Shown here: positions 1-64,000 of the stretch, one piece after another
Numbering within the stretch: the stretch's first letter is position 1
Layout: every line of letters begins with the position of its first letter
DNA from: a virus
Taxonomy: Duplodnaviria > Caudoviricetes
Reading direction: 5' to 3' (one strand)
Length of the DNA stretch: 64,000 bases
Virus record (IMG/VR): IMGVR_UViG_3300028197_000002
The notes under the pieces: model-generated
What the model saw: only the letters and a program-made list of their open reading frames with translations
What the model was told of the DNA's origin: nothing
The model's database searches: none
Position numbers and translations under genes: made by a program

Positions 1-2
1 AT

Positions 3-371
3 CTCAGCAAGACTGATTTGCAAACTTATATAAATAATGGAATTAATAGAATAGGCGAAAATGAAATAATAATTGCTCCTTTGGCATATATGAGAGGCAT
101 GAATTATCACGATTCCTATATGATATTAGATGAATCTCAGAATTGTACAAGAGAGCAGATGAAACTGTTTATAACAAGAATAGGATTTAATAGCAAAGCT
201 GTTATGGTTGGAGACGATAAGCAATCAGATTTGCCTAATGGAAAATCTGGACTTGTGTATTGGTACGATAAACTCAAAGGTATACAAGATGTAGCTTCAG
301 TTAAATTAGATAACGAAGACATAATAAGGAATCCTGTCATTTCTAGGATTCTTCAAAGATTAGGGGAATAA
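3..371 (+). CDS. phoH: PhoH-family ATPase, C-terminal part (5' truncated by window edge)
   Basis: APLAYMRG, ILDESQN, TRIG and GDDKQSDL motifs; frame is open from the window start. Confidence 0.93.
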   Translation, partial: LSKTDLQTYINNGINRIGENEIIIAPLAYMRGMNYHDSYMILDESQNCTREQMKLFITRIGFNSKAVMVGDDKQSDLPNGKSGLVYWYDKLKGIQDVASVKLDNEDIIRNPVISRILQRLGE

Positions 372-412
372 GATGGGCACGCCGATTACCAAGCTCGTAT
401 TTGGAGCTAGCT

Positions 413-3400
413 ATGAACTATGAAATGGGTGGTGGAGTTGTTCTTTCCGGACAGGTTAGTGTAACTTCGCCTTACTATCAGTATGTTGGTTCTGGTGGGA
501 TAACGATATCATCGGCTGTCCGGCAGCTATCTGATTTTGGGATACCTGATTTTTCGGCTGTCGGTTCTGGCGGAATATCATTAACAAATAGATATACCTA
601 TCGTCAAAATATAACTAATTCTTATAATTTTGATTTTTTGAGTTCTTACAGCATTCAGCCTTATACCGAACCCTTTGGTCCTTCAAGCCCAACAACTGAC
701 AATATTATAATAGATTTTACTTCTGGTTATTCTGTAGGAGAACAAAGAAAGTATTGGTGGAGAATTCAATGCTGTTGCCTGCCAGCAGAAGAAGGAGAAG
801 GAGAAGAAGGCCCTTCAGAAGTGTCTCTCATGCCTTTGAAATTTAATAGTTCGATAAATAGTCTTATTGAAGGTTTGGCAAATAATTCAATTATTAGCCC
901 TAATTTAATTAAAAGTTTGATGCCTTCAATTTCCATCTCATCTAAACCATTATTTGCATCGTTAGGTGATGCGAATAATGGTTTAGGTAACCAAAAAAAT
1001 AAATCTAGGAATAGCAATCGACTTAACAGATCTAATGGAGAGATTTCTGCTCTATATCATGAAGACGATCATGAAGAAGAGGTTTTATGTCAAGGAATAT
1101 GGAATAGCGGAGGTAGTTTAACTTGTGGTGGAAATGCTTTAAGTTTGATTAGTCTTGTAAGGGCGCCAACTGTAAATGACGTTTGCGCTATAATCAAAGC
1201 TCCTATGTTCGGCCCTGAATACTTGGATATTTTTTCTGTTTTGAAAATACAAAAATGGGTCCCGGAACAAAGACTTTGGGTAGATCAAGAGTACTGCAAT
1301 GCTCCAAATTGCATATCTCTTTGTGTAGATTATGCGCCTGAAGATGATCACGCTGCTTTTGTTATGTCTGTGATAGAAAATTATAATGAAGCAATTGGAA
1401 CTGGTGGTGTTTCTTTATCTGGATCGGCAGAGGCGTCAGCTATTATTGGAACTTGTGTGGGACAAGGAGGAGTTACCATAGCCGGATCCTTACACTCTGT
1501 AATTTCAGCAGCATACAGTTTCAATCCAAATTTCATTGGAAAACCTCCAGTTTCACTTGGAGGCTCTGCTAATATATTTGTGAGTCATGTAAATTCTAGA
1601 GGAGGAATATTTCTTTCATCTTCTTCTATTGAAGTTATTTCCATCGCTCACTTTTACAAATCACAAGGCGGACTTTCCATAGAAGGATCAGGATTAGATG
1701 ATGTAAGATTTTCAACTTCATATGATGATATAACTTATGATGTGATATTCTTGACAGGCGCAGCAGAATTCACTTCTCTTTTAAAGAATTTCATATACGA
1801 TTCAGAAGGAGGCGGTGTTTCTTTAAGTGGAGCGGCAGAAGCTAATTCTAGTAGATACAAGCATGATTCTGATGGGATGATCACAATCTCAGGAATTTCA
1901 GAAACAATATCAGGGAGAAGACGATATCAGGGAGAAGGTGGAATTTCTATTGGAGGAAGTTCTTATCTGACCAGATATGTTGTAGCTTCTGGAGGAATTG
2001 CTATTTGTCGTGGTTATGATTTCACTGTTATATCAGGACCAACATCTACTTTCGACATCGTAGGATTTGAAAACAGGTCAAGAAATTTGACTTTTAATAA
2101 TGATGGAACAAAAATGTTTGTTGTTGGAGAAACTGGGGATGATGTAAACGAATTCAATCTTTCTGTCGGTTTTGATCTTTCATCATCAGTAACATTTGTA
2201 GGAACTTTTAGTGTATCTGCAAATTGCCCAAACCCAACGGCGGTGAAATTCAATCCAGATGGCACAAAAATGTTTCTAACTACATTTGGAAACAGCAATG
2301 TTCATGAATATGGTTTAACAACAGGGTTCGATGTATCAACAGCAAGTTTCAGCCAAACATTAATTACAAGCGGTAATGACAGTGATAACTTTGGCCTTGA
2401 TTTTAGCAACGATGGAACCAAGATGTTCATCACAGGAAATCAAAATGATAAAATATATGAATACGCATTATCGTCAGCATTTGACATTTCAACAGCAACA
2501 TTTACGCAGGATTTATATTTAGGCACCCAAGATTCAGAACCTTTTGGAATAGAGTTTATTGATGATGGGAAAAAATTATTTGTTGTAGGAACATTAGACA
2601 ACGGTGTTGATGAATATCATTTATCTAGCCCATATGACATATCGACAGCTTCTCATGTGAACTTTTTTGGTGTAAGCGGCAATCCATCTGGAATCCACAT
2701 TAATCCTAGTGCAACTAAAATGTTCATTTGTGGAACGTCTACAGATTTAGTTAAAGAATTTGATATGAACTCAGGCTGCGATACTGAATCTTATTTTACT
2801 TTTACATACACTGGTTCCGGAGGAGTTGTTCTCTCTGGGCAGACTAGTGGAACAACTTCACCTTCCTTTAATTTCGAGTCTTCAGGTTTAGGTCCTATTA
2901 CAGTTACTAATGATGGAGTTTATGTTAGTTACAGAGATCTAGGAAATCATGAGGACACTTTTAGTGCGGTTATGTCGACAAGCAACTTATCTTTAAACCT
3001 TGGAAATGATATAGCTGATGGTTTTTCTGATTTGTCAATAAACAGTGGGACAATTAATACATGTGGTTGTGAGAACGTTGGTCTGACTATTCAGCTTGTA
3101 AATAATCTTTCTAAAGTCTCAGAGATTGGAAGTTTTATTCAGCGAAACAAACTAAATTCTTTAGATTCTTTGAGATTGCATTATGTTAATGGAATTAATT
3201 CTTGGAATAACGTCCAGCATCTTTCTGGGCTTGGTGCTGATGATGTAACAGAAAATTGGAAATTTGTTTTTCAACTATCTTGCACTAACAAAATTGAAAA
3301 CATAGAGCTTGAAAATTTTTATTTTAAATTTTTACTATTGGTCGAAAAACAAATTCCCTCAAAAAATATTAAACTAAAATCCATGTTTTTATTGAATATG

Positions 3401-3868
3401 GACACCTCTGTTATGTGTTCTGATTCTACTCGATTGTTAAGTAGCACTATTACTTTTGATTCTTTTGAAAAAATTCCGTTTGTTGACGAAAATATAATAG
3501 AAAATTTTGTTTACAAAGATGAAATAGGTATTTTTTCCGATTCAGTGTGGAATAAAAAATTAGATTACTCTCTTATTAGAGATGATTTGGCTTCAGGCCC
3601 AGTTGTTTCTGGGGCATTTCCTACTTTTAAGATAAACATACCGATTGGTCAGCCGCTAGAGTATTTTATGACATTGCCTGATGAGTCAATTCCTAAAAAG
3701 CAGCAGCAACTTTTGGACTCTCAAATTCAAAATCCTTTATCTCAAACAGATGTTGATTTGAAAGGTCAATTAACAAGCGGTCGTCCGACTTCAATCGCAC
3801 TTGGAAGCGGTCCGACCGCCATTCGGGTAGACAGCCCCCAATACAACACGATTTTTCCTCCAAATTAA
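413..3868 (+). CDS. Large putative virion structural protein with about 13 GxGGxx(L/I)SG repeats and an internal beta-propeller
   Basis: ATG 413 follows GGAG at 403-406; repeats such as VGSGGITIS, GTGGVSLSG, GSGGVVLSG; five F(N/S)xDGTKMF-type blades at about 2006-2770. Confidence 0.7.
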   Translation: MNYEMGGGVVLSGQVSVTSPYYQYVGSGGITISSAVRQLSDFGIPDFSAVGSGGISLTNRYTYRQNITNSYNFDFLSSYSIQPYTEPFGPSSPTTDNIIIDFTSGYSVGEQRKYWWRIQCCCLPAEEGEGEEGPSEVSLMPLKFNSSINSLIEGLANNSIISPNLIKSLMPSISISSKPLFASLGDANNGLGNQKNKSRNSNRLNRSNGEISALYHEDDHEEEVLCQGIWNSGGSLTCGGNALSLISLVRAPTVNDVCAIIKAPMFGPEYLDIFSVLKIQKWVPEQRLWVDQEYCNAPNCISLCVDYAPEDDHAAFVMSVIENYNEAIGTGGVSLSGSAEASAIIGTCVGQGGVTIAGSLHSVISAAYSFNPNFIGKPPVSLGGSANIFVSHVNSRGGIFLSSSSIEVISIAHFYKSQGGLSIEGSGLDDVRFSTSYDDITYDVIFLTGAAEFTSLLKNFIYDSEGGGVSLSGAAEANSSRYKHDSDGMITISGISETISGRRRYQGEGGISIGGSSYLTRYVVASGGIAICRGYDFTVISGPTSTFDIVGFENRSRNLTFNNDGTKMFVVGETGDDVNEFNLSVGFDLSSSVTFVGTFSVSANCPNPTAVKFNPDGTKMFLTTFGNSNVHEYGLTTGFDVSTASFSQTLITSGNDSDNFGLDFSNDGTKMFITGNQNDKIYEYALSSAFDISTATFTQDLYLGTQDSEPFGIEFIDDGKKLFVVGTLDNGVDEYHLSSPYDISTASHVNFFGVSGNPSGIHINPSATKMFICGTSTDLVKEFDMNSGCDTESYFTFTYTGSGGVVLSGQTSGTTSPSFNFESSGLGPITVTNDGVYVSYRDLGNHEDTFSAVMSTSNLSLNLGNDIADGFSDLSINSGTINTCGCENVGLTIQLVNNLSKVSEIGSFIQRNKLNSLDSLRLHYVNGINSWNNVQHLSGLGADDVTENWKFVFQLSCTNKIENIELENFYFKFLLLVEKQIPSKNIKLKSMFLLNMDTSVMCSDSTRLLSSTITFDSFEKIPFVDENIIENFVYKDEIGIFSDSVWNKKLDYSLIRDDLASGPVVSGAFPTFKINIPIGQPLEYFMTLPDESIPKKQQQLLDSQIQNPLSQTDVDLKGQLTSGRPTSIALGSGPTAIRVDSPQYNTIFPPN

Positions 3869-3894
3869 TAATGACTGGGAATGGTTGATTAAAC

Positions 3895-4092
3895 ATGAGT
3901 TCTACTGAAATTATTTTAATAATTTGCTTGATTGTTTCTATAATAAATTTAATCACCTTATTGTCTGTTTCAAACTTTTTAGTTAGACTCGCTTCAAAGA
4001 TGACAGACGCCCAATTTAATATTGAAAGTGAAGATGAATTAGAAGAAAATAATCAAAATCCTAATAATGATAAAGGTTTAGTTGATGTATAA
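3895..4092 (+). CDS. Small membrane protein (N-terminal hydrophobic helix, acidic tail)
   Basis: ORF with IILIICLIVSIINLITLLSV hydrophobic segment. Confidence 0.65.
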   Translation: MSSTEIILIICLIVSIINLITLLSVSNFLVRLASKMTDAQFNIESEDELEENNQNPNNDKGLVDV

Positions 4093-4984
4093 AAAATTAA
4101 AAAGAATGGTTTGGTTTTTTGGCTTAATTGTCTGTGAATGGCTTGTTCTTGTAACTTTTGGAATGTATCAAGAAGCCAGATCTGACGAACCAATAAAAGC
4201 AGTGTTTCAAGAAGAGCAGAAGCTTGTGTTTACGAATCCTTTTCCCACAACTACATCGAGCAACGTGCCAGATGAATTTAAGGATCTTGTTTGGAACAAG
4301 TGGGATACTGATAATTTTATTGTTTTGAGCATTAGCGAGCAACAAGGTCTTTATCTTAAAAATAATATAGAACGCATAAAAAGTTCTCTTTTGAAAAATT
4401 GGGGGATAAAAGATTTTGATTTATCTAAAAAGTGCAAGTTAGTTTGTGTTTCTAATGAAGAAATGTTAGATAAATTATTTAAAAAGCAAGATTTTCATTC
4501 TGAAGTTAGAAAAGATTCTGATGGAAATATAGAATCTAATGCAATATGGTTTTATTTAGACGATACAAATGCTATGGGAAAGCTTAATGATAAAGTTCTC
4601 GACATATGTCTTTCAGAACTGTCGCAAAAAGTCAAATCAATCCCTGCTTTTTGCAGAGTGGGAATGTGCGTTTTAAGTAAAAACTCAAACCAAATTAAAG
4701 AAACTATTTTAAAAGGGGAAGATGCTAATGCCTCTGATTTAATTACATCTGAAAAGCCAGAGTTATCAGAAGGGCCTTGTGCTGCTTTGTGTTTGATGAT
4801 TCGGAAAGAGTATGGTGAAAATAATTTTTTAAGTTATTTGCTAACAGGGGACTTAAAGTCTTTGGGAATTAATGATGAAAATCAGTTAGATTCTATATTT
4901 AACAGATACAAAGACAATCTGAAGAAAGATTTAAGTAATAATTTAGTTCCTGCTAATTATTTGAAAATAGAAAGTTCAAATTAA
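4085..4984 (+). CDS. Hypothetical membrane-anchored protein
   Basis: About 300-aa ORF with N-terminal hydrophobic segment; overlaps the previous stop. Confidence 0.65.
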   Translation: MYKKLKRMVWFFGLIVCEWLVLVTFGMYQEARSDEPIKAVFQEEQKLVFTNPFPTTTSSNVPDEFKDLVWNKWDTDNFIVLSISEQQGLYLKNNIERIKSSLLKNWGIKDFDLSKKCKLVCVSNEEMLDKLFKKQDFHSEVRKDSDGNIESNAIWFYLDDTNAMGKLNDKVLDICLSELSQKVKSIPAFCRVGMCVLSKNSNQIKETILKGEDANASDLITSEKPELSEGPCAALCLMIRKEYGENNFLSYLLTGDLKSLGINDENQLDSIFNRYKDNLKKDLSNNLVPANYLKIESSN

Positions 4985-5025
4985 TATATAATATTATCAT
5001 TTATTTTTAATCGGAGGTTCTTAAA

Positions 5026-5280
5026 ATGATATTTTCGTTATTACTTTGGCTTGTCTACGGATTGATAGTTGGTTTGATAGTAAAAGCTATATATAGAGGA
5101 AGTCTTTCCGCTGGTTTTATGTCCACAGTCGGGATAGGCATTGCAGGTTCTTTTGTTGGTGGTCTTATAAATTACTTGTTAGGAGGCGGTGGTGACCCAC
5201 TTCAACCGTCCGGTTTCTTAATGGGAATTGTTGGCGGTATTGTGGCTTGTATTTTACATAAAAAATTAAATGAACTTTGA
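5026..5280 (+). CDS. GlsB/YeaQ/YmgE (transglycosylase-associated) family membrane protein
   Basis: GGAGG RBS; WLVYGLIVG..STVGIGIAGSFVGG..GFLMGIVGGIV pattern. Confidence 0.85.
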   Translation: MIFSLLLWLVYGLIVGLIVKAIYRGSLSAGFMSTVGIGIAGSFVGGLINYLLGGGGDPLQPSGFLMGIVGGIVACILHKKLNEL

Positions 5281-5500
5281 TATTTTAGACGACAGAATTT
5301 TAAATTCTTTTAAGGAAAAGTATAGGGACGTTCATCCTTTAGTTTTTCAAAGATCATTAGAAAGAGCTAGGAATTTTGATGATTTATTTGAAATACTAGA
5401 GGACGTTCCTGAATTTCCTTTTTGCTGGGATGACGAAAACAAGAAATGGATGTCTTTTTATGATTTTGTCATTTTTGAAAAAGTAAAAGAAATTTTATGA
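5270..5500 (+). CDS. Hypothetical protein
   Basis: 76-aa ORF coupled to its neighbours. Confidence 0.6.
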   Translation: MNFDILDDRILNSFKEKYRDVHPLVFQRSLERARNFDDLFEILEDVPEFPFCWDDENKKWMSFYDFVIFEKVKEIL

Positions 5501-6276
5501 TTGTTGCTGCCATATATGAAAATTTAAAAGAAGATAGAAAAAACCCAAATCATAGATTTCAAAAAGAATTGGTAAATTTTTGGAAAAAAAGCTGGAAAGA
5601 CAATGGGTTTGACGTAGTCGTTATTACAGAAAAAGATTTTCCTGTTTCTTCTGAGTTTGAGAACTTTTGTTGTAGGATTGAAGAAGTCAATAGAAAAATA
5701 TATGGCAATTCTTTTGAAAAAATGAAAAAAGGTTTTATGTGGAGATATTCTATTTCTTGTTGGAAAAGATGGTTTATTTTTGCTGAATTAAATTTGAATG
5801 ATCCTTTTTACTGTGGTGATTATGATGTTATAAATAATTCATTAACACCTGATAATTGCGAGATCAGTCAAGACTTATTTTTTTTACATGGTCTTTGTCC
5901 TTGTTTGGCTAGTGGCACTTCTTCTCAATTTAAATATTTTTGCGACATTGCAATCAAAATTTCTGAAAAGAATATAGATCGCATATCTGAATCCTTCAAA
6001 GAGAAGTCAGTGGGCACATTTTATACAGATCAATCTTTTTTTGTTTGTAATCATAAAGATGATGACTATAAACAAAGTTTAATAAACACTTCTTCAACAA
6101 CAACTTTTTTAAATGGCATAAGACTAGACCCAGAATGCAAGCTGATACATTTTTCTCATAATTTCACATCAAGAAATTGTGATAAGTATTCTGATTTAAA
6201 TAGAATAAAAATAATAAAGAAATTTTTGAAAAAAAAAGAATCTTTAGTTAAAAATGTGTCTTGGAGACTTGGATAA
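5497..6276 (+). CDS. Putative GT-A fold glycosyltransferase-like protein
   Basis: WKKSWKDNGF..CWKRW..GDYDV (DxD-like) pattern. Confidence 0.45.
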   Translation: MIVAAIYENLKEDRKNPNHRFQKELVNFWKKSWKDNGFDVVVITEKDFPVSSEFENFCCRIEEVNRKIYGNSFEKMKKGFMWRYSISCWKRWFIFAELNLNDPFYCGDYDVINNSLTPDNCEISQDLFFLHGLCPCLASGTSSQFKYFCDIAIKISEKNIDRISESFKEKSVGTFYTDQSFFVCNHKDDDYKQSLINTSSTTTFLNGIRLDPECKLIHFSHNFTSRNCDKYSDLNRIKIIKKFLKKKESLVKNVSWRLG

Positions 6277-6755
6277 TGCACTTGCATGAAGAATATTCAA
6301 AAAGAAATAACATTAAAAATTGCGTGTTGAGAAACACTAGAAATATTATATTTTTAAATGAATCCAGATATGATTGCATTTCTATTTACAGAGATATTTC
6401 TTTAAGACCTTTTATCTATAAGTTTGACTTTTGTATTAGAGGAGAAGTTAAAAAAAGCATAGATATAACTTGGGAAAATTATGAAAGATTTATTTTTTTT
6501 ATACATAAAGTTTTTAATGAAAAATTTGTTTTTGACAAACAGCAGATAAAGTTTTGTTTTTGGTCTTTGACTGTTATTAAAAATCAAGATTATTTTATCA
6601 ATAATATTGATAGAAAAAAAATGTTTAATTCTTTTGAAAGTTTAAATATTATTGATTCAATAGTTTCCGAAAATAAAAGCTTTGAATTAAAGTGGAAAAA
6701 TGATCTGAATAGTATCTTTAAACGTTATGCTTTTTGGTTAGAAATGCTATCATGA
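6276..6755 (+). CDS. Hypothetical protein
   Basis: TAATG coupling at 6273-6278; about 159 aa. Confidence 0.6.
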   Translation: MHLHEEYSKRNNIKNCVLRNTRNIIFLNESRYDCISIYRDISLRPFIYKFDFCIRGEVKKSIDITWENYERFIFFIHKVFNEKFVFDKQQIKFCFWSLTVIKNQDYFINNIDRKKMFNSFESLNIIDSIVSENKSFELKWKNDLNSIFKRYAFWLEMLS

Positions 6756-6779
6756 TTAAATCTTTTTTAAGAGACGGTT

Positions 6780-7379
6780 ATGATCGAAACTTCACTGAAA
6801 AAAGCCAAGCAGTTCACCAAACGTCCTAGAGTTGGCGAGTTTTCTACCGATGGTTCCGAATTGGATTGGACATATTGTAGGGAATATTTTTCTCAAAAAT
6901 TTAATGAAAAAAGTACGGGAATATTTTTTTCTTGTAAAGAAAATGATAGAGAAAATATTTCTAATTTAATTTTAAAAACAGAAGATATTTTAAATATATC
7001 TTTAGACATTCCTAAATCTAAATTTTATCACACGAACTTAAATTTTGCTTTTTGGATTGAGCCTTCTTTTTTTTGGAAATGCTGCCCTATTAGAAGATCT
7101 TTCTTTACAGTTTTATTACGCGCAGGATTAGATTATAATGGCTTTAACTACGAGGATTGTTTGTTTAGTGGCAAATTAATTTCCACTAAAAATGCAACAC
7201 AGAGGTTTCTTTTTGGATTTACTGAATTTAAAGATAAAGAAGCCGTTGTAGAAGGTATCGGAAAAGGCTGGATTAGTTATTTTGCTAATAAAAATGTTGA
7301 GTTCGTAAGAGAAAGTTTAAAATCTTCTCGTGTTAATCGAGAATTTTTATTTGGAGAAAAAATTCTATGGACAAATTAA
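6780..7379 (+). CDS. Hypothetical protein
   Basis: 199-aa ORF. Confidence 0.65.
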   Translation: MIETSLKKAKQFTKRPRVGEFSTDGSELDWTYCREYFSQKFNEKSTGIFFSCKENDRENISNLILKTEDILNISLDIPKSKFYHTNLNFAFWIEPSFFWKCCPIRRSFFTVLLRAGLDYNGFNYEDCLFSGKLISTKNATQRFLFGFTEFKDKEAVVEGIGKGWISYFANKNVEFVRESLKSSRVNREFLFGEKILWTN

Positions 7380-7804
7380 AATCTAGATGGATGAAAAGAA
7401 AAGATTTAGATGTCTTTTCCGCTAAAGAGCATAAGCATATTTTACATTTAATTGGAACAAAAAGAAATATAGCTGCTGTTGTAGAAAATGATGAAGAAAT
7501 TTTAGGATGTATAGTTTATAGGGTTTTAGATGAGATTATTTTGATATTAAAAATTTCTTTTTTAGATGAAGACCACATGGAGTTTATGTTAAAAGAAATT
7601 AAAGGAAAATTTAAAAAGTCAGTTTCAATTTGCGTTTCGGAATATGACACAAAGTTGCATTTGGCTCTAAAAGATTCAAACTTTAGGGCAAATAAAATCA
7701 TTAAAAATAAAGATAGAAATTGCGACTTTTATGTTTTCGATTGGCATCCAACATTTAATGAAGTTGGGATCAGGTCTGCAAAGGAGCTTTTATCCAATGA
7801 GTAA
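7367..7804 (+). CDS. GNAT (RimI-like) acetyltransferase-fold protein, possibly degenerate
   Basis: ILGCIVYRV..ILKISF..VSEYDTKLHLALKDSNF..DFYVF resembles the RimI-like C-terminal pattern. Confidence 0.5.
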   Translation: MDKLKSRWMKRKDLDVFSAKEHKHILHLIGTKRNIAAVVENDEEILGCIVYRVLDEIILILKISFLDEDHMEFMLKEIKGKFKKSVSICVSEYDTKLHLALKDSNFRANKIIKNKDRNCDFYVFDWHPTFNEVGIRSAKELLSNE

Positions 7805-8831
7805 GAGACTTTTAATAACTGGCGCTGGTGGTTTTATAGGCGCTCATTGTGTTCAGTATTTTTTAGAGAATACTAATTGGGAAATAATTGGGATTGATTC
7901 TTTTCGCCACAAAGGAGACTTGGGTCGTCTTGAAAATATAGATTTTGATAATAGGTTTAAAATTTACTATCATGATTTAACGCTGCCTATACAAGATCAA
8001 TTGTACAATAGGATTACTGAAGCAAAGATTGATGATAGGGGCAATGTAATAAGAAAAAAAGTAAATTACATTGTAAACATGGCGTCAGACTCAGCGGTTG
8101 AAAGATCAACACAAGAGCCAACTTATGTTTTAAGAAATAACTATGATCTTGCTATAAACATGTTGGAGTTTGCAAGAAGAGTTCAGCCGGATAATTTCTT
8201 GCAAATATCTACTGACGAGGTTTACGGAGAGGCCTGTTCTGAATTTGGTCATCATGAATGGGATGTGATATTACCATCAAACCCATATGCTGCTAGTAAA
8301 GCGGCTCAAGAGGCAGTAGCTATTTCTTATTGGAGAACATTTAATATTCCGGTAGTTATTTCTAATACGATGAACATCATTGGAGAATGGCAAGATCCAG
8401 AAAAGTTTTTGCCTAAGATAATTCAGAAGATTTATCTTGGAGAGGAAATGCCAATATATGCTGACTCTGATGATGAAATAGGATCTAGAGTTTATATTGA
8501 TGTTAAGAACAAGGCAGATGCTTTATTACATTTGTTAAAGAAGCCAGTTTCTTTATATGCAGAAGGTTCTAAAAGACCTGACCGATGGAATATTTGCGGC
8601 TATGACGAGTTGAATAATTTAGAGCTTGCTCAGATGGTTGCAAAAATAATGAACAAAGATCTTAAGTATAAGTTGATTTCTAGTGAATCAGCAAGACCGG
8701 GATACGACAGAAGATATTTGCTTGATGGATCTAAACTTAAACAAAGTGGCTGGAAGCCACCGTTTACTTTTTCGCAGACTTTGGAAAGGATTGTTAAATA
8801 CACAATGTCTAATTCGCATTGGGTATTATAG
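7797..8831 (+). CDS. rfbB: dTDP-glucose 4,6-dehydratase
   Basis: LITGAGGFIG, QISTDEVYG, NPYAASKA, RPGYDRRY; start refined to ATG 7797. Confidence 0.9.
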   Translation: MSKRLLITGAGGFIGAHCVQYFLENTNWEIIGIDSFRHKGDLGRLENIDFDNRFKIYYHDLTLPIQDQLYNRITEAKIDDRGNVIRKKVNYIVNMASDSAVERSTQEPTYVLRNNYDLAINMLEFARRVQPDNFLQISTDEVYGEACSEFGHHEWDVILPSNPYAASKAAQEAVAISYWRTFNIPVVISNTMNIIGEWQDPEKFLPKIIQKIYLGEEMPIYADSDDEIGSRVYIDVKNKADALLHLLKKPVSLYAEGSKRPDRWNICGYDELNNLELAQMVAKIMNKDLKYKLISSESARPGYDRRYLLDGSKLKQSGWKPPFTFSQTLERIVKYTMSNSHWVL

Positions 8832-8833
8832 GT

Positions 8834-9505
8834 ATGATTTGGTTCACAGCAGATACTCATTTTTTTCACAAAAAAATTCCTCTTTATACGAAAAGAAAAT
8901 TTTGTTTAAATAGAGAAGAAAAGAAGCAATTAGATTCTATATGGTCTAGAGGCGGACCTACTTGTTCTCAGTGGGGCAATTGGTGCCCTAGTTGGGAATC
9001 TATAAATAAAATGAATGATGCTTTAATTAACAATATTAACAATTGTGTTAAAGCAGATGATGTTTTGTGGCATCTTGGAGATTTTTGTTATGCTCCTAAA
9101 AATAAAGTTGATGATTTTTCTAAATCTATCTTTGATAGAATAAATTGCAAAAACATTTATCTTTTAAAAGGCAATCATGATTTTGAAATTATTTTTAAAT
9201 ATTTTAAAGATTGTTTTGAGAGAAAAGAAATTAGGAATAATAGAAGATTACTAATTCTAAGTCACTATGCCCAGTTGATCTGGAACAAATCGCATGAAGG
9301 CTCATGGATGCTTTATGGGCATTCACACGCAACCGCAGAAAAGTTTTTAGATGAAATGATGCCAGATCGTCTTTCTTTGGATGTTGGAGTTGATAATGTA
9401 AATCGTCTTTTAGGCGAATACAGACCAATCTCTTTTGATGAAATTGATAAAATATTTAAACATAAGGGCGGAAATAGTATTGACACTAGCTTGAACTTGC
9501 TCTGA
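8834..9505 (+). CDS. Calcineurin-like metallophosphoesterase
   Basis: FTADTHF, HLGDF, KGNHD, LYGHSH, DVGVD motifs. Confidence 0.9.
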   Translation: MIWFTADTHFFHKKIPLYTKRKFCLNREEKKQLDSIWSRGGPTCSQWGNWCPSWESINKMNDALINNINNCVKADDVLWHLGDFCYAPKNKVDDFSKSIFDRINCKNIYLLKGNHDFEIIFKYFKDCFERKEIRNNRRLLILSHYAQLIWNKSHEGSWMLYGHSHATAEKFLDEMMPDRLSLDVGVDNVNRLLGEYRPISFDEIDKIFKHKGGNSIDTSLNLL

Positions 9506-9638
9506 AAATGCGTTTTAAGAGCTTTATTTGCACTTCGATGCGCATGTCGAAATATTCTTTTTAGAAGCTCAAAAGTCATCTGAAGAGCTTTTTTATCATA
9601 ATTTTTTGGATTTGCTTTACTTTAGCTGTCTTAATTAC

Positions 9639-9667
9639 TTTACATTAAATTTTCTTTTAGATATAAT
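9639..9667 (+). promoter_or_regulatory. Sigma70-like promoter TTTACA-N17-TATAAT
   Basis: Read directly; upstream of the sigma factor gene. Confidence 0.65.
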
Positions 9668-9718
9668 TATCATATGTTAAAAGAGGATGTTTAGGTTGTT
9701 TCAAAAGGTTGTGAAAAA

Positions 9719-10231
9719 TTGGATTCTGCAATATTCGAAAATAATGTTGGTTTGCTTAGATCAATTGTCGTAAAATATATTGACAGTAATCAAAGGATTG
9801 AGGACTCAGAAGCATATTCCGATGGTTGTCTCGCTTTAATAAAGGCGCATAGAACATACGATGCCAATAAAGGTGCGTTTTCTACATGGGCCACTAGAAT
9901 AATCAAGCAGGCAATTATTGGATCATATAGAAAAAATAAAAAAAATAATTTTGAATTAAATGATGATATTGATACGATTCAAGAAGAGAATTGCTTGAAT
10001 GTTTCTGAGAAGGCAATGTCTATTCTTCTTAAAGAAGATGATGACGATAGTGATTTAGATAAGGAAAATAAAAAAATATTAATTGATCATTACATCAATA
10101 AGATTTCATGGGCAGAGATTGGACGCAGAATGAACTACTCAAAAGAAAGAGTAAGGCAAAAGGGGCAAGATGCTATTCGAAGAATAAGAATTAAATATAA
10201 ATTAATTCTAGATGAAATTGAAAATTTTTAA
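9719..10231 (+). CDS. Compact sigma-70 family RNA polymerase sigma factor
   Basis: Region 2 YSDGCLALIKA..YDANKGAFSTWATRII; region 4 ISWAEIGRRMNYSKERVRQ. Confidence 0.88.
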   Translation: MDSAIFENNVGLLRSIVVKYIDSNQRIEDSEAYSDGCLALIKAHRTYDANKGAFSTWATRIIKQAIIGSYRKNKKNNFELNDDIDTIQEENCLNVSEKAMSILLKEDDDDSDLDKENKKILIDHYINKISWAEIGRRMNYSKERVRQKGQDAIRRIRIKYKLILDEIENF

Positions 10232-10259
10232 TTTACTTGAAAATTTATTTAGATATAAT
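10232..10259 (+). promoter_or_regulatory. Promoter TTTACT-N16-TATAAT
   Basis: Read directly upstream of 10292. Confidence 0.55.
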
Positions 10260-10291
10260 TGGATAGTCCAAAAAACAAGGAATAGGAAATT

Positions 10292-11179
10292 ATGAAATAT
10301 TTTGCTTTTTTAATTTTGTTGTTGATTTGCTTGCCTCAATCTTTCGCTCAAGTAAGAGAAGAAAGAGACAGCGTTTTTGAAGATAACAAAGAAACTTCGC
10401 AACAACCGGATGAGCAAGCGACAGCATTCGACGATTCCGATTCAAAAAGTCCTTCAGATAAAATAGTTGAAGAGATTACGGAAGAGATTTCTTGGTCTGT
10501 TAAGAAATGCGATATAAAAAATTATTTAAATTGTCTTTCTAAAGAAAAGAGAGAAAAAGATAAGATTAAAATTGCCAAGCGTTTTATGATGCAAAATGCC
10601 CAGTCTAATTTAGATGTTTTGAACACTTTTGTTTTAAGTGAAAGTGATGATCAAATAGATTTCATGGCAAAGTATTGTGTTGATGGCAATGCTATTATTC
10701 TTTCTGAAGTGACGCTTGTAAAGGAAGAAGGAAGATTTGTTATTTCTAAAGAAAAGATATTAGAAAGTACATCAAACAATCCGTTGGCTTCGTTGGGAAT
10801 ACCAGAAAGAAATGCACATCTCAAAGGTCTTGATCCAAATGATCCAAATGTTGTCATTAAGCCATGTCATATGGGTGCGGATTGCAAACATGCAAATATA
10901 GCAGGCCATAGACTCGCTGCGCAAGAACAGCAGCCTGCGAAGCCTTTTGAGCCTATGAAAGATTTGAATCCAGTTCTTGATCCTCCGTTTAATCAAAATG
11001 TAAATTTAAATGGAAACCGTTTTGTTGATCAAAATGGAGGAATTAGAGAAGTGAACAAAGATAACGGATGGGTTTCTGTTCCAAAAAACGGCCCGCAGTA
11101 TGTAGATCTTAAGCAACTAGGAAAGTTTTTCCCAGATAGATATACTGGATGCAAAGATGGCAATTGTTTCAGAAACTAA
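10292..11179 (+). CDS. Hypothetical exported protein
   Basis: Signal-peptide-like MKYFAFLILLLICLPQSFA; acidic N-terminal region. Confidence 0.7.
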   Translation: MKYFAFLILLLICLPQSFAQVREERDSVFEDNKETSQQPDEQATAFDDSDSKSPSDKIVEEITEEISWSVKKCDIKNYLNCLSKEKREKDKIKIAKRFMMQNAQSNLDVLNTFVLSESDDQIDFMAKYCVDGNAIILSEVTLVKEEGRFVISKEKILESTSNNPLASLGIPERNAHLKGLDPNDPNVVIKPCHMGADCKHANIAGHRLAAQEQQPAKPFEPMKDLNPVLDPPFNQNVNLNGNRFVDQNGGIREVNKDNGWVSVPKNGPQYVDLKQLGKFFPDRYTGCKDGNCFRN

Positions 11180-11198
11180 TCATTGAGGGAGGTTTAAA

Positions 11199-11747
11199 AT
11201 GGGCGTGGATGTTAGCTCTCAAAGTGGAGTTATTGCTTCTACTAGTGAAATTATAAAGCTAGTAAATGGGAAAAACAAAAAAAAGATACTTGAACTTTGT
11301 CAAGATTTCTATGATGAAGTTTATTCTGATCATATAAATTATAAAGAATGTTCTTGGAGAAAAGAAGTTGTAGAATATTTTTCTTCTCTAAATAATATTC
11401 AAGCAAAGACTGTCGGAGATTTGAAAGATATCTTAGGGTCTCTTGTTAAAGTGAGTGGAGAACCTGCCAAATACGATCTTGATACTCATGTTGAGTATGG
11501 AGAAGAAGTGTGTCTTTTGTGGCAGAAAATTATAGAAGAGGGATTGGATGTCGAATTACCTCATCTCGAAGAAGTCACGGCCTTTGGTAGTTGCAGGTAC
11601 AATGGTTATGATGTTCCTTTAGGCGAGGCGTGTTTTGTTTTTAGCGAATCGTGCTGTTTTGAAAAAAGTCTTTCGGACATAGGAAAGAATTTAAAAAAAG
11701 CAATAGGTCATGTGGATGTCACAGAGTGGACTCACTATAGTTGTTGA
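11199..11747 (+). CDS. Hypothetical protein
   Basis: GGGAGG RBS; 182 aa. Confidence 0.7.
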   Translation: MGVDVSSQSGVIASTSEIIKLVNGKNKKKILELCQDFYDEVYSDHINYKECSWRKEVVEYFSSLNNIQAKTVGDLKDILGSLVKVSGEPAKYDLDTHVEYGEEVCLLWQKIIEEGLDVELPHLEEVTAFGSCRYNGYDVPLGEACFVFSESCCFEKSLSDIGKNLKKAIGHVDVTEWTHYSC

Positions 11748-12658
11748 TCAATTCTTTTGAGTTGATTTTCAGAAAGAGTCCAACTTGGACTTATTTGGTT
11801 TCCTACCCAAGGTAATTTATCTTGGGCTATCCATCCAATTTTATCTGGTAGTATCTTTTCATCGTTTCCGTAAATATCTCTTGCCATAAGCAAAATGTTT
11901 TTTGTCGGAAGCATCGAGAAGAGTCTTGCTGATCCTCCTAAAGCAATTATTTTCCAATCCAGATACTCAGATCCGAGTATTTGGATTCCCATGTAGTGAT
12001 GTTTTGTTTGTTTGAGTAGTTTCTTTTGAAACTCATAGTCGATTCCAATCAGGTTATTTAAAACATTTTGTTCCTTTAGTTTTTGTTTTATTTTTTTAAA
12101 CGTTCCTTTTATTTCACATAAAATTATATTTTTTGGCAATTCATTTTTAATTTTCAAAAATAAATCGTAAGTTGATTGTCTTATGTAGGTCTTTTTATTT
12201 GTGATAAATTCATTTAATTCATCTAGACTTACATCTTTGTAAATTAATTTTGTAAGTCCTGTTTTATCGTAGCAATCTCTTTCTAAAGGATCGAAGGCTT
12301 TTTGATAAAATCTTGTATTTAAATTTCGAAATTCATTTAAAAAAGAATTTTTTCCTAATATTGTTATGCATTTCCCTTTTAGGTCATATGCATTTTGCAT
12401 ATGTTTTTTGCTTTCTGCTATGATTAATTCGTCTGCGTATTGAGAATTAACTGGAAGATAATTCATTTGAGATAAAACTCTCAAACAAATATTGTTTTTG
12501 TCGCAAAAAATTTTCATATTAAATAAGTCAATGTCATTGTAGTGTTCGTAAACAAAAGGATTTATTGTTATGACTTGATTTGTCTTTTTTTGATTTATTA
12601 TTAGCTTTGAAAACTTTTTGTTTTTTTTAATACATTTGTCATCTATTATTTTAATCAT
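11735..12658 (-). CDS. Hypothetical protein
   Basis: 307-aa minus-strand ORF convergent with 11199. Confidence 0.65.
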   Translation of the reverse strand: MIKIIDDKCIKKNKKFSKLIINQKKTNQVITINPFVYEHYNDIDLFNMKIFCDKNNICLRVLSQMNYLPVNSQYADELIIAESKKHMQNAYDLKGKCITILGKNSFLNEFRNLNTRFYQKAFDPLERDCYDKTGLTKLIYKDVSLDELNEFITNKKTYIRQSTYDLFLKIKNELPKNIILCEIKGTFKKIKQKLKEQNVLNNLIGIDYEFQKKLLKQTKHHYMGIQILGSEYLDWKIIALGGSARLFSMLPTKNILLMARDIYGNDEKILPDKIGWIAQDKLPWVGNQISPSWTLSENQLKRIDQQL

Positions 12659-12779
12659 TATTTAAATAATACTTTTTTTTAAAAGCAAGATTGTTATCTC
12701 ATTGCCCCTTTACAAGTGCTCGTCTTGTACTAAGATAGTTTTGAAATTTAAATTGCTCAAAGCTTTGTGGAGAGATTTT

Positions 12780-13208
12780 ATGAGTGGCGATAATTCTGGC
12801 GACAGATTCTTGATGATTTCTATGAAAACTACTGTTTTTACTTTGATTTTTTTTCTCATTGTATTTGTATCTGTTTTTGTTAATTTTTATTCTAATCAAA
12901 ATGAAAGTTTCGAATCCAAGACAGAAGATGTTGATGTATTTTTAGTCGAACAAAATGAACAACTTTATTACGATGATGATCCTGACGATTATGCTGTTGG
13001 CTTTCAAGCTGGAAAGTTCGCCTTATATTCTCAATTAAATATAGAATACCAACCTGAAGAAGCAGAAGTCTTTGCCTACTCTTCTTTTGTTGAAGAAAAT
13101 AACGACCCAAAGTATTTTGAAAACATAGAATACGATAAGGGTTATGTCGATGGTTATCATCGAGCCACGGAGCAAATTTATTGTCCCGCTTCTGTAGGAC
13201 ATAAGTGA
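12780..13208 (+). CDS. Hypothetical membrane-anchored acidic protein
   Basis: GGAG before ATG 12780; TM helix; YAVGFQAG and YDKGYVDGY repeats. Confidence 0.65.
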   Translation: MSGDNSGDRFLMISMKTTVFTLIFFLIVFVSVFVNFYSNQNESFESKTEDVDVFLVEQNEQLYYDDDPDDYAVGFQAGKFALYSQLNIEYQPEEAEVFAYSSFVEENNDPKYFENIEYDKGYVDGYHRATEQIYCPASVGHK

Positions 13209-13546
13209 TATGCCAGTTTTTTGCGAACAATATCATAAAGAAGATTTTAATAATCTTTATCACAAGTTTGTTGGAACCAACATTGTTTTAATGCTTCCCA
13301 AACTTCTTATGTTTATTCCCGTCCTGCTTTTTATCAGTCTCTTGTGTTTCGCTATGTCTGCTCCTCCATCGACTAGACCAGTCTCAACACAAGTCATGGC
13401 AGGAATTTCTTTAAAGGAAGTAGCAAGACTCGAAATGGTTTTTACTCACGATTGATCGTTTTTCGTTCTCAAATGAAAAATGGAAAACTCTATTGGAAGT
13501 TATGAGTCCGCAGTGATATATAAACATAGGAGTTTTGGAGTCTCTT

Positions 13547-13849
13547 ATGTTTTTGAGTAATAAAAATTTAAATTTCTTTCCTTTGATAATGAGTACTCTC
13601 ATTATAGCTACTTTGTTTACTTTTAGATCCATAGAGAATAAAAGAAAATTTATTCAGAATAGCAAAACAACATTAATTGTTTTGGAGAGAGGTTTAGAAA
13701 ACACTAGGGATGTGGAGAAAGATTTAGAAAGATTAACCTACCAAAATGTTGAAATTGAATCTTTTGGGGGTGTTACTTATGTTAAAATAAAATGCCCTCC
13801 TGATAAAACTCCTTTTTTCAAAAAATTAATACGAGACTTAACGGAGTAA
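13547..13849 (+). CDS. Hypothetical membrane-anchored protein
   Basis: GGAG RBS before ATG 13547; hydrophobic N-terminus. Confidence 0.55.
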   Translation: MFLSNKNLNFFPLIMSTLIIATLFTFRSIENKRKFIQNSKTTLIVLERGLENTRDVEKDLERLTYQNVEIESFGGVTYVKIKCPPDKTPFFKKLIRDLTE

Positions 13850-13851
13850 AA

Positions 13852-14271
13852 ATGGCCATATCAAAAGGAACAGTAAGAGTTGTAAATGGAACATACCAGC
13901 CGATCAGAAGTTCTGAGATGGAAAGAAGAGTTAGAAGAGGCAATGTCAGAATGGACTCGATAAAAGGAGCAATTCCGCCTCCTTTTGAGTATCGTCAAAC
14001 TGATGATGGCAAAAACACTTTTGAGATGAATATAAGATGTGTATCGAAGGTCCACTTGTTAAAAAGTGGAATAGCGGTTGAAACTGATAATTATGTAAGG
14101 AATGAAAAAACTATTCGAAGTCTTGGAGAAAAAAACATAACTCAACAAATTAAATTAAACGCTTGTCAGTATTCTGGATACGAGGAAGCTTCTAAACTTA
14201 GAAAAAGAATTATTCAAACTCAAAAGTTAAAGAACTTAAATGATCAAGAATTTATTTTTGATATTGAATAA
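13852..14271 (+). CDS. Hypothetical basic protein
   Basis: 139-aa ORF with GGAG RBS. Confidence 0.65.
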   Translation: MAISKGTVRVVNGTYQPIRSSEMERRVRRGNVRMDSIKGAIPPPFEYRQTDDGKNTFEMNIRCVSKVHLLKSGIAVETDNYVRNEKTIRSLGEKNITQQIKLNACQYSGYEEASKLRKRIIQTQKLKNLNDQEFIFDIE

Positions 14272-14429
14272 TTTTTTGGATAATTAATACTTAAATGTTT
14301 AATTTTTCTGTTTGAAATTTATTTATTTTATTTCTGTTTTTGGATAGCGATGTACATTGTAAAAAATACCGCTTCTTATTGGTCTAATTGGAAAAATTAA
14401 TTTAAATTAATTTTTAATATTGATAGATA

Positions 14430-14477
14430 TTATTGTGACAAGGATGTTGCAATAAGGGCAAGGATGCCCGCTTTTTT
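14430..14477 (+). ncRNA. Candidate CsrA/RsmA-binding RNA element (two AGGA-loop hairpins plus U-tract)
   Basis: TTATTGTGACA-AGGA-TGTTGCAATAA (11-bp stem) followed by GGGCA-AGGA-TGCCC and GCTTTTTT; both contain CAAGGATG. Confidence 0.55.
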
Positions 14478-14544
14478 ATAGTGCTTTAAAGGCTGTTTAT
14501 TTATAAAATATTACAGTCTTTTTTATTTGAAACAGGAGGTTGAA

Positions 14545-14769
14545 ATGACAGCATCATCAGTAACAGGCGTGAGCGGTCCAGGAATATCAAATGGCAAATT
14601 TAAGCCTGAGAATAGCTCTTGTAGATATGGTTGCGGTAGCGGCGGAAATTGCATGGAAGAAGAAACTGTTTCTTCAAAAAAGAAAGCTTATTGTTGTTCT
14701 AGTGGAGTTAAAACTTGTTCTTATTTAAAAGTTTTAAGATGTTCTAATTCTAGAATAAAAACTTGTTGA
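14545..14769 (+). CDS. Small Cys/Ser/Gly-rich protein (74 aa, 8 Cys)
   Basis: AGGAGG RBS before ATG 14545. Confidence 0.65.
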   Translation: MTASSVTGVSGPGISNGKFKPENSSCRYGCGSGGNCMEEETVSSKKKAYCCSSGVKTCSYLKVLRCSNSRIKTC

Positions 14770-14774
14770 GGCAC

Positions 14775-14803
14775 TTTACATTTCTTGTTTTCTTTCCTAT
14801 AAT
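14775..14803 (+). promoter_or_regulatory. Promoter TTTACA-N17-TATAAT
   Basis: Read directly upstream of 14918. Confidence 0.65.
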
Positions 14804-14917
14804 TAGGCAGCAACTTTGTTTCTTATTGAAACCCAGTTGGAGAATTTATGATCTAACAAATGTTTCTTTTTGTAAAAAAAATACTTTATTTTTATTTTCT
14901 GATTTGAAAGGGATTTA

Positions 14918-15217
14918 ATGTCGAGTTTTCATGTTGATGCAAGAGTATCTATTAAACTAGAGTATGAGTTGGCTGTTCGTTTAGGCGAGTTTTTACTTCA
15001 GTCAGGCACAGATGACAAGCAGGTTCTTGCTTTGGGCCATAAATTAAATAATTTAGAAGAAGAGGAAGAACAACAACAGCCTGTTCGTTTTTCTAATATT
15101 GTGAATAATTCTTATAAGTACAACAAGGATTGGAATAGCAATGAACATGGCTCTTCTGACGACAACAACGAAGAAAAGCCAAGAAGAATTAACTTAAGAA
15201 GACGAGCTACTGTTTAG
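14918..15217 (+). CDS. Hypothetical protein
   Basis: 99-aa ORF with acidic/Gln-rich middle and Arg-rich end. Confidence 0.65.
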   Translation: MSSFHVDARVSIKLEYELAVRLGEFLLQSGTDDKQVLALGHKLNNLEEEEEQQQPVRFSNIVNNSYKYNKDWNSNEHGSSDDNNEEKPRRINLRRRATV

Positions 15218-15230
15218 TTTTCAAATAACA

Positions 15231-15285
15231 AACAACAAGAAAGGTGTGCTGTTGTATGCGGCACTCCATTCTTGTTGTTTTTTTT
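15231..15285 (+). terminator. Long imperfect hairpin plus U-tract
   Basis: AACAACAAGAA/TTCTTGTTGTT outer stem, GTGCTG/CGGCAC inner stem, then a T run. Confidence 0.65.
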
Positions 15286-15317
15286 AATATATTTTTTAAT
15301 TTTCAAAGGAGATTTGA

Positions 15318-15650
15318 ATGAGATTTTTATTAACAGTTGCTTTTTGTGTTTTTCCATTAACAATTTTTGCTCAAGATGAAGTTGTTGAAATTGTAAGTGA
15401 TGAAACTCCAAAGCAAGAAGTTGTAGAGGAAGTTTTGGATGAAAAGCCTATTATTGAGATTTTAGAACCTGTGGATGTAATTCCTCCAAAATGCGAAACA
15501 AATTTCGCAACTTTAAGAAGGGCCACTTGCACTTCAGTGAATTTTGTTGGTAAAGTTGCTTGTACGCCTTTTAAGGTGGTCAGCAAAGTTTTTTGCCATG
15601 CTAGAACAAGAAGAAGTTTTAGTTTTTTTAGACGAAGATGTTGTCGTTAA
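15318..15650 (+). CDS. Small exported protein with Arg/Cys-rich C-terminus
   Basis: Signal peptide MRFLLTVAFCVFPLTIFA; ends RSFSFFRRRCCR. Confidence 0.7.
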   Translation: MRFLLTVAFCVFPLTIFAQDEVVEIVSDETPKQEVVEEVLDEKPIIEILEPVDVIPPKCETNFATLRRATCTSVNFVGKVACTPFKVVSKVFCHARTRRSFSFFRRRCCR

Positions 15651-15687
15651 TTTAAAAAACTAATTTTGCATTCATTTACGATTGCTT

Positions 15688-15721
15688 AAACCCACGTTGT
15701 TTTCTCAACGTGGGTTTTTTA
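15688..15721 (+). terminator. Rho-independent terminator
   Basis: AAACCCACGTTG-6nt-CAACGTGGGTTT followed by T run. Confidence 0.9.
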
Positions 15722-15736
15722 TTTGTAAGTTTAAGA

Positions 15737-15764
15737 TTGTCGTATTTCAATGTTTTTTTATAAT
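15737..15764 (+). promoter_or_regulatory. Promoter TTGTCG-N16-TATAAT
   Basis: Read directly upstream of 15784. Confidence 0.55.
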
Positions 15765-15783
15765 GAGTTTATAGGAGGACTAA

Positions 15784-16068
15784 ATGCAATACAAAAAAAA
15801 TAGGAGTCGATCAAAATTAAATAGGCATAACACTCTTTTAATTAAATTCAATATTACTTCAGATAATTATATAAGCTCTTGGTTTAATGGTTTTAATTTA
15901 GAACATTTTAAATGTTCTAGTTTAATACAGAGATGGGCTGTTGAAGTTCCTTTTTGGAAGGAAGAAGAGTATATTGATAAGTTTTTTGATTCTAGTATAG
16001 TTGAATCAATCATGCAAATGCCTAAGCACCATGTTGGAGTTAGGCAACGGGAGTTTGTAGATGAATAA
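15784..16068 (+). CDS. Hypothetical protein
   Basis: AGGAGG RBS; 94 aa. Confidence 0.65.
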   Translation: MQYKKNRSRSKLNRHNTLLIKFNITSDNYISSWFNGFNLEHFKCSSLIQRWAVEVPFWKEEEYIDKFFDSSIVESIMQMPKHHVGVRQREFVDE

Positions 16069-16318
16069 GAAGCGTCAAAAAAAAGAATGTTTTGTTCGTG
16101 AGTACAGAAATCAATTGGCCGAAGAAGGCGTAGAGATTAATTTCGAAGAAGCTGAAGAAAGATATGATGCAATTAGAAATTTAATTGTAAAATCTAGAAA
16201 CATGTCTCAATTAGATATCTGGAAGCTAGAGGAAATGAAGCCTATGGATGGATTTTCTGAAAAAGATCATAGTGATTTAATTAGTTTGTATAAGTATTTA
16301 ATAGAAAATGAAGTATGA
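16061..16318 (+). CDS. Hypothetical protein
   Basis: 85 aa, overlaps neighbours. Confidence 0.6.
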   Translation: MNKKRQKKECFVREYRNQLAEEGVEINFEEAEERYDAIRNLIVKSRNMSQLDIWKLEEMKPMDGFSEKDHSDLISLYKYLIENEV

Positions 16319-17414
16319 TTTCGTTATTGCTGGAGCAGGGTTTTTTGGAGCTACTTTTGCAAGATTAGCTGCTGACGCTGGCAATACATGCCTTCTTATA
16401 GATAAAAGAGATCACATAGGAGGAAACTGTTATACAGAAAAAATAGAGGGGATTAATGTTCACAAATATGGCCCTCATATATTTCATACTAATAGTTCTG
16501 AAATTTGGAATTTTGTAAATAAATTTGCTACATTTAACAATTATCAACATAGAATAAAAGTAAATTATAAAGATCAAATATATTCTTTCCCAATAAATTT
16601 AATGACTGCTAATCAAATTTGGGGAGTTAGAACTCCATCTGAATTTGATAATAAAATAAATGAAGTTAAGTTGGACTTAAAAGCTGATAATTTAGAAAAT
16701 TGGTGTTTGTCCAATGTTGGTAAAGATTTATATGAGACATTTATAAAAGGTTATACTAAGAAGCAATGGAATAAAAATCCCAAAGAGCTTCCTTCTTTTA
16801 TAATTAAAAGAATTCCTTTAAGGAATACATTTGACGATAGATATTTCAATGACAAATATCAAGGAATTCCTATTGATGGATATACTTTGTTATTTGAAAA
16901 CATGCTGGATCATAAAAATATTGAAGTTCAATTGAATGTTGATTTTTTTAATAACAAAAAAGAATTTTTAAAAAAAGGCAAGACCATCGTCTATACGGGA
17001 AAAATAGATGAGTTTTATGAGTATAGATTTGGTGAATTGGAATACAGATCGTTAAGATTTGAAAACAAAATTTTGGATGGAGATTATCAAGGATGTCCAA
17101 TAATCAACTATACAGATGAAAATGTTTCATTTACAAGAATTGTTGAACATAAGCACTTTGAGTATTTGTCTGGCGCTAGTCCAAATAAAACAGTAGTTAC
17201 TTGGGAATATCCTGATGATTATTCAATTGGAAAAACTCCTTACTATCCAATTAATGATAAAAATAATAATTTAATTTATGAAAAATATAAATCAATTGGC
17301 CAATCTGCTGATTTAGATATTATTTTTGGTGGCAGATTAGGTAGATATCAGTATATGGACATGCATCAAGTTATTGGCTCCGCCATGAAAAGTTTTTATA
17401 AGATTTTTAAATGA
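16308..17414 (+). CDS. glf: UDP-galactopyranose mutase
   Basis: GAGFFG, HIGGNCY, HKYGPHIFHT, RYFNDKYQGIP, PYYP, GRLGRYQYMDMHQ. Confidence 0.95.
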   Translation: MKYDFVIAGAGFFGATFARLAADAGNTCLLIDKRDHIGGNCYTEKIEGINVHKYGPHIFHTNSSEIWNFVNKFATFNNYQHRIKVNYKDQIYSFPINLMTANQIWGVRTPSEFDNKINEVKLDLKADNLENWCLSNVGKDLYETFIKGYTKKQWNKNPKELPSFIIKRIPLRNTFDDRYFNDKYQGIPIDGYTLLFENMLDHKNIEVQLNVDFFNNKKEFLKKGKTIVYTGKIDEFYEYRFGELEYRSLRFENKILDGDYQGCPIINYTDENVSFTRIVEHKHFEYLSGASPNKTVVTWEYPDDYSIGKTPYYPINDKNNNLIYEKYKSIGQSADLDIIFGGRLGRYQYMDMHQVIGSAMKSFYKIFK

Positions 17415-18091
17415 TTGCTTCAAAAAAAGTTTTAGTATTAAATAAAAATTGGACTGCTATTGGATTTTCTTCTCTGCAACGAGTAATCGGTCTTTTATTT
17501 GCGCAGTATGAAAACGGAGATCCTAAAGCGCAAATTATCACTCCTCCTCCTAAAGGTAGTTATGAAGTTTGGACTTGGGAAGATTGGGCGAAAATTAAGC
17601 CTAAAGAAGGAGATTCCGAACTAATATCAAGTTCGCAGATATTTAAAATTCCAGAAGTTATTTTATTGACAAGGTACGATAGAGTACCAGCCAGAAAAGT
17701 TAATTTTTGTAGAAGAGAAATATGGAAAAGAGATGAATTCAAGTGCCAATATTGTGGGATCAAACCTAAATATGATGAGTCTACTTTGGATCATATTATA
17801 CCAAAATCTCGTGGAGGCGAAACTAATTGGACAAATTGCGTTTTAGCTTGTTATCAGTGTAATAGTCAAAAAGCAGACAGAGAGCCTCATGAAGCTTTTA
17901 AGCCCCATGATAAAAGGGCTAGTTTATGGAGAGGACCTTCTCCAATGAGGCTCTACAAGACTCCTGTAAGGCCTAAAATGCCTTCTTTTGCTGATGAAAG
18001 GATTAAGGTTTTGGATACTTGGAAACATTGGATTGACAAACTTTATTGGGATGTAACTTTAGATAACGATATGCAGAAAGAAGGAGATTGA
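17411..18091 (+). CDS. HNH endonuclease (McrA-like)
   Basis: VLVLNKNW..RDEFKCQYCG..TLDHIIPKSRGG..WTNCVLACYQCNSQK. Confidence 0.9.
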   Translation: MIASKKVLVLNKNWTAIGFSSLQRVIGLLFAQYENGDPKAQIITPPPKGSYEVWTWEDWAKIKPKEGDSELISSSQIFKIPEVILLTRYDRVPARKVNFCRREIWKRDEFKCQYCGIKPKYDESTLDHIIPKSRGGETNWTNCVLACYQCNSQKADREPHEAFKPHDKRASLWRGPSPMRLYKTPVRPKMPSFADERIKVLDTWKHWIDKLYWDVTLDNDMQKEGD

Positions 18092-18092
18092 T

Positions 18093-18434
18093 ATGGGATT
18101 ATTGACAATTAAAGAATTCAAAGAAGGCAAAAGAGTGGATAGAACTAGGCCTAAAGATCGACAAATAAATGCACTAGAAGAACTGACAAAACAATCAGAA
18201 GAACTTGGTCTTTGCGATAATGCTTCAAATCCTATGATCAAAGACCAAAGATTTAATAAACTAAACGAAGCCACAGAAGAAGAAATCATGTCTATTAAAG
18301 GCGTGGGGAGAAAAACTTGTGATGTATTATTCGCATTTTTAAAGGAAGGCGAATTTAGAAATAAAGAAGATTTGAAAAAAACTGGTTTAAACACACGAAC
18401 TATAAATTTCATAAATTCTTGGCTTGATATATAA
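18093..18434 (+). CDS. Helix-hairpin-helix DNA-binding protein
   Basis: LNEATEEEIMSIKGVGRKT..EFRNKEDLKKTGL (ComEA-like HhH). Confidence 0.75.
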   Translation: MGLLTIKEFKEGKRVDRTRPKDRQINALEELTKQSEELGLCDNASNPMIKDQRFNKLNEATEEEIMSIKGVGRKTCDVLFAFLKEGEFRNKEDLKKTGLNTRTINFINSWLDI

Positions 18435-18437
18435 ATA
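18430..18437 (+). promoter_or_regulatory. T4-type late promoter consensus TATAAATA
   Basis: Exact motif upstream of 18491; CATAAATA variants at 19625 and 52441. Confidence 0.4.
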
Positions 18438-18490
18438 TTTTTTTCAATTTGATATATAATTAAAACCCTTTATCAATAGATAGGAGAAAA

Positions 18491-18853
18491 ATGTTAAGTT
18501 TTAATGAATGGCTTTTGCAAGAAGGCAAATGTGGCAACATGGACAAAGATGGTCCTGAAGACAAAAAAGACAAAAAAGACAAAGATGGTCCTGAAGACAA
18601 AAAAGACAAAGATGGTCCTGAAGACAAAAAAGACAAAAAAAGCAGTGGCGAAGATTGCGATTGCGATTGCGAATGTGATTCTTGCGATGATGGCGATTGT
18701 AATGATTGCAAAGAATGTGATTGTGATTGCGAAAGCGAATCTAAAGATAAGGACGACAAAGAATCTGATGGGTTGACTGAAAAACAGAAAAAATTACCCA
18801 AAGGTTTGCGTGATGCTATTTTGAAGAAAAAAAAGGAAAAGAAGGGAAAGTAA
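18491..18853 (+). CDS. Charged low-complexity protein with Cys-Asp cluster; likely internal head protein
   Basis: MLSFNEWLLQE N-terminus; DGPEDKKDK repeats; CDCDCECDSC..CDCDC. Confidence 0.7.
   Translation: MLSFNEWLLQEGKCGNMDKDGPEDKKDKKDKDGPEDKKDKDGPEDKKDKKSSGEDCDCDCECDSCDDGDCNDCKECDCDCESESKDKDDKESDGLTEKQKKLPKGLRDAILKKKKEKKGK
18542..18640 (+). repeat. Coding tandem repeat, 27-nt unit GACAAAGATGGTCCTGAAGACAAAAAA x3 with 9-nt GACAAAAAA subunits
   Basis: Units at 18542, 18578 and 18605. Confidence 0.9.
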
Positions 18854-18856
18854 ATA

Positions 18857-19255
18857 ATGCCTTTTAAAAGCACAGCTCAAATTAAAGCATGTTATTCGTC
18901 TAAAGGTTTTGGAGGAAAAGTTGATTGCGATCAATGGCTTAAAAAAACAGATTTTAAGGATTTACCAGATCGAGTTTCTAAAAAGAAAAAACCTTATGAA
19001 GAGAAGAAGGAAGAAAATTGCTTTATTAGAACTTTTTCTCAAGACGTTAATGAAGAAGAGCTTTGTTGGCATGTGGATTTGGAAGATAGAATAGTTTCTT
19101 CTTTAAAAGAAACAGATTGGAAATTTCAAAGAGATAATTCACTTCCAGAAAAGATAGAAGGGGAAATACACATTAAAGCCAATGAATGGCACAGGATAAT
19201 AAAGGGTTCGGGAGATTTAGAGGTGAGGGTTTTAAAAATAGCCAAGAAGAATTAA
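18857..19255 (+). CDS. Conserved phage hypothetical protein (cupin-like C-terminal part)
   Basis: EELCWHVDLEDR..WKFQRDN..WHRIIKG pattern. Confidence 0.65.
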   Translation: MPFKSTAQIKACYSSKGFGGKVDCDQWLKKTDFKDLPDRVSKKKKPYEEKKEENCFIRTFSQDVNEEELCWHVDLEDRIVSSLKETDWKFQRDNSLPEKIEGEIHIKANEWHRIIKGSGDLEVRVLKIAKKN

Positions 19256-19271
19256 TTCTTCTTGGCTATTT
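19236..19271. repeat. Perfect 36-bp palindrome
   Basis: AAATAGCCAAGAAGAATTAATTCTTCTTGGCTATTT, centred on the stop codon of 18857-19255. Confidence 0.9.
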
Positions 19272-19319
19272 AATTACGTATTGCGATCTTTTTTTATGAG
19301 TCTTCGAAACAACTGAATT

Positions 19320-19472
19320 TTATTTTCTAATAACGCTGGCTACTGAGTTCCACATAACTATTAGCAAAGATATGTAAAGAGCGGGGTGGCACATAACGAG
19401 CGCAAACGTAGTGACTATAAGTAAAATAAATGGAGAAACTTTAGGTGCTTCTATAGGTTCATATCTTTTCAT
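19320..19472 (-). CDS. Small membrane protein (50 aa; below the ORF-track cutoff)
   Basis: MKRYEPIEAPKVSPFILLIVTTFALVMCHPALYISLLIVMWNSVASVIRK. Confidence 0.45.
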   Translation of the reverse strand: MKRYEPIEAPKVSPFILLIVTTFALVMCHPALYISLLIVMWNSVASVIRK

Positions 19473-19637
19473 TAACTAATACTAAGCCTGTTTTAGGCAG
19501 ACTTTTAAGCTATCATCTAGATGATATATTTTTTCTATTATCTTTTTCACTAAAATTTAAAGCATCTCAAAAATAAATTAGTAAGATAATTCATTTTTTC
19601 TTGCTTTAAATTTTAGATTTGATTCATAAATAATCAC

Positions 19638-20222
19638 ATGGAATTTAAAGCATTTGTATCGGAAATAGAGACGGACTCAATGAAATTGTTAGGTGATTTT
19701 CAAATTAGTGAAAACTTAAAGTATCACTTAGAAAACAACTTGTCTCTATGTAATAATATTTTCAGAGTCGGAAGTGATTCTTACTTTGATTTAATAAAAG
19801 AAATCAAATCACTTTATTACGAAAACAAAGTTGCTTTAAATGATGACGATTTTGGTCTTTTAGAGACTGATCTTTGTGAGATTTTTGAAAACGGAGATGA
19901 ATTAATTTATTTAGATTTGCCTGTGCTTATTGGTGAAGCTGAATATAAAGGGAAAAAAGTAAAGTTAAATAATCCTTCAAGAACTCCCGGAGGTCCAAAG
20001 AAATTTAAGGTTTATGTGAAAGGCAAAAATGGTAAAATAAAAATTGTCAGGTTCGGAGATCCTAATTTAAAAATAAAAAACATGAACCCTAGTAGATCTA
20101 AAAGTTTTAGAGCTAGGCATAAGTGTTCTGAAAAAAAAGATCGTACTACTCCGGGATATTGGTCGTGCAACATAGCTAGATATGCCAAAATGGTTGGCCT
20201 CTCCAGCTCTAATCCATGGTGA
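19638..20222 (+). CDS. Conserved phage protein (GPKKFKVYV..RFGDP..SFRARHKC..GYWSC domain)
   Basis: Motif recognised; CATAAATA immediately upstream. Confidence 0.7.
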   Translation: MEFKAFVSEIETDSMKLLGDFQISENLKYHLENNLSLCNNIFRVGSDSYFDLIKEIKSLYYENKVALNDDDFGLLETDLCEIFENGDELIYLDLPVLIGEAEYKGKKVKLNNPSRTPGGPKKFKVYVKGKNGKIKIVRFGDPNLKIKNMNPSRSKSFRARHKCSEKKDRTTPGYWSCNIARYAKMVGLSSSNPW

Positions 20223-20225
20223 AAA

Positions 20226-20846
20226 ATGACAGCAGCTTATTATTTGAAAGATATTCGTGCCCATGAACCAGCCGAGTATTATGATTTGCTTTGCAAAAAC
20301 ACAAATTTTAGCTGGAAGGCATCAGGCTGGGAATCTGAAGAAGATCAATACGGAAGATTTTTACTAACTTCTTCTATCATTAAAAAAGAGTCCTCGGTCT
20401 TAGATGTGGGTTGTGGGCAAGGAGATTTGTTCACTTTTCTTGAACAAAGAATGTCAACTAAGCCATTTTCATACACCGGAATTGATGCAAGTGAAAAGAT
20501 GATAGAGATTGCAAAGTCTAAGCATCCTGATGTTCATTTTTCTTGTGTGGATTTTTTAAAGTTAAAAGAAGAGCAGAAGTATGATCATGTTTTTGCTTTA
20601 GGCACGTTTAGTCTCAAGGCTTTAGATCAAGAATCATACATTAATTCTTGTATATCTAAATGCTTTAGATTAACTAATCACACTTGCACAATAACAATAA
20701 CATCAGAAACATCAGAATCAAAATATAACGAGATATTTTATTATAAAGTTTCTGATGTTGCCAAAGTCGCTTCTTCTTTGAGTAAGAAAATTGTCATAAA
20801 CACTGCTTCCTCTCCTTGTGAAATAATTTTAACTCTTTATAAATGA
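20226..20846 (+). CDS. Class I SAM-dependent methyltransferase
   Basis: SVLDVGCGQGD, YTGIDAS, YDHVFALGTF. Confidence 0.88.
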   Translation: MTAAYYLKDIRAHEPAEYYDLLCKNTNFSWKASGWESEEDQYGRFLLTSSIIKKESSVLDVGCGQGDLFTFLEQRMSTKPFSYTGIDASEKMIEIAKSKHPDVHFSCVDFLKLKEEQKYDHVFALGTFSLKALDQESYINSCISKCFRLTNHTCTITITSETSESKYNEIFYYKVSDVAKVASSLSKKIVINTASSPCEIILTLYK

Positions 20847-21214
20847 AAGTTTTTATGCCTTATATAAATAAAGATGATAGAAAATTAGTAGACGATAAGA
20901 TAAATGAAATTTCTTCTACGATATTAAGAATGAGAAATAGAGATTTTTTGTCTGTCGCTGGCATCTTAAATTATTCAATAACAAGAATTTGTTCTAAAGT
21001 AATGGGCAATTTAAATTATGGCAATATCGTCATAGTGACAGGATTGTTGGAAAATGTAAAACAAGAGTTCTACAGGCGTATTGCTTCTCCGTATGAAAAT
21101 GAGAAAATAACTCAAAATGGCGACGTGGAGGAGTATTCTGTCTTTGAAAAAAAATCTCAAAATATTTTTTTTAAAGAGTCAGCGAATCCTGATTCTTATT
21201 TAGAGAAAATGTAA
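20843..21214 (+). CDS. Conserved phage hypothetical protein
   Basis: MPYI..GILNYSIT..LENVKQEFYRRIASPYENEKI..NGDV. Confidence 0.7.
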   Translation: MKVFMPYINKDDRKLVDDKINEISSTILRMRNRDFLSVAGILNYSITRICSKVMGNLNYGNIVIVTGLLENVKQEFYRRIASPYENEKITQNGDVEEYSVFEKKSQNIFFKESANPDSYLEKM

Positions 21215-21294
21215 GCAAATCCTCTTTCGTTCTTCTTTTAAAGTCATTATAATGATCAAGGTAATTCTATGAATAGAAAAGAAATGGCTTTTAG

Positions 21295-22326
21295 ATGAAA
21301 TTGACCGAAGAACAAAAATTTGCTCTTAAAAAAGTAGTAAAATTTAAAAATAATGTTCAGACAATTGGCGGTTATGCTGGAACCGGTAAAACTGTTTTGA
21401 TAAGAAATTTATTTGAACTTCTCCCCAACTTCTCTTTTTGTGCTTATACGGGCAAAGCAACTAATGTGTTAAGAAAAAAAGGCATAGAAACTGCTCAAAC
21501 GATTCACAGCTTGATTTATTCTGCTCATGAAATTGATGGTCAAGTTTATTTTAGTTTGATTCCTGATTTGGATTGCGATGGAATCGTTGTTGATGAAGCC
21601 TCGATGGTTAGTGAAGAGATCTATAAAGACTTATTATCTTTCAACAAGCCCATTATTTTTGTTGGAGATCACGGGCAGCTTGAGCCAGTAGGCGATAAGT
21701 TTAACCTGATGCAAGATCCTGATTTTAAATTAGAGCACATTCACAGAAACGCAGGCGAAATTGCTCATTTTGCAGAATTCATAAGAAATGGATATCGGCC
21801 TGCTTCTTGGGAGCATAGGTATCCTTGCAAAAATGTTAAATTTGTAAAAAACTACAAAGATCACGTTTCTGATGTCGACCAAGTAATTTGCGCTTTTAAC
21901 AACACTAGAGTTTCTATAAACAAGCTGGTTAGGAAAAATCTTGGTAAAAATGTTGATATTCCTGAAATTAGCGATAAAGTAATTTGTTTAAGAAATAATT
22001 CAAAAGAGAAAATATTTAATGGAATGATTGGTTGGATAGGATGGTTTTATAATAAACATGTTATTGAGTTTGTGACAGAGGATAATTTTTCTTGTAAAGT
22101 TCCTCTTGATTTAAAGTGCTTCAATAAAGCGCGTTATGAGTTTGAGTTTGAAAAAGATTCCCCAAATCCTTTTGATTATGCTTATGCAATTACTTGTCAT
22201 AAGGCTCAAGGAGATGAGTTTGATAGTATATTGGTAGTAGAGCAATCATCTAGTTCTTGGGATCATGTTAGATGGTGTTACACAGCGGCTTCAAGAGCGA
22301 AAAAATCTATTGTTTGGTGTTGTTAG
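21295..22326 (+). CDS. RecD/Dda-like SF1B helicase
   Basis: GGYAGTGKT, AQTIHS, VVDEASM, VGDHGQLEPV, YAITCHKAQG, YTAASRAK. Confidence 0.92.
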   Translation: MKLTEEQKFALKKVVKFKNNVQTIGGYAGTGKTVLIRNLFELLPNFSFCAYTGKATNVLRKKGIETAQTIHSLIYSAHEIDGQVYFSLIPDLDCDGIVVDEASMVSEEIYKDLLSFNKPIIFVGDHGQLEPVGDKFNLMQDPDFKLEHIHRNAGEIAHFAEFIRNGYRPASWEHRYPCKNVKFVKNYKDHVSDVDQVICAFNNTRVSINKLVRKNLGKNVDIPEISDKVICLRNNSKEKIFNGMIGWIGWFYNKHVIEFVTEDNFSCKVPLDLKCFNKARYEFEFEKDSPNPFDYAYAITCHKAQGDEFDSILVVEQSSSSWDHVRWCYTAASRAKKSIVWCC

Positions 22327-23459
22327 TCTTGTCTGATTAGATAGCTTTCGCTTAAGAATTTTTCTTGTGATTTTGTTATTTCTCTTGGAGTTTGTTTCAA
22401 GAAATCTGTGCCTTGATTAGTTTCGTATTCTAATGCTATTTTAAATGTTTCATCAAGAAGTTGAAGTTTTTCATTTTTAATTCGCCAATATTTTAGAGGA
22501 TACTTATCACTTATGATTTCGCCTGTTGAACTTAGTTTTACTATATTTGAATTTATTTCGTTTAAATGAGGATTCTTATCATTTGAAAGTTTTAATGTAA
22601 GTAAATATTCTATTTCACTAAATTCATTTTCTAATACATTTTCTTTTAATTTAATTAGTTCTACTATTTCTTTTATTTTTGGGTTTCTATTTGGACATAT
22701 GTTGTGAATGTGAAAAATCCAACCCGAAAGGTAATCCTGTAATAGGCTTCCTTGAGAATCAATTAAGCTTGTTTGAATTCCGTGTATGCCTGTAACTTTA
22801 CATAAATTAAAAAACAGTTGGTCAGTAAACCCGTCAGCGATCATAGATCTTTCTTGAATTACATATTCGAATTTTTCAACTACTTCAGATATTGTTTTAT
22901 TTGAACAAATTAAAATTTCGTGTTCATGAGCAAGATTGTGATCTTTGCATTTGTTTACTTCTACATTTGATTTTGTTTTAGATTTTACATATTCTATTTT
23001 TTTGTACAAGTCATGTCTTTCAAGAATTTTTCTAGTTAACTCTACGTTTCCATGTGACAATTTAGAAATGAATAGATATTCTTTTTCTGCATTGTGACGA
23101 TTGAGAAAATTCATCATTGAATCTATATCTGTAGATGTGTCGTCATCTATTTTCACTATCCATTTTGAATTTTCGTAAAATTCTTTTTTTAAATAAAAAT
23201 TATAAACTTTTGCTGCTGGATGGTCCCAATTATGTTCTAAGTATTTTAAATCTATGTTCTCATTTTCATGATATCTTGAAAAATGCTTATTTAATTCTTC
23301 TTGAGATCTTATTTCTGTACCTGTAAGAAAACACAATAAAATTTTATTTTGATTGCAATTTACAATTCCCACCTCGTTGAATTGTTTGATTCTTTTAGAA
23401 TCTCTCATGTGAACGGGCAGGAAGATTGTTGCGTCATATTTGTAATTTTTAGTTTCCAT
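22323..23459 (-). CDS. Putative glycosyltransferase (GT-A, DDD motif)
   Basis: WIVKIDDDT resembles galactosyltransferase/Fringe-like DxD context. Confidence 0.45.
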   Translation of the reverse strand: METKNYKYDATIFLPVHMRDSKRIKQFNEVGIVNCNQNKILLCFLTGTEIRSQEELNKHFSRYHENENIDLKYLEHNWDHPAAKVYNFYLKKEFYENSKWIVKIDDDTSTDIDSMMNFLNRHNAEKEYLFISKLSHGNVELTRKILERHDLYKKIEYVKSKTKSNVEVNKCKDHNLAHEHEILICSNKTISEVVEKFEYVIQERSMIADGFTDQLFFNLCKVTGIHGIQTSLIDSQGSLLQDYLSGWIFHIHNICPNRNPKIKEIVELIKLKENVLENEFSEIEYLLTLKLSNDKNPHLNEINSNIVKLSSTGEIISDKYPLKYWRIKNEKLQLLDETFKIALEYETNQGTDFLKQTPREITKSQEKFLSESYLIRQD

Positions 23460-23463
23460 AATC

Positions 23464-23472
23464 TATAATAGT
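23464..23472. promoter_or_regulatory. TATAATAGT motif in a 17-nt divergent spacer
   Basis: Reads TATAAT on + and TATTAT on -; recurs at 35984, 41625, 48182, 50789, 61350. Confidence 0.6.
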
Positions 23473-23476
23473 TATT

Positions 23477-24217
23477 ATGAGCGGATTTGATACCATTATT
23501 ACAGGAACAGGGCGATGTGGCACTGGTTATTTTGCCAAGCTTTTGAATAGTATGGGAATTTTATGCGGCCATGAATCTGTTTTTAATTTAAATGGAGTGA
23601 AAATAGCTAAAAAAAGAATTTCAGGAGAAGTTCCTTTTGTAATAAGTTGCACTTGTGGCGCTCAATTCACTGGAAAAGCACACAAAGAAACATGCATGTC
23701 AAATATTTTGAAAGAAATAAAAGGCAAAAGTCTTAATGCCGATTCCAGTTATATGTCAGCGCCTTTCTTAGATGATGAAATTTTTAAAAATTATAATTTT
23801 ATTCATGTTTTGAGAAATCCTTATGATGTGATAAAATCATTTGCACAAGTCGCTAATTATTTTAAAAAAGAAAATAGTCCACTTCATTCGATTGGTTTTG
23901 AAAATTTTATAAAGTCTCATTTAGGCATTGTTTATGATAATGACTTCGATCCAGCAGACAGAGGTTTTTTGTATTATGTTGGTTGGAATAAAATGATTAA
24001 AGACAAAACTCATAATCGAAAAACACTAGTTTATAGAGTGGAAGAAAATGATGAAAATAAAATTTTAGATTTTTTAAATAAAAATAGTTGTGATTTAAAT
24101 TTAAAGAATGAAAAAATAAATCATTGGAAAAACTACAAGATTGATGAGCCTCTTGAATTTAAGGTCTTTGAAAAAGATTTTAACCAGCTTTTGATAGAAT
24201 ATAAGGATTTTTGTTGA
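23477..24217 (+). CDS. Sulfotransferase-like P-loop protein
   Basis: ITGTGRCGTGY..GHE..IHVLRNPYDVIKS. Confidence 0.7.
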   Translation: MSGFDTIITGTGRCGTGYFAKLLNSMGILCGHESVFNLNGVKIAKKRISGEVPFVISCTCGAQFTGKAHKETCMSNILKEIKGKSLNADSSYMSAPFLDDEIFKNYNFIHVLRNPYDVIKSFAQVANYFKKENSPLHSIGFENFIKSHLGIVYDNDFDPADRGFLYYVGWNKMIKDKTHNRKTLVYRVEENDENKILDFLNKNSCDLNLKNEKINHWKNYKIDEPLEFKVFEKDFNQLLIEYKDFC

Positions 24218-25128
24218 TGAAATGCTTAGTTACAGGTGCAGATGGTTTGTTGGGAAGTGCTTTTAGAAAAGCGCTGGGTAATGATCATATTTTTTTAACT
24301 AGGAAGAAATGTAATCTTTTGGATTCGGCAGAAGTTGACAATTTCTTTAATTTAAATAAAAAAAACTTTGACACTGTAATTCATTGTGCGGGTGTAGTTG
24401 GTGGCGTTTTTGCAAACATGAATGCAAACAAAGAGTTTTTTGATCAAAATTATATAATAAATAGAAATGTTTTAGAAAGTTCTTACAAATCTGATGTTGA
24501 TAATTTAGTTTCTGTTTTGTCTACTTGTGTTTTTCCTGATAATGTTGAATACCCTTTGACTCCTGATAAGATTAATTTAGGTCCTCCTCATGAATCTAAT
24601 CGAGGATATTCCTATGCTAAAAGGTTCTTATTTCATCAAACAAACATGTTTGGCAAGTTTCTAAATAAAAATTGGTATTCTGTAATACCAACGAACATGT
24701 ATGGTGAAAATGATTATTTTGATTTAGAAAAAAGTCACTTGATCCCAGCTTTAATTAGAAAAGCTCATGAATCTTCTAAAAATGAAAGTGATTTTGTTGT
24801 TTGGGGAGATGGAAGTCCTTTGAGGCAATTTGTGAAGTCTGATGATGCGGCCAATTTGATTTTATGGTCTATTGATAATTGGAAAAAAGATCGTCCATTT
24901 ATGCTTGTTGATAAAAAAGAATATGCAATAAAAGATGTTGTTAGAATAATAGCGGATAAGTTCAACATTCCAGAGCATAAAGTGAAGTATAATTCTTTAA
25001 AGCCGAATGGTCAGTTCAGAAAAACAGCGGCATCAGATTGTGAACATTATGATTTCGTTTCTTTGGAAGATGGAATATCAAACACAATAGATTGGTATGT
25101 TACTAATGATTCAGTGATAAGAAAATGA
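24217..25128 (+). CDS. fcl: GDP-L-fucose synthase
   Basis: VTGADGLLG, HCAGVVGG, LSTCVFP, YSYAKR, PTNMYG, SHLIPAL, VWGDGSPLRQF. Confidence 0.9.
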   Translation: MKCLVTGADGLLGSAFRKALGNDHIFLTRKKCNLLDSAEVDNFFNLNKKNFDTVIHCAGVVGGVFANMNANKEFFDQNYIINRNVLESSYKSDVDNLVSVLSTCVFPDNVEYPLTPDKINLGPPHESNRGYSYAKRFLFHQTNMFGKFLNKNWYSVIPTNMYGENDYFDLEKSHLIPALIRKAHESSKNESDFVVWGDGSPLRQFVKSDDAANLILWSIDNWKKDRPFMLVDKKEYAIKDVVRIIADKFNIPEHKVKYNSLKPNGQFRKTAASDCEHYDFVSLEDGISNTIDWYVTNDSVIRK

Positions 25129-25850
25129 AAATTAAGCCTTACATATTTAACTATTGTAGATATTTTGAATCTTTTGATCTTTTGAATAGTTTCGAGTCAA
25201 AAGGATTAGAGGCAAAAGTTATAGATTGTTATTGCCAAAACAACTCTGATGTCCTGAAAAAATTGAGCTTTGAAAATAAACGAGTAATTTCTTTGCCTAA
25301 TGTTGGTTATTCTGGTCAATGGAATGCAATGTTAAATGACTTGAATGGTGAAGATGAAGTTGTTTTGTTGATTAATTCCGATGTGCAAATTTTGAATTTA
25401 GATCTTCTGTTGGAAAGAATGGAAAGGTTTTATTCAATTGAAAATTCTGGCATTTACGCTCCAAATGTTAATTGGACAAGTTGGACTTTTTTAAAAAAAA
25501 GTCTTGATAAGTTTGAAGACTTTCACATAGTTCCAGCCACAGATAGTATGATTTGGAGTTTAAGAAAAGACATTGCTTTTAAAGTTGGAGAAGTTGATCT
25601 TAGTGTCAATAAGTGGGGATGGGGAATAGAAGTTGTTGCTTCTTATTTGTGCAATATAGAAAATAAACTTGTTGTTAGAGATTACGAAGTTCTTTGCAAA
25701 CATCCCAGAAACACTTCGTATTCTAATACTGCATCTAGAATTCAAATGGACAATTGGTTCGACTCTTTTGAGTTCTCAGAAGATCTTTGGAAGCACTTTT
25801 ACTCTAGAAATAATTATGGATTTAAGAGTGGAGGAATTACTCTTCTATAA
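25125..25850 (+). CDS. Putative GT2-like glycosyltransferase
   Basis: NVGYSGQWN..LLINSDV..WGWGIE. Confidence 0.6.
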   Translation: MKIKPYIFNYCRYFESFDLLNSFESKGLEAKVIDCYCQNNSDVLKKLSFENKRVISLPNVGYSGQWNAMLNDLNGEDEVVLLINSDVQILNLDLLLERMERFYSIENSGIYAPNVNWTSWTFLKKSLDKFEDFHIVPATDSMIWSLRKDIAFKVGEVDLSVNKWGWGIEVVASYLCNIENKLVVRDYEVLCKHPRNTSYSNTASRIQMDNWFDSFEFSEDLWKHFYSRNNYGFKSGGITLL

Positions 25851-26033
25851 AACTTTACTAGCATAAGCATTGCGCAAGGTAACTAAAAAATTCCAAGAAA
25901 ACGCAACAATTAAAAAGATATAGCTAAAGCCAAAGATCAATACGACAAAAGTTAAAATAAAAATAAATTGTGCTGGAATAGTTGGGATCATAACACAATT
26001 TAATTTTTTTCTAATACAAAATCCACAAAACAC
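25845..26033 (-). CDS. Possible small membrane protein
   Basis: Hydrophobic IFILTFVVLIFGFSYIFLIVAFSW; start uncertain (ATG 25991 possible). Confidence 0.4.
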   Translation of the reverse strand: MFCGFCIRKKLNCVMIPTIPAQFIFILTFVVLIFGFSYIFLIVAFSWNFLVTLRNAYASKVL

Positions 26034-26935
26034 ATTTCCATTTGCATTTCTGGAAAACTGTTCATTTCGAATTTTTTAAGTATCTTGCTTTTAAATATGG
26101 AATTATTTTTGAAAAAGTCTTCTACTTTTTCTTTTTCTATGTTTTCTGAAATTATTTTCATTTTACATTGTTCTACTAATTCTTTATAGGTGCTAACAGG
26201 CCGATAAACTTCAAGAGAGTTATCTATTTCCACACCCAGTTCTTCCATTTCTTTTTGATTTAATACAAGATGAGCAAAGGCTTTATTTAGTTTTCTGTAT
26301 ATATGTCCACCATGTCTTGAACACCAAGGATGAAAACGTATGTGTATTTTTCCATTGGGTTTAAGCAAGCTTTTTGCTGTTGATATTAAATCTATTGGAT
26401 GTATTTCTTCTATATGATCTATAACATCGTAAATTAGAATTGTATCATAAGGAGCATTTTTCTTAACTTTGTCCTTATCTCTTGTCAAAAGAAAATTTTT
26501 ATTTTCTTGTTCCCAATTTAATTGTCCTTTTTGGTGCAGATCATATCCTACGGCAAAGGAAGCTTTTTCATTTGAAGCGGCAAGCACAGTGTGTCCTTCG
26601 CCACAGCCAATATCTAGAAACTTTTTTCCAACAAGTTCATCATCTACGAAAAAGTTAACAATTCCTTCTGCTCGCTCAAGCTTATCTTCTTCTGAATCTT
26701 CATCTAATATTTGATAGTGACCGATAGCTTCAGGCCAATCGGAAGAGTTTAATAGATCTAAGATAGACGTTTCTTCAGGAGGATTTTCTACTATGGAAGC
26801 GCCTTGAATAACAACGTTTTCTTCCTCTATACATCTTTCTAAGAGATCAAGATTTTTGTCTAAAATATTTATTTTTTGTCTAATATCGGTGATGTTATTT
26901 TTTGTTAAGTATATTAAGTTTAATATTTCTTCCAT
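26000..26935 (-). CDS. Class I SAM methyltransferase (paralog of 48228-49118)
   Basis: KFLDIGCGEGH, YDVIDH, HPWCSRHGGH. Confidence 0.85.
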   Translation of the reverse strand: MEEILNLIYLTKNNITDIRQKINILDKNLDLLERCIEEENVVIQGASIVENPPEETSILDLLNSSDWPEAIGHYQILDEDSEEDKLERAEGIVNFFVDDELVGKKFLDIGCGEGHTVLAASNEKASFAVGYDLHQKGQLNWEQENKNFLLTRDKDKVKKNAPYDTILIYDVIDHIEEIHPIDLISTAKSLLKPNGKIHIRFHPWCSRHGGHIYRKLNKAFAHLVLNQKEMEELGVEIDNSLEVYRPVSTYKELVEQCKMKIISENIEKEKVEDFFKNNSIFKSKILKKFEMNSFPEMQMEMCFVDFVLEKN

Positions 26936-26951
26936 TTTACTACTTTATTTT

Positions 26952-27407
26952 ATGAATAGTTACAATAGCTTTATAACAGACAATGAGGCCTATAGACATA
27001 TATTAGTTAATATCGTAAAAAACTTGAGCCATATTCAGGTTTTAAACTCCAAGCTAGTAACGTCAGGCCGTGCTGTCGCTCATCTTATGAATTTTAAAAA
27101 TTATAAAAATTTAAATATTGGCGAATGCTTTTTTGATTCTGTTATGATTTCCTTAGAAGAAATAGATGACGACTGGCCCAAAAATATTTTTGTGATAAGT
27201 GATAATCTTAAAAAAAACCAAAGCCAGATTCAGCAATGGTTGAATTTTGAAAAACAGATGTGTGTTTTTGAGGATTATGCAAACTTTTATATTTTTACAA
27301 ATGAAAATGTAAAATTTGATCACCCAAGACTGAAAGTTTTTGATTTAAGTGATTCTGAAGATGAAATTTATAAAATTTTAAAAGAGGAGGATGTTTTTAA
27401 TGGTTAG
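26952..27407 (+). CDS. Hypothetical protein
   Basis: Start refined to ATG 26952, 16 nt from the divergent start. Confidence 0.6.
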   Translation: MNSYNSFITDNEAYRHILVNIVKNLSHIQVLNSKLVTSGRAVAHLMNFKNYKNLNIGECFFDSVMISLEEIDDDWPKNIFVISDNLKKNQSQIQQWLNFEKQMCVFEDYANFYIFTNENVKFDHPRLKVFDLSDSEDEIYKILKEEDVFNG

Positions 27408-28194
27408 TGTAAAAACTGTGAAACCTATAGCTATATCTCCTTTTTCAAAAAGCAGAGTTGATATCATCATACCTTTTCACTCTCAATATGATAAAGTTAC
27501 TTCTTTAGTAAAAAGCATATTGTTTTCTGTTAAAAGCAATCCTTATCAAATAACTTTGGTAGATGATTGTTCTGATAACAAAGATTTTCACAAGGAGATT
27601 CATAATCAATTTAAGCCTGAAGAAAGAAGTATATTTAAACCTATTGTTCGTTGTATAAGAAATGAAAAACAACTGGGATTTGGAGGTTCTCTGCAAGCTG
27701 GGTTCGAAAACACAAGCTTGCCTTGGGTTCTTTTCATGCACTCTGATTGTTTTGTAGAAGATCCTAATTTCATGCTAGAGATGGGCAGGTCTTTACTAAG
27801 TTGGAGAGATCAAAAGGTTCCTGTTAAAATGGTTTCTGCTTGTTCTAATAATTCAGGTGATTGTTCTCTTGCTAAAAAAGATAAAAAAGATGTTGAAGGA
27901 AAAGATTTGATATTAGAAGAAGGTTCTCTACCTTTGTTTTGTTCAATGTGTCATAGAGATCTGTTTGGACATATACAAGGGTTCATAAAGCCTTATCCTT
28001 ATGCTTGGTATGAAGGTGAAGAGCTTGCTTTTAGAATGAAGAGATTTAGATTTCAACAAGGCGTTTCAGGAAAGTCTTGGATTAGACATCAAGGAGCAGC
28101 AACAATTAAATATCTTTGGAAAAAAGATAAAACTGGCGAAATTAAAAAAATAATGGAGCAGAATAGAGAACTTTGCATACAGGACATGAAATAG
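27400..28194 (+). CDS. GT2 family glycosyltransferase
   Basis: DIIIPF, TLVDDCS, LGFGGSLQAG, FMHSD; GAGGAGG RBS. Confidence 0.85.
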   Translation: MVSVKTVKPIAISPFSKSRVDIIIPFHSQYDKVTSLVKSILFSVKSNPYQITLVDDCSDNKDFHKEIHNQFKPEERSIFKPIVRCIRNEKQLGFGGSLQAGFENTSLPWVLFMHSDCFVEDPNFMLEMGRSLLSWRDQKVPVKMVSACSNNSGDCSLAKKDKKDVEGKDLILEEGSLPLFCSMCHRDLFGHIQGFIKPYPYAWYEGEELAFRMKRFRFQQGVSGKSWIRHQGAATIKYLWKKDKTGEIKKIMEQNRELCIQDMK

Positions 28195-29085
28195 ATGAAA
28201 GCGTTAGTTACTGGTGGAGCTGGATTTATAGGAAGTCATATTGTTGATTTACTTATAGAATCTGGCCATGAAGTAATCGTTTTAGACAATTTGTCTTCAG
28301 GTAAAATAGAAAATTTAAATAAAAAAGCCAAGTTTGTTGAAATGGATCTTCTATCAGATCAAATTGTTTGGAACGACGGAAGGTCAAAGTATTTTGAAGA
28401 CGTAGATGCAGTCTTTCATGTAGCAGCAATGCCTAGAGTTCAGCCATCTATTGAAGATCCTTTGGGTTCAAATAGACAGAATGTTGAAGCCACTTTGAGA
28501 GTTTTGGAATATTGTAGAAAAAACAACGTAAGAAGGTTTGTTTTTAGTTCTTCTAGTAGCGTTTACGGTGACGCTGAGAAGCTTCCTACGGACGAATTGT
28601 GTGCAATATGCCCAATGAGTCCATATGCTCTTCAAAAGCTTGTAGGAGAGCAGTATTGTAATCTATATGGCAAGTTATATGATTTGGAGACAGTCTGCCT
28701 TAGATATTTTAATGTCTATGGAGAAAGGATGTCGGATGATGACTTGGCATATTCAACAGTAGTAAGTGTTTTTAATAAGCAAAAAGAACAAGGATTGCCT
28801 CTTACTATAAACGGCACAGGAGAACAACGCCGAGATTTTATTTATGTTAAAGATGTTGCAAGAATGAATTTGATAGCAATGGAGCATAAAGATTTAGGAA
28901 ATGGAGAAGTTGTCAATGTTGGCTCAGGCAAAAATTATTCTGTAAATCAAATAGCTGAAAATTTCAATTCCGAAGTCATCTACAGACCAGTTGTTTTAGA
29001 GCCAAAGGAAACTTTGTCTTGTGTAGATAAAGCAAAGTCTTTCGGGTGGAATCCAACAGTGGATTTAATGGATTGGTTGAAATGA
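28195..29085 (+). CDS. NAD-dependent epimerase/dehydratase (UDP-sugar 4-epimerase-like)
   Basis: VTGGAGFIGSH, FSSSSSVYG, SPYALQK, LRYFNVYG, RDFIYVKD. Confidence 0.92.
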   Translation: MKALVTGGAGFIGSHIVDLLIESGHEVIVLDNLSSGKIENLNKKAKFVEMDLLSDQIVWNDGRSKYFEDVDAVFHVAAMPRVQPSIEDPLGSNRQNVEATLRVLEYCRKNNVRRFVFSSSSSVYGDAEKLPTDELCAICPMSPYALQKLVGEQYCNLYGKLYDLETVCLRYFNVYGERMSDDDLAYSTVVSVFNKQKEQGLPLTINGTGEQRRDFIYVKDVARMNLIAMEHKDLGNGEVVNVGSGKNYSVNQIAENFNSEVIYRPVVLEPKETLSCVDKAKSFGWNPTVDLMDWLK

Positions 29086-29915
29086 AATTTTTAACTGCTT
29101 ATTATAATCCGTGTAAATATAAAAGTAAAAAATATAATTACTTAAAATTTAGAAAAGACATTGAAGATCAAAATTTAGAATTGATTACTTTAGAAATTTC
29201 TAATACTGATGACTATGAAATTCACGATAGTTACAAATTCAAAGGAGATCCTTTTTTATGGCAAAAAGAATTTCTTTTAAGTAAGGCTTTAGACATTTTC
29301 CCTAACGAAGAAAAATTTACTTGGTTGGATTGTGATATAATTTTTGAAAATAAAAAATGGCATGAAGGATTAGAAAATAAATTAGAAGATTATGACGTCA
29401 TTCAGTTGTTCGAAGATGTTAATTTCTTAAGAAAAAATAAAACAATAGAAAAAAAATTTAAATCTTGCATATTTGAATATCATAACAATGATATGTTCAA
29501 ACGCGGGTATCCAAATCAAGGCCATCCCGGATTTGCTTGGGCTGCTAAAAGAAAGTATGTTAATTTTTATAAAAAAAATTTTTCATTTAGTGGAGATGTT
29601 GTTTTTTGCTCTTCTCTAATAAAAGATTTTTGGATAATAAATTCTTGGAAAATTCCTTTTAAGTTGAAAGAAGATATTTTAGATTGGTGTGTTTTAAACA
29701 ATTCTAATTTAAAGCTTACCAATCTATCGGGATCTATAAATCATTTGTATCATGGTTCTTGGAAGGATAGGCAGTATCCAAGTAGAGTTTCGATTATAAA
29801 CAAATACAAGGAGATAGAAGTTGATGATTTTTTGAAATGTAAAAATGAAAAGGTCCGTTTAGATTTTATTAATTTTATGAAGAAAAGACATGAGGACGGA
29901 ATTTACTTTTTATAA
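29082..29915 (+). CDS. Putative glycosyltransferase
   Basis: YYNP..WQKEFLL..WLDCDIIF..HPGFAWA..HLYHG. Confidence 0.6.
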   Translation: MKFLTAYYNPCKYKSKKYNYLKFRKDIEDQNLELITLEISNTDDYEIHDSYKFKGDPFLWQKEFLLSKALDIFPNEEKFTWLDCDIIFENKKWHEGLENKLEDYDVIQLFEDVNFLRKNKTIEKKFKSCIFEYHNNDMFKRGYPNQGHPGFAWAAKRKYVNFYKKNFSFSGDVVFCSSLIKDFWIINSWKIPFKLKEDILDWCVLNNSNLKLTNLSGSINHLYHGSWKDRQYPSRVSIINKYKEIEVDDFLKCKNEKVRLDFINFMKKRHEDGIYFL

Positions 29916-30614
29916 AAAAAACATTTTTTTATATTCGTCATTTCTTTTTAAAAAACTTTTTATTTTTACTTTATTTGTTGAACAAATCCACATTTCAGAG
30001 TCAAAACGAACTTCCCAAGGTACTTCTAGCCTATTTTTTTTAATTTCTGGTTTTTCTATTTTCTTTATGTAGTGAGAATTTGTCCACCAAAAATTTACTG
30101 GTATGAATTTTTCGTCATCTTTTTTTAGGCATACTATATCGTTTTTATTCAAATGATTCATGCAAGTTTTGTAATTTTTTATTAGAAAATATTTTGCCCA
30201 ATATCTGGTGTATTTGTAAGATTTTTTTACCTCTGAAAAACTTTTGTAGTTTCTTTTTGGATAGTTATTTTTAAAATAATGCTCATCTTTTTTCCATCTT
30301 TTTAGATTTAAAGAAACGCCTTTTGTGTGAAAGTAAAGTAGTTTAAAGTTTTTCTCTGAAGCTACACAGTCTTCGTAGAGCATTTTTAACGTTGGCATTT
30401 CATAGTTTTTTAATTTTCCTAATTCATAAAAATTTACTTTAGGCATTGATTTTAAATAATCAATATATTTGCTAGAAAAATCTTGATCGCTTACACAACC
30501 TATTTTAATTTCATTACAATCTTTATAAATTTCTGATCTTAGAATGCAATTGAAAAATGATTTGGTGATACCTTCCCAGTTATTTATTTTTGCTAAGTGA
30601 TAGTATATTTTCAT
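29910..30614 (-). CDS. Glycosyltransferase-like phage protein
   Basis: YEMPTL..LYFHTKGVS..NFWW..RFDSEMWI; family often seen in glycan clusters. Confidence 0.5.
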   Translation of the reverse strand: MKIYYHLAKINNWEGITKSFFNCILRSEIYKDCNEIKIGCVSDQDFSSKYIDYLKSMPKVNFYELGKLKNYEMPTLKMLYEDCVASEKNFKLLYFHTKGVSLNLKRWKKDEHYFKNNYPKRNYKSFSEVKKSYKYTRYWAKYFLIKNYKTCMNHLNKNDIVCLKKDDEKFIPVNFWWTNSHYIKKIEKPEIKKNRLEVPWEVRFDSEMWICSTNKVKIKSFLKRNDEYKKMFFL

Positions 30615-30633
30615 TAGTTACTATTTTTAATTT

Positions 30634-32184
30634 ATGAGATATTTTGGAATTAACATAGGTCATGATGCTTCTTTAGTTGGTTTAGATGAGAATGGAAAAG
30701 TTTTTTTTCATGCTCAAGCTGAAAGATATCAAGAAAGACAAAAAAATCATTGTGATAATTTATCTCCTATATTTAGTTCTTTTAATATTAGTTTTAAAAA
30801 AGATGATTTTGTCGTTATTTGTCCTGCTTTTTTAAGAACGACACCAGAAGAAGAAAAAACCTATGCCTTAAAAGAATATGATGAGTGTTTAATTAGAAGG
30901 TGTGATGAAAATTATGCAAAAAAAAGAATAGGTAATTCTAATTTAATTCCAAATTTAGTAATAGATCATCATTTTGCACACGCTCTTTCTTCTTGGTTTT
31001 TTAGAGAAGATGATGAAGAAAAATTTTTCATATCTTATGATGGATGTGGTCCATGGGCTGATGAGCATAAGCCTTATAAATCTTCATTAGCAGGAAATAT
31101 AAGTTCTGAAAATTTCTCAATACAATATGATCATGAAAAAATTCCTTCTAGTATGCCTTTCAATCATTTGTTAGGAAAATACTCAGCTGGAAAACTAATG
31201 GGTTTAGCTGGTCATCTTCCTCAAAGCAAAGATAAATTAACTCATGAAGAGTTTATTAAATGGATGGATCTTACTGCAAGTTCTAACTTTATTCATGGAA
31301 GAGTTTTCCCCACACTTGAAAATTCAACGGAAGATTTTTTAGCGTTATCTGCTAAGATTTATAATCATTATATGAATTTTATATGGATTAAATTAAAACA
31401 AAACATAGAAAAGTTTTCTCAAGGAAAAGGTGTTCTAATAGGAGGAGGAACAGCGTTAGCTTTGGAAACAAATACCAAAATTTATAATTTAAGTAAAAAT
31501 TTGACTTTTGGACCTGCTGTTGATGATAGTGGTTTGGCGTTGGGCGCAGCTTCTTTTGCTTATTTCCACATTAATAAAAAGTGGCCAAGTTCAATTTCAA
31601 CTCCTAATTTAAATAACAATGCAAAAAAAAATGTTTCCTTTGGTCCGCAAGATCCACAAGAAATAGCAAATTTGTTATTTAAAAATAAAACCATAGGTCT
31701 TATTAGAGGAAAATCAGAAATTGGCCCTCGTGCTTTAGGTTTTAGATCAATTCTTTCACAGGCATCCGAGTACAAAAATCTGAAAAAAGTATCTCAAGTT
31801 TTAAAAGGTAGAGAGTATTATCGTCCTTTGGCTCCTATTGTAACTTCTGATCACTTTGAAAAATATTTTGTTGGGCCTAAAGGAAAATATATGCAATATA
31901 AGTGCATGTGTAACAAAATTTGTCAAGAAGATCTGCCTGCTATTGTTCACAAAGACTTATCGGCTAGGCCTCAAGTGGTATATAAAGAACAAGATCCTTG
32001 GCTTTATTCTCTTCTAAAAGAATATGGATCTTTGAGCGGCTCTGAATGTCTTATAAACACCTCTTTAAATGGAAAGAACAAACCTATTTGCAGTAGCTTA
32101 GAAGATGCTGTTTCTGATTTTAAAAACAAAGAAATTCAATTGATATCAATTAATGATAAATTAGATTCTTTGAAGTTCATATGA
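30634..32184 (+). CDS. Carbamoyltransferase (NodU/CmcH family)
   Basis: GHDAS, HHFAHA, DGCG, GKLMGLA, DDSGLALG, GPRALGFRS, RPLAP, INTSLN. Confidence 0.92.
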   Translation: MRYFGINIGHDASLVGLDENGKVFFHAQAERYQERQKNHCDNLSPIFSSFNISFKKDDFVVICPAFLRTTPEEEKTYALKEYDECLIRRCDENYAKKRIGNSNLIPNLVIDHHFAHALSSWFFREDDEEKFFISYDGCGPWADEHKPYKSSLAGNISSENFSIQYDHEKIPSSMPFNHLLGKYSAGKLMGLAGHLPQSKDKLTHEEFIKWMDLTASSNFIHGRVFPTLENSTEDFLALSAKIYNHYMNFIWIKLKQNIEKFSQGKGVLIGGGTALALETNTKIYNLSKNLTFGPAVDDSGLALGAASFAYFHINKKWPSSISTPNLNNNAKKNVSFGPQDPQEIANLLFKNKTIGLIRGKSEIGPRALGFRSILSQASEYKNLKKVSQVLKGREYYRPLAPIVTSDHFEKYFVGPKGKYMQYKCMCNKICQEDLPAIVHKDLSARPQVVYKEQDPWLYSLLKEYGSLSGSECLINTSLNGKNKPICSSLEDAVSDFKNKEIQLISINDKLDSLKFI

Positions 32185-32959
32185 AATAAATAGAATTTTT
32201 AGTTTTTGTTTTCGGGTAGCATTTGTAAACGCTAGACAGACAGCGACCGGAGTCATTTTTTATATATACTGTTGATTTTATTCCAATAATTCCTGCCAAA
32301 TGAGACATGCCGCTGTCGGCTCCAATGAATTCTTTGCATCTGTTCATTTTTTCTATCAAATAAGACAAGTCTCCTAAAAGATATTTTGATTCTTCTATTT
32401 TGGTGTAAATTTTAATATAATATTCTTTTGATTCTTTTCCACCTATGTAAAAATAATTTTTGTATTTTAATATTTCTTTGATTTCTTTTTCTGAGTAATT
32501 TTTTTTAACTCCTCTTTTGTCAAATTGAACTAAAGTTAATTCTTTTTTTCTATTTGTTTTTAGTTTTTGTTTTATTGGATTTGATTTTTTAATGTCAAAA
32601 TTAAAATTTTCTATTAAGAATTTTGAAAATTGACTTATAAAAAAACAACCATTATACATTCCAATTTTACAATTACATTTATTTTTGAGCGAATAGTTGT
32701 TTATTTCTTTTATTAGATCTACTGAGTTTATTGTAAATATATTTAATTTTTCGTTTATTGAAACCTTTTTAAATTCAAAGTGTTTGTTGAGTTTTTTGCA
32801 TATCTCGCAAACTTTTTCGCCTTCTACTTTTAATTTAAAATTTATATTTTTTTGTTTTCCTAGATTTTCAAGGCAATACATGATAAAGATCACATCGCCA
32901 ATTCCACATGTTTTTCCATTGAAGTTTTCTTCTTTTATACTAAAATATTTTGTAGGCAT
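32177..32959 (-). CDS. GT9-like (heptosyltransferase fold) protein
   Basis: GIGDVIF..FIGADSGMSHLAG. Confidence 0.7.
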   Translation of the reverse strand: MPTKYFSIKEENFNGKTCGIGDVIFIMYCLENLGKQKNINFKLKVEGEKVCEICKKLNKHFEFKKVSINEKLNIFTINSVDLIKEINNYSLKNKCNCKIGMYNGCFFISQFSKFLIENFNFDIKKSNPIKQKLKTNRKKELTLVQFDKRGVKKNYSEKEIKEILKYKNYFYIGGKESKEYYIKIYTKIEESKYLLGDLSYLIEKMNRCKEFIGADSGMSHLAGIIGIKSTVYIKNDSGRCLSSVYKCYPKTKTKNSIYFI

Positions 32960-32969
32960 GTTGATATCT

Positions 32970-33638
32970 ATGATTACAAAAAAAACTCTTGTAGCACACC
33001 AACCGAGTTATTTGCCTTGGTTGGGTTATGTTGAAAAATTGAGAATTAGTGATGTCTTTGTGATAATGGATGATGTTAAATTTAGCAAGAATAGCATGTA
33101 TGCTAGAAATTACATAAAGATTAAAGATAAAAAAGTTCTTTTAACTGTCCCTACTTGTAATGAAGATAAAAATAAAAAGATAAAAGATGTGAAGATAGCA
33201 GGGGATTCTTGGAGGCAGAATCATTTAAAAAAAATAATTATGGCTTATTCTAAAAGTGATTTTTATGATTTATATTTTCCAAGAATTGAAAAAATATATT
33301 GTAAAAACTGGAAATGGATTTTCGATTTGAATTTAGAATTTTTATTTTTTATAAAAGATGTTTTTGAAATCAAATCTGATTTGAAAATTGCTAGTCATTT
33401 TGATTTTGAAGGAGATAAAAATTTAAGATTGGTAAATTATTGCAATCAATTTAATGCAAATGAGTATTTGTTTGGGGAAAATGGAAAAAACTATGTAGAT
33501 GAGAAGTTGTTTTCAGAGAATGGGGTGAGAGTAGGATTTCAGAAATTTAAATGTCCCAATGAAAGACTAAGTTTTTTAGATTATATTTTCAAATACAAAA
33601 TATATGATGGCTTTTTCGGAGTGATAGAATATGTTTAA
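32970..33638 (+). CDS. WbqC-like family protein
   Basis: AHQPSYLPWLGY, VFVIMDDVKF, RNYIK, LTVP, YLFGENGKNY. Confidence 0.88.
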   Translation: MITKKTLVAHQPSYLPWLGYVEKLRISDVFVIMDDVKFSKNSMYARNYIKIKDKKVLLTVPTCNEDKNKKIKDVKIAGDSWRQNHLKKIIMAYSKSDFYDLYFPRIEKIYCKNWKWIFDLNLEFLFFIKDVFEIKSDLKIASHFDFEGDKNLRLVNYCNQFNANEYLFGENGKNYVDEKLFSENGVRVGFQKFKCPNERLSFLDYIFKYKIYDGFFGVIEYV

Positions 33639-34221
33639 AAATGAAAAAGAGTATTTTGAAATTCACGAAAATAAAAAAGGAGCTTTGAAATTAGGATTTG
33701 GTTCCACATATAGTCAAAGTTATAGATATGGTGTTTTGACTAAAGACATAGATCTGAAAAACAAGAAGGCTATTCTTTTGGGATGTGGAGAGGGCGCAGG
33801 TGTTCCATTTTTACAATCTAAAGGATGTGAAGAAATTTATGGTTTTGACATATTGAAAAAAAATATAATTTCGGCTAAGAATAAATACCCTGATCTAGAG
33901 GAGAATTTTTTTGTTATCTCCAGAACAGAGGATGTGAGAAAAGTAGTTTCCACAACAGATTGGATTTTTGCTTCCGGAACTTGGAACGTAAAAACAAAAG
34001 AGAAATATTCTAAAATAGAAGGCCTTCTAGATTTAGTAGATATTGTTAGTGTTGGAATTGCCACTAATCTAACAACAAATGTTTCAGAGAGTGATGATTG
34101 TCATAATTTTTCTCAATTAAAAGTCTTGGAAATGTTTATGAATAAATTTAAAAAATGGAAATTAGATTATAGTTATTTTAAAAATGACTTTTCAATATTT
34201 GGAATTGATCCTATAAAATAA
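33631..34221 (+). CDS. Class I SAM methyltransferase-like protein
   Basis: LLGCGEG, YGFDI, DWIFASGTWN; similar layout to 20226. Confidence 0.75.
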   Translation: MFKNEKEYFEIHENKKGALKLGFGSTYSQSYRYGVLTKDIDLKNKKAILLGCGEGAGVPFLQSKGCEEIYGFDILKKNIISAKNKYPDLEENFFVISRTEDVRKVVSTTDWIFASGTWNVKTKEKYSKIEGLLDLVDIVSVGIATNLTTNVSESDDCHNFSQLKVLEMFMNKFKKWKLDYSYFKNDFSIFGIDPIK

Positions 34222-35956
34222 ATTTGTTTTTATATATTATCTTGTCGCCAATACATAGTATGTCCATACCTGAGTTTTCAAATATTGTTTTTGCCTGCGT
34301 AGTATTTCCAACTATTGGACCACCTCCTTCATTTAAAGAGGTGTTTAACAACATTGGGATTTTTGTTAATTTGTAAAATTCTTTGATCAATTCATAAAAG
34401 TCTTCATTGTCTTCTTTTTCTATTGTTTGAATTCTGCTTGTTCCATCTTCATGTGTTACTGCTGGAATTATTTTTTGTTTTTCTTTTTTTACTTTTGCTG
34501 CGAACATCATGTGTTTGCTTTTATGAATATCAAACCAATCTTTTGCAAATTCTTCTAAAACAGAAGGGGCATATGGCCTCCAATGTTCTCTGTGTTTTAC
34601 TTTTGAGTTTAATTTATCTTTTCCATCTTTGATTGATGGATTCATTAAAATAGATCTATTTCCTAAAGCTCTGGGACCTATCTCGCCATTCCCTTGATAC
34701 CACCCAATAATTTTTCCTTTTGCTAATTCTTTAGCAATTGTTTGTATTGTTTCTTTGCTTGGTCTTTCTACGGATTGATCACTTTGCATGTAAGGAAAAT
34801 TTTTAATTTCTGGAAATTTTATTTCATATTTTAGAAGTAAAAATGCCAAACAACCTAAGCTTAATCCTCCATCGTAACAATGAGGAACCACATGCAGATC
34901 GGGATATTCTTTTAAAAATTTTGCATTTGCAACTGTATTTTGAGCACATCCTCCAGAGTATACAATTTTAGATTTTTTTGGAATGAATTTTTTAAACATT
35001 AGTAAAACTATTTCTTCCCATATTTTGTGAAAAGTTGTTACTAAATTTAGAAAATTTTCATTTTTAAAGTTGCATGCATTAGAATGTTTGATTAGTTCGG
35101 GTCTTTTGTTTGGGTCAAGTATGTCGTCAGGCATACATAAAAAAACATTTAATGATTCAAACCAAAAATTTGTTATTTTAAATTTCAATATATTATTTTT
35201 TGATTTTTCTTTAAAATATCGAATGATATTTTCATCTATTTTTCCATATGCTTGCAAACCCATAATCTTCCCAGCAAAATCTTGAAGCTTCCCTTGCATG
35301 TTCATGCAAATTCCTATGTTTTCGAACAGCCCTCCCAGAGAATTCCAATTTATTTCTATGTCGTTGTTGTCATTCTTTCTTATCCATCTTGAATTAAATA
35401 AGATTTTTAAATTTTTCATATCAAAAGGATTTTTTAAAATTAACTTGTTATTAAAATCAGGTCCTCCTCCATCTATGGAAATTCCATAATCTGATTCTTT
35501 GAAGTTTTCATTCGATATCCATCCGCTTAGGATGTGGCAATAATCATGATGCACCCAACAAATTGGGACATCTGTCATTTTTGTTTTCGCCAGCAACGTG
35601 ACATAATTCTCTAAAATTTCTTTTCTTTTGCAGATTAAATGTTTGTTTTTTTTAATTACTGATTCTATTTCTTTTATATTTTTTATCCATTCTAATTCTA
35701 ATGATTTTATGTTTTTATAGTTCTGGCTAAACAAAGTAATTGATTTATCGTCTAAATCTTTTAAACTTCCAAGAGTTATTGCTACGACATCTGCTTTAAA
35801 TTTATTTTTGTTTATGAATTTTGAAATCGCAGTACAATGTTCATCGTGTTTCTTTTTTGAATGTCTTTCTTCTTTGATATAATGAAGTTCGGAAGTTTTT
35901 GAATCATAGGTAGTTACGTTAAAATCATGGCCCGAATGAACACATAGAAATTTCAT
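34211..35956 (-). CDS. Carbamoyltransferase (NodU/CmcH family)
   Basis: GHD, HHDYCH, DGGG, AGKIMGLQAYG, DGGLSLG, GPRALGNRS, REHWRPYAP, LNTSLN. Confidence 0.92.
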   Translation of the reverse strand: MKFLCVHSGHDFNVTTYDSKTSELHYIKEERHSKKKHDEHCTAISKFINKNKFKADVVAITLGSLKDLDDKSITLFSQNYKNIKSLELEWIKNIKEIESVIKKNKHLICKRKEILENYVTLLAKTKMTDVPICWVHHDYCHILSGWISNENFKESDYGISIDGGGPDFNNKLILKNPFDMKNLKILFNSRWIRKNDNNDIEINWNSLGGLFENIGICMNMQGKLQDFAGKIMGLQAYGKIDENIIRYFKEKSKNNILKFKITNFWFESLNVFLCMPDDILDPNKRPELIKHSNACNFKNENFLNLVTTFHKIWEEIVLLMFKKFIPKKSKIVYSGGCAQNTVANAKFLKEYPDLHVVPHCYDGGLSLGCLAFLLLKYEIKFPEIKNFPYMQSDQSVERPSKETIQTIAKELAKGKIIGWYQGNGEIGPRALGNRSILMNPSIKDGKDKLNSKVKHREHWRPYAPSVLEEFAKDWFDIHKSKHMMFAAKVKKEKQKIIPAVTHEDGTSRIQTIEKEDNEDFYELIKEFYKLTKIPMLLNTSLNEGGGPIVGNTTQAKTIFENSGMDILCIGDKIIYKNKFIL

Positions 35957-36050
35957 TTTTATCCTCTCTAATTTTTATGATTTACTATTATATAGTATGA
36001 TTTATTGTGTAATGCTGTTAAGAGAAAAATTTAAAGCAATTGAATAAAGT

Positions 36051-36686
36051 ATGAAATTTTTAAATTTTAAAAAAGTTTTGTGTTTGTCTCCTCATCCTGA
36101 TGATGTTGAAATAGGGATGATGGGAAGTATAATTAAATTTAAAAAAACTGATTTTGATTTGCTTTATCTTTCTAAAGGTGGAGCAAAAAAATACGATAAA
36201 ACAAATAGCAAAAATAGAATCGAAGAAGCTATTGGTATTTGGAGTTATTCTAAGCAGAAGAACGTTTCTTTTATTTCCTCTAAATTCAACTATATAGAAG
36301 ACGCAACAGAAGAAGATTGGATTAACTATTTAGATAAAGTCTTTTGCAAGAAAAAATACGATTGCTTGTTTGTTCCTTCTTTAGAAGATTCTCACTCAGA
36401 TCATCAGCTAGTAAATAAATTTGGCAAAGCTATGTTGAGAATATCCAAGACATCTCTTATAGAATATCAAACGCCTAGTTCTTTAAATGATTGGTCGTTT
36501 AATTTTTTTGTAGACATAAGAAATCAATATGAAGACAAAATTAATTATTTAAGAATGATAGAGTCGCAGAAAGAGAAAGAATATCTAAAGCAAAAAGCTT
36601 TAGATTGTTTTCATTCAAACTTCCAGTGCTCTAAAAAAGGTTTGCTAGAAGTTGAAAAATTTAAAATTATTGATCTTTATTGTTAA
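36051..36686 (+). CDS. PIG-L/LmbE family deacetylase
   Basis: SPHPDDVEIG, HSDH. Confidence 0.88.
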   Translation: MKFLNFKKVLCLSPHPDDVEIGMMGSIIKFKKTDFDLLYLSKGGAKKYDKTNSKNRIEEAIGIWSYSKQKNVSFISSKFNYIEDATEEDWINYLDKVFCKKKYDCLFVPSLEDSHSDHQLVNKFGKAMLRISKTSLIEYQTPSSLNDWSFNFFVDIRNQYEDKINYLRMIESQKEKEYLKQKALDCFHSNFQCSKKGLLEVEKFKIIDLYC

Positions 36687-37467
36687 TGCGAATATTTTTG
36701 TACTTTTCCCAAGGAATGCGTTTTGTTGAATTATGTTCACAAAAATGACAGCCGTATTTCCCATGTTTATAATCTAACCAACAATTAGAAATTTCTATGT
36801 CATTTATAAAAATCGGATCTTTATTTAACAAACATTTTGCGACCAAACCTTGTTCGTCAAAATATTCCCATTTTTTCAAATTAGCTTCTTTTAAAAATTT
36901 TATTATTTCATGTTCGAATTCATAATTTGGTGGCAAACCAAAAATCCCACTATTTAAAATAAATTTTTTTGATTTTTTATTATGTGTAAAGCTTCCTTCG
37001 ACTGCTTGTGCAATTTCGCGATGTTTAATACTTGCCGGATTATAAATAGAAAAAAAACTGGAAAATGCACCATAAGGCAGACGTCTATATTTGTTGATCC
37101 GCATGTCATTGCATCCATAGCATAGAGGTTTGTTGCTTTGTAAAAACTTATCTATTTGAGGAATTCTTTTGTGAATTACAATGTCATTATCTAAAAATAT
37201 TTCATGAGAATTTATTCTTAGTCGAGGAGGAAAAAGCTTCCAAGCGTTAATAGAAAAAGGCTTGACTTGAATATTGCAACAATCGTGTGTTTGCTGGAAA
37301 TAAGAAACATTTTCTAAAGTTTCTAAATCTTCTAATTCTATTTCGTTGTAACAAACCGTATAGTCAAACTCTGGATAGATTTTTTTAAAAGATATGATAG
37401 ATTCTTTAAGTATTTCATGTCCTGTTTTGCTTACTTTTCCTATTGTCCATCTAGCTAAAGGCTTCAT
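36667..37467 (-). CDS. Putative glycosyltransferase, KPLxRW family (copy 1)
   Basis: KPLARWTIG..WKLFPPRL..HEIFLDND..NSGIFGL..DEQG. Confidence 0.6.
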   Translation of the reverse strand: MKPLARWTIGKVSKTGHEILKESIISFKKIYPEFDYTVCYNEIELEDLETLENVSYFQQTHDCCNIQVKPFSINAWKLFPPRLRINSHEIFLDNDIVIHKRIPQIDKFLQSNKPLCYGCNDMRINKYRRLPYGAFSSFFSIYNPASIKHREIAQAVEGSFTHNKKSKKFILNSGIFGLPPNYEFEHEIIKFLKEANLKKWEYFDEQGLVAKCLLNKDPIFINDIEISNCWLDYKHGKYGCHFCEHNSTKRIPWEKYKNIRINNKDQ

Positions 37468-37505
37468 ATTGATTTAAGTTTAGTGGTTTCTTTATATATA
37501 GTTTT

Positions 37506-38300
37506 ATGATCAATATAATAATTTCTATTTTTGATGAAGCATTCATGTTTCATGCAATGAGAATGTATAAATCTTATAGATTTTTTGATAAAGAAACAAA
37601 AATGTATGCTGGATCAATAAATCTTTCTCAAAAAAGCATTGAAAAATTAGAATCCATAGGAGTTGAAGTTTTATTTAACAAAAAAAAAGAAGTTCCAAAA
37701 CACCTTCAGCTATGCGATTTAATTATTGAAGATTATATAGAAGATGTTGAGTGGGATAGTTTAATGTGGATAGATGCAGATACTATTGTTCTTAGGCCTT
37801 TGAATCATCTTTTTTCTCAAGATTTTGATTTCATTTGTCATGGAGGCAATATAAATTTAGGTTATTTTAAGCAAGGAGCTTTTAATTGCTATCCTTACAA
37901 ATCTACTTGGATAAAAAGAGAAATAAAAAATGATGAATTAGTTGAAACATGCAAATGGGGAGATTTTTTTGCAATGGGTCTTTGGGTTGCTAAAAATAAA
38001 GAGTTGATAAAAGATTTTAATTTATTGTATAAAAAAAATAAAAGATCTTATTTTGAAGGAGACATTTGCAGCGAACTTTTGAATGCCAAATATAAATGCA
38101 AACAGCTAGACGGTTTTGAATGGTCAGTTGGAACATTGCAAAATGATTTGTTGTATTATGAGAACGATAAAGTTATTTTAAAAGTAGGCGACAAGAAGCA
38201 TTTTCCGTACCAGTTTGGTTATTCTAGAATAGGAGAGGAAAGGCCTGAATGCGAAGCTATAGAAAAGTTTTATAAGAAACGAATATTGAAATTAGGATGA
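37506..38300 (+). CDS. GT8-like glycosyltransferase
   Basis: LMWIDADTIV DxD motif. Confidence 0.6.
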   Translation: MINIIISIFDEAFMFHAMRMYKSYRFFDKETKMYAGSINLSQKSIEKLESIGVEVLFNKKKEVPKHLQLCDLIIEDYIEDVEWDSLMWIDADTIVLRPLNHLFSQDFDFICHGGNINLGYFKQGAFNCYPYKSTWIKREIKNDELVETCKWGDFFAMGLWVAKNKELIKDFNLLYKKNKRSYFEGDICSELLNAKYKCKQLDGFEWSVGTLQNDLLYYENDKVILKVGDKKHFPYQFGYSRIGEERPECEAIEKFYKKRILKLG

Positions 38301-39043
38301 AAATTAAATATTTTTTCATTATAAAACTTTAGTTGTTCGTCACAAATTATTGTTTTAAAAAAATCTTCATTTGTGGTAAGTTGTCGGTATCTTTTCGTAA
38401 CTTCCATTTGTTGAGATCTGTTTTGATAATCCATTTGATCAAAACTACTTCCACCACCGTTAGTTGCTAAGAATTCCAATCCCGCATCGGAATGTTCTAC
38501 TTCGAATTTCGCAGATATTTCTTCTCTGTATTCTTTTTTTAAAAACCAATCATTAAAATTTATTTTTATTACTTCTTTATTGAAAAATGAAGGTTCTAAG
38601 TATTCTTTTGCATATGAAATCCAAAGTTCCTTGTCATTATAGTTTGTCCAAATTTCATTCCACCAATTCATTTCCATAGTTGGATTTAATTTTTTTTGAT
38701 ATCTAGATGCGTATGTGTTGTACGCATCTCTTAATAGCAAAATGTTATTTATTTTTGGTTTTAATTTTAGTACGTGACTAAAACTACTATTGAATTTTTC
38801 ATTTAACAGAACGGGCCTGTCTTCAAAACTTAAAATGCTAATTTTAAAATCAGAATGCCGACATCCTTTTTTTGTTATTTCGTGTGGCCCATCAACATAT
38901 ATATGTTCACCTATAACAAAGCAGTTGTTATAATGAATGTAAGATTCAAAGTGATTTAACAACCAGTTAATTACAGCATGGTTTCCACTTCTTTTTAATC
39001 CAAAAAAAAAGTAATCTCTATGTTCATTTGGTATTTTCATCAT
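38270..39043 (-). CDS. Sulfotransferase-like protein
   Basis: FGLKRSGNHAVINW..LLLRDAYNTYAS. Confidence 0.65.
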   Translation of the reverse strand: MMKIPNEHRDYFFFGLKRSGNHAVINWLLNHFESYIHYNNCFVIGEHIYVDGPHEITKKGCRHSDFKISILSFEDRPVLLNEKFNSSFSHVLKLKPKINNILLLRDAYNTYASRYQKKLNPTMEMNWWNEIWTNYNDKELWISYAKEYLEPSFFNKEVIKINFNDWFLKKEYREEISAKFEVEHSDAGLEFLATNGGGSSFDQMDYQNRSQQMEVTKRYRQLTTNEDFFKTIICDEQLKFYNEKIFNFHPNFNIRFL

Positions 39044-39067
39044 AGCATTTTAAAATAGTTTATTGTA

Positions 39068-39868
39068 ATGAGTAATTATAAAACAATAGGAATAATATCT
39101 CTTTCTAGGAGTGGTAGTACATTTTTAAATAATCACTTTGTTAATAAAAATAATTATTCTATTGAAGAGTTTTTTAATCATTGTGATTTGGGTGATGGAC
39201 GCATAGCCGATCCCGCTATGATAAAATTATTTAGTAGAATTGAAAAACAAGTAAAAGGATTCGATGGCTCAAATGTGGATTTCAATAATAGAATTGATCA
39301 ATTTTTCTTTATAAAAAAAACAATTAAAAAAAACATAGTACTTAAGATAATTCCCAGCCATGCTTCTTGGCTGGATGAAAATAAAATTATTCCAATTATT
39401 GATAATTTAGATTTTTTAATTTTTAATTATAGAAAAAACTTATTGGATTCATTCATTAGTTTAGAAAAGGCAAAAATAACGGGCCGATGGTCTTCAATTA
39501 ATCATGAGTATATAGATTTAAAAATAAAATGGGATGAAAAAAGATGGGGTGAGTATTTGTCAGCCAGTATTGATTCACTAAATTTCATTTTAAATATTTA
39601 TAATAAATTTGAAAGAAAAAAACACATGGTTTGTTATGAAGATTTTTGTAAAAATAAATCAAGATTTGATTATTTGTCTGATATTTTTGAAGATCAAATT
39701 GTTCTTCGTGAAAATTCTATTTGTCTTAAAAAGCAAAGAAAAGAAAATATTTTAGAAGATAACTTTATTAATCCGTTAGAGTTTTTAGATTACTCTATGC
39801 ATAATGAATCGTTAACAACATTTGCAAAAGACATTTCAATTTATATTAAATCAAAACTAAAATCATGA
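39068..39868 (+). CDS. Sulfotransferase (Stf0-like)
   Basis: SLSRSGSTFL, YRKNLLDSFIS, VCYEDF. Confidence 0.7.
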   Translation: MSNYKTIGIISLSRSGSTFLNNHFVNKNNYSIEEFFNHCDLGDGRIADPAMIKLFSRIEKQVKGFDGSNVDFNNRIDQFFFIKKTIKKNIVLKIIPSHASWLDENKIIPIIDNLDFLIFNYRKNLLDSFISLEKAKITGRWSSINHEYIDLKIKWDEKRWGEYLSASIDSLNFILNIYNKFERKKHMVCYEDFCKNKSRFDYLSDIFEDQIVLRENSICLKKQRKENILEDNFINPLEFLDYSMHNESLTTFAKDISIYIKSKLKS

Positions 39869-40539
39869 GTAATTTAACATTGTTTGTTTTAGGCCATGAA
39901 AAAGAAGCTATAAAAAACACTTGTTCTTTAATAAAAGAACAGCCTAATTTGAAAGTAGTGCCTGTGAACTTAGAAGATTGCGATCTTTCAAATTACCCTG
40001 AAAATTACAACACTAAATTACTAAGTGAAAATCGGTTTTTTCTTTCTGATTGGAATGTAGAAACAGAATACGTAGGAGTAATATCATACGCTTGGCCAGA
40101 AAAGTATGACTTTAATTTAAAGTTACTTTCTAAGAAAGTTCTACAAGGTATTAGTGAAAATAAAGTAATAGCTCCGGCTACAACATCTGCTGATCATTGG
40201 CTGAAGATGACAGAAAAGTATCACGCAGGAATGATGCCTTATTTGGAAGAATTGGCTTCTTTTATGAATTATGATAAAAAATGGAAATCTGAACCAACTT
40301 TTTGGTGCAACTCTTTTTTTTGTCATAGAGATGTCTTTTTTAATTTTGTAAAAAATTGGAGGTTGATGTTTGATTTTTTAAATATTAGATACAAAATGAA
40401 TTTTAATTTTAATTGTGTAGAAAAATATTCTGACAAAGAAAGAAAACCGGCTTATCTCTTAGAAAGAGCCACTATGATGCACTTTGCAGAAAGTTCTTTT
40501 CAAGTAATTCAATACAATCAACAAAATTTCAAATTGTAA
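39865..40539 (+). CDS. Glycosyltransferase-like protein (DUF4422-like)
   Basis: FWCNSFF..RKPAYLLERA pattern. Confidence 0.45.
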   Translation: MSNLTLFVLGHEKEAIKNTCSLIKEQPNLKVVPVNLEDCDLSNYPENYNTKLLSENRFFLSDWNVETEYVGVISYAWPEKYDFNLKLLSKKVLQGISENKVIAPATTSADHWLKMTEKYHAGMMPYLEELASFMNYDKKWKSEPTFWCNSFFCHRDVFFNFVKNWRLMFDFLNIRYKMNFNFNCVEKYSDKERKPAYLLERATMMHFAESSFQVIQYNQQNFKL

Positions 40540-40566
40540 AATTACTTTTTTAGGTATAATCATTAA

Positions 40567-41202
40567 ATGAATAGTTATGAAGTTGTAGAATCTTTTGAAA
40601 AGCGAGTAGCAGATTACGCAGGCAGCAAATACGCTGTTGCTGTTGATAGCTGCACAAATGCTTTGTTTCTTTCTTGTTTTTATTTGAATGCAAAGAAAGT
40701 TAAAATTCCAAAAAGAACATATGTTTCTGTTCCTTGTTCAATTATTCATGCAGGAGGCTCTGTTGAATTTACAGATGAAGATTGGATTGAAAAAGGATAT
40801 TACCAATTAGATCCTTATCCAATATATGATGCCGCTCATTTTTTTGAAAAAAACATGTATGAGGAGGTCAGAGGCGTAGGAAATTCTTATTTTTGCATAT
40901 CGTTCTCGGCCACTAAGATAATCAATATAGGCAAGGGCGGAATGATCCTCACAGATGATGGAAGTGCGGTTAGGTGGTTTAAGAAGGCTAGATATTGCGG
41001 TAGAAATTCGAAGCCTTTAATGGAAGATAATTTTGAAATGCTTGGTTGGAACATGTATATGACACCAGAACAAGCGGCTAGGGGCTTGCTTTTGATGAAC
41101 GATGCAAAATACGCTCATAGAAAAATCATGCCCGAATATCCTGATTTGTCTAATTATTCTGTTTATCGAAACCGCCAATATATACCGCCACGTAGTCGTT
41201 AA
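40567..41202 (+). CDS. Short DegT/DnrJ/EryC1/StrS PLP aminotransferase-like protein
   Basis: AVAVDSCTNAL, DAAH, SFSATKII(K)GGM; only 211 aa. Confidence 0.85.
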   Translation: MNSYEVVESFEKRVADYAGSKYAVAVDSCTNALFLSCFYLNAKKVKIPKRTYVSVPCSIIHAGGSVEFTDEDWIEKGYYQLDPYPIYDAAHFFEKNMYEEVRGVGNSYFCISFSATKIINIGKGGMILTDDGSAVRWFKKARYCGRNSKPLMEDNFEMLGWNMYMTPEQAARGLLLMNDAKYAHRKIMPEYPDLSNYSVYRNRQYIPPRSR

Positions 41203-41231
41203 AAATGTAGTCCCAGATCTTGGACTGCCTA

Positions 41232-41660
41232 CTATCCATATTTTTTTATTTTTTTCATGCATTCGTCATTAATCCATTTTTTTATTTTATCTGTTTCTAA
41301 ATCAGGAAAGGAATCTAATGATATTTTAGATTCCATTTTCCATTTTTTTTCTTTTAATATTTTTTGTATAATTTCTCCACAACCTGAGTAGTTTAATCCA
41401 AGGTAATTGCCTAGTTCGCACAGAAAATAATTTTTATTTTTTGTTTTTGTTTTTAGAATATAGTTTTCAATATTTTTTGGAATTTCTTCGTCTCCAATAT
41501 TTGAAGTTATTATAAAAATAAATTTAAATTTTTCTAGTTCAGCGTCAGCAGCTTCTACCAAGACAGAATTTTTGATTTGTTTTTTTATTTGTTGTGCTAT
41601 TGTTTTGCTATTTTTGTTTTTTTTACTATTATATAAAAGTGCTATATAAGGTTTGCTCAT
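41232..41660 (-). CDS. Flavodoxin-like protein
   Basis: LYNSKKNKNSKTIAQQI, TSNIGDEEIP, ELGN..YSGCG. Confidence 0.6.
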   Translation of the reverse strand: MSKPYIALLYNSKKNKNSKTIAQQIKKQIKNSVLVEAADAELEKFKFIFIITSNIGDEEIPKNIENYILKTKTKNKNYFLCELGNYLGLNYSGCGEIIQKILKEKKWKMESKISLDSFPDLETDKIKKWINDECMKKIKKYG

Positions 41661-42204
41661 GAGAAAAATTTTTATTGATGGTGGTGGAAATTGGAAGAGA
41701 ATTGTAGATAGATATCTTGCTTTGGCTGAATTCGATAAGATTTACGTTTTTGAACCTAATCCTATTTTCTATAATAGTTATGAAACAAGTGATTATGATT
41801 TAATTAAAAAGGCCATTTGGACAGAAGATACAAAGAGTAATTTTTTTATTAGTAAAGATGCAAATCAAGTTGCAAGTTCTTTACTTGAGGAAAAGTTGTG
41901 TAAAGTAGATGGAGGTCTTGTTTCAAATTATTGGTTTGATCCTATTGAAGTGGAATGTATAAATTTTTCTAAATGGATTTTTGAAAATTTCAACAAAGAA
42001 AAAGACGATATTACTTTAAAGCTTGATATAGAAGGAGCAGAGTATCGTGTTCTTCCACACATGATAGAAACAGGAGCGATAAATTTTTTAAATAAATTAT
42101 TTGTTGAATTTCATTTTGATACACTTCCTGACAAAAAGGGAATGGAATTAAAAATTGTAGAAGAAATTAAAAAAATGGGAATTGAGGTTTTAGATTGGGA
42201 TTAA
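41659..42204 (+). CDS. FkbM-family methyltransferase
   Basis: FIDGG, VFEPNP, LKLDIEGAEY, FVEFH. Confidence 0.85.
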   Translation: MRKIFIDGGGNWKRIVDRYLALAEFDKIYVFEPNPIFYNSYETSDYDLIKKAIWTEDTKSNFFISKDANQVASSLLEEKLCKVDGGLVSNYWFDPIEVECINFSKWIFENFNKEKDDITLKLDIEGAEYRVLPHMIETGAINFLNKLFVEFHFDTLPDKKGMELKIVEEIKKMGIEVLDWD

Positions 42205-42205
42205 T

Positions 42206-43018
42206 ATGGAAAAGAAATTATCTTTGATAAAAGAAGAAATGAATGTTTTTGGATTTTCTTGTTTGGGCAAAATGTTGTCTGATGAGGAAATTGGGTTTTT
42301 TCATTCTAATTTAATTGAAAATCATCATCGTCATATATCTAAACACGGAGAAGAAAAACTAAATAAATATAGTGAGCTTGAGTTTTTAAGAAATTGCGGA
42401 TCTTTTCATGAAAATTATTTAAAACTAATAGAATCTGATTGGTTAAACTCGACAATTAACTCAGTTTTAAATGAAAAAGCAATAATACATGGCTATCATG
42501 GAATAATGACAAACGAAAAAAGCAAAGACAGGGCTTCTGAAGAGAAGTTTTCTCCAATGAGATTTCATAGAGATTCTCCTTGGTTTAAAGATACAAGAAC
42601 TTGTGTTTTAGTTCTAATGCCTTTGACGGACTTTACAGAAGATAATGGTCCGACTGAATATGTTCCTTCAACTCATTTGTTGAAAGATAAACCTAGTGAT
42701 GATTTGTTAGAGTCTAATTCTAAAAAAATGTTGGGAAAAGCAGGAACTGTTTTTTTAATGGATGGAACCACATTTCACAGGGCAGGAATCAATAGTTCTG
42801 GCAAAATAAGACCTATGCTTCAAATGAATTGGACTTTGGCATTTATGAAGCAACAAATAGACATGTGGAGAGACAATTCTTTTGAAAATTGTTCTGATCT
42901 TGTTAAATCTAGATTAGGATACAATGTTAGAACTTATAATAATCCTGATGAAATGTATTGCGAAGAAAGGCGATGGAAGTCGGGAAACTATACCATGAAG
43001 AATACGGATGTTAGATGA
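42206..43018 (+). CDS. Phytanoyl-CoA dioxygenase (PhyH) family Fe(II)/2OG oxygenase
   Basis: FHRDS, NGPTEYVPSTH, GTVFLMDGTTFHRAG..R. Confidence 0.88.
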   Translation: MEKKLSLIKEEMNVFGFSCLGKMLSDEEIGFFHSNLIENHHRHISKHGEEKLNKYSELEFLRNCGSFHENYLKLIESDWLNSTINSVLNEKAIIHGYHGIMTNEKSKDRASEEKFSPMRFHRDSPWFKDTRTCVLVLMPLTDFTEDNGPTEYVPSTHLLKDKPSDDLLESNSKKMLGKAGTVFLMDGTTFHRAGINSSGKIRPMLQMNWTLAFMKQQIDMWRDNSFENCSDLVKSRLGYNVRTYNNPDEMYCEERRWKSGNYTMKNTDVR

Positions 43019-43881
43019 GTGATTTGAAGCGTGTTGAAGAATTAAGGTCGATATGTGAATTTAATCATGAGTTAAATAAAGATGGTTTTTGCACAAAAAT
43101 ATCTTTTTATGACGAAAATCATATTTTAGAAAACACAATTAGAAATCATCCTGATAAGAAAAAGATTGTAGAAATTGTTGCTTTGTTTCCAAAACTTAGG
43201 CATGTTAATCTTAGAAAGTGTCGAGTAGGTTTTTTCCCTAAGTTTGAATCTAAAGATATTGAATATCTTGATGTGAGTTGTAACGATATAGAAAAAATTC
43301 CAAATTTAGATTTTATGAATTTGATTTTTTTTAATTGTGGGTCGAACAATATCGAGACTCTCCCAGAGTTAAGTCATATGCCCTTGTTAGTTTTTAAGGC
43401 TCACAAGAATCCTTTAAAGGAAATTCCATTGCTCCCAAATTCATTAGAAACATTGAATTTGTTTTTGTCTTATAAATTAAAAACAATTCCAAGTTTTATT
43501 TGTGATTTGAAAAAATTACGACATTTTACTTTGTCCTGTTTTGATCTTTCTCGAAATGATTTTTATTTTAGCTTTAAAAAGCTTGAGTGGTTGAGTTTGT
43601 CATATTGTAATATTCATTCGTTAAGTAATTCGATATGTAGTCTTGAAAATTTAAAAGGTTTAATATTACCTAAGAATAAGATTAAAAAACTACCTGAAGA
43701 AATAGGATCTTTGAGTAAAATGAAAGATTTGTCTTTGTATAAAAATGATTTGTTTGAGATTCCTGATTCATTTTTTGAATTAAATTTAAATAAGTTGTCT
43801 TTAGAGCATAATTGTTTGTCGAATGAGAGTAAAAATAAATTGTTTTCAAGATATAAAGAGATAGAAATTTTAAAATTATGA
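43015..43881 (+). CDS. Leucine-rich repeat protein (about 10 repeats)
   Basis: LDVSCNDIEKIP, LILPKNKIKKLP, LSLYKNDLFEIP etc. Confidence 0.9.
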   Translation: MSDLKRVEELRSICEFNHELNKDGFCTKISFYDENHILENTIRNHPDKKKIVEIVALFPKLRHVNLRKCRVGFFPKFESKDIEYLDVSCNDIEKIPNLDFMNLIFFNCGSNNIETLPELSHMPLLVFKAHKNPLKEIPLLPNSLETLNLFLSYKLKTIPSFICDLKKLRHFTLSCFDLSRNDFYFSFKKLEWLSLSYCNIHSLSNSICSLENLKGLILPKNKIKKLPEEIGSLSKMKDLSLYKNDLFEIPDSFFELNLNKLSLEHNCLSNESKNKLFSRYKEIEILKL

Positions 43882-45041
43882 AAAAAATATTGTTTATAGC
43901 GGGTGGTATTTGGCAAAAGTCTTTTGTTCAATATTTAAAAAATAAAGGCAATCACATTTCGATTGTCAATCCTGTATCTACTCCTACAACTGAGTTGTGC
44001 GATTATCACTTAGAGTGCGATGTAAACAATTCAGAAGAGATAGAAAAATTTATTTTAGATAAGAATCCGGACATAATAACATCTGACCAGTCAGATATTT
44101 CAACAGCAATAGTATCTAGCTTAAGTTATAAATTTAACTTGCCTTGCAATCCTCCTAGCGTCATACGCAAATTCACAGATAAATATGAAATTTTTAATTT
44201 TGCATCTTCAATTGGAGTTCGAGTTCCAAAAACAAAATTGGTCAAATCATTAATAGATGTTTTAGATTTTGATTGTGAGTTTCCAATTATAATTAAGCCT
44301 GTTGATTCCACTATGAGCAGGGGATTTGTCAAAATCAATTCTTCAAAAGATGTCGATGAAGATTTACTAGCTCATTCTTTAAAGTTCTCTAAGTCAAAAA
44401 CTTTAGTGGCACAAGAGTTTATAGATGGGGACATGGTGACGTTGGAAGGAGTTTGTTCTGGTTCAAAACACAGAACTTTAGCTGTTTCCCGAAAAAGAAA
44501 AGAAGAGTACTTTAAAGCCGGAATAGTATCAGATGTAAGATACCCAGCAGATTACGACTATAAGTTTTTAGATGAAATTATTTCTTTAAATGATAGGTAT
44601 GTTGAGGAATCTGGTATGATTTTTGGCCTTACTCATAGTGAGTTTATTGTTAAAGAACAAGACATTTGTCTAATAGAGTCGGGAGCAAGAGGAGGAGGAG
44701 CAGGCATAGCTAGTGAAATTGTGCCTTGGGTTTCTGGAGTGGATTCTTATGATATTTTTTATAGAAGTCTGATGGGAGAAGTAGTAGATGTTAAGTCTCT
44801 TCAATTGCAAGAAAGATCTGCTTTGTTGAGATATTATAGAAAAGAAGATGTGAACGAAGATCAGGCAAAAAGAATAGCTAAATTAGAAGGGTGTAAGCTT
44901 TTTTCTTATAATTTTACTGGCACTCAATTTCAACCTGATGTTAATGATTGTCGTTATTCTATGGCGATATATTTAACAGAAAATGATAAGGAAATGAAGT
45001 TGGTTCAAGAAAATATTAATAATATTATTAATATATTTTAA
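43878..45041 (+). CDS. ATP-grasp ligase
   Basis: FTDKY, PIIIKPVDSTMSRG, QEFIDG, HSEF, IESGARGGG. Confidence 0.9.
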   Translation: MKKILFIAGGIWQKSFVQYLKNKGNHISIVNPVSTPTTELCDYHLECDVNNSEEIEKFILDKNPDIITSDQSDISTAIVSSLSYKFNLPCNPPSVIRKFTDKYEIFNFASSIGVRVPKTKLVKSLIDVLDFDCEFPIIIKPVDSTMSRGFVKINSSKDVDEDLLAHSLKFSKSKTLVAQEFIDGDMVTLEGVCSGSKHRTLAVSRKRKEEYFKAGIVSDVRYPADYDYKFLDEIISLNDRYVEESGMIFGLTHSEFIVKEQDICLIESGARGGGAGIASEIVPWVSGVDSYDIFYRSLMGEVVDVKSLQLQERSALLRYYRKEDVNEDQAKRIAKLEGCKLFSYNFTGTQFQPDVNDCRYSMAIYLTENDKEMKLVQENINNIINIF

Positions 45042-45151
45042 AGTAATTTTTACCGAAGACAGGCGGATCTTCAATAGAAAAGTTTTTTAACATTTATGGT
45101 CACGATAATATGAACAAAAACAATTTTATTTTCGTGAGATATTGGCATTTT

Positions 45152-45880
45152 TTATTTTCTAATTCTAGTAACTTTTATTGGAAATTGTTGTGTTTCTTTT
45201 GAATACCCCATTGTTTTGCATATTAAAGACCAAGTTCCAGTATCCCATACATGTCTTATGAAATTAGGATAATTTGGAAAGATAGAAATAATATCATTAT
45301 TGAATAAATCTGGTCTTTCTTTTGCAATGTCCCACCATTTTTCGTACATTTTCAAACTGTGTTTGCATTTTTTTATGAAGTGAGTGCTACATTGAAATTT
45401 TTTTGTGTTGAAAAAAACAGGATCATTTTCTACATTAAAGTATTTGAAAACATCTCCTTTGCAATATTCGGATTCTAAATGATTGTTTCTAGATACAAGC
45501 ACGCCTTTTTCGTCTTGTAAAAAAATAAAAGAAGAATAAAAATTTTTTCTATTCTTGCTCATTAAAGTTGAACCTGCATCTGCATAAACTAAAATATCAT
45601 TTTCTGATAGAGTGTTGAGTAGATGTTTGTAAATAATATATGGCTTCCATATGTAACATCCTCCACCTTTTATTGTTTCAAAAGCTTTTTTAAATTGAAT
45701 ATTTTTTAATGCATTTTTAAATTCTTTTTCTTTTTCAATTTCTCTAGTTTCTAAAATGCATTTAGAAAATATTTTCATATTGATGGCTTCTTTTATTATT
45801 CTTTCTCTAGATTCTTTAAATCTATCATCGCCATAAGTTAAAAAAAATACTGAATTTTTATTATTTTTAATTTTTATCAT
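45152..45880 (-). CDS. Glycosyltransferase-like protein
   Basis: FLTYGD..GCYIWKPYII..LVYADAG. Confidence 0.55.
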   Translation of the reverse strand: MIKIKNNKNSVFFLTYGDDRFKESRERIIKEAINMKIFSKCILETREIEKEKEFKNALKNIQFKKAFETIKGGGCYIWKPYIIYKHLLNTLSENDILVYADAGSTLMSKNRKNFYSSFIFLQDEKGVLVSRNNHLESEYCKGDVFKYFNVENDPVFFNTKKFQCSTHFIKKCKHSLKMYEKWWDIAKERPDLFNNDIISIFPNYPNFIRHVWDTGTWSLICKTMGYSKETQQFPIKVTRIRK

Positions 45881-46428
45881 TTAAACAACTTTATTATTTT
45901 TATTTTTTTATACCTATTATTTATTTTTTCTTTTTTTAAAAAATTAGATATAGATTTTTTATTGTAATTTTCTATTATGTGACTTAAAATTAATTCTAGA
46001 TTTAAATTTGGTTCTAAAATTAGTTTTTCATAATCTATTTTTAATATATTTTCATTTGAATTTTCAACCCATTTGTTGATAAATCCATTGTAATATTTCT
46101 TTTTTTCATTAAAAAAATTTAAGTAATCAATCACATCTGAATTTTTTATTAATATTGATTTGTTTGTGTTGTGTCTATAGAAAGAATTTAGTTGTTTTTC
46201 AATGTTTGATCTATAAAGCACTATGAACTTTTCGCTTTTTTTTATTTCTAAATTTAAATTCCAATCATGATTTTTTTGAAAAATACAATTATTTACGCAT
46301 GGAATTTTCATGCAATGATTATAATAATCGCAATAGCTATAATTTAAATTATTTTCTTTATGGTAAAAATTTAAAAATCTTTCGATTAAGTGTTGTCCGC
46401 TTCTTGGAAAGGATACTATTTTGATCAT
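45877..46428 (-). CDS. Sulfotransferase-domain protein
   Basis: IVSFPRSGQHL, KNHD, YR..S, IDYEKL. Confidence 0.7.
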   Translation of the reverse strand: MIKIVSFPRSGQHLIERFLNFYHKENNLNYSYCDYYNHCMKIPCVNNCIFQKNHDWNLNLEIKKSEKFIVLYRSNIEKQLNSFYRHNTNKSILIKNSDVIDYLNFFNEKKKYYNGFINKWVENSNENILKIDYEKLILEPNLNLELILSHIIENYNKKSISNFLKKEKINNRYKKIKIIKLFK

Positions 46429-46466
46429 ATTTATATAAATTAGTTGTATTACTATATTTATATGAC

Positions 46467-47279
46467 ATGTTGAAGATTAAAAAAATTTTGTGTTGTTTTG
46501 CTTTTGGTGGTTTGAATGATGTGATGTGTCAAACTTTGAAAGCGTTTGATTATTGTGTAAAGCATAAAAGAAAGCTTCTTTTAGACACAAAGCAATCTAG
46601 ACTTGAGAGGGATATAGCAGACTATTTTAATTTAGAAAGCGATATATTTTTAAAAAACGTTCATCCTCCAAAAATTACTTTTCAATATAGAAGTTCTGGA
46701 ATTTGCAGCGAGGCAGGGGATTATTATAAAGTTGATTACAATAAAAAGTATGGCGATTTTTTGTTGATTAATGCAAATAATAATGAAACTTGCGATGTTG
46801 CAAATATATTTTTCAAAACGTTTAGTATGAAAAGTTTTCTTTTAGATTTGATACGTGAAAGGCTATCCTGTCTCCCAGAAGATTACATATCTGTTCACGT
46901 AAGAAATACAGATTACTCTTCTGATGTTTATGATTTTTTAAAAAATAATAAACATCATTTTGTCAGAAAGAATATTTTTTTGGCATCTGATAATACAGAA
47001 ACATTATCTTTTTTAAAAAAAGAATTTGAAATTATTGGATCTAATGTTTTTTCTTTTTCTAACATACCAAAATTTGATTCTAGTTTTAAAGGAGGAATAC
47101 ACAAGTATAAAGTTGAAGATAAAGACAGTCTCAATATAGATGCTATTTCTGATTTGGTTTTATTGTCTTTAGGAAACAGATACTATTTTGCCCCAAGTAG
47201 ATCTTGGTATTCTTTGAGTGCTAAAAAAATGCATGAAGACAAAGATTTTAAAATGAAATTTTTAGATCAACTAATTTAA
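46467..47279 (+). CDS. NodZ/O-fucosyltransferase-like GT-B protein
   Basis: GGLNDVMCQ, SVHVRNTD, FLASD, DLVLL. Confidence 0.7.
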   Translation: MLKIKKILCCFAFGGLNDVMCQTLKAFDYCVKHKRKLLLDTKQSRLERDIADYFNLESDIFLKNVHPPKITFQYRSSGICSEAGDYYKVDYNKKYGDFLLINANNNETCDVANIFFKTFSMKSFLLDLIRERLSCLPEDYISVHVRNTDYSSDVYDFLKNNKHHFVRKNIFLASDNTETLSFLKKEFEIIGSNVFSFSNIPKFDSSFKGGIHKYKVEDKDSLNIDAISDLVLLSLGNRYYFAPSRSWYSLSAKKMHEDKDFKMKFLDQLI

Positions 47280-48164
47280 TAAAATTTTATATTGTTTAAT
47301 TTTTCTTAAAGCATATCTTCCTGTTTGATTTATATTTATTTGATTTTCATATAAACCTTGTCTATTGTCCATTAAATGTAAAAAAATAGGTTCGTTTGAT
47401 GTAGAATTTTCGTATTCGAATGTGGTTTTTCCATTTTCTTTTGTTATTTTATTTATAAGTTTTTTGTTATGATGTGGCAAAAAACAATCATAACAATTAT
47501 ATTTTTGTGGATTCAATATGTTTAAAGGAATATTTAATTTTTTCATTGAATTGGCTAAGGCAACTTGCCCCGTGTAATACTTGAATTTTTTTTCTAGAGT
47601 TGGATAGCTATGAAATAGCTCGGTGCCAATGTCTATTAAATATTTGGATGGAACGACTACGAATCCAAAATTTATATAATATTTATTTAGTGTTTTTTCT
47701 GATATTCCTATTTTATTTAGTTCAGTTCTATTTACATAAGAATTATCTAATGCGATGCATCCGTGCATTTTATTTTTGTCTAAACTAAATACCTCATCTA
47801 GACTATTGCAGCATAACATATCTACATCAATCATAATGCAAATTTCTGATTTTGGTTTTATGAACCATCTACATGGCAAGCCCAATTCCCAGAAGTAAGG
47901 ACAATAAATAAATTCAACATTTTCTCTAACTATTCTTGAGTTTTTGAATTTTGTTATTTTTTCTATTTCTTCGTATTTAATTTTTTTCATGCCGAATTTA
48001 TTCGTAATCTCAGCATTATTTTCTTTTTTTTCTCCTTGAAAAATACAAGAAAAGTAAGTTTTATTTGAGCAATTTATTTTTATTGATTGAACTAGGTTTT
48101 CTAATCCTTTGAACATCCAATTGTTATTGCTCAACATCATTATAAAGTGAACTGAGTCGGGCAT
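47271..48164 (-). CDS. GT8-like glycosyltransferase
   Basis: IMIDVDML, INFGFVVV, GQVAL, FLH. Confidence 0.6.
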   Translation of the reverse strand: MPDSVHFIMMLSNNNWMFKGLENLVQSIKINCSNKTYFSCIFQGEKKENNAEITNKFGMKKIKYEEIEKITKFKNSRIVRENVEFIYCPYFWELGLPCRWFIKPKSEICIMIDVDMLCCNSLDEVFSLDKNKMHGCIALDNSYVNRTELNKIGISEKTLNKYYINFGFVVVPSKYLIDIGTELFHSYPTLEKKFKYYTGQVALANSMKKLNIPLNILNPQKYNCYDCFLPHHNKKLINKITKENGKTTFEYENSTSNEPIFLHLMDNRQGLYENQININQTGRYALRKIKQYKILLN

Positions 48165-48227
48165 TTTTTTATATTTCTTTTACTATTATACTTTTGTGTC
48201 TTATATGAGTAAAAGGAATAATTTTTA

Positions 48228-49118
48228 ATGACTTACCAAGAAGAAATTAATAAAATTTTGAGTTCTGATATAGATCCTCAAGAAAAGTTAAACGCAATAG
48301 AAAATCTTAAAAAAGAAGTTCCAGAGACGGAAGACTCGGAGTTTGAAAAATTAAAAAAAATATTAAATTCAGATGAATGGCCCGAAGCTGTTTTAGAATT
48401 TCAAATAGCAGACGACACTTCTGAAGAAGATAAGATCGACAGAGCAGAAGGAATAGTTGACATACTAATTGAAGAATCATTAGAAAACAAAAAATTTCTT
48501 GATTTTGGTTGCGGAGAAGGACATGCTGCCAAATATGCTTCTGAAGATTCCGCTATTTCAGTAGGTTATGATATTGAAAAACAAGGATCTTTAGAATGGG
48601 AAAATGATGAAAAATTTCTTTTAACTACTGATTTTGAAAAAGTAAAAGCAAAAGGTCCTTTTGATGCAATTCTTATTTATGATGTTTTAGATCATGCTGA
48701 AAATCCTGTCGAAGTTTTAAATCAAGCTAGTTCCGTTTTAAAAAATAATGGAACCATATATTTAAGATGTCATCCTTGGTCGAGTAGGCATGGAGGTCAT
48801 GCGTATAGAAAAATAAATAAGGCATTTGTTCATTTGGTTTTTTCTAAAGAAGAGTTGAAAAACTTAGGAATAGATAATGGTCATAACAATAAAGTCTTAT
48901 TTCCTATTGCGACTTACAATGGTATTCTCGCAGAAGTACCGGGGTTATCTGCAAAAGATCCTGATATCGAAGAACAGGAAGTCGAACCATTTTTTAAGAA
49001 CAATGAATTAGTTAGAAAAAGAATACTACAAGTATTTGGTAGAAAAAATTGGGAAGAAGCTTGCCCTTCATTTCAAATGGGTCAATGTTTTTTAGATTAT
49101 GTCATTAAGGCCAAGTAA
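48228..49118 (+). CDS. Class I SAM methyltransferase (paralog of 26000-26935)
   Basis: KFLDFGCGEGH, YDVLDH, HPWSSRHGGH. Confidence 0.85.
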   Translation: MTYQEEINKILSSDIDPQEKLNAIENLKKEVPETEDSEFEKLKKILNSDEWPEAVLEFQIADDTSEEDKIDRAEGIVDILIEESLENKKFLDFGCGEGHAAKYASEDSAISVGYDIEKQGSLEWENDEKFLLTTDFEKVKAKGPFDAILIYDVLDHAENPVEVLNQASSVLKNNGTIYLRCHPWSSRHGGHAYRKINKAFVHLVFSKEELKNLGIDNGHNNKVLFPIATYNGILAEVPGLSAKDPDIEEQEVEPFFKNNELVRKRILQVFGRKNWEEACPSFQMGQCFLDYVIKAK

Positions 49119-50074
49119 TGTCTAAGCCTTTGGTTAGATGGACCATAGGTAAGTCCAAGCAAAAAAGCTCATACAAAATATTGGACGTGTCTATTAGACA
49201 GATGATTAGTTTGTATTCTGATAGGTTTGACTATTGTGTTCTTTATAATCACATAGAAGAAAAAGACATTCTTTTTTTGAAAGAAAAATACCCAAATGTA
49301 GTTTTTACAAAACAAAATTGGAAACTTTTTCCTGTCAATTTAAGTCGTCCTTCTGATGTGGGCGTGGGCGAGCACAATCAAATAATAAATGGTAGTTTCT
49401 GGAAAATTTGTCCGCCTCGACTGAACCCAGTTGGGCATGAAATCTTTCTTGACAATGATTTGGTTTTTTTAAAAAGACCAAAAGCAATAGAAGATTTTCT
49501 TTCTAGTAAAGATAAAAATTTAATTATAAGAGATTCAAATGTTTACTTAGGAAAGTATCAAGGTTTATTTGAGAATGAAAAACAAGGTTATAACTCGGGA
49601 GTAATAGGACTTCGTCCAAATTATAATTTTGAAAATCATATAGTTGAAAATTCAGGTTTTTTAGATGATGTTAATGACTATGGTGATGAACAAGGTTTGT
49701 TAATGTATGTTTTATATAAAACAAATCCAATAATAGGTTCTTCCGAGAGTTTTGTTGGAATTCACCCGGACAAATTGTTTTTAAATGGCATTTCTGATTC
49801 TAGGTATGAGCATTTAAAAAAAGAAGATTTAGATAAAAAAAAATTTTTGCAATTTTATTTAGATGAAAAGACAGGAAGTTGGAAGAATTTTAATGACTTT
49901 CAAAGTTTTGAAAGTGAAATGAATATTACCGCTCCATTTGGGAAACTCATATCGAAAGAAGAAACTCTTAGAATTTTGAGAGAAACTTTTTCAAATGCTG
50001 ACGTTGTTCATTTTTTAAAGTCGAATAGACTTTCTCATTTTCCTTGGAATTATTTTCGATTTAAATTTATATAA
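49118..50074 (+). CDS. Putative glycosyltransferase, KPLxRW family (copy 2)
   Basis: KPLVRWTIG..WKICPPRL..HEIFLDND..NSGVIGL..DEQG. Confidence 0.6.
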   Translation: MSKPLVRWTIGKSKQKSSYKILDVSIRQMISLYSDRFDYCVLYNHIEEKDILFLKEKYPNVVFTKQNWKLFPVNLSRPSDVGVGEHNQIINGSFWKICPPRLNPVGHEIFLDNDLVFLKRPKAIEDFLSSKDKNLIIRDSNVYLGKYQGLFENEKQGYNSGVIGLRPNYNFENHIVENSGFLDDVNDYGDEQGLLMYVLYKTNPIIGSSESFVGIHPDKLFLNGISDSRYEHLKKEDLDKKKFLQFYLDEKTGSWKNFNDFQSFESEMNITAPFGKLISKEETLRILRETFSNADVVHFLKSNRLSHFPWNYFRFKFI

Positions 50075-50768
50075 AATTTTTATTTAATTCAAAGTCTTTT
50101 TTAAAAGCTTTTCGTATAAGTTTTTTATTTTCCGGTGTCAAATAGTCTTTGTAGTTATGGCCTCTTTTTCTATGGCTGTGATTTTCACAAACTATGTTTT
50201 TTAGGTTTATTTTATATTTTTTGTTTATTCTTTCAATTCCTTTTTCTATATGCTTTATGTTAATTAACTCGTTTATTTCTTTTGTTACAAATTGACCCGC
50301 TGAATGGCTGTAACAACTTAAACAATCGGCAGGTTTAATTCCTTTAATTCTTAATTTTAAAAAATTTTTAAAATTTTCACATTTTAATTTGCACTTATAC
50401 TTTTCATAAGTTTTTCCTGTTGATGCCGCAAGGTCTGGATTCAAGCGTGCCAATTTTGAAAAGGCTGTGTGTTGTACTTCTTTGCCATGTTTGTGGTGCA
50501 AATAACAACTAACTGCTCTTTCATATGGATTTCTATAAAATTGAATTTTTAAATATTCTTTAAATTCATCTCGATCAACAGGGATGTTAATTCGGATTTG
50601 CGAGTTAGTTATTGGTAACCGATGCGTTACTAAATGTGCTTTGAACCTTTTAGTTTTGTCATATGATTCAATGTTAGAATAATCTATAAAAATATTTTTA
50701 ACAGAAGTGCTTGCGCATTTTTGAGTTGTTATGAATATAATTTTTTTTTCGTCATTAATCAATATCAT
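50067..50768 (-). CDS. Sulfotransferase family 2 protein
   Basis: FITTQKCASTSVK, RNPYERAVS. Confidence 0.75.
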   Translation of the reverse strand: MILINDEKKIIFITTQKCASTSVKNIFIDYSNIESYDKTKRFKAHLVTHRLPITNSQIRINIPVDRDEFKEYLKIQFYRNPYERAVSCYLHHKHGKEVQHTAFSKLARLNPDLAASTGKTYEKYKCKLKCENFKNFLKLRIKGIKPADCLSCYSHSAGQFVTKEINELINIKHIEKGIERINKKYKINLKNIVCENHSHRKRGHNYKDYLTPENKKLIRKAFKKDFELNKNFI

Positions 50769-50833
50769 TTTGAATCTTGCTGTTATTAACTATTATAATT
50801 TATCTATTATTGTTAAAAACAAAAAGGGTTTCG

Positions 50834-51751
50834 GTGGTAAACATAAAGTCTGACAAGCCAATTTTAAGATGGGTGCTAGGCCATTGTAACAAGCACAGTC
50901 TTTCTGTTTTAAATGCATCTATTAAGAGTGCTATTAACTTTTATGAATCAGAATTTAATTATTTTGTTCTTTATAACGAAGGAGTTGAAGAAGAAAAGTT
51001 AGGCCTGCTGAAGAATAAATACAAAAACGTAAATTTTTTAAAACAAGATTGGGCTAATCTGCCTTTTAATTTAAATAAGCCTTCGCATTTGGCCGCTGGT
51101 AGAGTCGATCAGGCTCCAAGCAACCAAGTGAATAATGGAAGTTTTTGGAAACTTTGTCCTCCAAGATTATCTTTAGGTGTTCATGAAATTCTTTTAGATA
51201 ATGACGTAGTATTTTTAAAAAGACCAGCTTTGATAGATGAATTTCTTAGTAGAAAGGATAAGAATTTAATAACAGAAGACACAGTATCTTATAATGGAAG
51301 TTTTGAAAAATATTTAGGTCGAGCATATAACGCTGGCATTGTAGGACTGAGGCCAGAATATGATTTCGAAAAAGATCTGTTAGAGAACTATGAACTTATT
51401 GATCAAACAAATGAATCTTATGCTGAAGAACAAGGTTTGACAATTTACACTTTATACAAAACTGATCCTTTAATTGGATCATGCAAAGATTTTGTTGGTC
51501 TTCATTGTGATAAAATCTTCTCATCTAATTTAAAAAAACATGAGAGCGAAATGAGAGAAGATTATTATTTGTTTGGGTCAAGGTTAGAGCCTTGGGATAC
51601 AAGAGTTTTATTTGAAGTTTTGTCTAATAAAAATTCTTGCAATTTGTTGAACCATGTTTTTTCAACCGCAGAGTCTATACATTTTTTAGGAGTAAATAGA
51701 AGAGAGAAGCATTTCGGATGGAATTTTTTCAAAAGTCTTAAAAAATGTTAG
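50834..51751 (+). CDS. Putative glycosyltransferase, KPLxRW family (copy 3)
   Basis: KPILRWVLG..WKLCPPRL..HEILLDND..NAGIVGL..EEQG; start uncertain (GTG 50834 or TTG 50777). Confidence 0.6.
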   Translation: MVNIKSDKPILRWVLGHCNKHSLSVLNASIKSAINFYESEFNYFVLYNEGVEEEKLGLLKNKYKNVNFLKQDWANLPFNLNKPSHLAAGRVDQAPSNQVNNGSFWKLCPPRLSLGVHEILLDNDVVFLKRPALIDEFLSRKDKNLITEDTVSYNGSFEKYLGRAYNAGIVGLRPEYDFEKDLLENYELIDQTNESYAEEQGLTIYTLYKTDPLIGSCKDFVGLHCDKIFSSNLKKHESEMREDYYLFGSRLEPWDTRVLFEVLSNKNSCNLLNHVFSTAESIHFLGVNRREKHFGWNFFKSLKKC

Positions 51752-52401
51752 ATTTAAGTAAAAACATATCTTTAGTGGCTATAGGTTCAACGAGAATCAA
51801 AGAAACTCATTTGGCAATTAGAAAATGTTGCTCTCTAGCTAAATTTTCTTCTGTTCTGTATTTTACAGATAAGAATAACATAGGGCATGACGACTGTGTT
51901 AAGTATATTGAAATTCCTAAAATAAAAAGCAAATTAGAATACCAGTCTTTTGTTGTTAAAGACTTTCCTAATTACGTTCTTCCTCATTTAAATAAGTCTC
52001 ATATTTTAAATATTAGTTGGGACGGTTTCATTGTTAATCCTAATGCTTGGAAAAATTATTTTTTGGAATTTGATTACATAGGAGCGCCTTGGGTAAAAGA
52101 AGCGAGTCCTATTTTAGCTGGACATTGTGGGAATGGTGGGTTTTGCTTGAAAAGCAGAAAGTTTTTAGAAGCTCAAGATTCTATAGAAGATCTTAGACAG
52201 TACACACCAGCAATAGAAAGGTATGAAGATGTTACTCTTTCTTTTCATTTCAGGAAGAAATTTGAAAGTTTAGGTTGTAGTTACGCTCCTGTTTTTGTTG
52301 GAAATGAATTTTCAACAGAGCATGGAAATTATGATAAACACAAATCTTTCGGTTTTCATAACTTAAGAATTAACAAGAAATTTGTCAATAAACTGCTTTA
52401 G
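51745..52401 (+). CDS. DUF5672-like glycosyltransferase-related protein
   Basis: WDGFIVNP..FDYIGAPW..GNGGFCLKS. Confidence 0.8.
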   Translation: MLDLSKNISLVAIGSTRIKETHLAIRKCCSLAKFSSVLYFTDKNNIGHDDCVKYIEIPKIKSKLEYQSFVVKDFPNYVLPHLNKSHILNISWDGFIVNPNAWKNYFLEFDYIGAPWVKEASPILAGHCGNGGFCLKSRKFLEAQDSIEDLRQYTPAIERYEDVTLSFHFRKKFESLGCSYAPVFVGNEFSTEHGNYDKHKSFGFHNLRINKKFVNKLL

Positions 52402-52492
52402 CATATGGTAAAATTTAATTTTATTTAATTATATTTTAAGCATAAATACCTAGTGAACGATTTTGTTCTCACTTATCCATGGAGGAGTAAAT

Positions 52493-52675
52493 ATGAAATG
52501 TCGTAAACCTAATGGCGTATTGATCACATTGCCACAAAATTGCGCGTCCCTTAGCAAATGTGGTGGTTGGAAGTTTTTTTTAGCTAACTGCCCAAGGACG
52601 AACATGATGTGCTCATCACTTTCAGGCGCATGGGTTCCAGCTATTACAGTTTGTAACCAACAATTATACAGCTAA
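52493..52675 (+). CDS. Cys-rich mini-protein (60 aa, 6 Cys)
   Basis: GGAGGAG RBS, upstream CATAAATA, own terminator. Confidence 0.65.
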   Translation: MKCRKPNGVLITLPQNCASLSKCGGWKFFLANCPRTNMMCSSLSGAWVPAITVCNQQLYS

Positions 52676-52706
52676 TATTATTATTTTTTTTATAATATTT
52701 ATACTT

Positions 52707-52737
52707 AAGCCTTTGTAGCAATACAGAGGCTTTTTTT
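52707..52737 (+). terminator. Rho-independent terminator with GCAA tetraloop
   Basis: AAGCCTTTGTA-GCAA-TACAGAGGCTT followed by T run. Confidence 0.85.
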
Positions 52738-52763
52738 ATGTCAAATTACTTATTTAAACTTAG

Positions 52764-52993
52764 ATGCTTGTTACAATACTCCTAATCGCGTTTGCCATTC
52801 CTAGTTATAGAGCATTATTCGCCTGTTAGAGAGCGTGTAAATTTAATTGAACTAAATCATGTCTATCATCCTAACGGCTCTACAAAGCTCCCTCAGTTCA
52901 TTTATAAGCGATTTAAAAAGACATGGAAGAGTATCTGTTGGAAATAGAGAACTTCTTTCTAAGATTATGAGGATTTCAAATGAGAAAAATTAA
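52764..52993 (+). pseudogene. Possible frameshifted remnant of an exported protein
   Basis: Signal-like MLVTILLIAFAIPS in one frame, VRERVNLIELNHVY in the +1 frame, GNRELLSK in the third frame. Confidence 0.3.
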
Positions 52994-53804
52994 CGTCAGG
53001 GTTTCTTCTGGGCTGGGTGATAGGCTTTTGACATTGCTTTTTTATTATGTTAATTTTGGATCTGAAAATGAAATAAATATTTTTTGGGAAAAGAATAATT
53101 GTTTGAATTGTGATTATGATAAGCTTTTTAAAAATAAAGTAAAACTTTCATTTGGAAATGATAATCTATTTTCCTTACCTTCCGATGTTCCTGTTATAAG
53201 CAGAAAAAATTTAGTGATAAATTATTTAAAAAGTTTAAAAAAGCAGGATGTTCTTATAAAAGGAGAAGTGTTTGATAAAACTTCTGATTTTAAGAAGCTT
53301 GATTATAAAAAATACTTTAAAGAGATTCTTAGTCCTTCAGAGGACATTCAGTCTGCTGTCAATGAGTATATTAAAAATAATTTTAATTCAAAAATAATTG
53401 GGGTTCATTTCAGGGCGGCAGACAAACTTTGTCCCAAAACTTTATCTTTTTTTTCGCCTAAAAAATCTTTGTTCCAAATTTTAAAAGAATATGATTTGGC
53501 GATTAAGACTTTTTTGACCGATGATTGCAAAATTCTTCTAGCCACAGATGATTCAGGTCCTAGATCTCCGTGTTCATCTGATATTCAAAATTTAAAATTA
53601 AAAGATTATTTTAAAGAAAAATATGGAAATAAAGTAATCGAGTTTCCTTGTCGATCTCTTGCAAGAAACACTGAAGAGGGCATAATTGATGCTTTCCAAA
53701 CTTTGATTTTGTTGTCGAAATGTGATTGTTTTGTTGGTTCTTGTCGATCTAGTTTTTCAAAATTAATCTGCGTCAATTTTGACGATAGTTTCAAATTGGT
53801 TTAG
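52980..53804 (+). CDS. NodZ/fucosyltransferase-like GT-B protein
   Basis: GLGDRL, GVHFRAAD, LLATD, LSKCDCFVGS..SSFS. Confidence 0.75.
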   Translation: MRKINVRVSSGLGDRLLTLLFYYVNFGSENEINIFWEKNNCLNCDYDKLFKNKVKLSFGNDNLFSLPSDVPVISRKNLVINYLKSLKKQDVLIKGEVFDKTSDFKKLDYKKYFKEILSPSEDIQSAVNEYIKNNFNSKIIGVHFRAADKLCPKTLSFFSPKKSLFQILKEYDLAIKTFLTDDCKILLATDDSGPRSPCSSDIQNLKLKDYFKEKYGNKVIEFPCRSLARNTEEGIIDAFQTLILLSKCDCFVGSCRSSFSKLICVNFDDSFKLV

Positions 53805-53832
53805 TTTACTTGCTGTCTTTTTGTTCTATAAT
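53805..53832 (+). promoter_or_regulatory. Promoter TTTACT-N16-TATAAT
   Basis: Read directly upstream of 53872. Confidence 0.55.
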
Positions 53833-53871
53833 AAATTCGTTAAAATTAATTTCTAAATACTGGATGATTAA

Positions 53872-54507
53872 ATGAAGATACTATATCCCCCACACCCCCA
53901 CATCAGGATTTTAAAAAACAAATTAGATAATTATGAAATTGACGGAAAGTGGATTGCTCAAAGAAAATTTAATGGAACTAATGTTGTAGTAAACATTTCT
54001 AAACACGGGGAGATAGGCATTCTCACCAGACACGGAACTGCTCCTAAATTATTTTCTTTATCTCGATCTCACATTGATCAAATAAATTCTTTAAATTTTG
54101 AAAAAGGAAAAGAATATTGGTTAAACGGAGAGTTATTAGATCACAAGACTAAGAATCCAGCATATAAAAAGAAAATTGTTTTTTTTGATGTTTTATATGC
54201 TGGAAATTATTTGGTTCGTAAAATGAACCAAGATCAACGACTTCAATTATTAAGTAATATATGTAAAGATGCAAAAAATACAGAAAATGATATAGCTGCA
54301 AAATGTACTGAGGATATATGGACGGCTGAGAGTTGGAATCAAGATTTTAAATTTCACTTTGAAGAATTTATTGATAGAGATGAAATTGAAGGTTTGATTT
54401 TAAGGCGAAAAGACTCGTTCATTGATAACTTTGGATTTAAAGCACACGATGTTAATTGGATTGTAAAATGCAGAAAACCGCATTCAGGAGGAAATTATGA
54501 ATTTTAG
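53872..54507 (+). CDS. ATP-dependent ligase-like nucleotidyltransferase domain (no OB domain)
   Basis: Motifs I QRKFNG, III LNGE, IIIa FFDVL, IV EGLILR, V VKCR; 211 aa. Confidence 0.8.
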   Translation: MKILYPPHPHIRILKNKLDNYEIDGKWIAQRKFNGTNVVVNISKHGEIGILTRHGTAPKLFSLSRSHIDQINSLNFEKGKEYWLNGELLDHKTKNPAYKKKIVFFDVLYAGNYLVRKMNQDQRLQLLSNICKDAKNTENDIAAKCTEDIWTAESWNQDFKFHFEEFIDRDEIEGLILRRKDSFIDNFGFKAHDVNWIVKCRKPHSGGNYEF

Positions 54508-54535
54508 TTGACACACATTATAACTTCACTATAAT
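54508..54535 (+). promoter_or_regulatory. Promoter TTGACA-N16-TATAAT
   Basis: Consensus hexamers read directly. Confidence 0.8.
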
Positions 54536-54579
54536 CATAACTTTTATAAAGTTAAAATTTTCTTTGCACGGAGGGTAAA

Positions 54580-55104
54580 ATGAAGAAAAAAATATCAATT
54601 AAATTAAAAAATAGTCCTAGTCCTAGTCCTAGCTCTAAGCCTCATCAGCCTCATCCCAATTCTCATCCCAATTCTCATGTTGAAGCTTTTGATCAAAATG
54701 CCTACTTGTTAAAGAAGATTAACAGGCATTTTTTGAAGCCTACTTTAAACTTGATTGAAAATGAAGGTTTAGACGAGAATGGCAACTGTCTTTTAACACT
54801 TGACGGTCTTTACATTATAAAAGAAGTTTTAAATCACATTGTTGATTTGAATTCAACTTCAAATATTGAAGGCATATTGACTTCTTTTGTTGAGGAAGAA
54901 GAAGTGGAAGAAGAAGTGGAAGTAGAAGTAGAAGAGGTTTTCGAAGAATTAGAAAACTACGAAGAAGATGATGATGAGAATGATAAAAATGAAAACAAGC
55001 AAGAAATTCGTTCAAGTAATGACTATGATGTTGAAGAATTAGATGAACTTGATGAACTTGATAATTATGTTGTAGACTCTGACGACGACTTCTATGAAGA
55101 ATGA
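54580..55104 (+). CDS. Hypothetical protein with SP/PH repeats and very acidic C-terminus
   Basis: SPSPSPS, PHQPHPNSHPNSH, poly-E/D tail. Confidence 0.7.
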   Translation: MKKKISIKLKNSPSPSPSSKPHQPHPNSHPNSHVEAFDQNAYLLKKINRHFLKPTLNLIENEGLDENGNCLLTLDGLYIIKEVLNHIVDLNSTSNIEGILTSFVEEEEVEEEVEVEVEEVFEELENYEEDDDENDKNENKQEIRSSNDYDVEELDELDELDNYVVDSDDDFYEE

Positions 55105-55110
55105 GAACAA

Positions 55111-56565
55111 ATGCCAAAAACAAAAACAAAGTCTGCTCACATATTAAGAGAGTTGCTGTCTAGCTCTAAATACAAAGAGGCTTTTGAATATGTTGATAAC
55201 CTTCAAGATGCTGAGTGTTACGAAATCATTGGAGATCATTTCTTTTATAGTTCAAGATCTGACCTTGCTGAAAAATTTTATTTAAAAGCTTCAGAGTTAG
55301 AACCACAAAATTCTCGTTATTTAAGTTCTTTAGGATCTTTTTATTTCAACACAAAAAAGTTTCAGTTTGCAGAATACTTTCATAAGAAATCTTTATTGTT
55401 CGATTCAGAAAATCCTAAAGCCTTATGCGACATTGGTTCTATTGAGCGTCAAAAAGGTCATTTTCAAAAAGCTAAAAGTTATTATGAAAAAATAATTTCT
55501 TTAGGGAAGGAAAATGAATTCGTTTATGCGAATATAGGAATTTTATATTTGTATTTGCATGATGTTAAAAAAGGAAAGCAATATCTTGAAAAAGCTTTGG
55601 AATTAAATCCTACAAATAAGACTATTAATTTTTATAATTCTTTTGCCTTGTTTAAATTGGGCGAGTATTCTGAAGCATTTAAATGTTACGAAGGACGCGA
55701 ATGGTTTAAAAAACCTCCCGGAGAAGAATGGGATGGTTCTGAAAATAGAAAAATAATGATCATGCCAGAGCAAGGTCTTGGAGACATGATTCAATTTTCT
55801 AGGTATGTAAAAAAAGCTAAAGAAATTTCAAAAGGCATAATTGTTCTTTGTCCTAAAGAGTTGTTTAGATTATTTGAGAATGTTGATGGAATTGATGAAA
55901 TAGTTGAGTTTAATGCGAATGACAGTTTTGATTCCTCTGATTCTGAGTCTTTTTCTTCTGATCAAGAAAATGCTTTGTATGATAATTTCACTAGGCTAAT
56001 GAGTCTTCCTAGAGTTTTAGATATTGACGTAGAGAAAGAATCTTCTTTTGATAATTTATTTAAAATAGATGAATCTAGCATTGAAAAATGGAAAAGTGTT
56101 TTAGACTCTGAAAACTCTAAGTTAAAGATTGGATTGTGCTGGAATAGCAACAGTGAAGGAGCGCAGCCAAGGTCTATAGATTTAAAAAAACTTGAGCCTA
56201 TTTTGAATTTGGATAATTGTGAGTTTTATTCTCTGCAAAAAAATGACAATGAGCAGTTGGAAGATTATCCAAATATAAAAGATTTCACGGACGAGTTTGA
56301 GGATTTTTATGACACTGCTGCTTTCATGGAAAACTTAGATTTAATTATAACTGTTGACACCTCTATTGTTCATTTAGCAGGATCATTAAGAAAAAAGACA
56401 TATTTGATTCTTAATGAATGGTGTTGTTGGCGTTGGTCTGACAAGTCAAATACTTTTTGGTATCCAGACGTGGAAATTTTTAGACAAAATGAATTAGGGG
56501 ATTGGAACGTTGTTGTTAAAGAGGTTGTTGATAAAATCAAAGGAGTTAATCAATGTGGTGTTTAG
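55111..56565 (+). CDS. TPR-repeat plus GT9-like glycosyltransferase
   Basis: N-terminal TPRs; EQGLGDMIQFSRY; LDLIITVDTSIVHLAG. Confidence 0.88.
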   Translation: MPKTKTKSAHILRELLSSSKYKEAFEYVDNLQDAECYEIIGDHFFYSSRSDLAEKFYLKASELEPQNSRYLSSLGSFYFNTKKFQFAEYFHKKSLLFDSENPKALCDIGSIERQKGHFQKAKSYYEKIISLGKENEFVYANIGILYLYLHDVKKGKQYLEKALELNPTNKTINFYNSFALFKLGEYSEAFKCYEGREWFKKPPGEEWDGSENRKIMIMPEQGLGDMIQFSRYVKKAKEISKGIIVLCPKELFRLFENVDGIDEIVEFNANDSFDSSDSESFSSDQENALYDNFTRLMSLPRVLDIDVEKESSFDNLFKIDESSIEKWKSVLDSENSKLKIGLCWNSNSEGAQPRSIDLKKLEPILNLDNCEFYSLQKNDNEQLEDYPNIKDFTDEFEDFYDTAAFMENLDLIITVDTSIVHLAGSLRKKTYLILNEWCCWRWSDKSNTFWYPDVEIFRQNELGDWNVVVKEVVDKIKGVNQCGV

Positions 56566-56744
56566 AAACTATAAAAAAACTTAACGAAGCTGCCGCTAAA
56601 AGACACGAAGTAAATGAAAACGTATCTTTAGCTTTTAGAGATGTTGGAATAAATAGTAAAGTTAAAAAAAACAATTTAAAGCCCAAGTCTTTAGATGATT
56701 TAGTTTGCGTTACTAAATGCAAAAGTAGTTTTTGGAACGACTAA
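56553..56744 (+). CDS. Hypothetical protein
   Basis: GGAG RBS; 63 aa. Confidence 0.55.
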   Translation: MWCLETIKKLNEAAAKRHEVNENVSLAFRDVGINSKVKKNNLKPKSLDDLVCVTKCKSSFWND

Positions 56745-56751
56745 TTGAAAT

Positions 56752-57426
56752 ATGATAAAATTAAATAAAAAGATTGTTGATAAAACAACTTTCTATTATT
56801 GTGCTGTATCAATGGGAGTTGATAGTGTTGCTAGTTATTTGTATTTGAAAAACAAATCTTATAATATAGCTCCTGTTCATATAAATCATAATTTAAGACC
56901 TCAAAATGATTTGATGGAAGATAAGTATCGTGAATTATGTCTTCACACAGGGGACAAACCAAGGGTGTTTAAAGCGTCTTTTGAAACTATGAAAACGGAA
57001 TTAGATTTCAGAGGTTTTCGAATAGAAAGCTTTTCTAAACTCTCTGATCCATCTAAGGGTCTAATTAAACCTAATGTGATTACTGCTCATCATTTGAATG
57101 ATTGGGTTGAAAGCTATTTGCTTAATTGTCTTAGAGGTCATCCTAAGAATAGAGTAATGTCATTGGTTAGTGACTTCGCTGATTTTGAAATCACTCATCC
57201 TTTTCTTCTGACCAGAAAAAAAGATTTTAAAAGATATCTAGTTAGAAATAATTATTTAAAATTTGTTGTTGAAGATGAAACTAATAAAATTTTAAAAGGA
57301 AGTCGGAGAAATTGGATTAGGAATTTTTTAGTTCCAGAAATGAAAAAGCAAAAGCTTTCTTTAGAAAAACACGCAAAAAGAAGCATTACAAAATTGACAG
57401 AGGAGTTCGAATCAGTTAGGATTTAG
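56752..57426 (+). CDS. tilS: tRNA(Ile)-lysidine synthetase, catalytic domain only
   Basis: AVSMGVDS (PP-loop variant), HINHNLR, TAHHLNDWVESYL, HPFL, DETN..RNWIR. Confidence 0.85.
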   Translation: MIKLNKKIVDKTTFYYCAVSMGVDSVASYLYLKNKSYNIAPVHINHNLRPQNDLMEDKYRELCLHTGDKPRVFKASFETMKTELDFRGFRIESFSKLSDPSKGLIKPNVITAHHLNDWVESYLLNCLRGHPKNRVMSLVSDFADFEITHPFLLTRKKDFKRYLVRNNYLKFVVEDETNKILKGSRRNWIRNFLVPEMKKQKLSLEKHAKRSITKLTEEFESVRI

Positions 57427-57432
57427 ATTCAT

Positions 57433-57505
57433 GGGGCGGTAGCTCAATGGTTAGAGCCGCAAACTCATAATTTGTTGGTTGGGGGTTCAAATCCCTCTCG
57501 CCCTA
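57433..57505 (+). tRNA. tRNA with CAT anticodon, most likely Ile2 (lysidine-type); CCA not encoded
   Basis: Full cloverleaf: GGGGCGG/TCGCCCT, GCTC/GAGC, GCAAA-CTCATAA-TTTGT, GGGGG-TTCAAAT-CCCTC, discriminator A. Confidence 0.92.
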
Positions 57506-57563
57506 CTTCTGCTTTTAGAAGAAAGTAGATATTCACCTTTTAATAGAAAGTTGGTTTTTCATA

Positions 57564-57725
57564 ATGAATAATAAAAGTTATTTTTTGATCGCGGCATTTG
57601 CTAGTTTTGGTCTTAGTGTTGGACTTTGGTTTCTAGGTAATCAAGAAGTTGCTAAAGATCAAGCCATTTTCGTTGGATTGTGGGTTCCTAGCATTTTGGC
57701 CCTAGGAGGCCTTTTACGTGAATGA
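57564..57725 (+). CDS. Small two-helix membrane protein (53 aa)
   Basis: MNNKSYFLIAAFASFGLSVGLWF..AIFVGLWVPSILALGG. Confidence 0.65.
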   Translation: MNNKSYFLIAAFASFGLSVGLWFLGNQEVAKDQAIFVGLWVPSILALGGLLRE

Positions 57726-57897
57726 TTTCACTTTGTTTCTTTGTGGCCTTGTAGTTGCTTTAGTTGCTGGATTAGGAGTAATCACAAGCGAAGTGTTTTT
57801 AGGCTACTCAAGATATCTTAAAAGCATACAAGACTATTATCGTAAAGAGCATGACAAAAAAAAGTCTAGCTTGAAAGAAAACTATGGAGATGTATGA
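57718..57897 (+). CDS. Small membrane protein (59 aa)
   Basis: GGAGG RBS, GTG start, FTLFLCGLVVALVAGLGVI helix. Confidence 0.65.
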   Translation: MNDFTLFLCGLVVALVAGLGVITSEVFLGYSRYLKSIQDYYRKEHDKKKSSLKENYGDV

Positions 57898-58039
57898 TGC
57901 AAAGTCGAAATTTATGCAATCTTATCTTGAGCTTGTAAAAAAAATTCAAATCAAGTTTGATTTGAGTGAAATAGAGGCAAAAGAAGTTTGTTTTATTGTT
58001 TCAGATTTTCTTCATAAAAATGAATCCTCATCAGATTAG
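57890..58039 (+). CDS. Hypothetical protein (49 aa)
   Basis: MYDAKSKFMQSYLELVKK.. fills the gap before 58048. Confidence 0.45.
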   Translation: MYDAKSKFMQSYLELVKKIQIKFDLSEIEAKEVCFIVSDFLHKNESSSD

Positions 58040-58047
58040 GAGTTTGT

Positions 58048-59316
58048 TTGACAGTCATGGATGTTATAAATTGGTCCTCAAATCAAATAAATGAATTAAA
58101 GAACCATAAAGGAAAAGGACTTCCAAAGATTGAAGGCAGAAGCAAGAATGCAATCTACAGAAAAATGCGTTCCCTTGGTCTTCAAGTCCAATGCAAACAA
58201 CCTAACTGGTCGGAAGAAGAGCTTGACATCATTTGTTCTTGTGATGGTTCCTACGTTCCTGAGATAAAAGGCAGGAGCGTTAGGGCCATCCGAATGAAAA
58301 TGAACAAAATGGGAATTTATGATTCTACTAGAGCTTTATATTGGACAGAGCAGGAAGTAGAAATTTTAAAAAATCATATAGAGAATAAAAACAAAGGTTT
58401 TCCTGTTATAAAAGGAAGAACCAAAGACGCTATTCGTAAAAAAGCTGAAGATCTAGAATTAAAAATAATTTCTTCTGATATCTGTGGCCGTCATCTCGCT
58501 TGGAGTAAGGATGAGCTTGCAAAGGTTCATCTTATTGCTCAAGGATTGAATGTTGAAATCAAAGGAAGATCTAAAGTTGCTATACGAAACAAAGTGAAGC
58601 AACTGAACTTAAAGAAAAATAGACTTTATGAGGTCTGGACCGAGCAAGAAATTTGTCTCTTAAAACAAAATAGGCCTATTACGGGTCGTAGTTTAAAAAG
58701 TATTAATAGAAAAAGAATAGATTTAGGGTTGCTAAAAAGAAAGCCAAGAAAGTCTTGGACTTTAAAAAATGAGAGAATTTTAAAAAGACTTGTAAGCAAA
58801 GGTTATTCTGCGGCGCAGATTCTTAAAATGGGAGTTTTGCCTAAGAAGTTTACAAGATACGCGATTCAGAAAAAAATGTGCCGATTAAATCTTTCTGAAA
58901 AAATGTCAAGTTATAAAAGGTTTTCAAAACATAGCCAATTGCTTTTCGAAAAGTTTTTGAAAAAAAATTGGGAAAACAAACTTCCTCAAGAACTTGCTAA
59001 CCAATGGAATGAATTAAATCCTAAAGAAAAAATCTCTAGCAGAAGAGTGATAAGATATCTTTCCAGATTAGAAATTAAGGTTTCTTCTTATGAGATGGGC
59101 AAAATAAGAAGGCAGAAAGAAAAAGAAGAAAAGATTATTAAATCATCATCTGATTTTAATTCAGCAAAGAAATTGAATGAAAAATTAAGATCTAATCGTG
59201 TTGAATTAATGCGAAAAAGATTTGAGCAAAATAAAAATATATGGACTGGATTGGATATGCACAATTATGAATTAGAAGCTTTTGGAGATTTTAAGCGATG
59301 TCTCAACAACGTTTGA
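58048..59316 (+). CDS. Tandem Myb/SANT-like HTH repeat protein (6 clear repeats)
   Basis: W(S/T)xxE..L....I.GRSxxAIRxKxxxLGL repeated. Confidence 0.75.
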   Translation: MTVMDVINWSSNQINELKNHKGKGLPKIEGRSKNAIYRKMRSLGLQVQCKQPNWSEEELDIICSCDGSYVPEIKGRSVRAIRMKMNKMGIYDSTRALYWTEQEVEILKNHIENKNKGFPVIKGRTKDAIRKKAEDLELKIISSDICGRHLAWSKDELAKVHLIAQGLNVEIKGRSKVAIRNKVKQLNLKKNRLYEVWTEQEICLLKQNRPITGRSLKSINRKRIDLGLLKRKPRKSWTLKNERILKRLVSKGYSAAQILKMGVLPKKFTRYAIQKKMCRLNLSEKMSSYKRFSKHSQLLFEKFLKKNWENKLPQELANQWNELNPKEKISSRRVIRYLSRLEIKVSSYEMGKIRRQKEKEEKIIKSSSDFNSAKKLNEKLRSNRVELMRKRFEQNKNIWTGLDMHNYELEAFGDFKRCLNNV

Positions 59317-59423
59317 ACCCAAGACCACCTCCTCAACTTGCCTTTGCAGGGGCTTTATTTGTCGGGTTTTGTATGTTTTTTCTTGGTTCTTTATTTGGTT
59401 TTATTTTAGGTCTTTTATTTTGA
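59298..59423 (+). CDS. Small membrane peptide (41 aa)
   Basis: MSQQRLNPRPPPQLAFAGALFVGFCMFFLGSLFGFILGLLF; GGAG upstream. Confidence 0.5.
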   Translation: MSQQRLNPRPPPQLAFAGALFVGFCMFFLGSLFGFILGLLF

Positions 59424-59459
59424 TTTTTAGAAAAGTTAAAAAGTTATCATCATAATCAA

Positions 59460-59840
59460 ATGAAACTATATGAATACCAAGTATCTGAGAAATCAATACT
59501 CAAGAGAGGCACTCCCTTTCGGTGTTTCGCTGACTCTGGTCCTGTCTATCAAACTGAATCTGGTGAGATGCTGAACATGGCAGATAAAGGCCCCTTTGTT
59601 TTCTTATGGGCTGAACAAACCAATGAAATCACACTGATTCATGCCTTAGATCGTGGCGGTTTTCACTCAGTCCTTCACGTTGCTGGTACTAGAAAGCCCT
59701 CCATCGAAGGACTAATCCCTCGGCCCTATGTCATTAAGAACAGGGTAACTAAGCACTTGCATAAAGTGAAGGGACTTCGCAAGAAGTTGCCCAAAATAAA
59801 GAAAGGCAGGAAAAAGAAAGGTAGGAAGACCACTGAATAA
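59460..59840 (+). CDS. Hypothetical protein with basic tail
   Basis: 126-aa ORF. Confidence 0.65.
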   Translation: MKLYEYQVSEKSILKRGTPFRCFADSGPVYQTESGEMLNMADKGPFVFLWAEQTNEITLIHALDRGGFHSVLHVAGTRKPSIEGLIPRPYVIKNRVTKHLHKVKGLRKKLPKIKKGRKKKGRKTTE

Positions 59841-59935
59841 GGTTCAAAAAAACAGCATCGCAGGACAAATACCTGCTCTCAATAATAATAAATTTTAAAT
59901 ATCTTTAATTTGTTTAAGTTTGTTATTATTATACA

Positions 59936-60268
59936 ATGAGTTTTATGAATGAAATAAACAATGGCGAGTTATGCAACGCTTTTGTTGTTAACAGCAGCAG
60001 AAATTCTTCTTATTCATCTTTTAAAATCATCACAATGAGAGAATTAGAGGATTTTGACGGAGGCACAGAAATAAGACATATTAAATCTAAAGAAGAGTTC
60101 CACTTGACAGAAGGCATATCTTTAGACAAGCCATTTTATAGAGTAACTGCTCGTTACAGAGAAGAATCTAGAGGCTCACGAACTATTGTAGATTTTTTTG
60201 ATGCAAAACAAGCAGTCTTATTTTTAGAAGAATTAACCGGCGTTCCAGTATATATTTATTCTTATTAG
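59936..60268 (+). CDS. Hypothetical protein
   Basis: 110-aa ORF. Confidence 0.65.
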   Translation: MSFMNEINNGELCNAFVVNSSRNSSYSSFKIITMRELEDFDGGTEIRHIKSKEEFHLTEGISLDKPFYRVTARYREESRGSRTIVDFFDAKQAVLFLEELTGVPVYIYSY

Positions 60269-60283
60269 TTAAAGAGAGGTTTT

Positions 60284-60493
60284 TTGGTGGCAAGTAATCC
60301 TAAGACGACTGTTCTTTTTTTTATTGGCATTTTAGTTTTTGCAATTGCGTTTTGTGTTCCTTTGATTTTAATATGGTCGTTAAACACTTTATTTTCCTTA
60401 AATATAGATTACACTTGGCAAACTTGGATTGCAGCAGCAATGCTAATAGTTTTTTTTGGACCCAAGTATTCTTCAAATACTAAGTCTTCGTGA
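60284..60493 (+). CDS. Small membrane protein
   Basis: PLILIWSLNTLF..YTWQTWIAA two-helix pattern. Confidence 0.65.
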   Translation: MVASNPKTTVLFFIGILVFAIAFCVPLILIWSLNTLFSLNIDYTWQTWIAAAMLIVFFGPKYSSNTKSS

Positions 60494-60541
60494 TATGCCC
60501 TGATTTCCATCCGATGCGTTGTTGAAAAGTTTTACACGGTA

Positions 60542-61312
60542 TTAAATTTTTTTGCTTTTCCATATTTCATTATCTTCTAGCATATGTTGGCTTCTTGCTT
60601 CTTTTTTAAATCCAGCATAATGCACAAAGTAAGATGTGTCTAAATAATTGTATTTAAAAGTCGAAACCATTTGGTTGAAGCAATTTGGCAATGAATACAT
60701 TTCAATTTTTTCTTTTATTAATAAATAATTAAAATAAGCTTGTTCTGGGCCATAAACAGAGCATGTTCTTAATTTGTTTTTGATTTCTTCATTTGTATGA
60801 AAAAGACTCAAATGCTTTTTGTTTATTACTTGTACTCCAAAATTAAAATATTTGAAGCAATCTTTTTTAAAACCACATGTAGGGATGTTTAATTCGGGGA
60901 TTGGGAAAAGTTTGCAATTTTTAATTAATTGCTGAATATTTGCGAGTCTGTATTGAATTTCTTCTTTTCTATTTTCTGGGTTATGAAGAGAAAGAAATGA
61001 AGATCCTTCATTAAAAGCACAAAGTTTGTCTTTTGATAATTCAAAGATGTCAGGGCTATCTTCTCTAATTAACACATCTGTATCTATTATTAGTGCTTTG
61101 TCAAAGTTTTCTTTTTCAAGTTCTTTTATTTTAAAATATTTTTCTATACTGTATTTTTGAGCATGAGAAAAATTTTCATTCAGTTTGTTGTTTAAGTCTA
61201 TTTTTATAAATTTTGCATTGCATTTTTTTGCATATTTTTCGAATCTTTCAAAAGCTATTTTTTCGTAATCAAATTCTTGATTAGCATGATACGTTACTAG
61301 AATTTTTTTCAT
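60542..61312 (-). CDS. GT8-like glycosyltransferase
   Basis: LIIDTDVLI, YFNFGVQV, EQAYFN, FNQM, FVHYAG. Confidence 0.8.
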   Translation of the reverse strand: MKKILVTYHANQEFDYEKIAFERFEKYAKKCNAKFIKIDLNNKLNENFSHAQKYSIEKYFKIKELEKENFDKALIIDTDVLIREDSPDIFELSKDKLCAFNEGSSFLSLHNPENRKEEIQYRLANIQQLIKNCKLFPIPELNIPTCGFKKDCFKYFNFGVQVINKKHLSLFHTNEEIKNKLRTCSVYGPEQAYFNYLLIKEKIEMYSLPNCFNQMVSTFKYNYLDTSYFVHYAGFKKEARSQHMLEDNEIWKSKKI

Positions 61313-61399
61313 TACAAAACTTGATTTAATTTAGGAGAAACATTATACTTATAATAGTTATTTTAACAAATTCTATTATTATTTTAGAAAAAACAAGGC

Positions 61400-62476
61400 A
61401 TGAAAAATTTAAGATTGTTTGGCTTAGATGGATTTGATAATTATGCCAGACAGATAGCGAAATGCCTAGGGGTTCGTTTAACTCCTAGGCAAGAAAAAAT
61501 ATTCTGTGACGGAGAACCGTACATTAAGAGTATTGTTGGGTCAGAAGGAAATGTTAGAGCAAAAGACTGTTATATAATAAATTCTTTATTTTCAGATGAA
61601 AAACAGTCGGTTAATGATAAATTTATAAAAATGCTTTATTTTGCTGGCTCTCTTAAGGATGCCGGAGCAGAAAGAATAACTTTGATAGTTCCCTTTTTGG
61701 CGTATCAAAGACAAGATAGAAAAACAGAGTCTAGAGCAGGGATATACACTACCTATAGTGCTAAATTATTAGAAACAATGTGTGTTGATCGTTTGATTAC
61801 GATGGATGTGCATAATCTTGCAGCGACACAATCTGCAATGTCCATGAGAGTTTTATTTGATAATTTAGAATCTAAGAATTCTTTGGCTGATTTTATTTGC
61901 GGGGGTTATGATAAAGATGGATCTCTAATAGAGCATAAATTGCCAAATTGTTTGTATAAAGAATATGTTCTTGAAAAAAAGATTCCTGATATAGTAATAC
62001 TATCGCCAGATAGCGGGGGAGTTAGTAGAGCTAAAAGATTTAGAAATGAACTTGAGTTAAGATTAGATCTTCAAAATTCTATACCTGTTGTTCATTTAGA
62101 TAAAGAAAGAAAATCAACTGGAGAATTAGATTCTACAAAAGGAATCATTAATGCGGACATCAAAGATAAAAAAATAATAATTTACGATGATATAATTGCT
62201 TCTGGCGGTACAATAAAATTATGTCAGGAGTCTGTTGAAAAATATGGAGGTGAGGTCCACGCAGTTTGCGCCTCTCATGGTATTTTTACTGAAAAATCTA
62301 ATTTCAATTTATCTAAAATAGAAAGACTTGTAATTACTGATTCAATTCCGCCAGTAAAATTAGATTTAGATCAGTGGAAAAAAAAGTTGTTTATATGTAA
62401 GACCAGTCCTCTTTTTGCAGAAGCAATAAGAAGAACGCATTATGAAGGTGGTTCAATCAGTGAGCTTTTAGAGTAA
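61400..62476 (+). CDS. prs: Ribose-phosphate pyrophosphokinase family
   Basis: FCDGE, PFLAYQRQDRK, MDVH, SPDSGG, DDIIASGGT, SHG. Confidence 0.9.
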   Translation: MKNLRLFGLDGFDNYARQIAKCLGVRLTPRQEKIFCDGEPYIKSIVGSEGNVRAKDCYIINSLFSDEKQSVNDKFIKMLYFAGSLKDAGAERITLIVPFLAYQRQDRKTESRAGIYTTYSAKLLETMCVDRLITMDVHNLAATQSAMSMRVLFDNLESKNSLADFICGGYDKDGSLIEHKLPNCLYKEYVLEKKIPDIVILSPDSGGVSRAKRFRNELELRLDLQNSIPVVHLDKERKSTGELDSTKGIINADIKDKKIIIYDDIIASGGTIKLCQESVEKYGGEVHAVCASHGIFTEKSNFNLSKIERLVITDSIPPVKLDLDQWKKKLFICKTSPLFAEAIRRTHYEGGSISELLE

Positions 62477-62704
62477 TTATTTTTTTGATTTTTGTTCACA
62501 GAGCAACAATTCTTCTTGATGTTTCTTTTCTGTTTTAATTTTCTGATCTAACTCAGCTCTAAGAATGACAATTTCTTTATCGGCTTCAACTCCGACTCGC
62601 ACTTTATTCAAATTGTCTATTTTTACGATTGTCAGCTTGATGTCTTCCCGTCCCGGAATTTTAACAATAATTGTTTCATCTTTCTTCCTGCTTAAAACTA
62701 GCAT
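62477..62704 (-). CDS. csrA: Carbon storage regulator CsrA/RsmA
   Basis: MLVLSRKKDETI..VRVGVEADKEIVILRAEL; GGAG RBS. Confidence 0.9.
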   Translation of the reverse strand: MLVLSRKKDETIIVKIPGREDIKLTIVKIDNLNKVRVGVEADKEIVILRAELDQKIKTEKKHQEELLLCEQKSKK

Positions 62705-62975
62705 TTTTTCGCTTCTCCTTTGCTTTTTCCATTTCCTAGTCTAATTCTCTCTATCTAATTCAGGGGGAAATTATTAAATTTCCCATGTAGATATAGTATC
62801 ATTATGAATAAAAATTTTTTCCAAAAAAAAATTAATATAAATTAAATTACACAAGCAAAGTGTTTTTTTACTTTTTTTTGAACTGTTAGCAATTTACCTC
62901 CGTACAGTTTAGAAGACATAACGTAAAATCAATGACGAAATTTAATTTGAATGTAAAAAAAAACAAAAAAATTAT

Positions 62976-63003
62976 TTGACGTTTTAAGATTTTCACGTAT
63001 AGT
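62976..63003 (+). promoter_or_regulatory. Promoter TTGACG-N16-TATAGT
   Basis: Read directly; about 135-nt leader to ATG 63144. Confidence 0.65.
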
Positions 63004-63143
63004 TGAATGTAAGCGATTGAGATAAGGCCTTAAAGGTTCGTCCCGCTTGACAAGTTATTGCACTTTTGTGTTGAGACAGGTCAAATGGCTCTTATTGATC
63101 TGCCTTGGTCAAATTAAGAGTCGAACTTATAAAGGGTTTTTTC

Positions 63144-63788
63144 ATGACCACAATTAAAAGCATTTCCGGTAAGATTGAGAAAATTCAAATTTCTCTTAAA
63201 GAACTTAATGCTTCATTAAGCTCATTGAATTCAGTCACGCCTCAAAAGCCTTCGAAGAGAATTGTTTTGAGGACAAAAGACACAACCAGAAAACCAGTTA
63301 AGGCTGGGAACAAAGGTGGGCCGAATAAGTCCCATGAGATTAGGTGTTATTTTGAAAAACATGGCATGGACTCTCGTCCTCGTGATGTTATCAAAAGTTT
63401 ATCGGCTCGTGGAATTGAGGTTTCTCCTCCTTTAGTTTCTATTACTAAGGGCAATATGCTCAAGGAACTAGGCGAAGTATCTCCTAGGAAGGAAGTTAGA
63501 AAAACAGTCAAAAGTGGAAGGCCTCTTCCTTCTATTGTGACTGAAATTCTTGCAAGTCATGAAGATGGTCTTGGACTTAGTGATTTGAGAGACAAGGTTA
63601 TAGCTGCTGGTTATAACTATGAAGGAGCAAAAGAAGAATGCTTGGGAGTGTATAACAACTGTTATCAGATTCTACATAGCTTGAAGTCTGAGAAGCATCA
63701 TAAAGGCTTTGTAGATACGACTCCAGTTGTTCTTCTTGAAGATCACAAGTATCGGATTAATCCTTCTGCAAAACGAAAAACTGCTTAA
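63144..63788 (+). CDS. Putative nucleoid-associated/DNA-binding protein (basic linkers, two HTH-like segments)
   Basis: KSHEIRCYFEKH..PRDVIKSLSARGIEVSPPLVS; LPSIVTEILASHEDGLGLSDLRDKVIAAGY. Confidence 0.65.
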   Translation: MTTIKSISGKIEKIQISLKELNASLSSLNSVTPQKPSKRIVLRTKDTTRKPVKAGNKGGPNKSHEIRCYFEKHGMDSRPRDVIKSLSARGIEVSPPLVSITKGNMLKELGEVSPRKEVRKTVKSGRPLPSIVTEILASHEDGLGLSDLRDKVIAAGYNYEGAKEECLGVYNNCYQILHSLKSEKHHKGFVDTTPVVLLEDHKYRINPSAKRKTA

Positions 63789-63815
63789 CTTCTTAATTAT
63801 TAGTAGTTTAAAGTC

Positions 63816-63858
63816 AAAAAAGCCCATTTTTTTATTGTTGAAAAAATGGGCTTTTTTT
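63816..63858 (+). terminator. Rho-independent terminator (probably bidirectional)
   Basis: AAAAAAGCCCATTTTTT / AAAAAATGGGCTTTTTT. Confidence 0.88.
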
Positions 63859-64000
63859 CTATAATAATAACATGACATTAAGTGACTCTATAAAACGAAA
63901 TCAAAAGCAAAAGCTCATTCAACCAGAGCAAAAAGAAAATAATTTAGAATGTGTTTGTTTGCTTGTAACTGGAAATGAATTGAATGATGGACTTTTTGAT

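Follow-up and report, generated by a model that had tools for sequence, protein, structure and literature searches.

The described systems closest to the element that we report here are the sponge RNAs CsrB/CsrC and RsmX/Y/Z. In these RNAs, A(N)GGA is presented in the loops of hairpins, adjacent stem-loops are spaced for a dimer of CsrA or RsmE, and the 3' end is Rho-independent. Schubert and colleagues are said to have found in 2007 that the optimal site for RsmE is (A/U)CANGGANG(U/A). And Mercante and colleagues reportedly found in 2009 that a CsrA dimer spans two sites at distances of 10 to ~63 nt, and that ~18 nt is about the best distance. CsrA also represses genes through their leaders: glgC, hag, and pgaA each have a high-affinity GGA hairpin in the leader, upstream of the gene, and a GGA in the Shine-Dalgarno sequence (SD). 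We know of no intrinsic terminator whose loop contains a CsrA site. Two other kinds of RNA are similar in some ways. McaS, GadY, Spot 42, and SgrS are mainly Hfq-dependent base-pairing regulators, and their GGA sites are mostly suboptimal. The small RNA EutX/Rli55 is under riboswitch control and uses a dual hairpin to sequester EutV, an ANTAR protein.

The consensus for CsrA from SELEX is RUACARGGAUGU, with ACA and GGA invariant and the GGA in a hairpin loop (PMC4347634). In pgaA, CsrA influences termination (PMC4052769). The targets of ANTAR proteins are two tandem hairpins, next to a terminator, with hexaloops that have A at position 1 and G at position 4 (PMC3369931). Mobile elements can carry their own CsrA: csrA genes are known from phages and plasmids, and the phage genes were first catalogued in 2020 (Sobrero and Valverde, PMC7366521). 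A 2025 study, which describes gp28 of phage PTXU04, states that csrA's role in the life cycle of phages was previously untested, and a role in infection has barely been tested (PMC11879866). In their accessible parts, these two papers cover the protein only and do not name an RNA partner that is encoded by the element.

The window (the whole 64-kb stretch of DNA that we analysed) has a G+C content of ~30% and encodes PhoH, a sigma factor, a Dda-like helicase, an HNH endonuclease, PRPP synthetase, and a large block of sugar-modifying enzymes. (The family scans took in 30 open reading frames (ORFs) of the window, of which 10 were compared to Pfam.) Proteins of the window are found letter for letter on marine metagenome contigs of 259–372 kb, and there are relatives in IMG/VR. 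The source is a marine jumbo phage, as had been recognized in part by an earlier reading of the letters alone (the first-pass annotation), which assigned the DNA to a phage. The phage also has a tRNA-Met (CAT) gene at 57433–57506.

The element lies in the spacer between the genes for a 139-amino-acid and a 74-amino-acid protein (Table 1). Homologues of these two proteins (65–84% identity) led us to four more lineages with the same gene order, namely group B (L036–L039 and L094), group C (L042–L049, L092, L097, and L098), L050, and L041.

The first-pass annotation also reported a csrA gene, and the Pfam match, which is well above the cut-off and on the minus strand, bears this out. In contrast to the Pfam score, the score against the NCBIfam equivalog models is below the cut-off (51 vs. 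73). The phage's CsrA aligns end to end with CsrA from E. coli (1Y00) and RsmA from P. aeruginosa (1VPZ), and the equivalents of L2, L4, R6, and R44 are kept. Its orthologues in the related lineages are 93–95% identical, and the synteny of csrA and PRPP synthetase is retained. CsrA variants are present in the same assemblies as the group C element and in the sample of the 332-kb group B contig, so in groups B and C, csrA and the element co-occur by sample or assembly and not on a single contig. Similar CsrA genes are found on many IMG/VR contigs of 200–530 kb. As for the gene's own leader (62705–62826, minus strand), it has three GGA motifs (UAGGAA, AUGGAA, and AAGGAG at the SD) and an 8-bp hairpin (GGGAAAUU/AAUUUCCC), and group C has the same final 50 nt ahead of the start codon. 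It is possible that csrA regulates itself.

Table 1. Features of the spacer and of the csrA region in the window, and unrelated loci with twin hairpins on other contigs.
Feature	Position	Strand	Description
139-aa ORF	13852–14271	+	Last gene of the upstream co-oriented run
Conserved AT-rich block	14379–14429	+	Conservation island in an otherwise unalignable spacer; TTTTAATAT invariant
24-bp perfect palindrome	14392–14415		AAATTAATTT twice in tandem; its end lies 15 nt before hairpin 1
Hairpin 1	14430–14455	+	Arms 14430–14440 and 14445–14455; 11 pairs including 2 G.U; loop AGGA at 14441–14444; -8.4 kcal/mol
Hairpin 2	14456–14469	+	GGGCA/AGGA/TGCCC; abuts hairpin 1; 5 pairs, of which 4 are G-C; -6.8 kcal/mol
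U tract of first terminator	14470–14477	+	GC, then T6
Hairpin 3 and U tract	14488–14524	+	Terminator-like, stronger than the first; -9.6 kcal/mol; T6
74-aa cysteine-rich ORF	14545–14769	+	Strong SD, AGGAGG at 14535–14540; possible cis target
Phage csrA (75 aa)	62477–62704	-	Pfam PF02599, E = 1.1e-13, 51.3 bits vs. a cut-off of 27
Palindrome copy	62827–62850		122 nt upstream of the csrA start codon; 20/24 match
Twin hairpins, L091	6618–6659		Separate terminator after the pair; tRNA adjoining
Twin hairpins, L093 and L095	L093:6541–6582; L095:7100–7141	L093, minus	Pair at the tip of a ~100-nt long hairpin; GC and T run after the second hairpin
Twin hairpins, L096	3392–3431	minus	Second hairpin over a start codon
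Twin hairpins, L051	7605–7637		Pair enclosed by an outer helix; Chloroflexia MAG with csrA present; the one whole genome that could be checked

At 14430–14477, the first-pass annotation described an 11-bp hairpin and a 5-bp hairpin, both with AGGA loops, followed by GC and T6, with the two GGAs 20 nt apart. The sequence and the predicted folding agree with this exactly. CAAGGATG begins at 14439 and again at 14459, which gives the GGA-to-GGA distance of 20 nt, and RNA folding of 14424–14480 yields exactly hairpins 1 and 2 (-17.3 kcal/mol, z = -3.45; none of 200 shuffled sequences matched this). Hairpin 2 is a G+C-rich stem-loop directly before a U tract, as expected for an intrinsic terminator, and a terminator scan calls hairpin 2 and the T run, with T6 starting two bases past the stem.

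CAAGGATG occurs five times in 64 kb, as compared to 1.33 expected, and two of those five copies are the twin hairpin pair. ACANGGANGT is seen twice in the window, and GGGCAAGGATGCCC is unique in the window even if 3 mismatches are allowed. The first-pass annotation suggested that the contig be scanned for more CARGGATG hairpins; a hairpin-aware scan of the window for adjacent hairpins with A(N)GGA loops found two pairs, versus 0.2 in shuffled sequences, and the pair other than the twin hairpins is weak. We also considered whether the module might encode a small peptide, but it has frames of 3 and 5 codons only, and there are 1- and 11-nt indels between lineages.

Both AGGA loops sit within CAAGGAUG. 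Hairpin 1 holds ACAAGGAUGU, which matches the final ten positions of the SELEX consensus at 10 of 10. Hairpin 2 holds GCAAGGAUGC, which retains the GGA and the CA..UG, with the first A replaced by G. Furthermore, we take both hairpins to fit the optimum for RsmE that was described above. So, at the level of the sequence, the match to the CsrA consensus that the first-pass annotation claimed holds up for both hairpins. We think it quite probable, from the sequence, that RNA with these twin hairpins is bound in the manner of CsrA targets, in whatever form the RNA occurs.

The first-pass annotation viewed the element as a candidate Csr/Rsm small RNA. The module is not a member of the CsrB/RsmZ family, and if it works like a Csr/Rsm decoy, that would be by analogy. 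It shares the GGA-containing loops, the spacing of the stem-loops, and the terminator at the 3' end with the sponge RNAs, and like them it is predicted to sequester CsrA. But it has just two sites, as compared to 9–25 in the classical sponges (PMC11882849); it is ~50 nt instead of 110–370 nt; it has neither a GacA/UvrY box nor a match in Rfam; and it is encoded by a phage. McaS, GadY, Spot 42, and SgrS are also short, have one to four GGA sites, and can bind CsrA (PMC11882849), but our module consists almost entirely of two consensus sites, with no evident seed region. As in the leaders of glgC, hag, and pgaA, there is a GGA hairpin upstream and a GGA in the SD of the next gene, but two intrinsic terminators separate the sites from the SD. 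Finally, EutX/Rli55 is similar in being a minimal decoy for a dimeric RNA-binding protein, with two tandem hairpins and a link to a terminator, but the protein family and the loop code are different, and riboswitch control is a feature of EutX.

Conservation across the lineages points to selection on the module as plus-strand RNA. In the four-lineage alignment (A2), none of the columns in the first 100 nt of the spacer are invariant (0%). In contrast, conservation from ~14379 to 14484 is 0.5–0.8, which is equal to or above that of the coding flanks, and it drops over hairpin 3. The block is near-invariant in the window, L036, L042/L043, L050, and L041. The first-pass annotation stated that if the stems were conserved in relatives and the loops were not, then this would be an ordinary terminator. 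We found the opposite: both loops are invariant across all of the lineages found. More precisely, there are six sequence variants of the block, and both AGGA loops, the whole of hairpin 2, and GCTTTT are the same in all of them.

The changes in hairpin 1 tend to preserve pairing. One G.U pair is replaced by G-C in two variants and by A-U in another; a U.G pair is replaced by U-A; and one U-A pair is replaced by G-C, with both sides substituted. Overall, 96% of the cells (pairs by variants) are paired. The top eight pairs are never broken, and the unpaired cells are confined to the ninth and outermost pair that we counted, in two variants. With six related sequences, a shuffle control for this pairing was not significant (58 of 500), so the pattern is consistent with an RNA helix but falls short of proof. 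Thus, of the covariation that the first-pass annotation proposed to look for, the pair-preserving changes are present but their statistical significance is not. The pair-preserving changes, and the G.U pairs, which are workable in plus-strand RNA alone, point to selection on plus-strand RNA.

We propose that the plus-strand RNA of 14430–14477 is a selected protein-binding module, in which two stem-loops would present CA-AGGA-UG with the GGA in the loop. Because the sites are 20 nt apart, one CsrA dimer could clamp both of them. And because the second stem-loop and the U tract would end the transcript, the module would be released as a short stable 3' end. The released end would be either a ~50-nt RNA that starts from the AT-rich block or the terminal part of the mRNA that comes from the upstream gene run. 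Either form would titrate one CsrA dimer, from the phage or from the host, per molecule, and so would be a minimal decoy in the manner of CsrB/RsmZ. We give this reading, a trans-acting CsrA decoy that is released at the first terminator, a probability of about 0.5. Within it, we infer the binding of CsrA, the accumulation of a short RNA, and the action in trans. One consideration counts against a decoy: two sites can bind just one dimer, and weak antagonism has been reported for small RNAs that have one or two GGA motifs (PMC11882849).

Three features of the spacer that bear on how the module is transcribed were absent from the first-pass annotation: the conserved AT-rich block, hairpin 3, and the lack of a conserved promoter, in any lineage, between the terminators and the SD of the 74-aa ORF. 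The neighbouring small (early) genes carry conserved promoters of the form TTTAC(A/T)-N17-TATAAT (for instance, at 14775–14803), but we did not find this kind of promoter before hairpin 1 in any lineage. Since there is no sigma-70-type promoter of the neighbours' kind before hairpin 1, a separate gene for the module is unproven. The AT-rich block contains several -10-like hexamers, but none of them has a consistent -35 across lineages. The conserved upstream words of the block are not repeated elsewhere in the window, and 14272–14430 contains no match to the GacA/UvrY box TGTAAG-N6-CTTACA with up to 3 mismatches. The block may be a promoter, an operator, or, if it belongs to a 3'UTR, an AU-rich site of processing. 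In L041, the conserved block begins ~15 nt past the stop codon of the upstream gene, so the mRNA of the upstream gene run must reach the hairpins. The module could be carried as a ~50-nt RNA from the AT-rich block, as the 3' end (perhaps processed) of the upstream mRNA, or as a leader, and these possibilities are not exclusive. Among the listed sequencing runs that match the stretch (marine, from at least 13 studies), none is an RNA run.

The AT-rich block includes a perfect palindrome (Table 1), and group C (L042) has the same one, letter for letter. An 11-nt insertion, or one helical turn, interrupts the palindrome that precedes the hairpins in group B, L050, and L041. Within the 64 kb of the window, the only other match to the palindrome with up to 4 mismatches is upstream of csrA. 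By itself this copy is weak, as 21% of shuffled windows yield some match with up to 4 mismatches; what carries weight is its position, together with the copy in group C, which lies at the orthologous place upstream of csrA and matches at 23 of 24 positions (L099, 2859–2882; none of 300 shuffles had a match within 2 mismatches). The similarity between the csrA-upstream and hairpin-upstream regions is restricted to the palindrome. At the level of the sequence, this suggests that the palindrome is an operator or promoter element that is common to csrA and the module, and it points to a regulator that can be tested. If so, the protein and the RNA would be under common transcriptional control.

A bolder idea is that the phage has a self-contained Csr circuit, with its CsrA and a one-dimer decoy RNA behind the same 24-bp palindromic operator. 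We regard this as possible but doubtful. The first-pass annotation had already paired the RNA with csrA; the palindrome that is shared with the region upstream of csrA favours such a cognate pair, but other jumbo phages with csrA lack an equivalent of the RNA (see below). If the circuit is real, then during infection the phage would be able to turn CsrA-type control of translation on and off, independent of the Gac/Csr small RNA system of the host.

We also considered that the module might act in cis, as a CsrA-responsive leader or attenuator of the 74-aa gene, on mRNA that reads through from the upstream gene run. CsrA would stabilise the weak terminator hairpin 2, or would bridge to the GGA in the SD, and this would set the amount of the cysteine-rich protein. 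The interval from the terminators to the SD lacks a conserved promoter, whereas the next genes have TTTAC(A/T)-N17-TATAAT. So some transcripts must read through both terminators to express the 74-aa ORF, and in those transcripts the module is also a leader. The order of the hairpins, hairpin 3, the SD, and the ORF is kept in all lineages, the SD contains a GGA, and the unrelated locus L096 uses the same twin design as a leader over a start codon. And in L041 (1949–1995), hairpins 2 and 3 could pair with each other, through the 3' arm of the former (AUGCCC) and the 5' arm of the latter (GGGCAU). However, this alternative pairing is missing in the other lineages, and two successive terminators with U tracts stand between the sites and the SD. 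As for bridging, 74 nt separate the GGA in hairpin 2 from that in the SD, which is beyond the range of 10 to ~63 nt given above, and the small hairpin at the SD is not conserved. We think that a leader is somewhat unlikely to be the explanation.

If CsrA has no role, then the hairpins could be ordinary tandem terminators of the upstream run, with AGGA loops that have no ligand and with conservation that is due to termination or to recent descent. Their position after a run of co-oriented genes fits this, as does the call of hairpin 2 and its U tract by the terminator scan. But hairpin 3, in the same spacer, drifts freely: its sequence varies by lineage (GAGGCUGU/ACAGCCUC in L036 and AAGGGC/GCCCUU in L041), one G.U pair is replaced by G-C in near-identical relatives, and a hairpin and a U run are always kept. 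The loops of hairpins 1 and 2 are invariant instead, so the constraint on their sequence exceeds what termination needs. Hairpin 1 lacks a U tract and is not needed for termination, and both loops match a protein-binding consensus over 8–10 nt. Recent descent cannot explain the conserved island because the surrounding spacer is unalignable. We consider plain terminators improbable. Another dimeric RNA-binding protein that reads tandem loops, such as an ANTAR-type protein or an unknown phage protein, is a further candidate. If the closing A-U pair is open, both loops become AAGGAU hexaloops with A1 and G4, although this fit is formal only. An ANTAR target requires a second hairpin that overlaps the 5' half of the terminator, but here hairpin 2 is itself the terminator stem, and there is no overlap with hairpin 3. 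Also, the invariant positions go far beyond what ANTAR proteins need and spell out the CsrA consensus, and CsrA is the protein that the phage is known to encode; this alternative is very unlikely. Finally, the conserved element could be DNA, with two 8-bp direct repeats (the copies of CAAGGATG, 20 bp or two helical turns apart) and an adjoining palindrome as a signal for a protein, for recombination, or for replication. But a site in duplex DNA would not explain the arms of the inverted repeats, the G.U pairs that work in the plus strand only, or the substitutions that preserve pairing, and the U tract argues for RNA, so we see hardly any chance that this is correct.

We return to the decoy and to what it would mean. 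The first-pass annotation knew of no phage-encoded cognate Csr small RNA. Our literature search, which left many subscription papers outside its reach, likewise found no report of a phage-encoded CsrA-binding (Csr-type) RNA, and no RNA partner of CsrA that is encoded by a mobile element is described in the papers that were found. If CsrA does bind the module, this would be the smallest natural decoy for CsrA and the first to be carried by a phage, and both halves of a global post-transcriptional switch would be present in one virus. In addition, the module could be used as a defined 50-nt reagent for titrating CsrA. And as the element is abundant in marine metagenomes (at least 13 studies), it would bear on how large marine phages reprogram translation in their hosts.

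Hairpin 3, at 14488–14521 and with a U tract of its own, ends ~10 bases before the SD of the 74-aa ORF. The homologues of the 74-aa protein are 68–84% identical and retain the cysteine pattern, and we found no match for it in Pfam or PHROG. It has eight cysteines in a conserved pattern, and its N-terminus, MTASSVTGVS, is strongly conserved. In L041, where hairpins 2 and 3 can pair with each other, the alternative pairing would give three mutually exclusive hairpins, which resembles a classical attenuator.

Farther downstream (14775–14917), TTTACA-N17-TATAAT is conserved in four lineages, with a leader of ~110 nt ahead of the gene at 14918. This leader has a conserved TTGGAGAA and a mini-ORF of 2–3 codons (ATG ATC TAA here, and GTG TAA in L036 and L041). 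The SD of the gene at 15318 (GGAG) is in the loop of a 6-bp hairpin (15302–15318) whose 3' arm reaches the start codon. We considered that hairpins with the SD in the loop might form a regulon of the phage's CsrA, but the hairpin at the gene at 15318 is kept in group C and absent from group B, so this idea is not supported.

Rfam had nothing at the gathering score for the window, and nothing relevant at E up to 10 for 14250–14600. No public phage record had a DNA match to the stretch. Exact and gapped patterns for the motif gave no match in viral contigs, and distant phages that share a Glf-like gene (L001–L020) do not have the neighbourhood of the module. A covariance model (R1) was compared to 39 sources and matched the window itself, plus a weak match at L051. 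In five whole or partial records of jumbo phages that carry csrA, the same model found no homologue (the best match had E = 0.007). This best match is a GAGGCAAGGATGCCTC terminator in G003, and we do not count it as a homologue, as the GGAs upstream of it are base-paired within a long stem. A hairpin-aware scan for twin sites across ~1.1 Mb of csrA-carrying phages found 0–6 per record, versus 0.7–2.5 after shuffling, and none of these have a terminator; in the csrA-carrying jumbo phages, twin sites are only about twice as frequent as the shuffles would predict. Since other jumbo phages with csrA lack a homologue, csrA and the module occur together only within this lineage. The first-pass annotation proposed to look for such co-occurrence across phage genomes in general, and, with five records that lack a homologue, there is none.

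Two sites on csrA-carrying contigs were noticed along the way. On a 373-kb contig with csrA (L087:1522–1537, or G003:177621–177636), a terminator with the sequence GAGGCA-AGGA-UGCCUC comes after a promoter-like site, TTGACA-N17-AAGAAT, and the GGAs that precede it lie paired within a longer stem. On the contig of another large phage (L054:12093–12139, minus strand), two copies of CAAGGATG are 20 nt apart, inside an open frame and 2 kb from csrA. The pair in L054 is either due to chance or a CsrA site in a coding region.

We also scanned metagenome and genome contigs with the pattern ACAAGGATGT, a gap of 7–13, and GGCAAGGATGCC. This returned the phage family and also unrelated loci, with 43–62% G+C, in which both motifs cap hairpins (Table 1). 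The stems at the unrelated loci have up to 9 pairs, which is longer than the pattern demands, and a hairpin with ACAAGGAUGU is followed by a hairpin with GGCAAGGAUGCC. As these unrelated loci differ in G+C and have the same twin design, they are independent recurrences of it, in the form of apparent small RNAs and of a leader. They could represent a class of two-site CsrA RNAs that has not yet been recognised. If the phage does have a self-contained circuit, then L091, L093/L095, and L051 would be the cellular members of this "mini-Csr" class of RNAs. L093 contains two inverted copies, as well as a weak match, on the opposite strand, to Ysr224 from Rfam.

Follow-up and report, generated by a model that had tools for sequence, protein, structure and literature searches.

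A fixed slot between a Dda-like helicase gene and an RNA ligase gene holds a large island of glycan-related genes in an uncultured marine tailed phage, and whole cassettes are replaced within this slot from strain to strain. This strain-level replacement, absent from the earlier note on this DNA, is the most informative property of the locus. In the window (the whole analyzed stretch of 64,000 nucleotides), the island covers positions 22323-53804 (~31 kb) and consists of 37 back-to-back ORFs of at least 100 aa (Table 1).

Table 1. Features of the island, its borders and outlying glycan genes. Cut-off refers to the score threshold of the family model.
Feature	Position	Strand	Evidence
dTDP-glucose-4,6-dehydratase-like SDR (outlier)	7797..8831	+	TIGR01181 E 2e-58, below cut-off
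UDP-galactopyranose mutase, Glf (outlier)	16308..17414	+	TIGR00031, 372 bits, cut-off 304
Dda/RecD-like helicase, left border of slot	21295..22326	+	phrog_325 E 1e-75
GT-A-like, weak Fringe/GT31	22323..23459	-	PF02434 E 4e-4, PF01762 E 1e-3, both below cut-off
Sulfotransferase 1	23477..24217	+	PF00685 E 5e-5, above cut-off; 5'-PSB-like and RNPxDxxxS motifs
GDP-L-fucose-synthase-like SDR	24217..25128	+	PF01370 E 8e-39; NCBIfam GDPFucSynFcl E 7e-53, below curated cut-off
241-aa protein	25125..25850	+	no Pfam or PHROG match; kept in relatives
Class I SAM methyltransferase	26000..26935	-	PF13489 E 5e-12; 47% identity to paralog 48228-49118
151-aa protein	26952..27407	+	no family match
GT2 glycosyltransferase	27400..28194	+	PF00535 E 1e-13; phrog_3692; relatives 58-65% identical
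GalE-like NDP-sugar epimerase/dehydratase (SDR)	28195..29085	+	PF01370 E 6e-66; NCBIfam galE E 1.5e-53, below cut-off
GT-A glycosyltransferase, viral type	29082..29915	+	Atlas TM 0.89-0.90: Nucleocytoviricota and Uroviricota 'glycosyltransferase' clusters
234-aa protein	29910..30614	-	no credible family match
Carbamoyltransferase 1 (NodU/CmcH type)	30634..32184	+	PF16861 E 1e-46
GT9-like (weak)	32177..32959	-	PF01075 E 4.5e-3, below cut-off
WbqC family (O-antigen-cluster family)	32970..33638	+	PF08889 E 1e-52
Methyltransferase-like (weak)	33631..34221	+	PF08241 E 1.6e-3; paralog 20226-20846, BLASTP E 1.5e-6
Carbamoyltransferase 2 (NodU type)	34211..35956	-	PF16861 E 3e-63, PF02543; NodU E 2e-38
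PIG-L/LmbE-type N-acetylglucosaminyl deacetylase	36051..36686	+	PF02585 E 7e-13
GT8-like GT-A, paralog 1	36667..37467	-	paralog of 49118 and 50834
GT8-like (weak)	37506..38300	+	PF01501 E 4e-3, below cut-off
Sulfotransferase-like 2 (motifs only)	38270..39043	-	KRSGN loop by eye, RDxxNxxxS; no Pfam match
Sulfotransferase-like 3 (motifs only)	39068..39868	+	SRSGST loop, RKNLLDSFIS; no Pfam match
224-aa protein	39865..40539	+	no family match
DegT/PseC-type sugar aminotransferase, short (211 aa)	40567..41202	+	PF01041 E 3e-22 in two stretches; NCBIfam PseC/LegC
Replaceable cassette, 10 genes	41158..49993		blastn and tblastn of L002/L026/L027/L028 against window
Flavodoxin-like	41232..41660	-	PF00258 E 6.5e-5, below cut-off; 39% homolog in G001 island
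FkbM-family methyltransferase	41659..42204	+	PF05050 E 3e-11
PhyH-type 2OG/Fe(II) dioxygenase	42206..43018	+	PF05721 E 5e-16
Leucine-rich-repeat protein (protein-binding module)	43015..43881	+	PF12799 E 5e-13; 31% homolog in G001 island
ATP-grasp ligase	43878..45041	+	PF02655 E 2e-9; 33% homolog in variant cassette
242-aa protein	45152..45880	-	no family match
Sulfotransferase 4 (weak)	45877..46428	-	PF13469 E 2e-4, below cut-off; PRSGQ loop and R...S motif
270-aa protein	46467..47279	+	no credible Pfam match; HxRxxD-type motif
297-aa protein	47271..48164	-	no family match
Class I SAM methyltransferase	48228..49118	+	PF13489 E 7e-13
GT8-like GT-A, paralog 2	49118..50074	+	Atlas GT-A/GT8/Nucleotid_trans, TM 0.57-0.72
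Sulfotransferase 5 (Sulfotransfer_2)	50067..50768	-	PF03567 E 2e-12; phrog_3347 'galactose-3-O-sulfotransferase' E 7e-9
GT8-like GT-A, paralog 3	50834..51751	+	41% identity to 49118-50074
DUF5672 protein	51745..52401	+	PF18922 E 4e-16
FUT8/NodZ-like (GT23-type), weak	52980..53804	+	PF19745 E 6e-3, PF05830 E 8e-3, below cut-off
RNA/DNA ligase, right border of slot	53872..54507	+	PF09414 E 1e-7
TPR and GT9-like fusion (outlier)	55111..56565	+	TPR Pfam matches

Comparison of island content among relatives, a check named in the earlier note, indicates a modular organization, with four island versions in one slot. The helicase holds the same position in L013, L015/G001 and a 332-kb contig, and a 67% homolog of the ligase lies directly past the G001 island. 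In variant strains, the 8.8-kb cassette (10 genes) is exchanged for an unrelated 11.7-kb cassette of 12 genes, between flanks that are 97-99.8% (left) and 96.6% (right) identical. Variants L002 and L026 also carry an extra 0.73-kb gene just ahead of 39865..40539 (indel at 39865/39876). The island of the 332-kb relative lacks the carbamoyl block and includes a sulfatase, and the G001 version measures 18 kb. Some features persist: the gene at 22323..23459 is the first of the island in relatives too, the order DegT - x - PhyH - y - ATP-grasp is common to the window, variant and 332-kb versions, and G001 has a PhyH gene as well as a carbamoyltransferase next to its GT-A (29082..29915) homolog. DegT orthologs of similar length are 64% (G001) and 87% (variant) identical. 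Even a relative with a helicase at just 66% identity still has the LRR protein within its island.

The source is a tailed phage of ~300 kb; the earlier note had taken the DNA for that of a phage. Identical sequence is found on metagenome contigs of 259 kb and 303 kb, and on others. Tail-fibre and virion-structural PHROG matches (E 2e-22, 5e-10 and 4e-11) lie on the same contig at window -16.2 to -9.4 kb. Phage-type genes (PhoH, sigma factor, HNH nuclease, Dda-like helicase) are present. One flanking gene has homologs in aquatic phages only, a relative is catalogued in IMG/VR, and the island DNA was found in a 'viral metagenome' run (virus fraction) and in at least 11 studies. The island is thus a phage locus and not a cellular O-antigen locus.

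Assignments were based on Pfam, NCBIfam curated cut-offs, PHROG, ESM-Atlas structure neighbours and PAPS-binding-type motifs. Glycan-related functions were assigned to 28 of the 37 island ORFs (~8 weakly), compared to 3 of the 34 flanking ones (Fisher p=9e-9); two others have a different assignment (LRR and flavodoxin-like, the non-glycan-enzyme members) and seven have none. The run of "roughly 40" genes thus stands with a count of 37, and "nearly all" glycan genes, although the enrichment is strong, was somewhat generous. The claimed acyl-transfer enzymes did not turn up: no acyltransferase was found among the 37 ORFs. The island has a GC content of 28.9% (32% in the flanks) and 12 minus-strand genes with 21 strand switches, against 2/34 minus-strand genes in the flanks.

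Five nucleotide-sugar modifiers (GDP-fucose-synthase-like and GalE-like SDRs, short DegT aminotransferase, WbqC, PIG-L deacetylase) have strong or moderate assignments, as do the GT2, the DUF5672 protein and most tailoring enzymes: two NodU-type carbamoyltransferases, four methyltransferases (FkbM and three class I), the PhyH dioxygenase, the ATP-grasp ligase and three Pfam-supported sulfotransferases. Two further sulfotransferase-like proteins, bringing these to five, were recognized by PAPS-binding-type motifs. The ~10 GT-like proteins include three GT8-like GT-A paralogs, whose Atlas neighbours are GT8/Nucleotid_trans and whose DxD-type 'LDND' motif is invariant, one GT-A at TM 0.9 to viral glycosyltransferase clusters, and four with weak Pfam matches (Fringe/GT31-, GT9-, GT8- and FUT8/NodZ-like; E 4e-4 to 6e-3). 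Homologs of the GalE-like protein are 70-99% identical in the phage lineage, then drop to ~55% for marine 'UDP-glucose 4-epimerase' entries. The HxRxxD-type motif of the 270-aa protein suggests a fucosyltransferase-like fold; its AF2 single-sequence model (pLDDT 39) and the AF2 model of 47271..48164 (pLDDT 32) were unusable.

Beyond the island, Glf and an RmlB-like dehydratase add nucleotide-sugar enzymes. Glf clears its curated cut-off, while the gene that had been called RfbB is RmlB-like with a score below its own. The TPR-GT is supported by its C-terminal 290 aa, homologous to bacterial TPR+GT9 proteins (1169 matching proteins, many with PF01075, E down to 6e-78). The "GT8" at 60542 has no family match.

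The type of locus is already known, and its scale and its sulfation and carbamoylation content are beyond published cases. Its 37 ORFs outnumber the 24 'LPS genes' of cyanophage P-SSM2 (PMC1079782) and the 22 cell-wall genes, including 13 GTs, of S-SCSM2R, possibly the maximum in marine phages (PMC12801897). "Exceptional" was nevertheless overstated, as cyano- and pelagimyophages have hypervariable glycan-gene regions of 34-45 kb (PMC7029224), which are of the same kind. Carbamoyltransferases together with PhyH-type oxygenases recur in marine myophages, and carbamoyltransferase 2 is 33-37% identical to those of cyanophages and Pelagibacter phages. PHROG holds a sulfotransferase family, and other IMG/VR jumbo phages have sulfotransferases; for sulfotransferase 5, tblastn over 50,697 phage records gave no match.

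Transcription of the island is possible. Metatranscriptome contigs from two runs (0-2 mismatches per contig) cover ~8 island genes together, which may be DNA carry-over. A T4-type late motif, TATAAATA, lies just upstream of only one island gene (45877..46428). The enriched upstream hexamer is TATAAT; a full sigma-70 promoter scan gave no excess over shuffles.

Hydrophobic/TM segments number at most one per island ORF, so a flippase, a polymerase, an exporter and an initiating phospho-transferase are all missing from the island; likewise, no Wzx, Wzy, ABC or PGT family matched any island ORF in Pfam. The earlier note had also seen no export or initiation genes, and its cytoplasmic pathway is consistent with these all-soluble enzymes. 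It was also right on DNA modification: the Pfam lists, spanning roughly -19 kb to +72 kb in window coordinates, contain no DNA C5-methylase, TET/JBP or hydroxymethylase family.

Our tentative reading, which falls somewhat short of probable, is a modular, fast-exchanging glycan-biosynthesis and tailoring locus whose product is built in the cytoplasm on an acceptor that is soluble and probably consists of virion proteins. Synthesis during infection would yield a short oligosaccharide, heavily O-sulfated, O-carbamoylated and methylated, probably with fucose, galactofuranose and an N-acylated amino-deoxy sugar. It would be assembled directly on the acceptor, most likely the phage's own fibres or capsid, with no lipid-linked intermediate being exported. 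Protein recognition could be supplied by the TPR-GT9 fusion and by the LRR protein, the latter kept in a diverged relative. As a further hint at protein targets, two GT families have mainly viral nearest structural clusters, including Nucleocytoviricota, where virion glycosylation is autonomous (PMC4691112). Against this reading stand the ~8 weak GT/sulfotransferase assignments, the seven unassigned ORFs, the late motif at a single island gene and the location of the island. The proven phage virion-glycosylation cassettes of Freeman et al. 2023 reportedly adjoin structural genes, whereas this island is away from capsid and tail genes, the nearest verified structural ones being the fibre genes ~32-38 kb upstream.

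The main rival, remodelling of the host surface glycan, which the earlier note had set beside a virion glycocalyx, is somewhat less likely. A foreign unit made by ~10 GTs, if exported, needs a cognate flippase and polymerase. Soluble GTs also assemble ordinary O-antigen units on the membrane's inner face; even without TM proteins of its own, the pathway may therefore use the carrier and the export route of the host. For analogous islands, published interpretations lean towards modification of host O-chains (PMC1079782, PMC7029224, PMC12801897).

Slot conservation and modularity are what is new here. A cassette swap between strains would alter the glycan 'type', as in serotype loci.

The region between a Dda-like helicase gene (21295-22326) and an RNA/DNA ligase gene (53872-54507) is an island of 31.5 kb (22323-53804), in which 37 ORFs of at least 100 aa follow each other back to back (142-581 aa, median 266). 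The window is densely coding at about 30% GC, and the island is poorer in GC than its flanks (28.9% vs 32%). It also differs from them in its strand pattern, with 12 minus-strand genes and 21 strand switches, against two minus-strand genes among the 34 of the flanks. Glycan-related ORFs make up 28 of the 37 in the island and three of the 34 in the flanks (Fisher p=9e-9). Functions were assigned by Pfam, NCBIfam and PHROGs, ESM-Atlas structure neighbours and sequence motifs; genes are named by their start coordinate in the window.

Assigned functions of genes in the glycan island (window coordinates)
Feature	Position	Basis of assignment
Fcl-like SDR	24217-25128	Pfam/NCBIfam, clear
GalE-like SDR	28195-29085	Pfam/NCBIfam, clear
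GT2	27400-28194	Pfam/NCBIfam, clear
NodU/CmcH carbamoyltransferases (two)	30634-32184; 34211-35956	Pfam/NCBIfam, clear
WbqC	32970-33638	Pfam/NCBIfam, clear
PIG-L deacetylase	36051-36686	Pfam/NCBIfam, clear
DegT aminotransferase, short	40567-41202	Pfam/NCBIfam, clear
FkbM methyltransferase (one) and class-I methyltransferases (three)		Pfam/NCBIfam
PhyH dioxygenase, ATP-grasp ligase, LRR protein, DUF5672		Pfam/NCBIfam
Sulfotransferases	23477; 50067; 45877 (weaker)	Pfam/NCBIfam
Sulfotransferase-like (two)	38270-39043; 39068-39868	PAPS-binding-type loops (RSG[ST/N] ... R-x7-S); no Pfam match
GT8-like paralogs (three)	36667-37467; 49118-50074; 50834-51751	Invariant LDND; ESM-Atlas neighbours GT8/Nucleotid_trans GT-A
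GT-A	29082-29915	Viral 'glycosyltransferase' clusters, TM ~0.9
GT-like (four)		Weak Pfam matches below cut-off: Fringe/GT31, GT9, GT8, FUT8/NodZ

NodU is the best NCBIfam match of 34211, and NodZ is a weak match of 52980. The DegT-type aminotransferase and its orthologs in relatives (L015:11799-12428; L026:7075-7665) are 196-211 aa long for a family model of 360 positions; two separate stretches match this model and the SxxxK motif is kept. Relatives share this short form, which is therefore no fragment. Seven island ORFs have no family in Pfam (E up to 1) or PHROGs, and single-sequence AF2 models of 46467 and 47271 were unusable (pLDDT 39 and 32). A profile of the GT8-like paralogs gave no signal against 47271, 37506 and 60542 in hhalign, and PDB sequence searches with this profile and with the C-terminus of the TPR protein encoded at 55111 returned no match.

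None of the island proteins has more than one hydrophobic segment in a hydropathy scan of all window ORFs of at least 40 aa, and no polytopic protein is encoded in the window. The seeming N-terminal hydrophobic segments of 26856 and 50777 are an artefact of over-long TTG starts. Neither a Pfam family nor a polytopic candidate for an initiating polyprenyl-phosphate sugar transferase (WecA/WbaP type) was found in the island. The same hydropathy scan revealed no Wzx flippase or Wzy polymerase (10-14 TM), and for a Wzm/Wzt or KpsM/T exporter there was no ABC or permease Pfam family and no polytopic protein. The absence of flippase, polymerase, exporter and initiating transferase, which the earlier note had already remarked, is thereby borne out. 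As in bacterial O-antigen and capsule loci, NDP-sugar synthesis genes and several glycosyltransferases share one cluster. The families (Fcl, GalE, RmlB, Glf, DegT, WbqC, GT2/GT8/GT9, methyl- and carbamoyl-transferases) and the cassette-like, low-GC, serotype-style variation are also shared with those loci. The island, however, has no PGT, Wzx/Wzy or Wzm/Wzt and is carried by a phage; because the defining membrane components are absent, it is not a cellular O-antigen locus.

Further sugar genes lie outside the island. Among those listed in the earlier note, Glf at 16308 passes the NCBIfam curated cut-off, the putative RfbB at 7797 is RmlB-like by NCBIfam, and the presumed TPR-GT at 55111 is indeed a TPR protein, with a C-terminal domain homologous to bacterial TPR+GT9 proteins. 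The 'GT8' at 60542 matched no family and is not confirmed. In addition, GT2 and RmlC-like genes are located upstream of the island, and GT2 and Sulfotransfer_2 genes downstream. A TPR-GT9 homolog on a 227-kb contig was rejected as a guide to phage use, its neighbourhood being bacterial, beside TPR-GT41 genes. The gene 54580-55104 ends 7 nt before the TPR-GT9 gene and encodes 174 aa, with an N-terminal stretch rich in Ser and Pro and a tail that is long and acidic; speculatively, its product is a candidate substrate or partner.

The window was placed by exact-protein look-up on JGI contig Ga0209535_1000002 (259,238 bp). A collinear copy lies on ENA contig ERZ27249049:k141_471647 (302,863 bp), and further shorter contigs come from other samples. 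Island DNA was found in at least 11 studies, in marine, sponge and viral metagenome runs (one run labelled viral metagenome), and megablast against INPHARED gave no nucleotide match to cultured phages. A tail-fibre block at window -16.2 to -9.4 kb (phrog_9729, E 2e-22 and 5e-10) is accompanied by a Laminin_G_3 protein of 965 aa that matches a virion structural family (phrog_8510, E 4e-11). Genes surrounding the island encode PhoH, a sigma-70-family factor, an HNH nuclease, the Dda-like helicase (phrog_325, E 1e-75), which is nearest to phage helicases, and the RNA ligase. The 194-aa protein at 19638 has homologs in aquatic phages only (Flavobacterium, Methylophilales, Pelagibacter and Tenacibaculum phages), and a helicase profile search found jumbo-phage relatives in IMG/VR. 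Contigs of 259 and 303 kb, the marine, sponge and viral runs and the tail-fibre genes agree with a large tailed phage of seawater.

Nearby are accessory genes typical of 'huge phage' genomes, which encode IF3, DnaJ, ClpP/ClpX, a caspase-like peptidase, CsrA, PRPP synthetase and peptide deformylase. All but the caspase-like peptidase could also be taken, together with the sigma factors and the lack of a verified capsid or terminase gene on the contig, to mean that the contig is cellular and the island an ordinary O-antigen or EPS locus. We consider this hardly credible in view of the PHROG matches to tail-fibre and virion proteins, the phage-only homologs and phage-like helicase, the DNA in a virus-fraction library and the existence of an IMG/VR relative. 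Moreover, the majority of genes match no family, the ~90 kb viewed lack ribosomal and core metabolic genes, and the locus has none of the membrane components of a cellular O-antigen/EPS pathway.

In the closest IMG/VR relative, G001 (204 kb), no match was found to Terminase_6C/6N, Gp23, T4 portal or sheath, and its ten largest ORFs encode helicases, ligase, HNH and the like. The best 120 homologs of the Gp23 of a distant relative are all close kin of that other phage. No close relative of the PRPP synthetase turned up among 185,579 species genomes. The 'moraphages' are aquatic jumbo phages of 200-307 kb with DnaJ/DnaK, several core GT orthogroups and Bacteroidota-like best hits (PMC12619734). 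Size, DnaJ and GT genes fit this lineage, which is a possible home of the island phage; the DnaJ is only ~30% identical to proteins of many, diverse phyla.

Several genes around the island are of separate interest. Two contigs covering window ~ -19 to -0.4 kb (L006:1-9959 and L197:1-10000) encode IF3, peptide deformylase, dCMP deaminase, DnaJ, an Fe-S assembly protein and PhoH, with a caspase-like C14 peptidase directly before ClpP. The 1151-aa product of 413-3868 is full of repeats, both Gly/Ser-rich ones of the 'GG(V/I)SLSG' type and propeller-like 'DGTKMF' ones; it matches neither a Pfam nor a PHROG family and may be a fibre or a glycan acceptor. Within 56752-57506, a gene for a TilS-like PP-loop ATPase (PF01171) precedes by 7 nt a tRNA with anticodon CAT (57433-57506); the pair may be a phage tRNA-Ile2 and its dedicated lysidine synthetase, which would serve to decode AUA in a genome of 30% GC. 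A 75-aa CsrA homolog (PF02599) is found at 62477-62704 (-), just past the PRPP synthetase gene.

The main addition to the first reading of this DNA is that the island is a slot with exchangeable content. Comparing island content among relatives, as the earlier note had proposed, revealed four versions in the same helicase-ligase slot, non-syntenic among close relatives but with conserved flanks. The window type (a) is near-identical in several samples. The variant type (b), present in ERZ1764445, ERZ10646134, ERZ23491322 and ERR9769375, is 97-99.8% identical to the window over 24211-39876 and 96.6% over 49993-51809, with an additional 243-aa gene at 39865/39876. In place of window 41158-49993, it carries an unrelated 11.7-kb cassette of 12 genes. 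The ten window genes concerned encode flavodoxin-like, FkbM, PhyH, LRR and ATP-grasp proteins, three unassigned products, a sulfotransferase and a methyltransferase. The variant cassette includes PhyH, ATP-grasp, two sulfotransferases, a 2OG oxygenase, a B12-radical-SAM enzyme, a methyltransferase and a GT8-like protein, and the families common to both cassettes are only 31-63% identical.

Version (c), on a 332,741-bp contig (ERZ27275810), has a GalE-like protein 75% identical to that of the window. Its left module runs in the order helicase, 379-aa GT-like protein, sulfotransferase and Fcl-like SDR, on through GT2. A sulfatase is inserted and the carbamoyltransferase block is missing; a variant-type DegT - x - PhyH - y - ATP-grasp cassette follows, a gene order that is repeated in versions (a), (b) and (c). 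Version (d) is that of G001 (34.7% GC), whose helicase is 66% identical. Its 18-kb island borders the same helicase and an RNA-ligase/PP-loop-ATPase. It has in common with the window the Fcl-like SDR, a methyltransferase, the short DegT (64%), the flavodoxin-like and LRR proteins, GT2 and the viral GT-A adjoining a carbamoyltransferase, and it holds one Sulfotransfer_3 gene.

Some details of these versions deserve mention. The radical-SAM enzyme of the variant strain (L026:15519-17366, -) is a 615-aa B12-binding protein which, like the accompanying 2OG-Fe(II) oxygenase, is missing from the window version. The sulfatase of version (c) (gene 8567-9985, 472 aa) is of the formylglycine type (PF00884 + SGSH_C) and is located beside sulfotransferase-like genes. 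The idea that sulfation is specific to marine phages was rejected, given the Sulfotransfer_3 gene in the G001 island and sulfotransferases in other jumbo phages. Two Logan contigs (L034 and L035), from independent assemblies, both end near window 50.5 kb, where the variable cassette has its right edge; these breaks are consistent with strain mixtures there.

Islands of this kind are already known in large marine phages. P-SSM2 has 24 'LPS genes' in two clusters (PMC1079782) and S-SCSM2R 22 cell-wall genes, including 13 GTs (PMC12801897). Such large T4-like cyanophages resemble the present case as lytic marine phages with clustered sugar epimerases, GTs and synthases and no export genes. Carbamoyltransferase homologs (33-37%) are common among them and occur in 142 phage records, mostly of cyanophages and Pelagibacter phages; in HTVC008M, the gene lies among replication genes with PhyH-type oxygenases. 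A sulfotransferase family also exists in PHROGs. In comparison with the cyanophages, the 37 contiguous genes in 31.5 kb exceed the totals of P-SSM2 and S-SCSM2R, and five sulfotransferase-like genes, two carbamoyltransferases, an LRR protein and the ATP-grasp/PhyH/DegT module set the island apart.

The host recognition clusters of pelagimyophages and cyanomyophages (means 44.6 and 34.2 kb) are hypervariable, rich in GTs, GT8 especially, and in NDP-sugar genes, and non-syntenic between close relatives (Zaragoza-Solas et al. 2020, PMC7029224). The island is alike in its GT8-like paralogs and strain-level cassette swaps. The pelagimyophage cluster, however, sits in the structural module and holds tail fibres, whereas the island is placed between helicase and RNA ligase. 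Pfam and PHROG searches found no fibre-like genes in 22323-53804, and the fibre genes lie ~32-38 kb upstream of the island.

Freeman et al. are said to have described, in 2023, mycobacteriophage cassettes (Che8, Corndog, Myrna) of 2-5 genes beside structural genes, in which soluble GTs and methyltransferases place cytoplasmic glycans on capsid and tail-tube proteins with no export machinery. We know of no sulfation or carbamoylation in those cassettes. The island has 37 genes, and its GT genes are not beside capsid or tail-tube genes but bordered by helicase and RNA ligase. In giant viruses (capsid of the chlorovirus PBCV-1, Mimivirus fibrils), own NDP-sugar pathways for 6-deoxy and amino sugars and many soluble GTs and methyltransferases glycosylate virion proteins in the cytoplasm (PMC4691112). 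For two of the island GT families, the nearest structure clusters are those of Nucleocytoviricota, a likeness at fold and cluster level only, and giant viruses infect eukaryotes, unlike the island phage. Sulfation has, to our knowledge, not been reported in giant-virus glycosylation. The rhizobial Nod-factor enzymes (NodU/NolO, NodH/NoeE, NodS/NoeI, NodZ, NolK, NodB) perform the same chemistry on a short oligosaccharide, including carbamoylation, sulfation, methylation, fucosylation and de-N-acetylation. This likeness is a chemical analogy only, as all scores are far below equivalog cut-offs and neither NodC nor NodA is present. The island differs from the known cases in its size and purity (37 genes, no fibre genes), the density of sulfation and carbamoylation enzymes, the slot among replication genes and the replacement of a cassette in near-identical strains.

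The T4-type late motif TATAAATA is found upstream of two window genes only, 45877 and 18491, in the latter case at 61 nt. The hexamer TATAAT is enriched upstream of genes (15 observed vs 3.8 expected); a full sigma-70 promoter scan gave 92 matches, not above shuffles (100.6±10.8). In two metatranscriptome libraries, short contigs match ~8 island genes with 0-2 mismatches, possibly from contaminating DNA. The 120-aa product of 18491-18853 has a T4 capsid-targeting-like N-terminus (MLSFNEWLLQE), a Cys/Asp-rich core and Lys/Asp repeats.

The soluble set consists of NDP-sugar modifiers, ~10 GT-like proteins and many O- and N-tailoring enzymes, from which a route can be proposed by means of established pathway knowledge. 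Dehydration by the RmlB-like enzyme would yield a 4-keto-6-deoxyhexose that the DegT enzyme could aminate, and the ATP-grasp ligase and PhyH oxygenase would plausibly add and hydroxylate an amide-linked acyl or amino-acid group. The Fcl-like and FUT/NodZ-like proteins may provide fucose and Glf galactofuranose, while PIG-L may expose a free amine. Hydroxyls would then be decorated by sulfo-, carbamoyl- and methyl-transferases, and the predicted product is an anionic oligosaccharide, short and heavily substituted. A foreign unit assembled by ~10 GTs would normally need a cognate Wzx/Wzy. Given this need and the lack of lipid-carrier initiation, flipping, polymerisation and export, direct cytoplasmic glycosylation of a soluble acceptor would be the most economical route.

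That this acceptor is a virion protein or another soluble protein is a serious possibility, though we would not count on it. The TPR-GT9 fusion, the LRR protein kept in the island across distant relatives and the mainly viral structural neighbours of two GT families, including Nucleocytoviricota, all lean towards a soluble-protein acceptor, and the precedents in mycobacteriophages and giant viruses incline us, by analogy, towards the phage's own virion proteins. The distance of the island from capsid and tail genes, the reading of analogous islands in the literature as host O-chain modification, the occurrence of TATAAATA before only 45877 in the island and the upstream TATAAT enrichment, albeit with a promoter scan not above shuffles, argue against a virion acceptor. 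We tentatively suggest that this marine jumbo phage might clothe its virions in a complex glycan bearing sulfate, carbamoyl and methyl groups, made entirely by phage-encoded cytoplasmic enzymes, and that co-circulating strains might swap cassettes to switch the glycan 'serotype'. Such a coat could, equally tentatively, be a phage glycocalyx under diversifying selection, by analogy with bacterial O-antigens and giant-virus fibril glycans.

Alternatively, the enzymes might act at the inner membrane face on host undecaprenyl-linked O-antigen, capsule or LOS intermediates. A host flippase, polymerase or ABC exporter and ligase would then display an altered sulfated/carbamoylated glycan, and superinfection by competitors would be blocked or progeny kept off infected cells and debris. 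This is the usual reading of the 'LPS genes' of P-SSM2, S-SCSM2R and pelagimyophages, where GT8 is the commonest family. It would suit the O-antigen-cluster families in the island (WbqC, DegT, Fcl-like) and the RmlB-like and Glf genes outside, the soluble GTs normally used in O-unit assembly, and the strain-level cassette exchange expected of an arms race with competitors' receptor-binding proteins. The upstream motifs, mostly of the TATAAT type and not TATAAATA, would fit early or middle expression. Known phage serotype converters, however, carry Gtr-type or similar membrane proteins, and here there is no Gtr-type protein, initiating transferase, flippase, polymerase or ligase. Host Wzx/Wzy would have to accept a glycan from ~10 foreign GTs. 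No close bacterial donor was seen (GalE-like identity falls from 70-99% in the phage lineage to ~55%), the nearest GT structure clusters are mostly viral, and the PRPP synthetase and DnaJ comparisons yielded no host; we regard host-surface remodelling as rather doubtful.

It is improbable that the genes form no single pathway but independent single-gene modules on several substrates, such as host or phage proteins, small molecules, a Nod-factor-like decorated oligosaccharide, or storage or compatible solutes. The 21 strand switches with many divergent single-gene units, and modules that come and go independently among relatives, would accord with it. So would an enzyme set (carbamoyl-, sulfo-, methyl- and fucosyl-transferase, deacetylase, GDP-fucose synthase-like) that mirrors Nod-factor decoration chemistry, and HTVC008M, where a carbamoyltransferase and PhyH oxygenases adjoin replication genes without GTs. 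Coupling is argued for, on the other hand, by the dense co-location of NDP-sugar, GT and tailoring enzymes and by a core conserved in relatives with a helicase only 66% identical; no chitin-synthase-type NodC and no acyltransferase are present. Oligosaccharides placed on hydroxymethylated phage bases for restriction evasion are very unlikely, even though phage GTs akin to LPS/teichoic-acid enzymes place mono- to trisaccharides on 5hmC and the island neighbours replication genes (helicase, ligase). C5-methyltransferase, TET/5mYOX, dCMP/dUMP hydroxymethylase and base kinase are absent from the Pfam lists for ~ -19 to +72 kb. Known DNA glycans, moreover, have at most three sugars and are not sulfated, and the enzyme number is far above that of any known DNA-modification cluster.

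Large ocean phages repeatedly carry big blocks of sugar genes, and the island is an extreme and unusually clean case, with 37 soluble enzymes, no export genes, a fixed slot and whole-cassette differences between strains. Cassette type can be correlated with fibre/capsid alleles or with co-occurring phages, providing a handle on virion coat versus host disguise, and for acceptor recognition the TPR-GT9 and LRR proteins offer testable candidates. Should the glycan sit on the virion, sulfated particles would change the view of adsorption, of sticking to marine gels, sponges and mucus, and of grazer recognition. A glycan on the host would mean serotype conversion on a wholesale scale by a lytic jumbo phage. 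In both cases, uncharacterised glycosyl-, sulfo- and carbamoyl-transferases can be drawn from the island.

Follow-up and report, generated by a model that had tools for sequence, protein, structure and literature searches.

A one-domain TilS-like enzyme encoded beside a tRNA(CAU) on marine phage DNA: a probable module for AUA decoding

The DNA analysed here (the window) is a stretch of 64,000 nt with a G+C content of about 30%. On its plus strand, nt 56752–57426 encode a one-domain (N-terminal-domain-only) TilS-like PP-loop enzyme of 224 aa, which was recognised from the ORF, matches to PF01171 and TIGR02432, a phmmer search of the PDB, and an AF2 model searched with Foldseek. A 6 nt spacer (ATTCAT, nt 57427–57432, plus strand) separates the stop codon from position 1 of a 73 nt tRNA (nt 57433–57505, plus strand) whose anticodon is CAU; it shows features of the Ile2 type and lacks an encoded CCA. 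No second tRNA occurs in the window, and the single one adjoins the only TilS-like gene. TilS converts C34 to lysidine, after which tRNA-Ile2 is charged by IleRS and reads AUA. An earlier note on this DNA had drawn attention to the pair, and its description was borne out: the end of tilS at 57426, the start of the tRNA at 57433 and the 6 nt gap were confirmed from the sequence, ARAGORN and Rfam; the size of 224 aa and the lack of C-terminal domains by Pfam and by the alignment to Aquifex aeolicus TilS (1wy5), which ends at residue 230 of 317; the replacement of SGGxDS by SMGVDS at residues 20–25; and the C5-G68 pair, discriminator A and missing CCA by a cloverleaf parse.

PF01171 is the sole Pfam domain in the protein (residues 17–191, 1.4e-20). 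The top NCBIfam match is TIGR02432 (TilS_N), with a score of 80.3 bits that lies below the cut-off of 93.6; a relative from a marine MAG (G006) scores 86.3 bits with the same model, and the other PP-loop tRNA-enzyme families of NCBIfam gave E-values above 0.01 with the 224-aa protein. The phmmer search of the PDB returned the TilS proteins of A. aeolicus (1wy5) and E. coli (1ni5) as top matches, and the motifs HxNHxLR, TAHHLNDxxE, RG, EDETN and RNxIR are common to all three. The alignment to the A. aeolicus enzyme stops ahead of CTD1, and neither CTD1 nor CTD2 was detected in the phage protein by Pfam or in this alignment. The AF2 model, computed with 37 relatives as input, has a pLDDT of 93.4; in a Foldseek search of the PDB the TilS entries 2e21, 1ni5, 1wy5 and 2e89 ranked first (TM ~0.75), and TtuA thiolases were the next fold matches. 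By sequence and by predicted fold, the protein corresponds to the catalytic domain of TilS alone. Individual residues presumably have the roles that the alignment and structural work on TilS assign to them. PHROGs holds no family for the protein.

The PP-loop (nt 56809–56826, plus strand) reads SMGVDS, a variant in which Met takes the place of Gly at the second position of the canonical SGGxDS. In an alignment of 37 sequences, whose members are ~50–95% identical to the window's protein, S20, M21, G22, D24 and S25 are invariant, and with 46 further positions they form 51 invariant columns that include all of the catalytic motifs. SMGxDS is also found in 21 of 21 close IMG/VR loci (L001–L021), and among the 80 IMG/VR loci examined the remoter clades of one-domain viral mini-TilS carry SSGxDS or SGGxDS. 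As the Met is invariant across the clade, SMGVDS is not a sign of decay or of a crippled enzyme. The proteins with SMGxDS make up a large family, with members of ~200–260 aa on big viral contigs. More than 350 relatives were collected, ranging from 123 to 392 aa (the best 120 have ~205–255 aa), with none of at least 393 aa; a profile search of 1.8 billion cluster representatives gave a best 150 matches of which nearly all have 196–260 aa. A fragment or split tilS, with the missing domains encoded 3' of the tRNA, was ruled out by the lack of longer relatives and by the downstream DNA, where the next ORFs (53, 59 and 51 aa) have no family match and are followed by a 422-aa repeat protein. The small ORFs downstream of the tRNA specify membrane proteins. 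The repeat protein (nt 58048–59316, plus strand) consists of repeated GRS..AIR.K units and shows a weak GcrA-like match (PF07750, 9.6e-4). Automatic UniProt names for phage proteins include "TilS, N-terminal domain". Among GenBank phages, a DNA search matched the tRNA only, and a protein search gave identities of 32% at most.

The tRNA was found with Rfam (RF00005, 66.4 bits, E = 3e-12) and with ARAGORN, which placed it at the same position with a CAT anticodon and one additional 3' base. The anticodon occupies nt 57466–57468 (plus strand), C34 at nt 57466 being the predicted lysidine site. The acceptor stem consists of G1·U72, G2-C71, G3-C70, G4-C69, C5-G68, G6-C67 and G7·U66, and the discriminator A73 is followed by CTT, so that CCA is not encoded. 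The D stem has C11-G24 and U12-A23; the anticodon stem has G27·U43 and three A-U pairs at 29–31 (A29–A31 with U39–U41), and it carries the loop CUCAUAA with A37 and A38. This loop, A37, A38 and A73 are necessary for an assignment to Ile2 and not sufficient, because elongator tRNA-Met has them too. According to published rules, Met and fMet tRNAs are ruled out by G3 or C70, which point to tRNA-Ile(CAT); Ile is signalled by any 3-70 pair that is not C-G (G3/A3 or C70/U70); C4-G69 and C5-G68 are frequent in tRNA-Ile(CAT); and initiators are marked by a C1xA72 mismatch, A11-U24 and a run of G29–G31 (PMC1635315). All three initiator marks are missing from the window's tRNA. Two of the Ile-type marks, G3-C70 and C5-G68, are present, and the 4-69 pair is G-C, not C-G, which counts against the assignment in so far as E. 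coli TilS uses C4-G69. G3-C70 occurs in 10 of 10 distinct linked tRNAs of the SMGxDS clade, in which the other acceptor pairs vary. The closest E. coli gene is a PGAP-annotated tRNA-Ile with a CAT anticodon (80% identical over 55 nt). When the tRNA body was compared with 63 tRNAs of the marine bacterial family of MAG G006, the nearest tRNA-Ile reached 0.78 and Met 0.69, which gives mild support only, as this reference set is rich in Ile. Judged by the published rules and by similarity, the window's tRNA looks like tRNA-Ile2 and not like tRNA-Met.

The spacer between tilS and the tRNA measures 5, 6, 13, 24 or 25 nt in relatives. A consensus scan found a promoter-like TTGACA-17-TAGGAT (10 of 12 matches; nt 57394–57422, plus strand) within the 3' end of tilS, 10 nt ahead of the tRNA. 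Promoter-like sites in the region are no more numerous than in shuffled controls, and this one is not conserved in relatives, so it is a candidate only; co-transcription of the tRNA with tilS is equally possible. On the other side, 3 nt 3' of the tRNA, lies an A/U-rich hairpin of 9 bp without a T-run directly behind it (nt 57508–57529, plus strand; 57508–57516 pair with 57521–57529, RNAfold −8.4 kcal/mol). Two marine RNA libraries yielded only contigs of 151–161 nt, at nt 56656–56806 and 57524–57726, for which DNA carry-over is possible; none of them covers the tRNA, which shows neither expression nor silence. In four relatives (L016 at ~2756–2828, also L002, L011 and L015) the linked tRNA is flanked by inverted repeats of 7–18 bp, which would make it the loop of a long hairpin; no such bracket surrounds the tRNA of the window.

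A motif-based scan of IMG/VR returned 256 loci, 80 of which were examined; all of their proteins have 197–263 aa. A tRNA lies within 100 nt of the mini-TilS gene in 22 of the 80, on either side of the gene, and all 22 tRNAs (~14 distinct sequences) have the anticodon CAU. By comparison, five large relatives yielded 57 tRNA matches in total, 5 of them with CAU. At the 21 close SMGxDS loci, a CAU tRNA begins 5–25 nt downstream of the gene in nine, 16 nt downstream with a group I intron after the anticodon in two, and 283 or 616 nt downstream in two more; one contig ends just past the gene, and the remaining seven loci have no CAU tRNA within 3 kb, showing that the enzyme does not need a neighbouring tRNA. 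The adjacency recurs across clades and in both gene orders, and the pairing of tilS with tRNA(CAU) is not due to chance. A conserved partner protein was also considered and rejected, since the flanking genes change between relatives; the one exception is a pair of small membrane ORFs shared by three loci. Two variant tRNA genes may be mentioned. The intron in the CAU tRNA of L013 (nt 3671–3930), and of L014, matches Rfam RF00028 (59.2 bits), and L026 carries a tRNA-like gene (nt 2891–2990) whose anticodon arm contains an insert of 37 nt; a mini-TilS gene of the SSGVDS type follows 10 nt downstream.

Each of the five large relatives has a single CAU tRNA, the one linked to tilS. Their other tRNAs are mostly of the U34 type, reading A-ending codons, and include a tRNA-Ile(UAU) in four of the five (G001, G003, G004 and G005; L113, L123, L125 and L129), so that the module is partly redundant there and two routes to AUA exist. 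In the 76 ORFs of the window, AUA makes up 637 of 18,945 codons (33.6 per 1000), or 43% of the Ile codons, and is twice as frequent as AUG, in agreement with the earlier note's impression that ATA is common. The corresponding figures for E. coli and B. cenocepacia are given as 4.9 and 0.6 per 1000 in Table 1 of PMC12514573, and the marine bacterial family of MAG G006 uses AUA at 9–12 per 1000, about one-third of the phage rate.

The wider window encodes a Dda-like helicase (PHROG match, 1.2e-75) and a long island of sugar-modification genes, and near-identical DNA is present in seawater metagenomes from 16 studies. The helicase match and the bacterial-type tRNAs led to rejection of the possibility that the DNA belongs to a giant virus of a eukaryote. 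An RNA-ligase-like protein of 211 aa (nt 53872–54507, plus strand; PF09414, 1.1e-7) is encoded 2.2 kb upstream of tilS, and a copy with 66% identity lies upstream of tilS in IMG/VR locus L011. A further RNA-related candidate is a class I SAM methyltransferase of 206 aa (nt 20226–20843, plus strand), which matches the PHROG 'tRNA methyltransferase' (7.3e-9) and, in Pfam, generic methyltransferase domains only.

All TilS enzymes are described as carrying one or two appended domains, which are held to be necessary for activity and for rejection of tRNA-Met (PMC11947777, PMC12514573); in type I enzymes, CTD2 reads the acceptor pairs 3-70, 4-69 and 5-68 (PMC11947777). The type II enzyme of A. aeolicus (317 aa; 1wy5, 2e21, 2e89) resembles the phage protein in its PP-loop domain and in the motifs HxNHxLR, TAHHLND, RG, EDETN and RNxIR, but its PP-loop is SGGVDS instead of SMGVDS, and it has a CTD1 that reaches the anticodon stem, whereas the phage protein ends after the helix leading to CTD1. 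Type I TilS (E. coli MesJ, 1ni5; the TilS–tRNA complex of G. kaustophilus, 3a2k) shares the catalytic domain and the substrate class, tRNA-Ile2(CAU), but has both CTD1 and CTD2. The phage protein has neither, although the linked tRNAs keep G3-C70, and with both domains missing its recognition of the tRNA would have to rest on the anticodon arm.

Viral TilS genes as such are not new, as the earlier note had already remarked. The Pseudomonas jumbo phages MIJ3 and PA5oct are comparable in having a TilS gene and tRNAs on an AT-rich jumbo genome, and TilS of PA5oct is reported to be transcribed throughout infection; the passages on TilS in these accounts mention neither a one-domain form nor a link to a tRNA (PMC6892783, PMC7318152), and the host is stated there to have a TilS of its own (PMC6892783). 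Both proteins are absent from the results of a tblastn search of the GenBank phage set at E 1e-5, being too distant from mini-TilS. For a T4-like vibriophage, a passage in a review describes lysidine (k2C34) on a phage-encoded tRNA(CAU) (PMC13191261), from which it follows that phage tRNA-Ile2 is real and functional; the present case differs from that description in that the phage supplies the enzyme too, beside the tRNA. Chloroviruses and giant viruses (PMC7589089) and the plastid tilS–trnI(CAU) module (PMC13494906) offer further parallels, in the retention of TilS with heavy AUA use and in the idea of a module, but they concern eukaryotic cells or plastids and other architectures, with no adjacency to a tRNA described. 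Published work thus covers both viral TilS and a lysidine-bearing phage tRNA(CAU), and our literature search found no paper on a one-domain TilS or on its regular pairing with a tRNA.

Taken together, tilS and the tRNA probably constitute a module with which a large marine T4-like phage supplies its own means of decoding AUA, and a role in AUA decoding is the most likely predicted function of the cassette. The earlier note had proposed such an enzyme-plus-tRNA cassette, and the comparative data lend it support, with the motifs and fold kept, a tRNA of Ile2 type, a conserved pair and high AUA usage. The note also raised, as possibilities, a host with rare use of AUA, the replacement of a tRNA cut by host defence, and a private specificity of the enzyme for its own tRNA. 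In the proposed mechanism, the tRNA would be released from the tilS transcript by an RNase P cut 6 nt past the stop codon, or would be made from a weak internal promoter, and CCA would be added by the host enzyme. The 224-aa enzyme would adenylate C2 of C34 in the adjoining phage tRNA(CAU), and lysine would then displace AMP. With the resulting LAU anticodon the tRNA would be charged by the host IleRS and would read no codon but AUA, and the benefit would be decoding capacity for the AUA-heavy genes of the phage. Rates (kobs) of 0.03 and 4.2 per min are quoted for two TilS orthologs in Table 1 of PMC12514573; given such slow enzymes, a burst of new tRNA-Ile2 would need its own modifying enzyme.

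Among the other explanations considered, an ordinary elongator tRNA-Met that lies next to tilS incidentally, or an inactive remnant of the enzyme, is extremely improbable. ARAGORN labels the tRNA as Met, by its anticodon, and one type of linked tRNA in remote loci (the L061 group) has a Met-like C3-G70 pair, but the constant G3-C70 of the clade's linked tRNAs, the absence of a second CAU tRNA from the five relatives searched and the recurrence of the adjacency across clades and in both gene orders speak against this reading, as do the 51 invariant columns. It is also quite improbable that the protein is a TilS-derived enzyme of other chemistry or target, placing another amine on C34 or acting at another tRNA position, instead of a lysidine synthetase. 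The invariant Met of the PP-loop would fit such a change, as would C126, which is invariant and peculiar to the mini-TilS family in the alignment, the score below the curated TilS cut-off, and the second place of TtuA-type thiolases among the fold matches. However, the protein retains motifs specific to TilS outside the PP-loop, EDETN and RNxIR among them, it has no Cys cluster for an Fe-S centre, and its C63 has a counterpart Cys in the alignment with E. coli TilS. Its constant partner is, moreover, a CAU tRNA, which to our knowledge represents the only known class of TilS substrate. Defence or host shut-off as the main reason for the cassette appears very unlikely. The phage would then replace tRNA-Ile2 that is cut by an anticodon nuclease or lost in RNA degradation, and the enzyme would mature the replacement. 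A vibriophage study, as described in the review passage, ties phage tRNAs to degradation of host RNA (PMC13191261), and the RNA-ligase-like gene upstream of tilS, with its copy in L011, would suit this explanation, as context only. Against it, the tRNA sets of the relatives are the usual sets for A-ending codons expected from codon bias, and the very high use of AUA is a sufficient reason by itself. Nor is any nuclease directed at tRNA-Ile2 known to us.

The preferred reading of a module that adds to decoding capacity has also to be set against a host that lacks TilS altogether, in which case the cassette would bring the whole lysidine pathway to a lineage that decodes AUA by means of tRNA-Ile(UAU), rather than topping up an existing one. 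A search of 185,579 species genomes for clade-specific motifs produced one match, on a 6.6-kb phage-like contig in the marine MAG G006 ('uncultured Pseudomonadales'). No TilS scored above the NCBIfam cut-off in the 31 genomes of the family of this MAG (G006–G036, 0.7–1.5 Mb; L132–L194), and a tRNA-Ile(UAU) with the loop CUUAUAC is present in G006 itself and in 27 of 30 sampled relatives; this small-genome marine (gammaproteobacterial) family may be a TilS-less lineage. The phage-like contig (C80, locus L131) carries a TilS-linked tRNA(CAU) at nt 3731–3804. Over positions 8–66 this tRNA is 90% identical to the tRNA-Ile(UAU) of G006, with an entirely different acceptor stem; this likeness in sequence may reflect exchange between the phage and the host lineage. 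These data suggest that some of the phages infect TilS-less hosts, which would account for enzyme and tRNA moving as a pair, but for the window's phage the link is weak. It concerns a relative whose TilS is 52% identical to that of the window, and the assignment of so short a contig to a MAG by binning says little about the host. The body of the window's tRNA is only 78% like the family's tRNA-Ile(UAU), 20 kb of window DNA found no match in MAG G006, and whole-tRNA identities between the phage relatives and this MAG are at the background level of 60–80%. MIJ3, furthermore, infects P. aeruginosa, which according to a passage in PMC6892783 has its own TilS, so that a host without TilS is not required in general. 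For the window's phage, a TilS-less host as the reason for carrying the enzyme is considered unlikely. A bolder combination, which we hold to be fairly unlikely, is that the one-domain SMGxDS enzyme selects its tRNA without an appended domain and, with that tRNA, constitutes a portable and self-sufficient lysidine system that works in TilS-less hosts as well, the family of G006 being an example, where it would restore a lost pathway.

In current enzymology, one appended domain at the least is regarded as necessary for TilS to be active and to tell tRNA-Ile2 from tRNA-Met, both of which have the anticodon CAU. A large, strongly conserved family that consists of the catalytic domain only, and is usually encoded beside its presumed substrate, is a natural minimal system, with which it can be asked how much of the tRNA is read, what reads the conserved G3-C70 pair, and whether mis-modification of the host tRNA-Met is tolerated or exploited. 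The module also illustrates the investment of large oceanic phages in the decoding of AUA, for which some have two routes at once, and the finding points to a marine bacterial family that seemingly lives without TilS. If a portable system does operate in such hosts, the phage would reinstate a means of decoding lost from its host.
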